Below the pieces are notes generated by a model. That model was given only the letters and a program-made list of their open reading frames with translations. It made no database searches and was not told the origin of the DNA. DNA of 34,598 nt from Catajapyx aquilonaris. Its lineage: Eukaryota. Both the position numbers and the translations under genes were made by a program. The number at the start of each line of letters is the position of its first letter. Within the stretch, counting starts at the first letter, position 1. The stretch is taken from assembly GCA_000934665.2 (NCBI GenBank), contig JYFJ02004120.1:1-34598 (forward strand), written 5' to 3'. Positions 1-34,598 of the stretch are shown here, one piece after another.

Positions 1-1845
1 TTGGATCTTGGGGAAGAGCATCCGCTACCAGGAGGTCTGGTCCTGGTGTATAGATAACAGCATAGCTGTACCGCATCAGACGAATCCTCAGCCGCTTCAA
101 CCTCGGGCTGAGGTCATCTAAATTCTTGACTGCTAGTATTCTGCAAAGTGGCTTGTGGTCAGTTTCTAGGGTGATATGACTGCCCACAATGAAATCGCGA
201 AATCTGTCACATGCCCAGGACAGTGCTAATGCTTCCTTTTCAAGTTGGGCATAAGACCTCTCAGCGGCAGTTAAAGTTCTGGAGGCATAAGCTACTACAC
301 TGTGCTCCCCTCCTGAATCATTTTGGAAGAGCGTTGCCCCCAGTCCATAAGATGATGAATCCCCTGACACTGTTGTCTTCTTAGATGGGTCATATAGTGA
401 CACAACTGGACTCGATGACAATCTTGACTTCAAGGCATCAAAGGCAGTCTGTTGAGCGCTGTCCCAAGTCCAGCTTACTTTTTTCTTTAAGAGATCTATC
501 GAAGGCTGAAGAAGAGTCGCCATGTCTGGTATAAACCTACCCAGGTAATTTGCCATGTACCCAGGAGGCGACGCAAACTTTCCATATTCTGAGGAGGATG
601 CATCTCGGTAATAGCTGCTACATTTTGAGAATCCACCTTTATATAACCCCCAGACCAAGGTCATGGCCAAGAAACTTGACTGTTGGCATTGAAAAGACAC
701 ACTTTTCCCTTATTCAACGTCAACCCTTCTTCACGAGAACAGTTAAGCACCTGTCGCAACTTTACGTTGTGCTCATCCTGTGACGTTCCCCAAACCAGGA
801 CATCGTCTAAATGGCATATCACTCCTGGAATCCCTTGGAGAAGTCGGTACATTCGGGATTGAAAGTGTTCCGGAGCTGACGTGATCCCAAAGGGCAGGCA
901 ATTAGAGTGAAACCTCCCAAAGGGTGTGATAAACATAGTCAAGTGAGAAGACTCTTTCTCTAATGGAATCTGCCAGAATACACTATTTGCATCCAGCTTC
1001 GAATATGTTCGAGCTCCAGCCAGTTGACCCAACGTGTGTTCAACAGATGGGATGGGGTGATTTTCCCGCAACACATCGCTATTCAGGAGTGAAAGGTCGA
1101 CACAAATACGAATGTCGCCATTTGTCTTCGGTACAATCACCATCGGAGCGCACCAGTCCGTTGGCTCTGTCACTGAAGAGATCATGCACAGTACCTGGAG
1201 TCCTCGACGGTCAGGTCTATAGAGATGCTTCCGCGGACAAGAAGCGGAAAGGTTTTGAAATGTTTCCTGCAGCAACTCTCTGGTAGAACCGTGGGGTCGG
1301 CCCCAGTGTCAATCTTGAAACGCACATGTGACTTGTGAACTCGAGGAGTCACTTCACTCAACAATGGAAGTAAACAGTCTCAACAAAGGAACACTTGTTT
1401 ACTTTCATTTAATTCATTGTTATTACGTGCAATTTCAAAATTCAATTACTCTTGAACTAAGCATTTCCGTACTCCAGGAATAGTGTCATTCGACTCAGCT
1501 CATCGCGTAGATCCAGGAAATATACAGAAACCTGCAAGACTTTTGCGGCGCTAAACTGCACCGAAGCCGAACCTGATAATAGGCTGCCATATTCAAAATT
1601 CCTGGCACTCCAGCAACAGGATTTACACTGTCCCCGCCAGTCAACTTGCAACTTCGAAGTTTAATGGAGCGAAGTCCCTGTGACGTTACTCACAACGACC
1701 AGGAAAACCATGTACCACTTGTACTGCTGCCACTGTGTTGTGTTAGGAGGGAGCTATTGAAAGACTCGACTAGGCTTTGGAATGTCGTCTATCAAGTTTA
1801 ATCAACAATGTCATGCAATCAACAATCTGATGCAAACTTAATCAG
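1..1845 (-). mobile_element. Degenerate Ty3/Gypsy (Mag / K02A2.6-like) LTR retrotransposon, running off the left edge
   Basis: Minus strand: protease FKIDTGAD (1182-1364 ORF); RT motifs WCAPMVIVPK, IRICVD, SKLDANSVFWQIPL, LPFGITSAPEHFQ, HLDDVLV (661-1275); RNase H DSSSYGLGA..VAYASRTL..YAQLEKEALA..TDHKPL (<480). Frameshifted. A PBS-like TGGCAGCAG at ~1724-1732 lies next to a probable LTR end; the right boundary is approximate. Confidence 0.9.
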
Positions 1846-2501
1846 GGGTGTGTGTAAGGATTATCGTTCGTGATTTTCGTCGTTCCGTGGCGTCATTGTG
1901 TCGTTTTGCTGTCCGGAATGGACAGGTTTCCGTATTTAGCGGAAACATGTTCATTCCGGAAAATTCCGGCTGCACTCGCTTTCATTTCGGAGAATACCGC
2001 GAATGCATGACCTGTCCATATGTCCGTCCGTTCTTTAAAAAAATTCGGAATGGACAGGTTTCCGTTACACTCAGGGTCCGTTATGGACAGGTTTCCTCTA
2101 TATTCGACATGGAGTATACCGCGAATGCAAGACCTTGTCCATATGTCCGTTCTTTTAAAAGAATTGGGAATGGACAGGTTTCCGTTACACTCAGGGTCCG
2201 TTATGGACAGGTTTCACTTATTATAACGACCTGATTTTGCCAGAATTGAGTTCTCGACCCTGAAAACATGTGAAATGACACCAGAATGACCACCGTAGCC
2301 CAACAAATACGCAGATAACATGCGATTTTCACTTATGCCACATATAAAACTTTGCGGGGGTGTACAACAATATATTACCAGACACCTTTGGAGGTGGCTC
2401 CAACCCTCAAAATGCTCCTTATGGTTCGTACATCACGAAAAATAAATTAAAATCGCTTTTGGCTCGAAGTGCATAATACTTTCAATAAGCTGCCGTTCTA
2501 A
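1846..2501. mobile_element. DNA-transposon terminal/subterminal remnant with internal repeats
   Basis: Non-coding. The motif ATGGACAGGTTTC recurs about 5 times. The conserved lectin-intron sequence (acagcactttaatttttgaac) resumes abruptly at ~2503. Family not assigned. Confidence 0.45.
1989..2217 (+). repeat. Imperfect tandem duplication, ~122-bp period, 2 copies
   Basis: ggag(a/t)ataccgcgaatgca...ggaatggacaggtttccgttacactcagggtccgttatggacaggtttc starts at 1989 and again at 2111. Confidence 0.85.
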
Positions 2502-2577
2502 TGACAGCACTTTAATTTTTGAACATGTGTTGCTGGTGTTAAATACATTCCTTTGAATTTCACATTTCAATTTTCAG

Positions 2578-2805
2578 AGCATTTGTTTAAACACATGTGG
2601 ATTGGACTCGAGGTTCTGAAGAATCCAATCAACTATACATGGAGTGATGGTACTCGTGTCATGGATGAGGGAAATCTCCCTTGGGGACCCGGTGAACCCA
2701 ACAGTGATGAAGAGAAGTGCGGAGAAATGACCTACACTGGGCACTTGAACGATAACAGTTGCTCCAATGAAATTAACTTTGCCTGTAAATTAACAGACGT
2801 GACAG
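2578..2805 (+). CDS. CTLD C-half exon C1, unit 1 (EPN..LND)
   Basis: ttttcag|AG...ACAG|gtaaat, 228 nt; HMWIGL..WSDG..GEPNSDEEKC..LNDNSC..NFACK. Confidence 0.9.
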
Positions 2806-5800
2806 GTAAATATGGGTGTTAATACTGATATTTTCATGTCCTTAGAAATGTTTTACATGGATTGGTTCCATTTTTAGGAACATGTCCGCGCAACTGGAAC
2901 ACAATAAACACGAATTGCTACTTCTTTTCGACTGTCAAGCTCAGTTGGAATAAGGCGAATGTAACGTGCAAGAGCAAGGAAGAAAGTGCAGATTTGGTCA
3001 GACTCAGTTACGAAGGGGAGCAGTCTGAACTAGCAAGTAAGTCATTCTTAGACAAAGAATTACCTATGGCTTCAACATAAATAAAAAATCACTGTAATTA
3101 ACCTGGACTGTTTTTGAGGTGAAATGGTTGAATCTGTTTGGATGGCCGTAGAAGCTAACATAGAGACAAATGAGTCAATAATTTGAAAATATGTTAAAAC
3201 TTGAACCAACAAAGTCACAAAGGTTTATTACTTTATCCTGAATGGAATATCATTTTGTCCAATATTTATTCTGATGTACTCTCATTGATGTGCCAGAAAA
3301 CTGTCTTTGTCTATTAGAGCAGATTCCACATTGCAGTAACTTACATTAATTTTTGAACATGTGTTGCCAGTGTTCAATATAGTTCGTTAAAATTGCATAT
3401 TTCAATTTTCAGAGCATATGTATGATCACATGTGGATTGGACTCGAGGTTCTGAAGAATATAATCTACTTTGGATGGAGTGATGGTACTCCAGTGGATGA
3501 GGAAAATCTCCATTGGAAAGAGGGTGAACCCAGCCGGAATGGAGAGGAGTGCGTAGAATTATTCTGGAATGGGAACTTGAACGATATTATGTGCAGCATG
3601 GAATTGAACTTTATCTGCAAATTAACAAACCCAGAGGGTAAATATGAGTGTTAATAATGATATTTTCAGGTCCTTAGAAATGTTTTACATGGAATGGTTC
3701 CATTTTTAGGAGCATGTCCGCCTGACTACTGGAAGACTATAAGTACGAGTTGCTACTACTTTTCAACTGTCAAGCGCAATTGGACAGCTGCAATTACTTA
3801 TTGCAAGAGCATGCAAGAAAGTGCAGATTTGGCCAGTTTCCATTACAAAGAAGAGCAGTCTGAACTAAAAAGTAAGTCATTCTTAGACGAAGTACCTATG
3901 GCTTCAACATAAATAAAAAATCACTGTAATTTACCTGGACTCTTTTCCAGGTATAGTGCTTGACACATTAACCACCTCTGAATATTTTTTTCCCGTTGGA
4001 GACGACGCTGCGTTACCTGGCAACCCCTGCCTGCGGGCAAATTCAAACATCAGCATATGGAGAGTGCTGAGTGTTCTTTTCATTGTTGTCACTGTTTACA
4101 AAGAGAGAGTGACGCAGACACCCCAACGACGGGTCTCAGCCTGCTTACACATCAGTAGCAAGGGATACGCAGGGAAAAACGGGAAAATTATGATGTTAGA
4201 AGCAATCCTCTTTGGGAAAAGGTTCCCCGCTGGACTCAAAGAAAGGTTTCCGTCCACAGCACACGTAATTCCATCCGGCATAGGAGAGCGGGGCACACCC
4301 CTTAATGGGGAAGTAGCCTTGGTCTGGGATTTGGGATTTTTGTTCATAACTAGCTAGCCCATGCCTGTAAACATACATTCCATCACTTTGTTGCATCAAA
4401 ATGACATTACTGAATAAATTACGGCACATGTAAAAGTGCCTTCAAAATTGGCGGGAAAAATGCCCCGGCCGGGTGGTGCCAATCGAAAGGGTACACCGAA
4501 ATGCCTGGTTGACTGCGAGATATGAGGAATTTGACTTTGAATTATCCGCGGACACGACGGAAAGCATTCGCAAGGCGGCTGCAGGCCAGCGAGGTGGAGA
4601 AAGGGGGCCCTCATGTGCTGAATCTGGGTGACAGATAATTCCAACCTGGTGGCATCACTGCCATGTACAAAGCGGCTTGAGCGACCTGGAATAAATACGC
4701 GCCCCGGCCGCTATCTTGCTCACGGAATGGGACGGTTGCTAACAACAGCAAAGCATTTTACGACAATGACGGGGCGCGTTCTATAACACCATTTTTGCGT
4801 TCATTTCACTTCGCGTGACGTCAACATTTTCTAGGCTAACAGTGACGTCACCATTAGCCTACATAAAAACCCCAATTACTCCGGAACTGAAACTGATATC
4901 TTAAAACGGAATATGCCAAAAAAATCCAAAAAATATGGGCGAATTTATTATGTAGTTTCCAAAATGAAGGCTACTTCCCCATTAACATCAGGGGTGCACT
5001 ACTTGAAAGTGCGTCAACTGACCGATTCTTTTGGTTCTTGCGTCTTTTCCCTCGTAAGTCGACACCTCTAAGACGAATGGAGACCATCCCCTGTATATCA
5101 GACATCATGTCAGTCTCACCTATAATTGTCTCCAACCCCTGTACAGTATACGTGATGTCATGTTAGTCCTGTACCTCGTGTCATTCGCGTCATATTCGCG
5201 CCAGGAAGAACTTCCTGGCGCGAATATGATTGGCACGTACTCTTATATGGGGAGGCCATTTTGAAATACGACATCTTATGGGGACAAATTACGAGACAGA
5301 CACGGTTCTGACATACCCCCTGCAGCAAGCAATATGGGGGCAACATTGGGGCAACATTGGGGAAGCCGGCGCAACATAGCCCAATATGGCCGATGTTCAG
5401 CCGTGATGTCCATGGGGACAGACACAGCAGAATATCGGGCCAAGATTGCGCCAACATGGAACGCCAGTGCGGGCTAATATGTGAAACATTGGCCGAACAT
5501 GGAAATCCATGTTCGGCCAATATTTGCTGCCTAGGTTGCAAGCCATGATGGGCCCACATAGGCGACATTGGCCCATCAACACCACCACGCCTACATTGCC
5601 ATGATTAAGCCGCCATTGCGGACATTGCGGACATTGCCAAGAAATTTAGCCATCCATTAGCCGATCTTGCGGATACATCGGCTCCACATAGGCAACATTG
5701 GCCAGTTGCAGCCATGTGGGCGTATGACTGGCAGCTTCCCTCGTCCGGATGGCGCTGCCTGTCGGTGTATTGTTGCAAGTCTTCTCCGATTTATCCCACA

Positions 5801-8800
5801 ACAATGCGAATTAATCTTGGCGATTACCCGTGTGTAAAAGTAGCAGGAAACTCCACTGCATGCGGCTCATTTACCCCCGAGGTACTTCATTGTGACATTA
5901 ATTTGCTCGAGTCGTTCGATGGCAAAGCTTATGGTGCGAGCAGGACAATCCGCTGTATGGAAAGGCGGTCATATAATTACTCTATCTCATACGCTTCTCG
6001 GTCTCTGGCTAAATAAAAGATAAAGGCACCCATTGAGTGGTCCTCTCGGACGAACTCGAGCATTGCGCCATTGCCTGCCAATGTTGGGATATATCGAGAA
6101 AAGTTGCAGCGGGCAACATTGCAGATTGCACCAATGACGGTGGCCAATGATGTCCCAATATGTATTTTCCAACATTTTTTGGCGTTTTTTTTCAGTTCAC
6201 GTGGATAGAGGACACGATCTCAAAGGAACCCAAGTGGAGATTTTCAGGGTCTCAACTCTCAAGCTGCTACCTTCAACCTCCGACCTCCGTGTATTTTCCA
6301 ACATTGGCTCCATGTTGGGTTGCCCATGTTGGGGTTGCCCATATTGGGCCACGTCCGCCTCCCAATGTTGGGATATATCGAGAAAAGTTGCAGCGGGCAA
6401 CATTGCACCAATGATGGTGGGCAATGCTGGCCCATTAATGGTTTCCATGTTGTAGCCAATATTGCCCCAATATAGATTGCTGATGGGGACAGGGCATGGT
6501 CTCCATACGTCTTAGGGGTGGTCTAATTATGCGGAAAAGACACAAAAACCGAAAGGATCAGTCAGTTGACGAACTTTCAATTAGCCCACCCCTGATCTTA
6601 ATTGACAACCCCTCCTCATGGGTGGAATATATTTCGTGTGCTGTGGGCGACAACCTTTCTATGGCTATTTTCTCACGAGGCCACCCTGGACGCGCCTAGG
6701 TGGCACCACCACGTCTTTGCAATTCTGCAAGTGGAGCCTTTCGCACGTGGTGGTTGGCAGTGCTGCCCACGCGCAGCCAGAAATGATTGTGGGGGGCAGG
6801 GTGACTTTCGACGCTCCAGCCTCTGCCAGCTGGCTGCATCGCCACGTGTTTGCATTGAATCATATGAAGCCTTTCACAGGAGACCCGACTTTTCTTACGG
6901 CCAGCTGTGCCGACTAATTTATGCGGCAGAGCTGCCATGGTGTGAAAGTAGCCTTTCAGTCCAGTGATAATTTTCCCAAAGTGGATTGCTTCTAACAGCA
7001 TTATTTTCCCTGTTTTTCCTGCATATTCCTGCAGGTACTGTGTAAGCAGGTAGAGACCCGTCGTTGAGTCGTCCGCGTCGCCCTCCATCTCTGTAAACAG
7101 TGGCAACAATAGAAAGGACACTAAGGACTCTCCATATGCTGATGTTCGAATTGTCCCGCCGGCCAAGGTTGCCAAGAAACACAGTGCCGTTGCCAACGGA
7201 AAAAAAACATTCAGCGACAGCTAATGTGTCCAGCACTGTATGTATAACGGTTGAAGCGATTTGGATGGACATAGAAGCTAACGTAGAGACAAATAAGTCA
7301 ATAATTTGCAAATATATTAAAACTTGAACTAACCAATTCACGAAGGTTTATTGCATTATCCTGTAAAGATTATCATTTTGCCCAATATTTATTCTGATGT
7401 ACTCTCATTGATGTGTCAGGAAACTGTCTTTGTCTATTGGAGAAGATTCCGTATTACAATAACTGACATTAATTTTTGAACATGGGTTGCCGGTGTTCAA
7501 TACATTCCTTTGAATTGCATATTTCAATTTTCAGAACATTTGTTTGAACACTTTTGGATTGGACTCGAGGTTCTCAAACCAATCTACTTTGGATGGAGTG
7601 ATGGTACTCCAGTGGATGAGGAAAATCTCCATTGGCTGACGCTTGAACCCAGCGGGGGTGGAGAGGAGTGCGTAGAAATATACAAGAAAGGGGAATTGAA
7701 CGATGCTGGGTGCTCCTTGCCATTGAACTTTATCTGCAAATTAACAAACCCAAACGGTAAATATGAGTGTTAATAATGATATTTTCAGGTCCTTAGAAAT
7801 GTTTTACATGGATTGGTTCCATTTTTAGGAACATGTCCGCCTGACTGGAAGACTATAAGAATGAGTTGCTACTACTTTTCAACTGACAAGCTCAATTGGG
7901 AGGATGCGAAGGAAAGGTGCAAGACCAAGCTGCAAGGAAGTGCAGATTTGGTCAGTTTCCGTTACAAAGAAGAGCAGTCTGAACTAAAAAGTAAGTCATT
8001 CTTAGACAAAGTACCTATGGCTTCAACATAAATAAAAAATCACTGTAATTTACCTGGACTGTTTTTGAGGTGTAGTGCTTGACACATTAGCCACCTCTGA
8101 ATGTTTTCTTCCCCGTTGGAGACGACGCTGCGTTACCTGGCAACCCCTGCCGGCAGGGCAATTCAAACATCAGCATATGGAGGGTGCTTAGTGTTCTTTC
8201 CATTGTCGTCACTGTTTACAAAGAGAGAGTGATGCAGACACCCCAACGACGGGTCCCAGCCTGCTTACACATCAGTAGCAAGGGATACGCAGGGAAAAAC
8301 GGGAAAATTATGATGTTAGAAGCAATCCACTTTGGGAAAAGGTTCCCCGCTGGACTCAAAGAAAGGTTTCCGTCCACAGCACACGTAATTCCATCCGGCA
8401 TAGGAGAGCGGGGCACACCCCTTAATTAACATCAGGGGTGCACTACTTGAAAGTGCGTCAACTGACCGATTCTTTCTTGTTTTTGTGTCTTTTCCCTCGT
8501 AAGTCGACACCTCTAAGACGAATGGAGACCATGCCCTGTATGTCAGACACCGCGTCTGTCTCACCTATTATCGTGTCCAACCTGTGTACAGGGTACGGGA
8601 TATCATGTTAGTCCTATACACTATACACTATACACTATGCAACGCAACATAACTATGCAACACCTCCCCCAGTAGAAACAAACTTATGGTACGTAGTCTT
8701 CCAAAGCTGTGGGAAGCTGCTGGGCCCTCTGCGGTCGTCACTCCGGCCGCGGTGCAGACACGGGACTCCCGTCTGTGAACTCTGGATCTGCCTTTGGTAT

Positions 8801-11800
8801 CCTAGGGCGCATATGGTCCACATGCCGACGCATCTCCTGTCTGGCAGATGTAACAGTACTGTTGGTCCTGGGGCCTTCAACTGCAGACACCACTCCAGGG
8901 ATCCATGACTCCGGTTTCTTGATGAAATCTTGCACGTAAACAGCGTATCCCGGTTCGAAGTGTGGGTCCTGTGACGTTTAAGAATGATACTTTCTCTCTA
9001 GTCTGATGGTCATTTCCTCAGACAAATCCGGATACAATCGGTCGAGGGCAGTGTGAATCCTCCGACCCATTAACATCTCCGATGGCGACCGTCCTGTAGA
9101 TGATGTTGGTGTCGTGTGGTGTGCTAGCAAAAATCGAGCAACTTTCATCTTAATGTCACCTTCACTCATCTTCGCCAGCGCCTCCTTTGTAGTCTGTACC
9201 ATTCTTTCTGCTTGTCCATTAGAAGCTGGATGATACGGTGGCACTAGAATTTGACGAATGACATTCTTCTCTGCAAACTCTTGCATCTCTCGCGAAGCAA
9301 ATGTTGCACCGTTGTCGGTAACCATAACATCGGGCAGACCGTGCGTTGCAAACAGTCTACGTAGCTCAATGATGGTGGATGTAGCGGACATCGAGCGCAT
9401 GGGCAGCACCTCCAGCCACTTGGAGTACACGTCCACTACAATCAAATAAACGACACCGTTGTGTGGTCCCGCGAAGTCCATGTGTAAGCGGGACCATGGT
9501 TTCTTGGGGTACTCCCAAGGATGTACTGGGGCTTTTGGTGGCAAGTGCCGTGTAGCTTGACACTTGTCACAAAGGTGAACGAATTGTTCCACTTCTTTGT
9601 CCAGTGGACGCCACCACAGATAGCTACGTGCTGATGCCTTTATGTGGCTTATGCCCGGGTGTCCCGCATGAAGTAACGTCAATGTGTCCTTCCTGGCTTG
9701 AGCAGGGATGACAACGCGAGTACCCCATAGCACGCACCCATTGTGAACAGACAATTCAGATGACCTTGTCCAGTACGGTAGCAGCTCCAAGTCATCAGGT
9801 TTGCTTGTAGGCCATCCCGAGAGACAGTAGCGCAGAACCTTATTCAAAGTTTGGTCCTTTGTGGTAAGTGCGGCAATGGATTTCGCACCCAGGGGAGACT
9901 GCGGAACGTATTCCAGTAGCAAGACTTCCATAGGGTCAGGTACAGCACAGTCAGGAACCTTCAGAGGTAATCTGCTGAGCCCATCTGCGTGTCCAATCTT
10001 CTCTCCTGGTCGGTGTACTTGCGTATAATTGTAGAACGCCAGCATTAGGATCCAACTCAACATTCTGGGGGAAACTACTGTTGGAATGGGTTTGGCAGAC
10101 TGCAGTATAGTCCCAGCAATGGCTTGTGGTCAGTAACAAGAGTGAACGTACGTCCAGCTAAGTATCTGTGGAAATGTTTCACCCCGTACACCAGTGCGAG
10201 AGCCTCCCTGTCTAACTGAGAAAAGTTTCTTTCACTCCCATGTAATGTGCGGGAAGCAAAAGCAATGGGGGCCTCGTGACCATCTGGAAGTAGGTGAGAA
10301 AGTGCCGACCCTACCCCGTACGGTGAAGCGTCGCAAGCTAGCAGCAAGGGTTTCTTTTCGTCGTAATGCACAAGTACCTCCAGCACTCTTTCCTTTGCCG
10401 CCTCGAACACCTTCTGGTGGTCCTTGGACCAATTCCACTTCGCCTTCTCATCTAGGAGTCGACATAATGGCTCCAACAGGGTAGCTCTATCCTTGAAGAA
10501 TGTCCCGCAAAAATTTAACAGACCCAAGAATGAGCGCAGTTCCTTCACGTTTGTAGGTTAAGGTGCTGCTCTGATGGCTTCTACCTTGTCCTTGGCCTGG
10601 TGCGTCCCAGCAGCATCTATCTGATAGCCCAGGAAACGAACAGTCATCCACTCCAAAAGCACATTTCGTAGCGTTGACCTTCAGTCCAGCATCTTGCAAG
10701 AAGTGTTTGTCCCAGTCCATTTACCACCACCAAAGGCAGCGTAGTTTTCTTCCCCTGGTGCTTTACCTTCATGTCTGCAACACCTTTCATTTGTATAGTG
10801 TTTGATGACCCCACGCCTGTAGCACCACAGAGGCACAGACGTAGGACGTAGTGTGGGTGGATTAACTGGCCACAACCGTTGAAAAGTGTCCGTTCCAATT
10901 ATGGACACATCTGCACCGGAATCGACTATCATGTCGACTTGTCTACCCTGCAGCAACAAACGCGTCTTGCATTTAGGTGTGGTTTGAGTTGTTCCCACCT
11001 GGTAAATATCGTACATCTTTCCATCCACGGAGAGGGTTGGCACTTCATTTGTCTCCACCAAAGTTGGCTTTGATCCTTCTGCATTTGTTGTTCTCTTGGA
11101 CATGGATGAAGCAGTCATCACGTCTTACCAGCAGACTTCTTCTTTAGCAAACAAACTTTCTCCATGTGGCCCAGTTTCTTGCAGAAGTTGCATGTAATGC
11201 CCTTCCTTTTGATGTGGCCTTGATGATTGCCTTGTGATGTGGGCTGCCGCAGCGGTAGCACACAATCTTGGTATAGCTTCGACCCTGCACACCTCTTTGA
11301 CACGCAGAGAAGCAGAATCCTGCTCTGCTGTTTCTACAGCAGCAGCAATTTTGTGTGCCATGTCGAAAGTGAGAGTAGTGTCCTCCAGCAACTTACGCTG
11401 AATCTTCTCATCTGCAATACCCACCACAAGCTGATCTCTCAGTCGATCACTAATTATGTCCGAGAAGTTGCAGTGTTCCGTCAGTCTACGTAAGTCGTTC
11501 ACATAATCACTAACAGATTCTCCTAGCTGCTGAAGTCGACGGTGAAACTTGCATCGCTGCACAATCTCTGACGGTGTGGGGTTGAAGTGGACTCCTACTG
11601 CAGCTCTGACATCATTGTAAGACATGTCAGACAGTTTCTTCGGAGCTACCACTGCACGTATGGTATGGAAAGTACAGAAAGTACAGAACTTGTCAGTGTC
11701 GTGCTTACGTTGGGGCGTAACAAGCTACGGCCTTATTTTTATTGTTGCTACGCTCAAGAGCACATCCTGGAGGCCCGGCGCAGTGGCCACATGACAGCAG

Positions 11801-14800
11801 GATTCTGTGGGGTGATCATGGGTCACACTACTTACGCCCTCATGTTCACATCTACCCCTTGGCACATGGACGCTGAGGGATATGTGAATATCCTTGAGAA
11901 TGACCTGCTCCCAGAACTAGAGGAATGATATCCAGATGAGCAAAAGATCCCATTTGTTCATGACAAGGCCGGGATCCAGGCTGACGACGTGTTTCCTTGA
12001 TGACCAGAGCAAGATTTCCCCGATGAAGTGGCCGTCCTACTCCCCTCACCTCAACCCCATAGAAAACCTTTGGGGTATGATGGTCAGGGAGTGGGACAAT
12101 CGCAATGAGCGCCGGGATGACCTGCTCCGACAGCATTGCAGGGAGGTCTGGGAATCCGTCGGCAACTGCCCTTGGATCCTGGGCAACTTCTTGTCCAGCA
12201 TGCCTCAGAGGCTGGCTGATGTGGTTACTAGTAAAGGAGGTCACAGCAAATATTAAAACTTCCTTGTTCTTGTTCGTTGATGTTCCCAGTGTTGTTTCCT
12301 TTTGCGTGTAGATTACCAATATGGATTGTTATTTGTTTCCAAAGATTTCTTAACTTTATTGTTACATTATTGTTACAAAAGTATGATTGTGGTTATATCA
12401 AGGCTGACCCACCAATTATTTTGTAGTGGCCATAAAATTTCATGGATTCTATTTGGAACCTTCGTCAGTGTCATTTTCATATTATTATAATATTCTTTTA
12501 TTTTTATTTTTTATTATGTACCCCGTTGTGGGCCTATATTATTAATATTCAAATATATGTTAATTATCATGAATGGCCCTTTGAGTTGTTTATTATTATA
12601 GTTTTCAATTTGTTTTTGGCTATGCCAATCTTGACGCAGCCCGCCAGCGCCGCCGCCGCTTCCACAGTGCATCGGCATTTGTAGATAAATAATGCCAGGG
12701 TGCAAATCGTCTGTAGAACATGCTCGGAAAATCGTGCATCAATGAACTGCGAACCCTGGATGACCCTGGGATTAAAATAAGTGGAAAGAGGTAGCCAGAC
12801 CCAAACAGAACATCAGGCCACCCATATTTGTAACAAAAATGCTTCTAAATGTCCCCAGAGTAGAAAGGAGTCCTTTCGGAACATCATTTCCCAATGATCC
12901 TCCATGAGAAGCGCTGGTATATCAGCCCCGATACACCAGTGGCACATCCAGTGGATGGACCCACTTCCAGCATGCTACTGTGACCGAGCGGTGTAATAAG
13001 GATACGGAAGTAAGAGACTAATGCTTCAATTTAATGGTCAAATGTGTACAGGACAGTAAAGTGAGAGAGAGAAGGGACGACCAATCCCCCAGGATATTCT
13101 CCTGGGGAAAAGGCCTCGAACAGAGGGTTGTACCGGTATATATACAGGCCAGGAGGCGCAAAGCCTGCTGGGAGAAATGGATAACAGAATCAACATGATG
13201 TAATGGGCAACGTATAAATGGATGTATCCAGAAAACGGTGACATACCCCAACGCCAAGCTTGAAACATAAACAATGAAAAATGGTCAGGGTGTTGAAACA
13301 TGTGCCAAACACGGAGACAAAAAAATCCACAAAGGAATCAAAAAGGGCCCGGTCAAAGTTCACAGACGGCCATAAAAAAAAAAAGAAATCTCCGTCAACA
13401 AAAAAAGGACACTAAAACTTGATAATGAGGGATGATGATGATGATGATGATGATTCCAGATGTCACTCAGAAGGCAGCAGTCAATTTAGGAAACCGAAGA
13501 AGGGGCTCCAAATGAACGTGTGGTCCAGGAACAGGTGTCCCTCTGCTTCCTCTTCTTGTAGGAGCGACGATGACGTCCATAGTCTCGACCCGATGGCGGG
13601 AGTTTCATTTCCTCGAACAGTTGAAAAGGCATGAAGAAGGTGTGTAGCCTCGGGAAGTCCGCCTCAGAGTAGATGATTCCGGAAAGGTACAGGCATTGGA
13701 AATCAAGATGACACCCCAGGGCAGCCATGAAGTCTGCAGCCAGGATCACAGGAAGTACGCCTCTACGCACCACGAGGAACGTCTTCTGAAATGTTATGTT
13801 CCCCATGGTGAGGGTGAGCGTTGTCCTCCCATAAGGTCGAACAAGGTGAACGTCGGCCATGCGCAACTTCGTTGGAGGGGCTGGTTCCAACTGAGGTCGG
13901 GAGTGACGAGGAATGGAATCCCACGCAGCTATGGAGACCATGGAAGTTACGGCTCCGCTGTCCAGTAGAGCGGTATGTGGAATTCCATGAACAAGTACGG
14001 CGATGGTGGCAGCAGTAATCATCGACGTATCTGGTTCTTCGATTCGGAAGGAGGCCATCCTGACGACTTGCACGTAATGCAGCTCGTAGGCGTAAGGATG
14101 CTTCACGTAAGGGTGCGGCTCACGCTGCTACTCGTACTTCTGCTCGTACTGTTGTTCGTACTTCTTCTGCTGCTCAGAGGAAAATGCGTAAGTTAGAGTG
14201 GCACAAGAAGGTTCAGAAATGAACAACACATGGCTGGCGGGTCTTGATTATATTCTGGGAGAGTGCAATGCATGATGGTTGGAACGTTCTTCAATATTGC
14301 GTCACACACACTGGGAGGTCAGTCCAGTCGTATGGAACACTTGACCCATGGGGTCTCCACAGCGCACTACTACGGGGTAGTCCAAAATCCTCCACCCCCT
14401 CCCACCTTACAAGGGGGCCAGGAACAATGGCACCAGAAAAAAATGTGGATCCCCAATTTACATGAAAAACATCCTCAGCACCTGGTTCATACAACCAGGA
14501 ATATGGGGGTTGTCGAATTCTCACGACACCCAATTATGACACACACACATGCACACCCACACACAGCCAATGTAGGTGGTGTAATACTTCACGGTGCGGA
14601 AGGCTGTCTTCATCCTCACGGGTAGGGTCTACAATTAGACGGAAAATGGCAAGTCTCTTGTCCGACCCACCGTGATGGAAACTTCCACAACGATATATAG
14701 GCAAAAGGGGCACATGCCGTAGTAGAATTTAGTCACATGGGCCTCCACACTGCCTCACCACCCCGGCCCCTGGGTGACGTATTCCGTACACACCAACGGA

Positions 14801-17800
14801 ATCGGGTGGCCCATAACTCCCTCTCTCTCAAATGGCAATGGATGTTAATGACTGTCCACAAAGGTAAAGTAGGGTAGGTAGGGATAAAAGGGGAAAAACA
14901 CGGACCATAAACTCGCATGAGAAGGTATTCCTTCAACAATGGCTGCTCAAATGGCGCGCAAAACGACTAATGGCCCGAAAGGGGAGAACTAACATTTGCA
15001 AGAAACATAATGCCAAAAGTGCATACAGGTTCATGCGGGATGTCAACAGTGACCAGTGTTGGATGCAACTTACAGGGTCATGTGACAGAGGAACAGGGAC
15101 TGGTGTGAGACTAAAACACCAAAGCGATCCAAAAAAAGAAAAGGAGGGAGAAACTCCCACGGGACAGGGAAAATCGAAGAAGTGATAATATGACCGTGGA
15201 CATGCTTACAAAGCAAACCCCCCTGTAGGATCAAGTAGGGTAGGACAGAGCACAAAGCCCCAAAGGGTACAACACGTGACCAGACTAATTAAAAGCAAGA
15301 GGCGTTGAAAACAAACAAGCCCGTAATTCAAATCGCACTTCCGACGCCACGTATGTGACCGAGCGGTGTAATAAGGATACGGAAGTAAGAGACTAATGCT
15401 TCAATTTAATGGTCAAATGTGTACAGGACAGTAAAGTGAGAGAGAGAAGGGACGACCAATCCCCCAGGATATTCTCCTGGGGAAAAGGCCTCGAACAGAG
15501 GGTTGTACCGGTATATATACAGGCCAGGAGGCGCAAAGCCTGCTGGGAGAAATGGATAACAGAATCAACATGATGTAATGGGCAACGTATAAATGGATGT
15601 ATCCAGAAAACGGTGACACTACCATATCGAGCGAGTGTGGCCACCATAGTGTGTTGATCCATCTTGAATTAGGCAAACAAAGCTGTTTTGTCACCTGTTG
15701 GTCCCCTATACAAATATTTTGGTTAACTACTAGACGTTTTCCGTCATGTAATTAGGAAATGTGTGGCGCAAAATGTGAAGTTCGTTAGGTCTATAAAAAC
15801 TAGTCAATGATGACTGCAGTGTTGTTGATGCCAGCCTGCCTGTCAATCTAGAACTTATAAAGTATTATTTTATTGCAGTGTGGATGAAATTGCTGATAAA
15901 CGAGTGGGTTCTATTTCATAAATTACGCAGACTCTATAAACTAGAAATAAGTTGCACGAATAAGTAGCGGAGACAGCTCTCAAGCGAGCCAGACTGTACG
16001 GCCACGTGTCCATGGGACCGCGGCCGCAGCTGCGCCCGGAGAGCTGAGTGTTGTGGATTCTGGAACATCCCCAAATAAACATATCCGTAACCTGGCAGAG
16101 CCCAGGATTACCAACACATAAACACAAAAACACATCAACAATCGCGACATTACTTTTGCGATTAATAGTACTCTCATTGATGTGTCAGAAAACTGTCTTT
16201 GTCTCGTACAGAACATTTCATATTACAGTAACTTACGTTAATTTTGGAACAAGTGTTTCCTGTGTTCAATACATTCCTTTGAATTGCATAATTCAATTTT
16301 CAGAGCATTTGTTTGAACACTTTTGGATTGGACTCGAGGTTCTGAAACCTTTCAAGTATGGATGGAGTGATGGTACTCAACTGGATGAGGAAAATCTCCA
16401 TTGGTATCCCGGTCAACCCAGCGGATATGGAAAGGAGTGCGTAGAAGTATTGGACAATGGGGAATTGTACGATGCTATGTGCAACTCGGAATTTAACTTC
16501 ATCTGCAAATTAACAAACCCAAAGGGTAAATATGAGTGTTAATAATGACATTTTCATGTCCGCAGAAATGTCTTACATGGATTGGTTCTATTTTTAGGAG
16601 CATGTCTGCCTGAATGGAAGACTATAAATATGAGTTGCTACTACTTTTCAACTGACAAGCGCAATTGGACGGATGCGAAGGAAAGGTGCAAGATCTTGAA
16701 TGAAAGAGCGGATTTGGTCAGTTTCAGTTACAAAGGGGAGCAGGCTGAGATAGCAAGTAAGTCATTCTTAGACAAAGAATTATGCATGACTTCAACGTAA
16801 ATAAAAAATTACTGCAATTAACCTGGACTCTTTTTCAGGTATAATGGCCGAAGCAATTTGGATGGACATAGAAGTTAACGTAGAGACAAATAAGTCCATA
16901 ATTTGCAAATATATTAAAACTGTCGAACCTACGCAGGTACGGGTTCGAACTTTAAGTTAGGTAGAGGTATTTGCGTCGGATATCAGCGGAAATAAATAAT
17001 GTCGGGGAATGATTTCAAATAACCTATTTAATGCAGCCACGTAAGGCTCTTTGTTATATCATCACTTTACAGTTCACTATTACACACATAATAAGCTTCA
17101 TACATTCATACATAGTTCACAAGTCCAATAATACTTCTTTTCCACACATTATGACATCACCAACAACTTCTACCACTCTGCTCATTACAAAATGGAACGA
17201 CTACATTTACTTATACATCCGTATACCATAATCATGCACCATACACTTCAACCTATGGTTGCATGAAAAGTAAAATAAATGCAACTGGAAATTTTGCCAC
17301 ATGGCTGGCTTACCTGACTAGTTGTCTGATACTGCTTCTCTGATGCTTCTACTGCTTCTCTCTTACTCTGCGTCTCTTACTGACTGATTCTATGACCCGG
17401 ACCTGCTTTTATAGTGCCCGGTTTGGGGTGGGGTTTGTACCACGTGAGTGTCATTTTGGGGGGTTTTCCCACTAATATTGTCCTGCTTCCTGCATCCTCA
17501 GATGGACTTGTTATATTGATGCGGTACGTTTCTTGCACCTCACACCGCGCTCGGACTCTAATGGATCTTTTGAATGGCTTTCTGGCACCAGGGAGTCTGT
17601 TGCTCGTGCTGCCTAGCCCACTCTCTAGCTGTTTATTTAGACGCGTGTTTTCAATAAACTGTGATAATTTGGGGTTCTTAAGTGTGTGACAAATGCCAAT
17701 TAATATCGTAATTAAGTCTCTTGTTATGCCGTAGGCGGCATGACAAAACTTGAACTAGCAAAGTCACAAAGGTTTATCGCATTATCCTGTATGGAATATC

Positions 17801-20800
17801 ATTTTGTCCAATATTTATTCTGATGTACTCTCATTGATGTGTCAGAAACTGTCGTTGTCTATTAGAGAAGATTCCATGTTACAGTAACTTACATTAATTT
17901 TGGAACATGTGATTCCGGTGTTCAATACATTCCTTTGAATTGCATATTTCAATTTTCAGAGCATTTGTATGGTCGCATGTGGATTGGACTCAAGTTTCTG
18001 AGGAAACCAATCAAGTATGGATGGACTGATGGTACTCACGTGGATGAGCGAAATCTCCGTTGGAAATGGGGGGAACCCAGCGGATATGGAGAGAACTGCA
18101 TAGAAATGCACAAAATTGGGCAAATAAGAACTGCTCAGTGCAACAAGGAAGTGAACTTTATTTGCAAATTAACGAACCCAAACGGTAAATATGAGTGTTA
18201 ATAATGATATTTTCAGGTCCTTAGAAATGTTTTACATGGATTGGTTCCATTTTTAGGAGCATGTCCGACTGACTGGAAGACTCTAAATACGAGTTGCTAC
18301 TATTTTTCAACTGACAAGCGCAGTTGGGAGGATGCGAAGGAAAGGTGCAAGATCTTGAATGAAAGGGCGGATTTGGTCAGTTTACATCCCAGAGTGGAGT
18401 GGAATGAAACAACTAGTAAGTGATTCTTAGACAATGAATTACGTACGACTTCAACATAAATAAAAAATTACTGAAATTTACATGGACTGTTTTTCAGCCG
18501 TTTTGATGGACATAGAAGCTAATGTAGAGACAAATGAGTCAGTAATTTGCAAATATATATTAAAACTTGAACCAACAAAGTCACAGAGGTTTATTGCATT
18601 ATCCTCTATGGTATATCATTTTGTCCCATATTGATTCTGTTGTATTCTCATTGATGTGTCAGAAATACTGTCTTTGTCTATAAAGGTCTGAACTCATATC
18701 GACTTGAAACTACGACTTGTGCGTAAAAGTCATACTTTTGCGTCTGCGTCTCCATGGCCTTGTTTGTTTGGGAAAGAGGGCTGTTTCCATATCGACTTGT
18801 GCGTCAAAGTCGAACTTATGAGTGTTCGAATCCATCCCGCTTGCCGGCTGCGCATGCACATGCAATTCCATCCCCGAGGGCCCATGCGCAGTATGCCGTG
18901 CAGAACGATAATCGAACAGTGCCAACAATCGAATGTCAACAATTACATCGACCACGTTCCAGTTTCGTACCTCTAGCGGCATGATGTCAAAATGGCGGAG
19001 AAATGCTATCATTCGCGGTAGTCACGTTTTACCTGCCCCGACCTGACCATTGTGCATGGGCTCTGCTTGTCTGCATCTGGTGGTCTGGCCCCCGAGCAGA
19101 TCATCCTGAGATTTTTTTAAAAGTGAGGAGTGACCTGCCCTTCCCTTTCCGTTTGTCGGAAGTCAATTGGACTCCTGGCAGCCTGCTGCTGCTTGAGCGA
19201 ATTTTGAGTTGATTGCGACTTGCTCAATGCTCATTACTACCTGCCCAATTACCAAGGAGATTTCTAACTTCACGTTTAAAGATTGCCAACCCCTCATCAA
19301 ACCATGGCTGCTTCGACTTTCAGACATGATCATCGTTCATAGTTTTCGGCTTGAAAATGCACCCAAACTCTTCAAGCAGGTCACGCGCCAACAACTGAAA
19401 TTTTGAGGAGTGAAGAAGGATTACTCTTTGGCTATTCGCTTTTCATTTGATTGTTTTTTTAAATGTTTAATGTAACTCTCACAGGTAAGGACACTATTAT
19501 GTAACACTTTTCTTGTCCATGGAATTTCATCGTTATTTCCATGTTCCTTAGGTCACTCGTAACTCATAATTATGAGCATTCTTTTTGTGTGAACTTAATT
19601 TTTGAACTCGGGGTAGTCAAACAACCTTATTTCTCGAAATAGTTGGGCCATTCTGAATCAAGAGAGCGCAGATATGTTGCTCGACCATCTCGTATTTCGC
19701 AGGAAAAAAAATCACGGCAGTACAGAACTATGACATAACGCTGCATATCAAGTTTCAGCCATATCGAATGGTTGCATCGAATTGTTGCATATCGATCGAC
19801 CTGGGGCCCACACGCACCAGGGTGCCAACAGTTGCGCGCGGCGAATGGCAACAACGGAAAACGACTGTCAACTAATGTCAACAAGAGGCCTACACGGACG
19901 CAGAAACGGCGTTCCAACGCACGCACAAGTCGTAGTTTCAAGTCGATATGAGTTTAGACCTTTAGAGAAGATTCCATTTTAGAGTACTTTAATTTTTGAC
20001 CATGTGTTCCTGGTGTTCAATACATTCCGTTGAATTGCATATTTCAATTTTCAGAGCATATGACCAGTGATACCATGTGGATTGGACTCTTTATCCGGCC
20101 AAAGCCACTCTATTATGAGTGGAGTGATACTACTCCAGCGATAGAGAGTCATTTCACTTGGCACGGTAACACACCCACGTATAATGGCGGGTATTGCGTA
20201 GAACTTATCCAAATTATCACTACCGGTAACGATAAAGGGAGAGTGCGCTACACTAAGTGCACCGAGACACATAACTTTGCCTGCAAATTACCAAAGGTGG
20301 AAGGTAAATATTGGTGTTAATAATGATGTTCTCATGTCCCTAGAAATGTTTTACATGGATTGGTTCCATTTTTAGGAGAATGTCTGCCTGACTGGTGGAG
20401 GCGAGGAACGAGTTGCTACTATTTTTCGACTGTCAAACTCAGTTGGACAAAGGCGGAGAAGTATTGCCGCGAGGAAAAAGGGGCACATTTGGCCAGCTTC
20501 CATGACGAAGGGGATCAGTCTGCGCTAGCAGGTAAGTCATTCTCAGACAAAGAATTACATACGACTTCAACATAAATAAATAATTACTGTAAAAAACCTG
20601 GAACGTTTTTCAGGTATAATGGTTGCATCTGTTTGGATGGACATAGAAGCTAACGTAGAGACTAATAAGTCAATAATTTGCAAATATATTAAAACTTGAA
20701 CTAGCAAAGTCACAAAGGTTTATTACATTATCCTGTATGGAATATCATTTTGTCCAATATTTATTCTGATGTACTCTCATTGACATGTCAGAAAACTGTG

Positions 20801-23800
20801 TTTGTCTATTAGAGATTATTCCATATTACAGTAATTTAATTTTAGAAGAAGTGTTTCCGCTGTTCAATACATTCCGTTGAATTTATTGCATGTTTCAATT
20901 TTTAGAGCATATGGTTTGGCGCGTGTGGATTGGACTCCATGTGCTGGACAAGCCAATCAAATATAGATGGACTGATTCTACTCAAGTGGAAGAGAGTCAT
21001 CTCAAATGGGAGAAGGACGAAGAACCCAAGTATGCTAAAGGGTATTGCGTAGAACTAACTGAAGGAAGTGGGAGATTGAACTACACTAAATGCACCGAGA
21101 CATATAACTTTGCCTGCGAACTACCAAACGTGACTGGTAAATATTGGTGTTATTAATGATGTTTTCAGGTCCTTAGAAATGTTTTACATGGATTTGTTCC
21201 AGTTTCACAAGCATGTCCGCGTGACTGGAGGAGGATAGAAAAGAATTGCTACTACTTTTCGACTGTCAAGCTCAGTTGGACAAAGGCGGAGGAGTATTGC
21301 CGCCAGGAAAAAGGGGCAGATTTGGTCCATTTTCGTTACAAAGAGCAGCAGTCTGAACTAGCAAGTAAGTCATTCTTAGACAAAGAATTACGTACGACTT
21401 CAACATAAATAAAAAATTACTGTAATTTACCTGGACTGTTTTTCAGGTAAAACGGTTGAACCCGATTGGATGGCCATAGAAGCTAACTAAGAGACAGATA
21501 ACTCAATAATTTGCAAATATATTAAAACTTGAACTAACAAAGTCGCAAAGGTTTATTTATTGCTTTATCCTGTATGGAATATAATTTGGTCCAATATTTA
21601 TTCTGATGTACTCTCATTGATGTAGACAACTGTCTATTACAGAAGATTCCATATTACAGCACTTAAATTTTGTCAACAAGTGTTTCCGCTGTTCAATACA
21701 TTCCCTTGAATTTATTGCATGTTTCAATATTTTCAGAGCGTTTGTATTATCGCACGTGGATTGGACTGCGTGCCCTGGACAAGCCAATCAAATATAGATG
21801 GACTGATTCTACTAAAGTGGAAGAGAGTCATCTCACTTGGTTGAAGGCCGAACCCACGTATGCTAAAGGGTATTGCGTAGAACTAATCGATGTTGAAGAA
21901 GATGATATTGGGAAATTGCAGTACAGTAGTTGCGACAAGGAACGTGCCTTTGCCTGCGAATTACCAAACGTGACAGGTACAATTAATGGTGTTAATAATG
22001 ATGTTTCATGTCCTTAGAAATGTTTTTTTTTTTTTTTTAATTTACCCCGTGAATGACCTGTTTGGTCTTTAGGGGGTGGTGGATTACCACCATTGGTATT
22101 TTTGGAGCGTGTTAAGATGAAATCTTATTAGTGTACTCCAGGGTTGGTAGGAGGGGATGTGCAAAGTGCATGTGCGCTGTCGTTAATTGGTCATTTTGTG
22201 AACTCCCCCGGGTGGCTTAGTCTATCGGAAATTGCCACCCGAAACGAAGTCAGAGATGGCCCAACTCTGCACGAAAGAAGGTGGGAACCCCGGGTGGGGA
22301 TTGAACCCGGGACCTTAACTTCCGTGGGCGCGCGCGTTACCGCGGCGCCACTCCGTCTCCCTGTGTCCTTAGAAATGTTTTACATGGATTGGTTCATTTT
22401 TAGGAGAATGTCTGCTTGACTGGTGGAGGATAAAAACGAGTTGCTACTATTTTTCGATTGACAAGCGCAGTTGGAAAATGGCGGAGGAGTATTGCCGCAG
22501 GGAAAAAGGGGCAGATTTGGTCCATTTCAGTTACAAAGGGGAGCAGCTTGCGCTATCAAGTAAGTCATTCTTAGACAAAGAATTACGTATGACTTCTACA
22601 TAAATAAAAAATTACTGTAATTTTTCTGGACTCTTTTTCAGGTAAAATTATTGAAAGCATTTGGATGGACATAGAAGCTAGCATAGAGACAAATAAGTCA
22701 ATAATTTTAAAATATATTAAAACTTGAACTAACAAAGTCAAGATGGTTTATTGCATTATCCTGTACGGAATATAATCTTGTCCAATATTTATTTAGATGT
22801 GCTAGGGGCCTTCATAAAGTTAGTACCTTTGGGTTGAAGGAAATGAGAGAAACGGTTCAAATTTCGCACAAGTATTAGTCTTCTCTCTATATTAACCCTG
22901 CAAAGCTACACATTTTCCCCAGTGATTCAGAGCTGTATCATTGACACATTATTGTAGAAGTCGACACTTTGTGCTTGAAAATTGTTTTCAACCTCTGTGA
23001 TCACCCCCTAGCGGCTTTCAAAATGCTTCCCACGCAGTGGTTGCTTCAAGTGGCAAAAGAGGATGAAGTTTCCAGGGGCGAGGCCCGGGAATATGTCTGA
23101 TGGGACAGAATGTTGTACCCCTAACGGACCAGCAAGTGCCACAGTTGCATGGGCAGAATGAGCAGATGTGTTGTCGTGCACACCTTGCGTCACCATTCCT
23201 CGTCTGTTCCGCTTGATCTTGTGGTGAAGCTTTTACAGGAGATCTTGATAATGCTGCCCGCGATGGTCTGACCTTATCATGTCTAATGAGTCATGATAAA
23301 TCCACATGAGTTTTTAAAAAAAACACTGAGCATAACCTCCCCAGATGATAGCTGCATTCTGACCTTCTTCGGGGGTGGAGAGTTTTGAGTGTTTCCATTG
23401 CTTGTGCTGTAATTTGGTCTCTAGGTTGTAGTGGTACACGCAACATTCGTCCATGATGATGAGTCAGTTGAAAAAATAGCCATCTTCAGAGAGGAACATC
23501 GCCAACATATTCTTAGCCTTAGTACCGAGGTTGACAACTTTTTTCAAGAGCAAAGTGTCGACTTTGGCATTAATGGTGTTCCACAAGTCGTGCATTGCTG
23601 GGGAAAGTGTGTGGCTTTGCAGGGTTAATATAGAGAGAAGGACATTCAACCCAAGGGGCGAACTTTATGAACGCCCCTCATACTCTCATTGATGTGTCAG
23701 AAAACTGTCTTTGTCTATTAGCGAAGATTCCATATCACAGTAATTTAATTTTTCAACAAGTGTTTCCGCTGTTCAATACATTCCTTTGAATTTATTGCAT

Positions 23801-26800
23801 GTTTCAATTTTCAGAGCGTTTGTATTGGCGCACGTGGATTGGACTGTATATCCTGGACAAGCCAATCAAATATAATTGGACTGATTCTACTCACGTGGAA
23901 GAGAGTCATCTCACTTGGCTCTATGAGGTCGAACCCACGTTTGCTAAAGGGTATTGCGTAGAACTAACTGAAGGAAGTGGGAGATTGAACTACACTAAAT
24001 GCACCGAGACACATAACTTTGCCTGCGAAGTACCAAACGTGACTGGTAAATATTGGTGTTATTAATGATGTTTTCAGGTCCTTAGAAATGTTTTACATGG
24101 ATTTGTTCCAGTTTCACAAGCATGTCCACCTGACTGGAGGTGGATAGAAACGAATTGCTACTACTTTTCGACTGTCAAGCTCAGTTGGATAGAGGCGGAG
24201 AAGTATTGCCGCCAGGAAAAAGGGGCAGATTTGGTCCATTTCCGTTCCAAAGAGCAGCAGTCTGAACTAGCAAGTAAGTCATTCTTAGACAAAGAATTAC
24301 GTACGACTTCAACATAAATAAAAAATTACTGAAATTTACCAGGACTGTTTTCCAGGTAAAACTGTTGAAAGCATTTGGATGGACATAAAAGCTAGCATAG
24401 AGACAAATAAGTCAATAATGTGCAAACACAGGGTGATTCTCTCGAATCGAAACCCAAACATTCCCCAATAACTTTTTAACTATGGTATGGTGCCCGATGA
24501 AAATTGACTTGTACTTACCTTGCACCATGCCAAACAAGGTCTGACTAAAGAATATACCAAAAGTGGTCCCCTCCAGAATCCAAGAATTTTTTAATGCGAG
24601 TCTGCATATTGCGGAAGATTCCTGCAGATGTGGACACTGACTTGTCAGGAGCGAAACACTTGCTTGGCGAGAGGGCATTTCAAGACCACTGGAACAGTCC
24701 AATTCGTTTTGGGGGATGATGTTTTGTTTTGTTTTTTTCTCGCGGAGTTTGTTGAAGGGCTGTGTATACAAAAATAACCCTCGAACAATTGATGCTCTCA
24801 ACAACAGCTTGCGGCGTCCTGTGGGCAGGAGATTAATGCCATCCCTGCCGCCACATCTGCAGGAGTCTTCGGCAATATGCAGACTTGCATTAAAAAATTA
24901 TTTGATGCTGGAGGGGACCACTTTTGGTATGTTCTTTAGTCAGACCTTGTTTGACATGGTACAAGGTAAGTACATGTCAATTTCATCGGGAACCATACCA
25001 TAGTTAAAAAGTTATTGAGGAATGTTTGGGTTGCCATTCTGGAGAATCACCCTGCATATTAAAACTTAAACTAGCAAAGTCACAAAGGTTTATCGCATTA
25101 TCCTGTATGGAATATCATTTGGTCCAATATTTATTCTGATGTACTCTCATTGATGTGTCAGAAAACTGTCGTTGTCTAATAGAGAAGATTCCACATTACA
25201 GCACTTTAATTTTTGAACAAATGTTACCGCTGTTCAATACATTCCGTTGAATTTATTCCATATTTCAATTTCCAGCGCGTTTGTATTGGCACATGTGGAT
25301 TGGACTCTATATCCTGGACAAGCCAATCAAATATATATGGACTGATACTACTAATCCAGTGGAAGAGACTCATGTCACTTGGGATGGAGTTGCACCCACG
25401 TATGCTGAAGGGAATTGCGTGGAACTAGTCCCACATGAAACTGACGAAAAGGGGAGATTGAAGTACACTAACTGCAATGAGCGATTTAACTTTGCCTGCG
25501 AACTACCAAACGTGACTGGTAAATATTGGTGTTAATAATGATGTTTTCAGGTCCTTAGAAATGTATTACATGGATTGGTTCCAGTTCCTCAAACATGTCT
25601 GCCTGACTGGAGAAGGATTGGAACGAGTTGCTACTACTTTTCGACCGACCCGGACACGTGGACAAACGCGAAGGAGTATTGCCTGGGAAAAAGTGCAGCT
25701 ATGGTCAATTTCACTGGAAAAGGGCAGCAGTCTGAACTAGCAAGTAAGTCATTCTTAGACAAAGAATTTTGTATGACTTCAACGTAAATTAAAAATTACT
25801 GAAATTTACCTGGACTGTTTTTCAGGTAAAATGGTTGAATCCGTTTGCTAACATAGAAACAAATAAGTCAATAATTTGCAAATATATTAAAACTTGAACG
25901 AACCAATTCTTTATCGCATTGTCTTGTGTAGAATATCATTTTGCCCAATATTTATTCTGATGTACTCTCATTGATGTGTCAGAAAACTGTCGTTGTCCAT
26001 TAGAGAAGATTCCATATTACAGCACTTTAATTTTTGAACATGTGTTTTTCTGGTGTTCCGTACATTCCGTTCAATTCCATATTTTAATTTTCAGAGCATT
26101 TGTTTGATCACATGTGGATTGGGCTCTATATGCTGGACAGCCCAATCAAATATAATTGGACTGATTCTACTGTAGTGGAAGAGAGTCATCTCACTTTTGA
26201 TCCGCCTGTAACCATGTATGATGAAGACAAGTGCATAGAACTAGCGATAACAGGGAATTTGATGTACACTGAATGCAGCAATGAATTTAACTTTGCCTGC
26301 AAATTAACAACCGTGACTGGTAAGTGTTGGTGTTAATAATGATATTTTCGGGTCCGTAGTAGAAATGTTTTACATGGATTGGTTACATTTTTAGGAGCAT
26401 GTCCGCCCGACTGGAAGAGGAGACTATTCAGTTGCTTCTACTTTTCAAATGTCAAGCTCAATTGGACAGCTTCGATTAGTTATTGCAAGGGCTTGCACGA
26501 AAATGCAGATTTGGCCAGTTTCAGTGATGAATTGGATCAGTCTTATGTTGCAAGTAAGTCATTCTTGGACAAAGACTTACGTAAATAAACCGTGTAAAAT
26601 TATTGTAATTAACTTGACTATTTTTCAGGTGATATGGTTGATGGCGTTTGGATAGGCCTTCATTACAATTCTTCTCGTGATGAATGGATTTGGTCGGACG
26701 GCAGTACAAATGACTACCACATGTGGAATACAAAGGAGCCCAATTGCTTGGACACCGACAAGTGTGCCAAGTTACTTTTCGAAAAAGTGTGGAGTGACCT

Positions 26801-29800
26801 TCCTTGCGATGATGAACATCACTTTGTCTGCAAAAGAGCTCTGCAAGGTACGGACATTTTATTTACAAAATAATCTACCATCACGTTACTGCGCTTTTAA
26901 TGAAGCCAATCCATGTCCGTCTGGATGGATCAGAAATGACACTAGATGTTACAACTTATCTCGAGATAAACTGCAATGACTCCCGCCTCTTCAGGAATGT
27001 GGCAGTTTAGACGAACTAGCTATTCTGGTTACAATGGTTGACGAAAGTGAATACAACTTTGGTAAAGCAACATGCGATATGTACAGTAGCACATTTAAAA
27101 CCTTTGAATAGCTCATCTTTACGGTGTCTAGGATCAGTTTCCCATTATCCGACACCCATGTCATTAGCCCGGATAATCGGGAGGACAGCGTAATTCCAGC
27201 GTGGGTAAGAATCCTTGCTTTCACATGCACTAGGGTAAGATACGCTTACTTCCTACACTTTTCTTCGACTGGCAAGTTTAGGATTGCGTAAGACTACTTT
27301 ATTGCCAAGGACAAGTCAGCGATATGGTCTACTACGCTATTTAAATTGAATGTACGTAATCTCTCCACAGCATTGAAGCTGTTCTCAGCACAAATTGTTC
27401 CAATCGTTTTACACAATCCTCATGTATGGAGTCTTGATTATTTATGAGATATGGAACGATTGCAGCTGTTCTATATCAAGCGATGTTTCTCCCACCGAAC
27501 AGGGCAAACTACTTTGTACGTTTAGAATCCGGCCGCTGCACTTTATCGGTCAATGTCTTCAAATTTATGCTTAAATGGCTGATCAGCCTAACAATCATGT
27601 CATAAGAGCGTATGACCAGTTTCTGAAGAGATGTTTCGATTATGCGGTGAAGAAGAGATTACTGTACAAAGCTAACTGGATTAACAAAGTCGCTTCTCTT
27701 TTGTCAAAAGCAGGCAGTACATGGGACAGTTGGTCGAGTTCTCCATCCTTACCTGTAGCTCCCACATTGACAGCCCAATACGTATATGCCACCATTAAAA
27801 ACGATTATGCAGAATTAAGGGACTCTTCCAGATACGAGAATTACGCCGAACAATTTTTTGTTATAAATTTATTTATATCCCATTGGGAGAATCGGCGCTC
27901 CATTAGGGGCGTGGGGTACCCCCATTGGATGGGGCCAAGGATAGGGAAGGAAGGTGGCTATTATACGGAAACAACCCCGGAATTATCCTAGAAAGACGGT
28001 GGTAAACCACGGTCAGGGTTGCTGGCCCCAGGATTCGAACCCAGGACCTTCCGATTAGCAGGGGAGGTCCTTAACAACCACACCCACTTGCTTCGGTGTT
28101 AGTGAATATTATGACGGCAGATATTCAAACCAACAGCTGCTGGGTGTAGCATGAATATTGCAACACTATGAGCCAACATGTGGCAAGAAAAGCTTCTTTT
28201 TAAAGCATCCATGTTTTGATCGTTTTTGCAAATATTTATTTGGCGCATCATGAGCAAATATGCACCAATTTTTCCTCGATTCAAATTGTATAAAAACTGG
28301 AAGCGTCTGCTCCAGCACAGTCAGTCGAGATCTGTTTGCTCAGCAGTGCAGAAATGTGTTACTGTTGTGCAATAGGTTGGATAGGTTTCCTGCATTATTT
28401 TATTGGCTGCAAATTTTTACACAGTTGTTATAATAGAGCTCTTCTTGTAAGTGTGTCTTTCCCGTTGTATTAACAGAGAGCAAGCCATGTCCCGAAGATT
28501 GGGAATACTACGGAGATCACTGCTATCAAATCCATAAAAAACCACAACCATGGAACGATGTTGTGAAGACTTGCCGAAACTTATACCCTGCTGGAGCTGA
28601 CATGGCCAGTTTCCACAGTGATATAGAAGCTAACGTGGTGACAAGTAAGTCAATTATTTGCAAGTATATTAAAACTTGAACTAACAAAATTACAAAGGTT
28701 TATCGCATTATTCTGTATGGAATATCATTTTGTCCAATATTTATTCTGATGTATTCTCATTGATGTGTCAGAAAATTGTCTTTGTCTATTAGACAAGATT
28801 CGATATTACAGTACTTTAATTTTTGAACATGTGCTGTTGGTGTCCCATACATTCCGTTGAATTGCATGTTTCAATTTTCAGAGTATTTGTATACACGCAT
28901 GTGGATTGGACTCCAGTACCTGGGGAAGACAGGCGGATTGGCATGGAGTGATGGTACTCAAGTGTATGAGGATTATCTCACTTGGAAGGATAATAAGAAA
29001 CCCGACTCTCCTGAAGAGAAGTGCATCGAACTAGTCCTAAAGAAAACTGATTACACAAACAACATCGAAACAGTGACATTGAATGACAATAACTGCGACA
29101 GGCAATTTAACTTTGCCTGCAAATTAACAAACGTGGCAGGTAAATATTGGTGTTAACAAGGATATTTTCATGTCCGTAGAAATATTTTACAGGGATTGAT
29201 TCCATTTTTAGAAGGATGTCCGACTGGCTGGAAGGGTCGAGGGTCGAGTTGCTACTACTTTTCTACTTCATCGACCACATGGACAGAGGCAAGGAAGTAT
29301 TGCGTGGAAAAGAAAAGTGCAGATTTGGTCAGCTTCAATGACAAAGGGGAGCAGTCTTTCCTCGGAAGTAAGTCATTCTTTGACAAAGAATAACGTACAA
29401 CTTCAGCATAAATTAAAAATTATTGTAATTAATCTGGACTGGTTTTCAGGTGAAATGGTTCAAGACTTTTGGATAGGCTATTATTACCATGAGGGATGGT
29501 GGTGGGCGGACAAAAGCCCAGTTGATTACGTGAGATGGAAAGAAGGCCAGGCCGATGATTTAGAAAATGGACGCTGTACCCACGTACTTGTCGCAAATAA
29601 GTGGGTCAACCATCCATGCCAATATAAGCGTCCCTTTGTCTGCAAATTCCCTGTGCAAGGTACGGACATTATATTTACAAATGTATCATCACAGTACTGC
29701 ACATTTAATATTATAGACGGCAATTCACTACCGAGTTACTGGCGCTGGTCCAGAATTGGTCCGAAACTGACAATCCAAACGTGACTGCCTGATTGCCTGC

Positions 29801-32800
29801 TTGTTATTACTTTAGGATACTGCCGTTTATTAACATTCGAACCTCCATCAACCCCCAATAAGATGGTCAGTTACATGATTCTTGTAGGAAAACTGACGTA
29901 TAATGTGCTGATGAAAATACACTGTACCGGTACTCCCGATTATCCGTGCATCGCCAAATGAAAGTCAGAATAATGTTAATAAGTCTCATAAACGAAATTT
30001 TTTTACAGGTTTTATCTAGAAGACAAACTAAAATCTATGCCCTATGGTACCATGGTTTATCATTTGTGATTTTCAATTTTATTAGTTAATTTCTTTATAT
30101 GGCAATAAACATGTATGCTGCTTTCTGTAAGGTTTAATCAAAATAATAGAACTTACCATCTAGATTTTTAGTTTGTCTTCTATAAAAAAGTCTGTTATAT
30201 TTCTTCGTTTGCGAAACGCATTGATATATTTTTGGACTTATTATTTGAATCTAATTTTTTAGTGAAGGCAGAACCAGTATACTAGTGTGACCGTAATGAG
30301 GTGCACAAAGATATGGGTTCAAGTTCAGTACAGTTTATTTGCCGAAGTGAAAAGGGTAGGTAAAAAGGAAAGGGAAGGAGAGAGGGAATGACCAGTGGCC
30401 AGCATGGGGTTCCATGCAGGGAGAGGGAGAGAATCCATTCAGATGGCAGTCGACTGGGGCGTCCGGAAGGAACTGGACCTGCTTTGTATTCAAGAACCTC
30501 ACATTTCATCTGTGCAGCACAAGAGGAGCTTCTCGACTGATGCGGAGTCAGGTGACAGGGTTGCCTTGGTAATAATTAATAGGGATCTGCGAGTGGTATG
30601 GTTGGAGGACCTCTCGACTTGGAGGAGTGGGAGTTGGAGATCTGGAATTTCTACTGGCCGCAATTTACTTGGCCCCAAGGCTCTCGTTAGGTTGGATAGT
30701 AACATCCTTTCCTGGAGCTCTGATATAGGTTATTATGGGCGACTTCAATGCTCGTGCCACGTATTGGGGAGACAGATTCGACAATTGCCGAGGACACCAG
30801 GTCATCGATTGGGCTGTGCGCTGGGACCTTTCCCTTCCCACCAACCCGACGCAGGGCCCAATGTTTGTCTCCCCCAACGGCCAGAGCTATATTGACCTGA
30901 ACTGGGTTCGGGGATTTCACGCGACAGATTGACGAATCACCAATGTGACAAATGCGCCAACATGTGGGAAGGAAAACTTCTTTTTAAACCATAATCAAAC
31001 GTGCACCGTTTCTTCATTAATTCAAATCGTATACAAACTCGGAAGCGTCTGCTCCAGCACAGTCTGTCGAGATCTGTTTGCTCACCAGGGCAGAAGTATG
31101 TTACTGTTGTGTCAGTACAATAGTTTGCACATTTCATGCATTATTATCTTATTGACTGCAAATTTTCACGCAGGTTGTTATGATAGAGCTCTCCTTGTAA
31201 GCGTGTCTTTCCCGTTGTATTAACAGGGAGCAACAGGTTGTGTCCCAACCATTGGATAGACTACGGAGATAACTGCTATCGCATTTCTCAAGATAAACGA
31301 ACATGGGCCCATGCTCGACAGGCCTGCCAAGAATTAGCATGTGGAACTGATTTGGCCAGCATACACAGTGATGTGGAAGCTGACGGAGTGTCAGGTAAGT
31401 CAATAATTTGCAAATATATTAAAACTCTAAGCAACAAAGTCACAAATGTTTATCACATTATCCTGTATGGATTTTGTCCAATATTTATTCTGATAATGTA
31501 CTCTCATTGATGTGTCAGAAAACTGTCTTTGTCCATTAGAGATGATTCTATATTTCAGCATGTTCATATTTGAACATGTTTTTCCGCTGTTCAATACATT
31601 CTTTTGAAGTGCATATTTCAATTTCCAGTGCCTTTGTATGGGCACTTGTGGATTGGACTCAATTCCCGAGATGAATATACATGGAGTGATGGTACTCAAG
31701 TGAATGAGAATAATGTCCAGTGGGAGGTAAGTCTAGGTCAACCCAACTCTGAAGCCGAGAAGTGCGCAGTACTATTCGCATCAGGGCGATTGCATGACTA
31801 CGACTGCGAAAATGAATATGCCTTTGTCTGCAAATTTAAAAACCAGACAGGTAAATAATGGTGTTAATGATGATACGTTCAGGTCCACAGAAATAATGTT
31901 TTACATGGAATGGTTCCATTTTTAGGAGATTGTCCGGCTGACTGGATCTGGAGGAGAGAATCGAGTTGCTACCACTTTTCTCATATCAAGACCACCTGGA
32001 AAGAGGCGAGGGACTATTGCGTGAAATTAAAGGAAGGTGCCGATTTGGTCAGTTTCAGTGATGACAAGGAGCAGTCTGAACTAGCAAGTAAGTCATTCTT
32101 AGACAAAGAATTACCTATGGCTTCTACATAAATAAAAAAAAGTACTGTAATTAACCTGCCCTGTTTTTCAGGTAAAGTTTCAGACACTGATTTTACGGAC
32201 GAAAATGGGAATGGTAAGTCAATAATTAGCAAATATATTAAAAACTTGAACTAGCAAAGTCTCAAAGGTTTATTGCATTATCCTGTATGGAATATTATTT
32301 TGTCTGATATTCATTCTGATGTACTCTCATTGATCTGTCAGAAAACTGTGTTTGTCTATTAGAGAAGAATCTATATTACAGTAGGCCTACTTTAATTTTT
32401 GAACGTGTGTTGCTGGTGTTCAGTACATTCCGTTGAATTTCATCTTTAAATTTTCAGAGATTCCGTCTTTTATAACGTGGACTGGATTCAATTCCCTGGA
32501 CCTATGGACATATAGTGATGGTAATAAAGTGGTTGACGATACTCTCACTTGGGAGACAGGTGAACCCAGCACTGCTAAAAAGCAGTGCATAGAAATAATC
32601 TTAGATAGTGCTGGCCAAAGAGGGTATTTGAAGAGCAGTACCTGCGACAGGCAGTTTAACTTTGCCTGCGAATTTACAACCGAGACAGGTAAATATGGCT
32701 GTTAATAATGATATTTTCAGGTCCGTAGAAATGTTGGATTTGTTACATTTTTAGGAGCGTGTCCGACTGACTGGAAGATAAGAGAATCGACTTGCTACTA

Positions 32801-34598
32801 CTTCTCGACTTTCAAAGCCAATTGGACGGATGCGAGGAATTTTTGCTTGCTATATAAAGGTGCAGATTTGGTCAGCTTCCGTGACAAAGGGGATCAGTCT
32901 GAAGTAGCAAGTAAGTCGTTCTTAGACAAAGAATTACCATACGACTTCAACATCAATAAAAAATTACTGTAATTAACCTGGACTGTTTTTCAGGTGAAAT
33001 GATTTCAGAAGGTTGGATAGGCCTTCATTACAAATCTTCTGATAGGCAATGGGGGTGGTCAGATGGAAGTGCAGTTGACTACTTCAGATGGGACCTAAAC
33101 GATAAAAATGTGGATAACGAGCAGTGTACCGTGGCACTTTTCTCTAAACAATGGAAGAACATTGATTGCCAGCTGAAACGTCCCTTTGTCTGCAAATTAG
33201 GTACGGACATTTTATTTACAAATGTAGCTATCATCACATTAATCGGGAGGACAGTGTAATGTCAGGGTGTTGGGCCACCATGTGTTGTACTGCAGGCTAC
33301 ATGCATTTTCATTTTCTCCGTAGCAAAACGCCTCCCGACATGCAATAATGAATGGCCCTGCGTGAAGAAGAGGCAGTGCAAGGATGAGGAACCCCCGTGC
33401 CTCTTGTGTGGGGCCGTAGATCAACCCTCGTGTCATCACGACGTTTGCCTCAAGGCATGTCCTTGCGGAAGCCGTGCACCGTACAGTAACTCCACGGAGT
33501 ACGCTAATGGTAGTGCGTGCAAAGACGAGTGCGCCAAACTCCACGAACCGTGCTATTCTTGGTGCGACAAGCTAGGACCCTTGAAAGCCAGATGCAGGAA
33601 TGATTGTGATGGCAACAGGGACTTGTGCGACGACGTCTGCGATTCCCAAATGAGTGCAGGCGCCAAGATGTGCGAGGAATGTACTAAGACTTGCGATGAG
33701 TGTAACAGAAGGTGCTGCTCTGCCTCGGAGCTGCCGTGCATTGAGAGCAGCTGCTGGGAACAACCGCAAAATGCACTCGTCATTCCTTCCGACGGAGCAA
33801 ATCTGGCGGATTGCAAAAGGGTGATGAACCCATTCAGACCTCTTGATGGACCTGACGAAAAATGCGTGATCAAGGCAGGGAACTGCGAGGCAGGAGAAAC
33901 CCCCTGCAACGTGGATCAATGCAGAGAGAACGATGCAACCTGCAAGCGCTTTGAGGGTGCGAATATGACTAAGCGATATTGCAATCTGGACGAGGTGCCA
34001 TGCACCCCTACCTGTGAGACCCTCGCTTGCGGACAGAGAGAGTGCAACGCCACCGAGATTGAGATTCCATGTGCGCTGGAGCCAGTTCCGTGCGCATATC
34101 TTGAGGCACCCTGCTATCACATTGGCGAAAGATACGAAACCTACCAGCTTCCCTGCCAGCTGGGCCAGATTCCGTGTGTGATGGGACTTAAATGCATGAT
34201 GAAAAAGGAAAGTCCTTGCACCATATGCGGAAGGAAAGGCCATCCCAACTGCAAAGATGTAGTGAAACCGTGTAGCCGTCTCAACGAGGTGCCATGCAGA
34301 CGGCCGGAAGCGTGCAAGGAAGGAGAAACACCATGCGAGGGGCTGGCCTGCAAGGGCCATTTGCCTTGCCTGAAGGCACGTCTGTGCGATTATGAAGAGA
34401 GGCAGTGTGTCCCGTGCGGCCGCAAAGGAGAACCACCATGCGATTGGATGACCTGCAAGCGGTTGTGCAAATCGGAGAGATGCCGGAGGGATTGTGAGGT
34501 TTGCCATACGTGTGACAACGGTGAGATCCCGTGCGCCCCGAGGTTGCCGTGTCACACCAGGAAATGCGCACAACTTTACCCAGATTGTGACTTTGATA
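2578..34598 (+). CDS. Multi-exon gene(s) for a tandem C-type lectin domain protein (macrophage mannose receptor-like), with at least 16 complete CTLDs and a Cys-rich C-terminal region; 5' and 3' ends lie outside the window
   Basis: Alternating N-half (CPxxW..CYYFS..W..A..C..ADL.S) and C-half (WIGL..WSDG..W..EP..C..C..NFxCK) exons. All are bounded by AG/GT, are phase 1-1 and have lengths divisible by 3. Whether this is a single transcript is inferred, not shown. Confidence 0.85.
2878..3036 (+). CDS. CTLD N-half exon N2, unit 1
   Basis: tttttag|GA...GCAA|gtaagt, 159 nt; TCPRNW..NCYFFS..W..C..ADLV. Confidence 0.9.
3119..3169 (+). pseudogene. Relic fusion microexon (C2 start + N1 end) with a dead donor; copies at ~7243 (split by a TE), 16839, 18498, 20614, 21447, 22642, 24356, 25826
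   Basis: Reads GEMVESVWMAVEANIET. The 5' part matches the C2 start GEMVQDFW (29450) and the 3' part matches the N1 end DIEANVVT (28644). The donor position reads atgagt/ataagt instead of gtaagt. Confidence 0.8.
3413..3637 (+). CDS. CTLD C-half exon C1, unit 2 (EPS..LND)
   Basis: cag|..|gtaaat, 225 nt, open frame with WIGL and 3 conserved Cys. Confidence 0.9.
3710..3871 (+). CDS. CTLD N-half exon N2, unit 2
   Basis: tag|..|gtaagt, 162 nt; ACPPDYW..CYYFS. Confidence 0.9.
4307..4980. mobile_element. MITE with 14-bp TIR and AT target duplication (ISL2EU/PHIS-like)
   Basis: GGGGAAGTAGCCTT...AAGGCTACTTCCCC. The empty site cttaattaac is visible in the paralogous arm at 8421-8430, implying a 2-bp AT duplication. 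Family assignment is inferred from the GG termini and AT TSD. Confidence 0.8.
5317..6488. mobile_element. Non-autonomous CMC/EnSpm-like element (CCCC termini, 2-bp TSD, subterminal CAACATTGG-type repeats)
   Basis: ac|CCCCTGCAGCAAGCAATAT...ATATAGATTGCTGATGGGG|ac. The empty site tctgacatacagggcat is the reverse complement of 8531-8547. Many caacattgg / ccaatgttg motifs point inward from both ends. Confidence 0.75.
7535..7756 (+). CDS. CTLD C-half exon C1, unit 3 (EPS..LND)
   Basis: cag|..|gtaaat, 222 nt, open. Confidence 0.9.
7829..7990 (+). CDS. CTLD N-half exon N2, unit 3
   Basis: tag|..|gtaagt, 162 nt; TCPPDW..CYYFS. Confidence 0.9.
8073..8615. mobile_element. Second, truncated copy (left arm only) of the 3954-7238 foldback element
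   Basis: Near-identical to 3954-4306 plus 4981-5170, at the same position relative to the upstream exon, and without the 4307-4980 MITE. Confidence 0.85.
8617..11655 (-). mobile_element. Degenerate Ty3/Gypsy (K02A2.6/Mag-like) element: gag, protease, deleted RT, RNase H, integrase, PPT and truncated 3' LTR
   Basis: gag RRLQQLGESVSDYV..LRDQLVVG and CCHC knuckle CNFCKKLGHMEKVC; protease IVDSGADVSII; RNase H LACDASPYGVG..TDHKPL; integrase HHCC plus DFAGP..TDNG..NGQAER (8978-10063). Minus-strand GGGGGAGG|TGTTGCA at 8670-8656. Most of RT is missing. Confidence 0.92.
11760..12256 (+). pseudogene. Tc1-like DDE transposase C-terminal fragment
   Basis: MDAEGYVNILENDLLP (11866-) then, frameshifted, WPSYSPHLNPIENLWGMM...SMPQRL..V..KGGHSKY*, which matches the Tc1 WPxxSPDLNPIENxW motif. 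Confidence 0.85.
12979..13243 (-). repeat. 3' LTR
   Basis: Direct repeat of 15354-15618, with TG...CA ends. Confidence 0.92.
13431..13454 (+). repeat. (GAT)8 microsatellite
   Basis: gatgatgatgatgatgatgatgat. Confidence 0.95.
13486..14106 (-). CDS. Retropepsin-like aspartic protease ORF of the LTR element
   Basis: HTALLDSGAVTSMVS (DSG active site) and VILAADFM (ILGxDF-like). The first ATG is at MASFRIEEP. Confidence 0.7.
   Translation of the reverse strand: MKHPYAYELHYVQVVRMASFRIEEPDTSMITAATIAVLVHGIPHTALLDSGAVTSMVSIAAWDSIPRHSRPQLEPAPPTKLRMADVHLVRPYGRTTLTLTMGNITFQKTFLVVRRGVLPVILAADFMAALGCHLDFQCLYLSGIIYSEADFPRLHTFFMPFQLFEEMKLPPSGRDYGRHRRSYKKRKQRDTCSWTTRSFGAPSSVS
15327..15349 (-). other. Primer-binding site (tRNA-Leu-like)
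   Basis: Plus strand ttcaaatcgcacttccgacgcca versus the typical tRNA-Leu 3' end ttcgaatcccacttctgacacca, 4 nt from the LTR. Confidence 0.7.
15354..15618 (-). repeat. 5' LTR
   Basis: Direct repeat of 12979-13243, adjacent to the PBS. Confidence 0.92.
16304..16525 (+). CDS. CTLD C-half exon C1, unit 4 (QPS..LYD)
   Basis: cag|..|gtaaat, 222 nt, open. Confidence 0.9.
16598..16756 (+). CDS. CTLD N-half exon N2, unit 4
   Basis: tag|..|gtaagt, 159 nt. Confidence 0.9.
16921..17745. mobile_element. Solo LTR (825 bp)
   Basis: aaac|TGTC...GACA|aaac interrupts the conserved intron sequence atattaaaacttgaact, giving a 4-bp TSD. Confidence 0.8.
17960..18184 (+). CDS. CTLD C-half exon C1, unit 5 (EPS..IRT)
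   Basis: cag|..|gtaaat, 225 nt, open. Confidence 0.9.
18257..18415 (+). CDS. CTLD N-half exon N2, unit 5
   Basis: tag|..ACTA|gtaagt, 159 nt. Confidence 0.9.
18684..19961. mobile_element. Non-autonomous TIR element, PIF/Harbinger-like
   Basis: 41-bp TIR AGGTCT(G/A)AACTCATATCGACTTGAAACTACGACTTGTGCGT with one mismatch. Flanks are TAA / TTA. It interrupts the conserved tgtctattagagaag. Confidence 0.8.
20055..20303 (+). CDS. CTLD C-half exon C1, unit 6 (TPT..VRY)
   Basis: cag|..|gtaaat, 249 nt, open. Confidence 0.9.
20376..20531 (+). CDS. CTLD N-half exon N2, unit 6
   Basis: tag|..GCAG|gtaagt, 156 nt. Confidence 0.9.
20906..21136 (+). CDS. CTLD C-half exon C1, unit 7 (EPK..LNY)
   Basis: tag|..|gtaaat, 231 nt, open. 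Confidence 0.9.
21203..21364 (+). CDS. CTLD N-half exon N2, unit 7 (shifted acceptor)
   Basis: gttccag|TTTCACAAGCATGT.., 162 nt; VSQACPRDWRRIEKNCYYFS. Absent from the ORF track. Confidence 0.85.
21737..21976 (+). CDS. CTLD C-half exon C1, unit 8 (EPT..LQY)
   Basis: cag|..ACAG|gtacaa, 240 nt, open. Confidence 0.9.
22027..22363 (-). mobile_element. tRNA-derived SINE with poly(A) tail and 18-bp TSD
   Basis: TSD tgtccttagaaatgtttt at 22009-22026 and 22364-22381. Minus-strand A-box TGGCGCCGCGG and B-box GGTTCAATCCC. T-run at the left end. Confidence 0.88.
22404..22559 (+). CDS. CTLD N-half exon N2, unit 8
   Basis: tag|..TCAA|gtaagt, 156 nt; ECLLDWWRIKTSCYYFS, open. Absent from the ORF track. 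Confidence 0.88.
22802..23680. mobile_element. Rearranged mariner (DD34D-type) derivative
   Basis: TIRs (c)taggggccttcataaagtt / aactttatgaacgcccctca|TA. Minus-strand remnants HDNTSAH..PGLAPGNFILFCHLKQPLRG and MDECCVYHYNLETK. The transposase C-terminus is present in both orientations. Confidence 0.85.
23815..24045 (+). CDS. CTLD C-half exon C1, unit 9 (EPT..LNY)
   Basis: cag|..|gtaaat, 231 nt, open. Confidence 0.9.
24112..24273 (+). CDS. CTLD N-half exon N2, unit 9 (shifted acceptor)
   Basis: gttccag|TTTCACAAGCATGT.., 162 nt; VSQACPPDWRWIETNCYYFS. Confidence 0.85.
24429..25054. mobile_element. Tc1/mariner-derived foldback MITE (626 bp, ~200-bp arms)
   Basis: ca|CAGGGTGATTCTC...GAGAATCACCCTG|ca. 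Arms 24429-24633 and 24851-25054 are inverted. Central remnant LKGCVYKNNPRTIDAL. Confidence 0.85.
25276..25518 (+). CDS. CTLD C-half exon C1, unit 10 (APT..LKY)
   Basis: ccag|..|gtaaat, 243 nt, open. Confidence 0.9.
25585..25743 (+). CDS. CTLD N-half exon N2, unit 10 (shifted acceptor)
   Basis: gttccag|TTCCTCAAACATGT.., 159 nt; VPQTCLPDW. Confidence 0.85.
26095..26319 (+). CDS. CTLD C-half exon C1, unit 11
   Basis: cag|..|gtaagt, 225 nt, open. Confidence 0.9.
26395..26553 (+). CDS. CTLD N-half exon N2, unit 11
   Basis: tag|..|gtaagt, 159 nt. Confidence 0.9.
26629..26847 (+). CDS. CTLD C-half exon type C2, copy a (EPN..WSD, mannose-type site)
   Basis: cag|GTGATATG..CAAG|gtacgg, 219 nt; VWIGL..WSDG..KEPNC..C..WSDLPC..FVCK. 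Confidence 0.9.
26906..27061 (+). pseudogene. Orphan CTLD N-half exon (type N3) with a premature stop
   Basis: gaag|CC..TTTG|gtaaag, 156 nt; NPCPSGWIRNDTRCYNLSRDKLQ*LPPLQEC. TGA (26977-26979) sits at the conserved Trp position, and no partner C-half follows. Confidence 0.75.
27230..27860 (+). mobile_element. Degraded non-LTR (LINE) ORF2 C-terminal remnant
   Basis: Frameshifted LKLFSAQIVPIVLHNPHVW, MERLQLFYIKR and FVRLESGR, resembling the post-RT region of LINE ORF2. Boundaries approximate. Confidence 0.55.
27861..28098 (-). mobile_element. tRNA-derived SINE
   Basis: Minus-strand B-box GGTTCGAATCC (~28031-28041) downstream of an A-box-like GGTGTGGTTG, followed by a non-tRNA body. Confidence 0.65.
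28477..28644 (+). CDS. CTLD N-half exon type N1, copy a
   Basis: taacag|AG..ACAA|gtaagt, 168 nt; KPCPEDWEYYGDHCYQI..W..C..ADMASFHSDIEANVVT. Absent from the ORF track. Confidence 0.9.
28882..29139 (+). CDS. CTLD C-half exon C1, unit 12 (KPD..LND)
   Basis: cag|..|gtaaat, 258 nt, open. Confidence 0.9.
29212..29367 (+). CDS. CTLD N-half exon N2, unit 12
   Basis: tag|..|gtaagt, 156 nt. Confidence 0.9.
29450..29659 (+). CDS. CTLD C-half exon type C2, copy b
   Basis: cag|GTGAAATG..CAAG|gtacgg, 210 nt; FWIGY..W..C..WVNHPC..FVCK. Confidence 0.9.
29926..30279. mobile_element. Old AT-rich foldback MITE
   Basis: tagaagacaaactaaaatcta (~30016-30036) is inverted to tagatttttagtttgtcttcta (~30160-30182), with weaker similarity further out. 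Ends taccggt / accagta. Confidence 0.4.
30400..30932 (+). mobile_element. Non-LTR retrotransposon APE endonuclease fragment
   Basis: LDLLCIQEP and, frameshifted, MGDFNARATYWG..NCRG..SYIDL, which are the QE, GDFN and S.ID motifs of LINE AP-like endonucleases. Confidence 0.8.
31227..31394 (+). CDS. CTLD N-half exon type N1, copy b
   Basis: taacag|GG..TCAG|gtaagt, 168 nt; LCPNHWIDYGDNCY..LASIHSDVEADGVS. The upstream intron is paralogous to 28150-28476. Confidence 0.9.
31629..31850 (+). CDS. CTLD C-half exon C1, unit 13 (QPN..LHD)
   Basis: ccag|..ACAG|gtaaat, 222 nt, open. Confidence 0.9.
31926..32087 (+). CDS. CTLD N-half exon N2, unit 13
   Basis: tag|..|gtaagt, 162 nt. Confidence 0.9.
32172..32213 (+). 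CDS. Candidate 42-nt in-frame microexon (KVSDTDFTDENGN)
   Basis: tttttcag|GT..AATG|gtaagt; phase 1-1 and open, at the position where other units carry the dead relic. Confidence 0.6.
32458..32688 (+). CDS. CTLD C-half exon C1, unit 14 (EPS..LKS)
   Basis: cag|..|gtaaat, 231 nt, open. Confidence 0.9.
32755..32910 (+). CDS. CTLD N-half exon N2, unit 14
   Basis: tag|..|gtaagt, 156 nt; ACPTDWKIRESTCYYFS. Absent from the ORF track. Confidence 0.9.
32994..33200 (+). CDS. CTLD C-half exon type C2, copy c
   Basis: cag|GTGAAATG..TTAG|gtacgg, 207 nt; GWIGL..WSDG..C..WKNIDC..FVCK. Confidence 0.9.
33324..34598 (+). CDS. Large cysteine-rich exon (at least 425 codons, about 65 Cys), open to the window end
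   Basis: ttttctccgtag|CA AAA CGC, phase 1, matching the donor at 33200. Manual translation AKRLPTCNNEWPCVKKRQCKDEEPPCLLCG...CDNGEIPCAPRLPCHTRKCAQLYPDCDFD has no stop and a recurrent E/Q-x-P-C motif. Confidence 0.85.

Follow-up and report, generated by a model that had tools for sequence, protein, structure and literature searches.

We propose, at a probability of roughly 0.68, that the window, by which we mean the whole 34,598-nt stretch of Catajapyx aquilonaris DNA that was analysed, represents the middle of one very large gene coding for multiple C-type lectin-like domains (CTLDs), whose exons are spliced in order, whose array arose by tandem duplication together with a deletion that made a chimeric domain, and whose domains have been selected apart. 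Neither end of the gene lies within the window, and its product would be a secreted or surface protein with at least 16 complete CTLDs and a leading half-domain, likely continuing into a Cys-rich region. Neither a signal peptide nor a membrane anchor is seen in the window.

The exons were identified by a mechanical scan for intervals that are preceded by AG and followed by GT, have a length divisible by three (3n), are open in the phase 1-1 frame and pass a CTLD-motif filter; this was followed by tblastn of the exon peptides against the window and by a boundary table. Scan and tblastn recovered 34 matches in the window, all on the + strand, comprising 17 C-half and 17 N-half exons, with one of the N-halves being dead. 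The intact exons, 17 C-half and 16 N-half, follow a strict C, N, C, N alternation between 2578 and 33200 on the + strand, and all 33 alternating half-CTLD exons which an earlier note had described there (16 intact N, 17 C) were thereby found again. An N-half exon carries three Cys and the signature CP..W..CY.F, while a C-half exon extends from the WIGL motif to the last Cys, the intron within the domain falling between the third Cys and WIGL, a few codons ahead of the latter. One CTLD is composed of an N-half and the next C-half, and the window opens with a C-half. Both halves come in two types: type A N-halves display CPxDWK..SCYYFST and type A C-halves HLFxHMWIGL...NFACKLTNV, as against CPEDWEYYGDHCY..ASFHSD and xMVxxxWIGLHY...PFVCK in the respective halves of type B (hereafter N_A, C_A, N_B and C_B). 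The features of the locus, with the evidence for each in brackets, are the following:

2578..2805, + strand: C-half exon, type A, its partner N-half lying upstream of the window (scan, tblastn, boundaries; Lectin_C 36.4 bits)
2878..3036, + strand: N-half exon, type A (scan, tblastn, boundaries)
3119..3173, approximate ends, + strand: example of the fossil in an N_A to C_A intron, the first ~27 nt of C_B fused to the last ~25 nt of N_B
3413..3637, + strand: C-half exon, type A (scan, boundaries, Pfam)
3710..3871, + strand: N-half exon, type A (scan, boundaries)
7535..7756, + strand: C-half exon, type A (scan, boundaries, Pfam)
7829..7990, + strand: N-half exon, type A (scan, boundaries)
16304..16525, + strand: C-half exon, type A (scan, boundaries, Pfam)
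16598..16756, + strand: N-half exon, type A (scan, boundaries)
17960..18184, + strand: C-half exon, type A (scan, boundaries, Pfam)
18257..18415, + strand: N-half exon, type A (scan, boundaries)
20055..20303, + strand: C-half exon, type A (scan, boundaries, Pfam)
20376..20531, + strand: N-half exon, type A (scan, boundaries, Pfam scan)
20906..21136, + strand: C-half exon, type A (scan, boundaries, Pfam)
21203..21364, + strand: N-half exon, type A (scan, boundaries, Pfam scan)
21737..21976, + strand: C-half exon, type A, the next short intron bearing a SINE insertion (scan, boundaries, Pfam)
22404..22559, + strand: N-half exon, type A (scan, boundaries)
23815..24045, + strand: C-half exon, type A (scan, boundaries, Pfam)
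24112..24273, + strand: N-half exon, type A (scan, boundaries, Pfam scan)
25276..25518, + strand: C-half exon, type A (scan, boundaries, Pfam)
25585..25743, + strand: N-half exon, type A (scan, boundaries)
26095..26319, + strand: C-half exon, type A (scan, boundaries; Lectin_C 20.9 bits, below cut-off)
26395..26553, + strand: N-half exon, type A, preceding a C-half of type B (scan, boundaries)
26629..26847, + strand: C-half exon, type B, with a donor that the spliced contig of run X5 uses (scan, boundaries, Pfam, contig)
26906..27061, + strand: dead N-half-like pseudo-exon with an in-frame stop, skipped by the X5 contig (tblastn, boundaries, contig)
28477..28644, + strand: N-half exon, type B, its acceptor used in the X5 spliced contig (scan, boundaries, contig)
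28882..29139, + strand: C-half exon, type A (scan, boundaries, Pfam)
29212..29367, + strand: N-half exon, type A (scan, boundaries, Pfam scan)
29450..29659, + strand: C-half exon, type B (tblastn, boundaries, Pfam)
31227..31394, + strand: N-half exon, type B (scan, boundaries)
31629..31850, + strand: C-half exon, type A (scan, boundaries, Pfam)
31926..32087, + strand: N-half exon, type A (scan, boundaries, Pfam scan)
32458..32688, + strand: C-half exon, type A, with WIGL degenerate as WTGF (tblastn, boundaries, Pfam)
32755..32910, + strand: N-half exon, type A (scan, boundaries)
32994..33200, + strand: C-half exon, type B, the last CTLD exon in the window (scan, boundaries, Pfam)
33324..34598, + strand: predicted next exon, Cys-rich, running off the window (phase-1 acceptor and open frame)

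In the boundary table every one of the 33 intact exons is preceded by AG and followed by GT, has a length of 3n and lies between introns of the same phase, as in a class 1-1 module (33/33), and the splice contexts are near-identical across the set, which bears out what had been claimed of them. The donors read GTAAGT or GTAAAT and the acceptors a T-rich tract ending in CAG or TAG, a uniformly strong consensus throughout the 33 exons. C-half exons measure 207-258 nt and N-half exons 156-168 nt, and the introns leading from a C-half to the next N-half are mostly 66-75 nt long. The exon lengths are many and all are multiples of three; the frame has therefore been kept through many insertions and deletions. 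All of these exons descend from a single ancestral module by duplication, so their shared phase does not amount to 33 independent events; what exceeds chance is the retention of frame, six-Cys framework and splice sites in the face of sequence divergence. The 33 CTLD exons alone hold about 2150 open codons without a stop, and their joining by script with the predicted next exon gives 2575 codons with 0 stops, in accordance with the proposal that default splicing yields a chain of at least 16 CTLDs. With all introns in phase 1, joining each exon to the next by ordinary splicing produces, by computation, a single open chain, which we infer to be the main mRNA. The figure of 136 possible combinations of N- and C-halves is likewise arithmetically correct, with each of the 136 joins of an N-half to a downstream C-half being in frame and devoid of a stop in the junction codon. 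The dead N-half-like element at 26906-27061 gave a weak tblastn match and has an in-frame stop.

The long-form CTLD framework comprises six Cys, and both this framework and the WIGL motif are found here: exactly three Cys are present in 15/16 N-halves and 16/17 C-halves (the remaining two exons have four), and in the alignment the three Cys columns, as well as the W and G of WIGL in 17/17 C-halves, are invariant. A scan for Lectin_C (PF00059), which had been suggested as a check and was run exon by exon, succeeded for the C-halves (17/17, profile positions ~39-107, with 16/17 above the 22.6-bit cut-off), but recovered just five of the 16 N-halves (profile positions 2-31, one above cut-off). 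Two further N-halves matched solely the C-type lectin-like family UL45, below its cut-off, and the remaining nine of the 16 had no family match in the Pfam scan of single exons. The profile positions matched by the two exon types complement each other, so that an N-half and a C-half together make up one CTLD. In sugar-binding C-type lectins, Ca2+ site 2 is formed by an EPN or QPD tripeptide together with a WND motif. In the alignment of C-halves, the exon at 2578 is the only one to combine EPN with an ND pair (LND); partial versions occur at 26629 (EPN and WSD) and 31629 (QPN and LHD), and most of the others have EPS, EPT or APT with NY, KY or RT in the canonical Ca2+/sugar positions. The motifs of Ca2+-dependent sugar lectins (EPN/QPD with WND) are thus not present across the array, and, since most domains lack them, sugar binding by most is doubtful. 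Their absence leaves membership of the CTLD fold unaffected, and many of the domains may bind non-canonical ligands or serve as spacers.

The mannose-receptor family (MRC1, MRC2/Endo180, PLA2R1, LY75/DEC-205) is characterized by 8-10 tandem CTLDs, few of which have canonical sugar-site residues. The present array is similar in joining tandem CTLDs in one chain, with a minority keeping those residues, but differs in having at least 16 CTLDs versus 8-10, in encoding every CTLD by two phase-1 exons, and in being followed by an in-phase Cys-rich exon of at least 424 codons and of no known family instead of a membrane anchor, the 3' end of the gene being outside the window. No ricin-type or FNII domain is seen within the window, the 5' end also lying beyond it, and the group VI arrangement of 8-10 CTLDs followed by a transmembrane segment and a short tail does not appear within it. 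A profile of the 17 C-halves searched against 1.84 billion representatives matched 14146 proteins at E<=0.001 and 264 at E<=1e-30; a homologous-protein search with a single C-half as query returned no match. Many of the best 150 profile matches are 1900-3300 residues long and contain 12-17 CTLD stretches that the profile recognised, and Pfam found 12-16 Lectin_C domains in 8/8 library proteins scanned (16 in P0001 and P0007), usually mixed with F5/8C, LCCL, PAN, Kringle, HYR or SUEL domains. The library representatives show at most 49% identity over a half-domain, with none being close. PMC514892, where the group VI multi-CTLD receptors are catalogued, describes a comparable Fugu prediction of 2004, 'DEC-205-FUSE', with 15 CTLDs, LCCL and FA58C. 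Hence, a chain of 16 or more CTLDs does exceed the mannose-receptor family, as had been emphasized, but is less exceptional than that comparison implied, given that 12-17 such stretches are common in predicted proteins and that a 15-CTLD fish gene had already been predicted in PMC514892. With these mosaic proteins and the Fugu prediction the array shares a comparable or equal number of tandem CTLDs; in the mosaic proteins F5/8C, LCCL, PAN, Kringle, HYR and SUEL domains are intercalated, whereas none are seen between the CTLDs here, and the identity is low. The gene is of a known kind, without close relatives, and has a half-domain chimera in its history.

At the 5' side, bases 1-2577 contain only pieces of retro-elements, including parts of the reverse transcriptase and RNase H of an LTR element that lies on the - strand, and an intron tail, positions 2501-2577 being the tail of the usual intron. 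Within the array, an 8.3-kb intron holds an LTR element with an integrase, and one short intron holds a tRNA-like SINE with a 17-nt target duplication, the words of which occur at a depth hundreds of times that of its neighbours. On the 3' side, the donor of the last C-half (33201) is followed by a pyrimidine tract and a TAG at 33322-33323 that constitutes a phase-1 acceptor, after which a Cys-rich frame of at least 1275 nt stays open to the window end (424 full codons, 65 Cys or 15.3%, 21 PC dipeptides). The array probably continues in frame into this exon, the link being the acceptor of the right phase. The Cys-rich exon had no relatives in homologous-protein searches, no usable match in the ESM Atlas and no Pfam family at E up to 10; a PDB match to it was set aside as being at chance level (E 0.25).

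The order of the exon types records how the array was built. The 3' part has the order N_A, C_B, N_B, C_A, from which it follows that N_A+C_B and N_B+C_A were the original domains. All introns between an N_A and a C_A are versions of one 374-nt core. Positions 1-107 of this core align with the three N_A to C_B introns together with 10-24 nt from the start of C_B, and positions 109-374 with 19-25 nt from the end of N_B together with the N_B to C_A introns. The exon remnants meet in a junction fossil of ~55 nt, a length that is not a multiple of three, and some copies of it have a stop or lack the GT. Ten of the 11 N_A to C_A introns are colinear across the fossil junction; in the eleventh the region has been replaced by an LTR element. 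Units that are nearest neighbours are the most alike in sequence, and each has a private transposable-element insertion, at differing intron positions. The simplest history to which the fossil points is that the N_A+C_A unit derives from a four-exon unit by internal deletion. In this history, the ancestral unit had four exons coding for two CTLDs (N_A+C_B and N_B+C_A), and a single internal deletion, which began ~24 nt inside C_B and stopped ~25 nt short of the N_B end, removed one domain-length of sequence; N_A was thereafter spliced straight to C_A, giving a chimeric CTLD. The resulting two-exon unit, fossil included, was then tandemly amplified at least 11 times, with the private insertions into the introns coming after the amplification. 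As read from these remnants, a half-domain chimera made by DNA rearrangement arose once in evolution and was then amplified. The mixing of halves that had been claimed for the locus is thereby seen in one N_A+C_A chimera, the product of a past DNA rearrangement; the route by splicing is not supported.

We compared the rates at which exons and introns diverged after duplication in 14 units of type A (91 pairs), leaving out the B-type exons and the pseudo-exon and, from the set of 72-nt introns, the one bearing the SINE:

C-half exons: mean pairwise identity 66.5% (91 pairs)
N-half exons: mean pairwise identity 71.6% (91 pairs)
72-nt C to N intron: mean pairwise identity 89.6% (78 pairs)
First 82 nt of the N to C intron: mean pairwise identity 86.7% (91 pairs)
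Last 90 nt of the N to C intron: mean pairwise identity 83.1% (91 pairs)
Five uninterrupted whole introns: identity 81-87% (10/10 pairs)

Divergence at codon positions 1/2/3 amounts to 0.367/0.351/0.286 in the C-half and 0.290/0.309/0.254 in the N-half. By our own Nei-Gojobori-type counting on uncorrected p-distances, with the 91 pairs non-independent and the loop alignments uncertain, the C-half has a pS of 0.263, a pN of 0.354 and a median pN/pS of 1.39, with the ratio above 1 in 86% of pairs, and the N-half a pS of 0.290, a pN of 0.283 and a median of ~1.0. Where two codons agree in their first two bases, the four-fold sites, which are few, diverge by 0.125 in the C-half and 0.245 in the N-half; the latter value (~8.5 sites per pair) is not clearly below the pN of 0.283, so that the N-half signal is weak. 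Across disjoint unit pairs, pN exceeds pS in 7/7, in one of them marginally, and exceeds the intron divergence in 7/7, by 1.45-2.61 times; the closest pair, 3413/7535, has a pN of 0.182, a pS of 0.062 and an intron divergence of 0.070. We interpret this pattern as diversifying selection acting among the repeats, with its greatest effect in the C-half, where the binding loops are. Since the duplications, the coding parts have changed at roughly twice the pace of the introns, chiefly through amino-acid replacement. Selection would favour that each domain bind something different, and the resulting diversity would lie in cis on a single multivalent chain instead of being generated by splicing. 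The label of a diversified lectin that the locus had been given is apt to the extent that its repeats carry a signature of diversifying selection (pN > pS in 7/7), but finds no support in its splicing-based form. Comparable behaviour is on record for the congerins, galectins of the conger eel, whose coding regions evolve faster than the non-coding ones with an excess of amino-acid changes (PMC3269628), and for the accelerated evolution of secreted binding proteins, including snake-venom genes (PMC2711939, PMC6062510); the faster change of coding sequence is the same, but there it involves paralogous genes and here repeats within one gene.

The contrast between exons and introns could have been produced in another way, by conversion that homogenised the introns and was barred from the exons, or by constraint on introns of minimal length, and not by positive selection. 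Consistent with this, the 72-nt intron is the most conserved part (89.6%, reaching 100% between units with exons ~75% identical), and the four-fold sites of the C-half (0.125) differ about as much as the introns (0.10-0.17), the silent rate not being clearly raised. However, the excess of pN over pS in the seven disjoint pairs, and of positions 1 and 2 over position 3, lies inside the exons and is independent of the introns, and the conservation covers whole 370-nt introns with the functionless fossil included. We hence regard this as an unlikely substitute for diversifying selection, even as gene conversion among introns or short-intron constraint could add to the contrast. Germline variation, in which unequal crossing-over between the conserved introns leaves individuals differing in the number and make-up of their CTLDs, is compatible with our favoured reading. 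The introns of this locus, 81-90% identical over hundreds of bases, are substrates for non-allelic recombination, and its history is one of tandem duplication and one domain-length deletion. Against it, the joints seen in DNA runs X1-X3, which represent one sample, are explained by words shared between paralogous exons or by non-homologous places with short sides. Thus, the joints 17993->23855 and 17993->26135 were rejected as deletion alleles, as they reflect WIGL-coding words common to paralogous C exons (30-nt sides, high depth); 27183->30161, which spans about one four-exon unit, was rejected as an unequal-crossover allele, its two places being non-homologous with 26 foreign letters between them and a side of 22; and the joints from 22362 are other copies of the SINE. 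Such variation is conceivable but doubtful. A decaying pseudogene array or an assembly artefact would account for the one dead N-half, the introns full of SINE and LTR-element insertions and the minimal transcript support. This is most improbable: the 33 exons run through ~2150 codons without a stop, their lengths have changed only by 3n, the Cys framework and splice sites are kept, and a spliced junction exists. Further, intron divergence between units is 13-19%, and the units have private transposable-element insertions, an artefact of repeat collapse or expansion being therefore unlikely. Independent short-read contigs also match locally: Logan contigs of X1-X3, one sample that is possibly the source of the assembly, cover 30/30 bins, and those 344-1097 nt long agree with exon-intron stretches apart from 0-4 differences.

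The question of splicing touches on the principal proposal of the earlier note, a Dscam-like combinatorial system. One contig (232 nt, depth 2.3) of run X5, which is of another sample and of unrecorded kind, joins 26847 to 28477 with GT..AG ends, i.e. exactly the predicted donor of a C_B and the predicted acceptor of an N_B, skipping the dead exon in between. This joint, which the three DNA runs X1-X3 do not show, is the sole spliced junction seen, and connects neighbouring intact exons. It looks like a spliced transcript; a processed DNA copy or a deletion allele could look alike. Another X5 contig (21876-22013) continues past the donor at 21976 into the intron with the SINE and hence represents unspliced RNA or DNA. 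Most of the gene is without cover in X5, a lack to which we give no weight, and no full-length transcript was seen. Dscam1 clusters consist of alternatives for one segment, which are used singly under docking/selector RNA pairing. The present array shares with these arthropod clusters tandemly duplicated exons, some of them half-domain, with similar splice contexts, but here two complementary types alternate rather than being alternatives for one segment, all can be included, no pairing was found in the sample tested and the one junction seen is between adjacent exons; the inclusion of all exons yields an open chain of whole CTLDs. The folding of the 374-nt intron is no better than that of shuffles (z = -1.18), and no inverted repeats of >=14 nt occur in 20000-22000, with a docking site possibly lying outside the window. 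Open-access literature searches by word found neither alternative splicing of half-CTLD exons nor invertebrate arrays of more than 16 CTLDs. According to PMC8001218, phase 1-1 with 3n length is the rule for shuffled extracellular metazoan modules and suited to skipping. The array conforms to such class 1-1 modules (Patthy) in that its domains are bounded by phase-1 introns and are 3n, but differs in that an extra phase-1 intron splits each domain, rendering the half-domains symmetrical as well, and in that a half-domain swap has been fixed.

Under regulated combinatorial splicing, exon pairs would be skipped and non-neighbouring halves joined, the outcome being a Dscam-like repertoire of as many as 136 hybrid CTLDs and a varying number of domains. 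The 136 in-frame joins, the Cys framework kept in every half, the viability of an N_A+C_A hybrid in evolution, the unusual conservation of intron sequence near the splice sites and the suitability of symmetrical 3n modules for exon skipping (PMC8001218) all speak for it. Yet the one observed junction is between neighbouring intact exons; the 66-75-nt introns tie each C-half to the next N-half; the alternation makes inclusion of all exons coherent, unlike the alternatives for one segment in Dscam clusters; neither the folding of the 374-nt intron nor the stretch searched for inverted repeats offers a pairing; and the conservation of the introns, spread over their whole length (81-87%), resembles that of young duplicates and not of discrete regulatory elements. 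Uniformly strong consensus splice sites are typical of constitutive exons, and such are the sites of this array. Hence, combinatorial splicing is permitted by the structure but indicated by no result, and we consider it quite improbable; the Dscam-like reading is not supported, as complementary halves alternate, the sole junction seen is between neighbours and no docking/selector pairing turned up in the sample tested. A broader version would make the locus a built-in diversity generator, in which exon-pair skipping at the RNA level or unequal crossing-over at the DNA level recombines the halves into new CTLDs, the N_A+C_A chimera being at least one such event, while positive selection drives them apart. 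This too is a long shot; if true, individuals or cells would carry different repertoires of hybrid lectins from one gene, and combinatorial splicing, if true, would be important. In preference to these, we take the locus to be a real gene, probably an ordinary multi-CTLD giant that is spliced constitutively, whose mode of evolution is of interest.

Many animal genomes are predicted to contain giant multi-CTLD genes, on which little work has been done. The present locus offers a clean and datable record of the growth of such an array, in the form of a chimera made by deletion, its amplification, and amino-acid change at about twice the rate of intron change. If the signal of selection holds, the gene codes for a chain of deliberately different binding modules, which would amount to a cis-encoded broadening of recognition.

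Besides the 33 half-domain exons of the lectin array, the contig carries several mobile-element pieces and other features, which are the following (plus or minus giving the strand):

2-1308, minus, LTR-retrotransposon piece with RVT_1 and RT_RNaseH, 5' of the first exon
1989-2215, tandem repeat with a 120-nt period (1.9 copies, 91% matches), 5' of the first exon
8978-12328, minus, LTR-retrotransposon piece in the 8.3-kb intron, with an integrase (rve, Integrase_H2C2) at 8978-10129 and frames resembling RNase H, protease and gag that extend as far as 12328
13486-14127, minus, LTR-retrotransposon piece
22027-22364, reverse orientation, tRNA-like SINE insert with poly-T at its left end
22010-22026 and 22365-22381, 17-nt target-site duplication of the SINE
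26906-27061, plus, N-half-like pseudo-exon with an in-frame stop
30392-30895, plus, open frame of 167 codons within a C_B-to-N_B intron
33324-34598, plus, open frame rich in cysteine, 424 codons or longer

The Pfam scan took in only three frames of the LTR elements. The 167-codon frame, judged by its sequence, presumably resembles the endonuclease region of non-LTR retrotransposons. The SINE lies in a C-to-N intron that would measure 72 nt without it, and in the DNA runs its words reach a depth hundreds of times that of the neighboring bins. Contigs that join distant places of the window lead from 22362, within the SINE, to approximately 24960, 27892 and 29957, which suggests that other introns hold further copies of this element.

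Another such joint, linking 27183 to 30161 with 26 other letters in between, was observed in contigs of the DNA runs X1-X3 (one sample). It leaves out 2977 nt, or about one four-exon unit (N_A, C_B, N_B, C_A). There is no homology between 27183 and 30161, and of the joint's two sides the shorter one spans just 22 nt, so the joint probably reflects a copy of a repeat located elsewhere.

The Cys-rich frame follows the lectin array on its 3' side in matching phase, with 15% cysteine and a recurrent E-x-P-C motif; no relatives of it were recovered in Pfam, the PDB, the ESM Atlas or the sequence search. Opposite it runs an antisense open frame of 341 codons (33572-34597, minus), which is probably a by-product of codon composition.

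Within the array, only 58 nt separate the pseudo-exon from the C_B exon ahead of it, while for the working N_B exons this distance is 1.4-1.6 kb; the pseudo-exon may be the leftover of an older unit.

Follow-up and report, generated by a model that had tools for sequence, protein, structure and literature searches.

Probable positive selection on half-domain exons of a C-type lectin array in Catajapyx aquilonaris, probably captured by a protease-dead ADAM-like gene

Results

In a tandem array of split C-type lectin-like domains (CTLDs) in Catajapyx aquilonaris, the lectin exons have diverged further than the introns beside them, and codon models support a class of sites under positive selection. 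We consider it highly probable, for the account taken as a whole, that the array arose by capture of a lectin cassette into an unrelated gene, amplification of a chimeric unit, and positive selection. The window analysed here is contig JYFJ02004120.1 (assembly GCA_000934665.2) at its full length of 34,598 nt.

Eleven lectin units, each made of an exon A and an exon B, occupy positions 2578-26553 of the window, all on the forward strand. Unit 1 (2578..3036; PF00059, E 9.7e-9) comprises exon A at 2578-2805, an intron of 72 nt and exon B at 2878-3036; its exon A encodes the C-half of a CTLD with the full E-N-E-N-D set of Ca2+ site 2, and exon B the N-half of the following CTLD. Next come unit 2 (3413..3871; A 3413-3637, with EPS/LND; B 3710-3871), unit 3 (7535..7990; A 7535-7756, EPS/LND; B 7829-7990), the counterpart of which is absent from the haplotype contig C5322, unit 4 (16304..16756; A 16304-16525, QPS/LYD; B 16598-16756), unit 5 (17960..18415; A 17960-18184, EPS/IRT; B 18257-18415) and unit 6 (20055..20531; A 20055-20303, TPT/VRY; B 20376-20531). 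Unit 7 (20906..21364; A 20906-21136, B 21203-21364) has lost the ancestral acceptor, and an in-frame acceptor is predicted 6 nt upstream; the acceptor is also shifted in unit 9 (23815..24273; A 23815-24045, B 24112-24273) and unit 10 (25276..25743; A 25276-25518, B 25585-25743), and the short intron of unit 8 (21737..22559; A 21737-21976, B 22404-22559) carries a 0.34-kb insertion. The ten motif pairs listed in an earlier, sequence-only reading of this DNA are correct and belong to units 1-10; unit 11 (26095..26553; A 26095-26319, B 26395-26553) has VTM/LMY.

The array ends, on the same strand, with exon C (26629..26847; PF00059, E 3.1e-10), the C-half of the second CTLD of the donor gene described below. 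Also on this strand are a complete two-CTLD cassette (28477..29659; exons D 28477-28644, A 28882-29139, B 29212-29367, C 29450-29659) and a three-CTLD cassette (31227..33200), which begins with D 31227-31394, A 31629-31850 and B 31926-32087, continues with an in-frame mini-exon of 42 nt with an intact GT (32172-32213) and ends with A 32458-32688, B 32755-32910 and C 32994-33200. PF00059 scored above its cut-off in both exons A and the one exon C tested, and the CTLDs of the array have a mean identity of 51%. Fourteen exon A columns do not change, among them W-I-G-L, a W, a D, three Cys and an F; the WIGL and Cys columns are invariant throughout units 1-11, as the proposed near-invariant core would have it. 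The length of every exon A is divisible by three, in keeping with the claim of in-frame indels only, but within units 1-11 the lengths run from 222 to 249 nt; the exon of 258 nt counted earlier is that of unit 12, beyond the range quoted for it. Joined by predicted splicing, the 35 exons of the window form 2,589 codons free of stops.

Over the 55 pairs of units 1-11, exon A differs at p=0.313 and exon B at 0.266, against 0.119 for the introns, and both the total and the nonsynonymous distance of exon A exceed the intron distance in every pair, so that the claim of exons outrunning their flanking introns holds. Nonsynonymous differences (pN) amount to 0.327 in exon A and 0.271 in exon B, and four-fold sites to 0.158 (CI 0.104-0.214) against 0.118 in introns, an excess that is not significant (P=0.095). 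By these counts the exon excess over introns is nonsynonymous. Between the apparent haplotypes, 14/295 four-fold sites and 101/2583 intron sites differ (p=0.44), as do 314/3066 sites of whole exons. Among the aligned exons, 44/44 A and 44/44 B contain no stop or frameshift; six units were kept out of this set because an exon was cut short, the donor call did not succeed, or the sequence had an N or an internal duplication (C1804 unit 2, C4927 unit 1, C3688 and both C9615 units; the window lost none), and codon columns with more than half gaps were dropped. Divergence is almost as high in exon B, which supplies the remaining half of each domain, as in exon A. The four intron blocks said to recur in every unit do not: allowing at most four substitutions they match 9, 9, 5 and 11 times over the 11 units, and exactly 5, 4, 2 and 3 times.

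Codon models (M0, M1a, M2a, M7, M8 and M8a) and a PHI-type test were run with our own code on 11-16 sequences, with scaled M0 branches and naive Bayes assignment of sites, and loop columns beside indels may be misaligned. M0 gave omega of 2.03 for exon A and 1.76 for exon B, and M8 was favoured over M7 with LRTs of 76 and 25, respectively (76-81 for exon A over the site models, which place 29% of its sites at omega near 4.4). The result was stable in six further fits in which the tree, the codon frequencies and multi-hit substitutions were varied; the multi-hit term was strongly favoured and lowered exon A omega to 1.54, with LRTs (41 for A, 13.9 for B) both still significant. Tree-free comparisons were weaker: haplotype pairs gave omega 1.43 (p=0.09) for exon A, or 1.07 under the multi-hit model, and 1.40 (p=0.25) for exon B, and disjoint paralogue pairs gave 2.96 (p=8e-6), down to 1.89 (p=0.065). 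Single-pair tests of exons A-D against a paralogue or the donor were in no case significant. Control exons of the same gene are under purifying selection (omega 0.11-0.13 in ADAM exons, 0.28-0.44 in Cys-rich exons), and the ML dS tree length is 0.8-1.3 against 0.69 for the intron tree (ratio 1.1-1.9). Taken together, these fits support a site class with omega>1 in the lectin exons; with dN above intron divergence, they support the diversifying selection proposed from sequence alone.

In sugar-binding carbohydrate-recognition domains (CRDs), site 2 is formed by EPN or QPD, a further Glu and the Asn and Asp of a WND-type motif (PMC7618208). This set is full in unit 1 only, has four of its five residues in units 2-3 and at most three in units 4-11, and units 6-11 have Tyr at the Asp position. 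Loss of the canonical Ca2+ site had been expected in units 5-11 and is seen there, but it begins at unit 4 (Q-S-K-Y-D). By its site-2 residues the array as such would not be classed with Ca2+-dependent sugar-binding CRDs, and units 4-11 may mostly bind without Ca2+, as a candidate mode; the move to other ligands suggested in the sequence-only reading would be a further possibility. Selected sites were placed by sequence alignment. The exon A rate scale is 1.46 on the site-2 face against 0.75 and 0.79, and this face is the sole exon A region above 1 in the multi-hit model (p=0.033; a pooled version of the region test reuses sequences across pairs and was set aside). The idea that selection acts on the binding surface would be only partly right: it fits the fastest region, but only 8/15 selected sites of exon A lie on that face and nine further ones, of 24 in total, lie in exon B. 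Selection would thus span both domain halves and not just the sugar site.

Recombination screening, advised in the sequence-only reading, detected nothing within exon A (PHI-type p=0.30) or within exon B (p=0.18), but whole units gave a signal (p=0.003), and the trees of exon A, exon B and introns disagree (AU p<=0.025). Exchange through introns thus appears to reshuffle half-domains, and unit number varies, from 11 in the window to 8 in C5322. All seven insertions within or between units are intronic (3952-7273, 8080-16168, 16921-17745, 18681-19990, 22026-22365, 22803-23681 and 24426-25056; P=0.014 under random placement). The intron before unit 1 contains the end of a putative LTR-retroelement insertion (1..1809, reverse strand; class read from its ORFs), which a sister copy puts back to back with the contig end of C9615.

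A donor gene on G000:C2146 has 14 CTLDs with Sushi and Trypsin hits, and the window's two-CTLD cassette is 79% identical to its first four lectin exons. We take it to be of the modular-serine-protease type, a class known from insect immune cascades. Exon shuffling is supported by a donor whose exons and introns correspond to those of the cassette, by matching 1-1 phases and by an empty host site: the family member on C395 shares the phase-1 intron but has no lectin exons in it. Lectin hits are likewise absent from the C1325 stretch. Two remnants were found. In introns between units lies a dead 51-nt fusion (for example 20614..20664, forward) in which the start of exon C is joined to the end of exon D, with abutting nhmmer profiles and the donor GT changed to AT; other copies contain frameshifts. 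Dead exon E (26903..27061, forward), the N-half of donor CTLD3, has lost acceptor and donor and has an in-frame stop; it differs from the donor gene by only 0.10-0.13 and serves as an internal neutral control.

The head of the host consists of a prodomain-like exon, metalloprotease-like exons with a Met-turn region as in ADAM10, and the start of a disintegrin. Exon e5 matches ADAM10 (6bdz, E 1e-5), e6 has a weak PF00200 match below cut-off, and 6/7 head exons have no Pfam match. Active ADAM10/17 sheddases carry the zinc motif HExxHxxGxxH; YYMARAMG or a similar string stands in its place in 9/10 of the family hits read, one C528 match being excluded. Going by this motif, the host would be a protease-dead ADAM-like surface protein of an arthropod-type gene. 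The prodomain profile had no match among longer proteins and six weak ones among representatives, to three unnamed short proteins and to three bacterial repeat proteins, the latter taken as noise. Cys-rich exon 2 (33324..34598, forward, phase 1) runs into the contig end, and the Cys-rich exon has no match in Pfam, Atlas or longer proteins. Six family tails show by eye a small-residue omega site, a spacer, a hydrophobic C-terminus and no cytoplasmic part; in the four tails that were scored, the best stretch of 15 residues has a hydropathy of 1.05-2.16. The paralogue C-terminus resembles a GPI signal, and the anchor is putative. Head, cassettes and tail are all on one contig in C1804; for the window locus, head and tail are on other contigs, the tail being linked by similarity alone, and the presumed contig order is C3688-C9615-window-C2146.

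Discussion

Comparison of sequences shows the exon excess, its nonsynonymous nature, the donor, the host and the remnant; the product would be a single protein, spliced from these exons, anchored at the surface and bearing about 20 CTLDs. We propose that the array forms the central part of a single chimeric gene, whose host portion comprises an ADAM10-like head, two Cys-rich exons (1 and 2) separated by a phase-1 intron, and a GPI-like tail. Into this intron would have been inserted a two-CTLD cassette of phase 1-1 (D-A-B-C) plus exon E, from the 14-CTLD/Sushi/trypsin gene. Unequal exchange may then have fused the first part of exon C with the last part of exon D, and loss of the fused piece's donor would have left a one-domain repeat unit of N-half CTLD2 and C-half CTLD1, which unequal crossing-over could amplify as intron exchanges reshuffled its halves. 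Positive selection would change residues across the domain surface, fastest at the site-2 face, with introns drifting near the neutral rate.

The alternative raised with the original observation was that conversion homogenised the array introns and the exons retain an older, ordinary divergence, which a Nei-Gojobori pS of 0.25 had first suggested to us as well. Exchange between units is real, as the discordant trees and the whole-unit PHI-type result attest; unit 4 and unit 3 of C5322 differ at 6/27 four-fold sites against 14/290 intron sites, dS exceeds the intron tree, and four-fold sites are 0.217 different from the donor gene. However, the array introns are 0.114 from each other and only 0.095 from donor introns, and homogenisation leaves dN>dS without explanation. 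The ADAM half, which is not repeated, has dS of 0.27-0.34 against 0.095 for introns between the two loci, so that dS above intron distance is gene-wide, and CpG is involved in 102/179 four-fold differences. On the four-fold sites, donor distances, ADAM-half control and CpG counts we dropped this explanation, which is largely refuted as the main cause and has very little probability left. Positive selection is here separable from intron homogenisation, a usually hard distinction.

It is also very improbable that the lectin exons are relaxed or decaying, with exon-specific hypermutation (CpG or multi-nucleotide) imitating selection. The favoured multi-hit term with its lower omega, a G+C content of 0.44-0.46 in exons against 0.30, the divergence of the dead 51-nt remnant (0.199 among six units) and the loss of a Cys or Trp from some paralogue domains would all suit such a process, but relaxation could raise omega to 1 at most and not to a class at 3-4, the Cys/Trp core is invariant in exons that lack the stops and frameshifts of the remnants, and insertions spared the exons. 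Dead exon E, itself derived from a lectin exon, evolves like introns, and exons show no stronger clustering of adjacent differences (1.32) than introns do (1.58). Nor do we find it at all likely that each cassette is a small lectin gene of its own, lying within the ADAM-like gene's intron. We did not locate a signal-peptide exon for the paralogue that carries lectin exons, and splicing is predicted, but no conserved signal-peptide exon occurs in the 420 nt that precede 11 D exons, all junctions are phase 1 with no stop following exon C, and strand and order are equal at both loci. A hydrophobic ORF ahead of exon D (~31100) was rejected as a signal peptide, not being conserved in 11 copies.

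Under the capture and selection account, fast protein change relative to introns points to an arms race with some partner. Among possible functions, a candidate variable surface that recognises microbes or parasites, or acts as a decoy for them, has, in our estimate, slightly less than an even chance. A reproductive driver of the same selection, with the protein acting in sperm- or egg-surface recognition, is possible but rather unlikely. In mammals, dead ADAMs work at the surface of sperm (PMC9114714), and oyster bindin has intron-split tandem lectin domains (PMC5712786) with positive selection near the binding pocket, intron recombination, variable repeat number and canonical sugar ligands lost in some repeats. 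The GPI-like tail and strong haplotype difference would be compatible too. However, the host is ADAM10/17-like, a branch distinct from the sperm ADAMs, and the lectins derive from a modular-serine-protease-type gene. Bindin itself differs in its F-type fold and 1-5 domains; the array is C-type, with about 20, lies within a dead ADAM/Cys-rich protein and is selected in both halves. More speculatively, and with a lower chance still, the gene might encode a germline-variable combinatorial receptor, a dead ADAM scaffold with about 20 selected lectin-fold domains, in which haplotypes, and perhaps transcripts, have differing hybrid repertoires for non-sugar targets: because the half-domain exons are all phase 1-1, any N-half could be joined to a later C-half by intronic recombination or exon skipping. 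If expressed as predicted, the protein would be a candidate variable receptor, in immunity or fertilisation, and its CTLD surfaces would amount to a natural library.

Exons outpacing introns are a known signature, as in PLA2 venom genes. The snake venom families MP, SP, CTLP and PLA2 have KA/KS>1 (PMC6062510), and share with the array dN>dS in recent duplicates, C-type-lectin-like proteins included. They are separate genes, whereas the array consists of repeats in one arthropod-type gene with no venom sign. Mannose-receptor-type proteins (MRC1/MRC2, DEC-205, PLA2R) give the best exon A sequence matches and are likewise chained CTLDs, few of which keep Ca2+ site 2. That family combines a ricin-like Cys-rich domain, FNII, 8-10 CTLDs and a TM segment; the array has no visible ricin-like or FNII domain, its CTLDs are young, chimeric and positively selected, and membership is ruled out by the architecture, with ADAM-like and orphan Cys-rich exons as flanks. 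Insect modular serine proteases (ModSP/HP14/MSP) resemble the donor in their recognition modules, Sushi and trypsin, but usually carry LDLa repeats where the donor has 14 CTLDs, of which the window gene acquired only the initial two, without the protease. ADAM10/ADAM17 and the dead mammalian ADAM1a, 2, 3 and 6 (PMC9114714) share with the host the prodomain, metalloprotease and disintegrin start. The host differs in its missing zinc motif, truncated disintegrin, GPI-like tail replacing the cytoplasmic domain and orphan Cys-rich repeats, which span about 1,000 residues and are interrupted by the lectin chain. Literature and protein searches did not find this architecture (zinc-less ADAM10-like head, Cys-rich repeats, about 20 CTLDs, GPI-like tail), which is weak evidence of absence.

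The whole history may be legible in one genome, with donor, empty host, fusion scar, dead neutral exon, two loci and two haplotypes. The captured cassette, the dead ADAM host and the chimeric repeat unit belong to a gene context that the earlier reading did not have.

Exons that outrun their introns

Eleven repeats were located within 2578-26553 of the window, which is a complete contig (G000:C2226) out of this animal's 285.6-Mb assembly. A single 7tm_6 match above cut-off points towards an insect or some other arthropod. Exon A (222-249 nt in units 1-11) encodes the C-half of a CTLD (C-type lectin-like domain), starting a little ahead of WIGL and ending at the final Cys, and is separated by an intron of 66-75 nt from exon B (156-162 nt), which encodes the N-half of the next domain; the repeat exons are phase 1-1 and open throughout, so one domain is formed by B of one unit spliced to A of the following unit. 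On the 3' side of the array come exon C, exon E (which is dead), a further two cassettes and a long Cys-rich exon, and the predicted splice of the window's 35 live exons runs to 2,589 codons with zero stops. Units 7, 9 and 10 have lost the original exon B acceptor, and an in-frame acceptor is present 6 nt upstream. All seven insertions fall in introns (P=0.014).

That ligand-binding exons outpace the introns around them, as the sequence-only reading had claimed, is real: exon A exceeded the introns in 55 of the 55 pairs of units 1-11, with differing sites at 0.313 in exon A, 0.266 in exon B and 0.119 in introns (pN 0.327 and 0.271 for the two exons). Codon positions 1+2 are more divergent than position 3 in both exons, and amino-acid identity among units averages 51%. 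The four intron blocks said to recur in every unit exist, yet are not present in all units (9, 9, 5 and 11 matches with at most 4 substitutions).

Over long stretches, shared insertions included, contigs C5322 and C10297 are 94-96% identical to the window, and identity falls to 80-89% where units diverge and in some insertions, which suggests that they represent either the second haplotype or a copy made very recently. The C5322 array counts 8 units versus the window's 11. Between positional haplotype pairs (for units 6-7, matched by position, the pairing is uncertain), 314 of 3066 exon sites differ versus 101 of 2583 intron sites, and four-fold sites are on par with introns (14/295, p=0.44). 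In unit 2, 24% of exon A residues differ with 0/31 four-fold changes; the end units 1 and 11 are almost identical.

Probable capture of lectin exons by an ADAM-like gene

The host gene was traced via its Cys-rich exon. Contig C395 carries a prodomain-like exon, metalloprotease-like exons whose zinc motif is replaced (one matches ADAM10, E 1e-5), a short disintegrin start whose match is below cut-off, and two Cys-rich exons with a short phase-1 intron between them. On the single contig C1804, the lectin cassettes sit in the intron between the Cys-rich exons. At the window's locus, C3688, which carries the head, Cys-rich exon 1 and the first cassette, shares a 398-nt overlap with C9615 at 99%. 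The C9615 end and the window start are in turn matched back to back by a sister copy of the retroelement, and with both links the locus comes to 20 CTLDs. Family tails are GPI-signal-like by eye. At least ten zinc-motif-less ADAM10-like exons were seen (C395, C1325, C528, C382, C4455, C3688, C2534, C1804), and purifying selection on this family's ADAM half is strong (omega 0.11-0.13).

The donor lies on the minus strand of contig G000:C2146 (about 9000-35300) and encodes 14 CTLDs followed by Sushi and trypsin exons with AAHC and GDSGG motifs present; it is a modular serine protease unusually rich in lectin domains. Its first four lectin exons and their introns match window 28097-29723 at 79%, and its fifth lectin exon is the window's dead exon E. 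At its start, C2146 carries a Cys-rich tail whose distance from the paralogue is as expected (88.7%), so that the host may lie next to the donor, tail to tail, on contigs that no overlap joins. Two ionotropic-receptor-like ORF sets, judged by eye, lie between the donor gene and this tail (about 3000-8400).

In the intron between units, the profiles of the exon C start and exon D end abut in a 51-nt fusion whose donor GT has become AT and which has since acquired frameshifts. A deletion fusing these ends, common to both loci, created the one-domain chimeric unit. The dead remnant (e.g. 20614) retains its acceptor, in most units with a GT immediately after it (AG/GT), and might serve as a site of recursive splicing; this GT goes back to the beginning of exon C. 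A second C/D fusion (window 32172-32213 and unit q3 of contig C4927) keeps its GT donor and forms an in-frame mini-exon, 42 nt in the window and 36 nt at the other locus, which would lengthen the alpha2-beta2 loop. Separately, an exon B on C1804 (15844-16017) carries a 21-nt in-frame tandem duplication.

Fast exons or homogenized introns

The sequence-only reading had offered intron homogenization by conversion as an alternative, with slow introns rather than fast exons, and Nei-Gojobori pS (0.25), at twice the intron value, first pointed that way. Four tests speak against it. Four-fold sites in codons with matching first and second bases show a difference of 0.158 (CI 0.104-0.214) versus 0.118 for introns (P=0.095), and array introns are farther from one another (0.114) than from donor introns (0.095). 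The synonymous excess is also gene-wide, since the single-copy ADAM half has a dS of 0.27-0.34 between the two loci versus 0.095 for introns, and a CpG is involved in 102 of the 179 four-fold differences. Dead exon E differs from the donor at only 0.10-0.13. Homogenization retains some points in its favour: an ML dS tree length of 0.8-1.3 versus 0.69 for the intron tree, a four-fold distance of 0.217 from the donor, 6/27 four-fold versus 14/290 intron differences in one haplotype pair, and the 51-nt dead remnant, which differs at 0.199. On balance we rejected homogenization as the main cause, in favour of fast exons.

Selection and the Ca2+ site 2 face

Codon site models, in our own implementation, support the proposed diversifying selection: exon A (74 codons) gave an M0 omega of 2.03 and an M7-M8 LRT of 76, with 29% of sites at 4.4, and exon B (52 codons) gave 1.76 and 25. 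M1a-M2a significance survives the intron tree, F1x4, and double and triple substitutions (LRT 41.0 and 13.9). The trees of exon A, exon B and introns are mutually rejected (AU p<=0.025), and there is a recombination signal over the whole unit (p=0.003) but none within exon A (p=0.30) or exon B (p=0.18), so each exon can fairly be analysed by itself. Tests that need no tree give weaker support: omega from five disjoint pairs of paralogues is 2.96 for exon A (p=8e-6; 1.89 with multiple hits, p=0.065) and 2.17 for exon B (p=0.006), and eight haplotype pairs gave a non-significant 1.43 and 1.40. Controls from the same gene are purifying (omega 0.11-0.13 in ADAM-like exons, 0.28-0.44 in Cys-rich exons), and neither the 44 aligned A exons nor the 44 aligned B exons contain any stop or frameshift.

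Among 16 sequences, 15 columns in exon A and 9 in exon B pass 0.95. Selection on the binding surface is only part of the picture. Eight of the 15 map to the site-2 face (immediately ahead of the EPN position, at the beta3 end, in the hairpin and at the middle residue of the WND position); the other selected sites border on WIGL, the beta4-beta5 link and the WSDG turn, or fall in the N-half. The site-2 face nevertheless has the top rate, and with multiple hits modelled it alone among the regions of exon A exceeds 1 (2.56, p=0.033). According to PMC7618208, site 2 requires EPN/QPD, one more Glu and WND. Unit 1 has all five ligands and units 2-3 have four; the full set is absent not only from units 5-11, as had been proposed, but already from unit 4. 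Such broad surface selection would sit better with partners that are large or resemble proteins than with a monosaccharide pocket being retuned.

We propose that the zinc-less ADAM head and Cys-rich rods would hold a long lectin-fold chain at the cell surface, where unequal crossing-over could alter domain number, intronic exchange could bring new domain halves together, and selection would favour new lectin surfaces. Microbes or parasites rank first as predicted targets, with a probability just short of even, because the domains derive from a modular-serine-protease-type gene and haplotype differences are large; gamete recognition ranks second and is rather unlikely. Oyster bindin (PMC5712786), venom gene acceleration (PMC6062510), dead sperm ADAMs (PMC9114714) and zonadhesin (PMC9275260) show patterns that the array resembles; it is a member of none of them. 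A literature search for a dead ADAM combined with a lectin cassette returned nothing relevant, with most subscription journals outside its coverage.

Additional observations

Several near-identical second-locus units, each on a separate contig (G000:C5841, C8544, C11436, C9292), reflect either an expansion in the very recent past or an assembly that contains more than two haplotypes. Nested mobile-element insertions with LTR-type gag/pol fragments occupy window 8080-16168 and 3952-7273, including a DDE-transposase-like ORF near 11700-12250 (all classes judged by eye) and a direct repeat (about 12980-13250 and 15350-15620); several are missing from C5322. At the end of exon B in unit 5 (18380-18415), the final 11 codons contain about 9 replacements with no change in length, a local burst with none like it in other units.

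Follow-up and report, generated by a model that had tools for sequence, protein, structure and literature searches.

A dead 51-base mini-exon as the probable record of the origin and multiplication of a hybrid C-type lectin domain

The window, i.e., the whole stretch of 34,598 nt that we analyzed, carries on its + strand an animal gene that encodes many C-type lectin domains (CTLDs), at least 16 within the window. In ten repeat units of this gene, a relic of about 51 nt lies between the N2-type exon and the C1-type exon that follows; it is a chimera of the head of a C2 exon and the tail of an N1 exon. This dead mini-exon in the array units is probably a record of how a hybrid domain originated and was then multiplied. 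The locus clearly exemplifies processes that are already known: intragenic duplication, formation of a junction pseudo-exon and unequal crossing-over.

Every CTLD of the gene is divided over two exons, an N-half and a C-half; all exons are of phase 1-1, and the intron separating the halves is placed immediately 5' of the WIGL strand. The sequence-only reading had described an intact N1-C1-N2-C2 module at 28477-29659, and we recovered its four exons as described. A third module is found further downstream.

28477..28644, + strand: N1 exon, intact module, the final 25 nt being a parent of the relic 3' half
28882..29139, + strand: C1 exon, intact module (exon map, Pfam)
29212..29367, + strand: N2 exon, intact module (exon map, Pfam)
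29450..29659, + strand: C2 exon, intact module, the initial 25 nt being a parent of the relic 5' half
31227..31394, + strand: N1 exon, third module (exon typing)
31629..31850, + strand: C1 exon, third module, first copy (exon map)
31926..32087, + strand: N2 exon, third module, first copy (exon map)
32172..32213, + strand: micro-exon, third module; 42 nt, open phase 1-1 frame, acceptor cag, donor gtaagt
32458..32688, + strand: C1-type exon, third module, second copy, WTGF (exon map, tree)
32755..32910, + strand: N2 exon, third module, second copy (exon map)
32994..33200, + strand: C2 exon, third module (tree)

The tandem array was delineated by exon mapping, splice sites and blastn searches with the parental introns. 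Its basic unit measures about 835 nt, insertions excluded, and its 3' terminus is N2-C2. The exons below come from the exon map unless remarked otherwise.

2578..26847, + strand: tandem array C1-(N2-relic-C1)x10-N2-C2
2578..2805, + strand: C1-type exon (CTLD C half), unit 1; Pfam Lectin_C 40-106 of 107, E=9.7e-09
2878..3036, + strand: N2-type exon, unit 1
3413..3637, + strand: C1-type exon, unit 2
3710..3871, + strand: N2-type exon, unit 2
7535..7756, + strand: C1-type exon, unit 3
7829..7990, + strand: N2-type exon, unit 3
16304..16525, + strand: C1-type exon, unit 4
16598..16756, + strand: N2-type exon, unit 4
17960..18184, + strand: C1-type exon, unit 5
18257..18415, + strand: N2-type exon, unit 5
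20055..20303, + strand: C1-type exon, unit 6
20376..20531, + strand: N2-type exon, unit 6
20906..21136, + strand: C1-type exon, unit 7
21209..21364, + strand: N2-type exon, unit 7; former acceptor tag now cac
21737..21976, + strand: C1-type exon, unit 8
22404..22559, + strand: N2-type exon, unit 8
23815..24045, + strand: C1-type exon, unit 9
24118..24273, + strand: N2-type exon, unit 9; acceptor shift as in unit 7
25276..25518, + strand: C1-type exon, unit 10
25591..25743, + strand: N2-type exon, unit 10; acceptor shift as in unit 7
26095..26319, + strand: C1-type exon, unit 11, the last of the array
26395..26553, + strand: N2-type exon, unit 11
26629..26847, + strand: complete C2 exon closing the array (exon typing)

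Both the 5' and the 3' end of the gene appear to lie beyond the window, and the array may continue past the window's 5' end. The roughly 10-fold amplification proposed in the sequence-only reading is therefore a lower bound.

By profile, WIGL strand and a six-cysteine framework, which is that of long-form CTLDs, the array and module exons encode C-type lectin-like domains. The C1 and C2 exons matched Pfam PF00059 (Lectin_C) with 36.4-39 bits (cut-off 22.6) at profile positions 40-107, and the N2 exon did so with 24.3 bits at positions 2-31; for N1, the sole match was to the related UL45 profile, with a score under that profile's cut-off. In the 15 scanned of 26 large ORFs (at least 120 aa), no Pfam domain other than CTLDs was found. 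Among solved structures, the best match of a C1 exon is MRC2 (5ao5, E=3.6e-07) and that of an N2 exon PLA2R (7qsr, E=2.5e-16), both of the mannose-receptor family; the best named homologues are macrophage mannose receptor-like proteins of hemichordate, sea urchin and horseshoe crab (34-41% identity). Motifs for binding of Ca2+ and sugars by CTLDs are EPN or QPD together with WND. Unit 1 is the sole unit with EPN...ND, and module 3a has QPN in the alignment; the other C1 exons read EPS, QPS, EPT, EPK, TPT, APT, VTM or KPD, with the ND position altered. Judged from these residues, most units are CTLDs but probably not classical Ca2+-dependent sugar binders. Phylogenetic trees split the C halves into C1 (14) and C2 (3) with support of 100/98 and the N halves into N1 (2) and N2 (14) with support of 99/99. 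Every exon of the array types as N2 or C1, with C2 only at the array's end.

In all ten units, the relic is preceded by an intron of the N2-C2 type and followed, as the sequence-only reading had claimed, by an intron of the N1-C1 type, which we identified by blastn with the parental introns. The claim of a relic of about 51 nt in units 1-10 is likewise confirmed; an inserted element interrupts it in units 2 and 3, and it is shortened in units 5 and 10.

3119..3169, + strand: relic 1; 51 nt, frame open, donor atgagt
3951..3953, + strand: relic 2, 5' stub (gta) right after the acceptor, separated from the body by the inserted element
3954..7238, strand unassigned: inserted element, terminal inverted repeats long (arms 3952-4109 and 7083-7240, 80% complementary)
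7242..7292, + strand: relic 2, body; 51 nt, frame open, donor ataagt
8070..8072, + strand: relic 3, 5' stub (gtg), then the inverted-repeat element as in unit 2; body lost
8073..16167, strand unassigned: insertion block of unit 3; left part of the inverted-repeat element and a degraded Ty3/gypsy retrotransposon
8978-10129 and 10075-10557, - strand: integrase and RNase H, respectively, of the Ty3/gypsy element within this block
16839..16889, + strand: relic 4; 51 nt, frame open, donor ataagt
18498..18533, + strand: relic 5; 36 nt, a 15-nt deletion removes the first 15 nt, donor atgagt
20614..20664, + strand: relic 6; 51 nt, frame open, donor ataagt
21447..21497, + strand: relic 7; 51 nt, frame closed by TAA at 21488, donor ataact
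22642..22692, + strand: relic 8; 51 nt, frame open, donor ataagt
24356..24406, + strand: relic 9; 51 nt, frame open, donor ataagt
25826..25862, + strand: relic 10; 37 nt, 14-nt internal frameshifting deletion, donor ataagt

The element of unit 2 is about 3.3 kb long, starts at 3954 and is flanked by TA at either end; no Pfam domain was found in its two scanned ORFs. The inverted-repeat element sits at the identical relic site in units 2 and 3. Unit 3 lacks the relic body together with about 107 nt of the next intron, and intron homology resumes at 16168 (blastn).

The chimeric make-up of the relic was assessed by anchored, ungapped identity counts on 6 full-length copies. Nucleotides 1-25 matched the three C2 starts at 14-20 of 25 positions (mean 17.3, n=18), and nucleotides 27-51 matched the two N1 ends at 14-21 of 25 (mean 17.6, n=12). 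In the reciprocal controls, matches stayed at chance level (6.1 and 6.9 of 25). The 5' half reached 11.5/25 against C1 starts and the 3' half 7.8/25 against N2 ends. With a chance match rate of 0.254, 17 of 25 identities correspond to a binomial P of about 1e-5. When parental intron plus exon sequences were used as blastn queries, C2 homology entered the relics only up to nt 25 of the C2 exon and N1 homology began only at nt -25 of the N1 exon; the C2- and N1-derived alignments abut within 1-3 nt (e.g., at 20638 and 20640 in relic 6), which locates the breakpoint to about 3 nt. The relic thus aligns significantly to each of the two parents named in the sequence-only reading, a C2 start and an N1 end.

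A mutation of the relic donor from GT to AT had also been claimed, and we found AT after the relic in all 9 visible cases, compared to GT after 33 of 33 real exons. From the mutated donor we infer that the relic is skipped in mRNA. One relic has an in-frame TAA stop, another has lost 14 nt with a frameshift, a third lacks 15 nt, and a single transposon insertion was inherited by two units; each lesion of the decayed copies noted earlier (21488, 18498, 25826 and 3954) is present, and all coordinates of the sequence-only reading were confirmed in the sequence. Descent from two parental exons with matching-side introns and loss of a canonical splice site mark the relics as probable junction pseudo-exons. 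Decay has been modest: the bodies of 6 of the 7 full-length copies are open, and the acceptor AG is kept at all 10 relic sites, although in units 2 and 3 the inserted element parts it from the body. Across six matched units, mean pairwise identity was highest in the upstream intron (0.895), followed by the relics (0.80), the N2 exons (0.78) and the 50 nt downstream (0.757); the relic has not clearly evolved at the intron rate.

Taken as a whole, the interpretation of the sequence-only reading is supported, and we consider an account in which fusion was followed by donor loss and amplification to be quite probable. The older building block of the gene would have paired a type A domain (N1+C1) with a type B domain (N2+C2). 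A single non-homologous rearrangement would then have fused about the first 25 nt of exon C2 to about the last 25 nt of exon N1, either through a tandem C1-N2 duplication inside one module or through a deletion between two adjacent modules; the two are indistinguishable by structure alone, each yielding N1-C1-N2-J-C1-N2-C2, in which J would be a 51-nt in-frame junction exon and N2 would now lie 5' of C1. J would have been disabled when the G at donor position +1 changed to A, so that N2 would be spliced straight to C1, phase 1 to phase 1, and encode a hybrid N2+C1 lectin domain with the full six cysteines. The N2-J-C1 unit, about 835 nt long, would subsequently have multiplied by homologous unequal crossing-over until at least 10 copies were present, with later local duplications suggested for units 2/3, units 4/5 and the two-unit block 6-7/8-9. 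Since then J would have gained lesions, and the real exons would have stayed open and diversified. Alternatively, gene conversion could have spread the AT donor, which would then not predate the amplification. Since no orthologue or close homologue of the gene was found in the protein libraries searched, the ancestral state proposed here rests on paralogues within the window.

That the whole array is a dead pseudogene, its relics and hybrid domains having no present function, is very unlikely. Median pairwise dN/dS values of 1.01 (N2) and 1.5 (C1), which relaxed constraint could partly mimic, would suit such a reading, as would the numerous transposon insertions within introns and the absence of canonical EPN/WND-type residues from most units. 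However, all 28 C1 and N2 exons are open, compared to a mean of 4.9 of 28 in simulations with an equal number of random substitutions (all 28 open in 0 of 2000 runs), and no insertion lies within an exon. Gap-run lengths are divisible by three in 15 of 15 exon cases and in 7 of 39 intron cases. The framework is intact as well, with three cysteines in each N2 half (14/14) and in each C1 half (14/14) and a WIGL-type motif, W[IT]G[LFY], in 17 of 17 C halves. Since a new in-frame ccag 6 nt upstream replaces the lost N2 acceptor in units 7, 9 and 10, we judge splicing to be maintained there. The real exons are held open by selection. Continued use of the relic as an alternative coding micro-exon, through the non-canonical AT donor or through A-to-G-read RNA editing, is highly improbable. 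It would place a 17-residue insert into the alpha-2 region of some domains, and the open relic bodies, the frame-preserving length and the strong acceptor in most copies are compatible with it. Against it stand the invariant AT donor and the ordinary AG of the downstream acceptors; by consensus sequence, an AT...AG relic intron would be neither of the U12-type AT-AC nor of the usual U2 kind. Inclusion would, moreover, bring a stop in unit 7 and a frameshift in unit 10, and in unit 2 the acceptor is parted from the body, which is missing in unit 3. Least credible of all is retention of the relic for splicing control, with its acceptor and the GT that follows serving as a recursive splice site or a decoy. 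AG|GT occurs at every relic site but that of unit 5, hence at 9 of 10, and reads cag|GTAAAA in units 7-10 and cag|GTATAA in units 4 and 6; base 3 of the relic has changed from the G of C2 to A in 6 unit bodies, nearer to the gene's donors gtaaat and gtaagt. Recursive splicing, in which an acceptor is directly followed by a regenerated donor, is known mainly in very long introns, whereas the composite intron here measures only about 375 nt; AG|GT comes from the start of the C2 exon (GTGAAA), and unit 5 lost it with the deletion of the first 15 nt, the GT-bearing part of its relic.

The sequence-only reading had further proposed that a single out-of-register joining of C2 to N1 created the hybrid domain. 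The chimera and the exon types agree with this; that there was one event is probable rather than certain, given the micro-exon at 32172-32213. This micro-exon lies outside the range covered by that reading and forms a second N2-[micro-exon]-C1 junction in the same context as the relic, an N2-C2-type intron upstream and an N1-C1-type intron downstream. It is probably the relic's living counterpart; this micro-exon with its intact splice sites and the sharing of the transposon by units 2 and 3 are new here. Separate origins of the array relic and the micro-exon by two independent C2/N1 fusions are possible but rather doubtful. The micro-exon interior has no secure alignment to the relics (between 56 and 686 of 2000 shuffles reach its score), its 3' part matches N1 ends at 5-6 of 17 anchored positions with no alignment, and its length is 42 nt compared to 51 nt. 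The tree of N1-C1-type introns is star-like and does not group the micro-exon with the array copies, the fused copies being neither united nor separated (AU p=0.39). Nevertheless, the same two flanking intron types reach the exon borders at both places, and both remnants are short, in-frame, phase 1-1 and similar in size. The first 25 nt of the micro-exon match the relic 5' halves at 12-13 of 25 positions (P about 0.004-0.012 each, the comparisons not being independent) and C1 starts at no more than 5-7 of 25. Rapid divergence would be expected in this gene if the micro-exon does encode protein.

Like the mannose-receptor family (MRC1, MRC2/Endo180, PLA2R, DEC-205/Ly75, FcRY), the gene encodes a tandem string of long-form CTLDs; unlike in that family, most of its domains are hybrids of two paralogous domain types and they number at least 16. 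Members of that family combine a ricin-type domain at the N terminus with a fibronectin type II domain, CTLDs that number 8-10 in vertebrates, a transmembrane segment and a tail; the window, which likely excludes the gene ends, showed no cysteine-rich ricin-type domain, no fibronectin type II domain, no transmembrane segment and no cytoplasmic tail. The pseudo-exons of glycophorin B and E were silenced by donor-site mutation, and here, too, exon-derived sequence is retained in the gene, its 5' splice site is mutated and the neighbors are predicted to join in frame; the relic differs in being a chimera of two exons that was copied about ten times along with its unit. In haptoglobin Hp2 and the apolipoprotein(a) kringle IV arrays, intragenic tandem duplication was followed by unequal crossing-over. 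Similarly, an illegitimate duplication would have supplied the homology through which unequal exchange then enlarged an array of domain exons. In contrast to these genes, the breakpoints lie within two exons for halves of different domains, which makes the predicted product of the repeat unit a new hybrid domain; moreover, the junction itself persists as sequence in each unit. Accelerated evolution is described for snake-venom PLA2 and C-type lectin-like genes in the passages of PMC7285919 that cite Nakashima (1993) and Ogawa (2005). As in the genes described there, introns are more conserved than coding exons and non-synonymous change is at least as high as synonymous change, but the pattern reported here is found among tandem domains of one gene and not among venom isoform genes.

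Tandem arrays of protein domains are common and, to our knowledge, the rearrangement that founded such an array is almost never still readable. The forward strand of the window carries a long series of exons, each of which encodes one half of a C-type lectin-like domain (CTLD). Against the Pfam family Lectin_C, the C-half exons align to positions 40-107 and the N2 exon to positions 2-31, and the nearest solved structures are those of mannose-receptor family members (MRC2, PLA2R, DEC-205 and MRC1). We mapped 33 exons, all of them in phase 1-1 and of a length divisible by three, and found a GT donor in all 33 and an AG acceptor in 30, the exceptions being the N2 exons of units 7, 9 and 10. The window holds four exon types, two for the N half (N1, N2) and two for the C half (C1, C2), which are arranged in the exon map as follows:

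2578-26847, + strand, array C1-(N2-relic-C1)x10-N2-C2
28477-29659, + strand, intact module N1-C1-N2-C2
31227-33200, + strand, third module N1-C1-N2-(42-nt micro-exon)-C1-N2-C2

In a maximum-likelihood tree of the C halves (17 exons), the 14 C1 exons are set apart from the three C2 exons with support of 100/98, and in the N-half tree (16 exons) two N1 exons are set apart from 14 N2 exons with support of 99/99. The sequence-only reading of this contig had typed the array exons as N2 or C1, and every one of them is so placed by the two trees; the exon order also bears out the intact N1-C1-N2-C2 module that it had described at 28477-29659. Among homologues that carry a name, the best are annotated as macrophage mannose receptor-like and come from a hemichordate, a sea urchin and a horseshoe crab (34-41% identity). 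A word-indexed search of longer proteins with one C1 exon returned three matches (34-41% identity), while a second C1 exon, searched exhaustively against representatives, returned 127 at E<=1e-3, none of them above 42% identity. When HMMs for N1, C1, N2 and C2 were used to assign CTLDs in 15 distant relatives to the N1+C1, N2+C2 or hybrid type, the score margins were too small to be used, and the protein P0004, at first sight a sixfold N2-C1 repeat, was recognised on closer examination as an unrelated CTLD repeat of the ordinary kind.

The relics, mini-exons of about 51 nt, are chimeric. Ten such sites are present, each between an N2-type exon and the following C1-type exon, and in the multiple alignment each is preceded by an N2-C2 intron and followed by an N1-C1 intron. 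Six full-length relics were compared with the parental exons in an anchored, ungapped manner that leaves no alignment freedom. Relic nucleotides 1-25 match the three C2 starts at 14-20 of 25 positions (mean 17.3), and nucleotides 27-51 match the two N1 ends at 14-21 of 25 (mean 17.6); the reciprocal comparisons give 6.1/25 and 6.9/25, with a chance expectation of 0.254 per base. C1 starts reach 11.5/25 against the 5' half of the relic, and N2 ends 7.8/25 against the 3' half. When the parental segments (intron plus exon) are aligned to the relics by blastn, the C2 side stops at exon nucleotide 25 and the N1 side begins at exon nucleotide -25. Since the two alignments abut (e.g., at 20638 and 20640), the breakpoint can be placed within about 3 nt. 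It lies in the codon that follows the WIGL Trp, and the reading frame is preserved across it (tgg at|g gac ata; ...SVW-M-DIEANVET in the protein).

Each of the nine relic donors that are visible starts with AT (six ataagt, two atgagt and one ataact), versus gtaagt in the parental N1 exons. Several copies are damaged further:

Unit 2, a 3.3-kb element inserted immediately behind relic base 3
Unit 5, a relic head with a 15-nt deletion
Unit 7, a TAA at 21488
Unit 10, a frameshifting 14-nt deletion

The sequence-only reading had thus described the relics correctly in each respect: the coordinates that it gave agree with ours, the proposed fusion of a C2 head to an N1 tail aligns to both parents with the breakpoint where C2 nucleotide 25 meets N1 nucleotide -25, and its change of the donor from GT to AT, stop codon, two deletions and transposon insertion were all recovered. 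Decay of the relics is nevertheless modest, since six of seven full-length bodies retain an open frame and the acceptors are largely undamaged. In matched units, relic identity (0.80) does not differ clearly from that of the N2 exons (0.78) and falls between 0.757 and 0.895, the values for the intron segments; we therefore dropped the substitution rate as evidence for a non-coding status. From the donor state of the junction exon (J, of which the relics are the present copies) we infer that it is skipped in the mRNA.

The real exons present a different picture. All 28 C1 and N2 exons are open; when each was given random substitutions equal to its own distance from the consensus (mean 0.207), an average of only 4.9 of 28 stayed open, and in none of 2000 runs did all 28 do so. 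Gap runs come in multiples of three in 15/15 cases in the exon alignments versus 7/39 in the introns, and a WIGL-type motif is kept in all 17 C halves. Three cysteines are found in every N2 half and in every C1 half, so that the hybrid N2+C1 domain would possess all the cysteines of the long form. Judged by their sequence, the real exons are functional. The tag acceptor of N2 that has become cac or ctc in units 7, 9 and 10 is accompanied by a new in-frame ccag 6 nt upstream (21203-21208, 24112-24117 and 25585-25590), use of which would lengthen the exon by two codons, a compensated splice-site shift common to one clade. Among the array C1 exons (2578-26319), the EPN...ND motif, which we take to be the arrangement of classical Ca2+-dependent sugar binding, is kept in unit 1 only, the others having EPS, QPS, EPT, EPK, TPT, APT or VTM at the EPN position. 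Most hybrid domains are therefore probably past this mode of binding.

Across the CTLD region (2578-33200), the introns are more conserved than the exons. Mean pairwise nucleotide identities among the 14 copies are 0.668 for C1 and 0.718 for N2, as compared to 0.879 for the C1-N2 introns, 0.855 for the N2-C2-type introns and 0.802 for the 3' part of the N1-C1-type introns. Nei-Gojobori estimates, whose pairs are not independent and which take no account of gene conversion, give pN > pS in 78 of 91 C1 pairs (median dN/dS 1.5) and in 48 of 91 N2 pairs (median dN/dS 1.01). These values suggest diversifying selection on the half that holds the binding loop. An Rfam scan of the window for a cause of the intron conservation gave no matches. 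The same pattern has been described as 'accelerated evolution' of snake-venom PLA2 and C-type lectin-like genes (PMC7285919).

The simplest history of the array would comprise four steps, whose order and whose type of rearrangement we deduce from the present arrangement. One non-homologous rearrangement would have fused the C2 head to the N1 tail, either by tandem duplication of C1-N2 within one module or by deletion between two adjacent modules; both routes yield the identical product N1-C1-N2-J-C1-N2-C2. The 51-nt J, being in frame, was at first presumably spliced in, which, on our understanding of the CTLD architecture, would have given a second copy of helix alpha-2. J would then have dropped out of the message through a G-to-A change at donor position +1, and homologous unequal exchange between the duplicated copies would have expanded the unit. 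Neighbours in the array cluster in the trees (units 2+3, 4+5, 7+9 and 6+8), which fits local unequal crossing-over. In the N2 tree unit 6 pairs with 8 and unit 7 with 9, the latter two being close in the C1 tree as well, which suggests that a two-unit block was duplicated within 20055-24406. The element in unit 2 (3954-7238) has long terminal inverted-repeat arms of about 158 nt with TA on both sides, and the same element occupies the identical site in the unit 3 relic from 8073 onward; its insertion hence predates the duplication that gave rise to units 2 and 3.

Whether the array relics have a living counterpart is raised by the micro-exon of the third module (32172-32213), an open exon of 42 nt with a cag acceptor and a gtaagt donor, which lies beyond the range covered by the sequence-only reading. 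It is preceded by an N2 exon and followed by a C1-type exon, and on either side the two intron types of the relic extend to its very edges. Of its first 25 nt, 12-13 agree with relic heads but only 5-7 with C1 starts. An independent second fusion is a less probable origin: the 3' part of the micro-exon has no significant match to N1 tails, between 56 and 686 of 2000 shuffles score as well as its interior does against the relic, and the tree of N1-C1-type introns is star-like and accommodates one fusion as well as two (AU p=0.39). Although alignments to the relic and its parents are thus weakly suggestive only, on balance we favor the micro-exon as a living, fast-evolving descendant of the relic's junction. 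It is quite possible, though we advance this tentatively, that both states of one junction exon are preserved, the micro-exon still being spliced and contributing about 14 residues to helix alpha-2 of one hybrid domain, and the ten array copies having been silenced. If so, the locus would offer a natural before-and-after series of one junction exon, in which the half-domain chimera worked first with a junction insert that was lost before the burst of amplification, and the loss would precede the diversifying selection (dN/dS above 1, introns more conserved) in an immune-type lectin receptor.

Because the junction survives in every unit, the breakpoints (to about 3 nt), the donor mutation and the order of later events are legible from the sequence, with the transposon arriving before units 2 and 3 split and a two-unit block apparently duplicated. 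The C-type lectin fold would seem to tolerate the recombination of N and C halves taken from different paralogues, and at least ten hybrids appear to have been kept open by selection while the binding-loop half diversified. Pseudo-exons created by donor mutation, intragenic duplication and array growth via unequal crossing-over are textbook processes; full-text searches of one open-access library turned up no account of a chimeric junction pseudo-exon within an array of CTLDs. The locus is of value for its unusual clarity as an example and as a model in which half-domain shuffling can be tested, and does not represent a new kind of system.

Downstream of the third module, a cysteine-rich open frame of 446 codons with a recurring x-E-x-P-C pattern (33260-34597, + strand) runs past the 3' end of the window; this region has 50% GC and is open on the - strand too, and the frame matched no Pfam family and gave no usable Atlas match. 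In unit 3 the body of the relic has been lost together with about 107 nt of the intron behind it, and the insertion block there includes a Ty3/gypsy retrotransposon. Repeats and insertions other than the inverted-repeat element are:

1-1308, - strand, degraded Ty3/gypsy-type fragment upstream of unit 1 (reverse transcriptase, RNase H)
1989-2215, tandem repeat of 120 nt (1.9 copies, 91% identity) between the upstream retrotransposon and unit 1
8978-12328, - strand, degraded Ty3/gypsy-type fragment inside unit 3 (integrase, RNase H, weak protease match)
16922-17744, 18682-19961, 22801-23680 and 24426-25055, further intron insertions
21977-22403, further insertion in the C1-N2 intron of unit 8

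The fragment at 1-1308 breaks the intron upstream of unit 1 and masks whatever precedes the array. The best matches of the retrotransposon integrase are at most 57% identical and scattered over many animal phyla. Two direct repeats of 265 nt (12979-13243 and 15354-15618) lie 2375 nt apart and show 100% identity; they may represent the LTRs of a small element that inserted very recently. The five further insertions in unit introns measure 0.35-1.3 kb and lie at differing sites, none of them in an exon.
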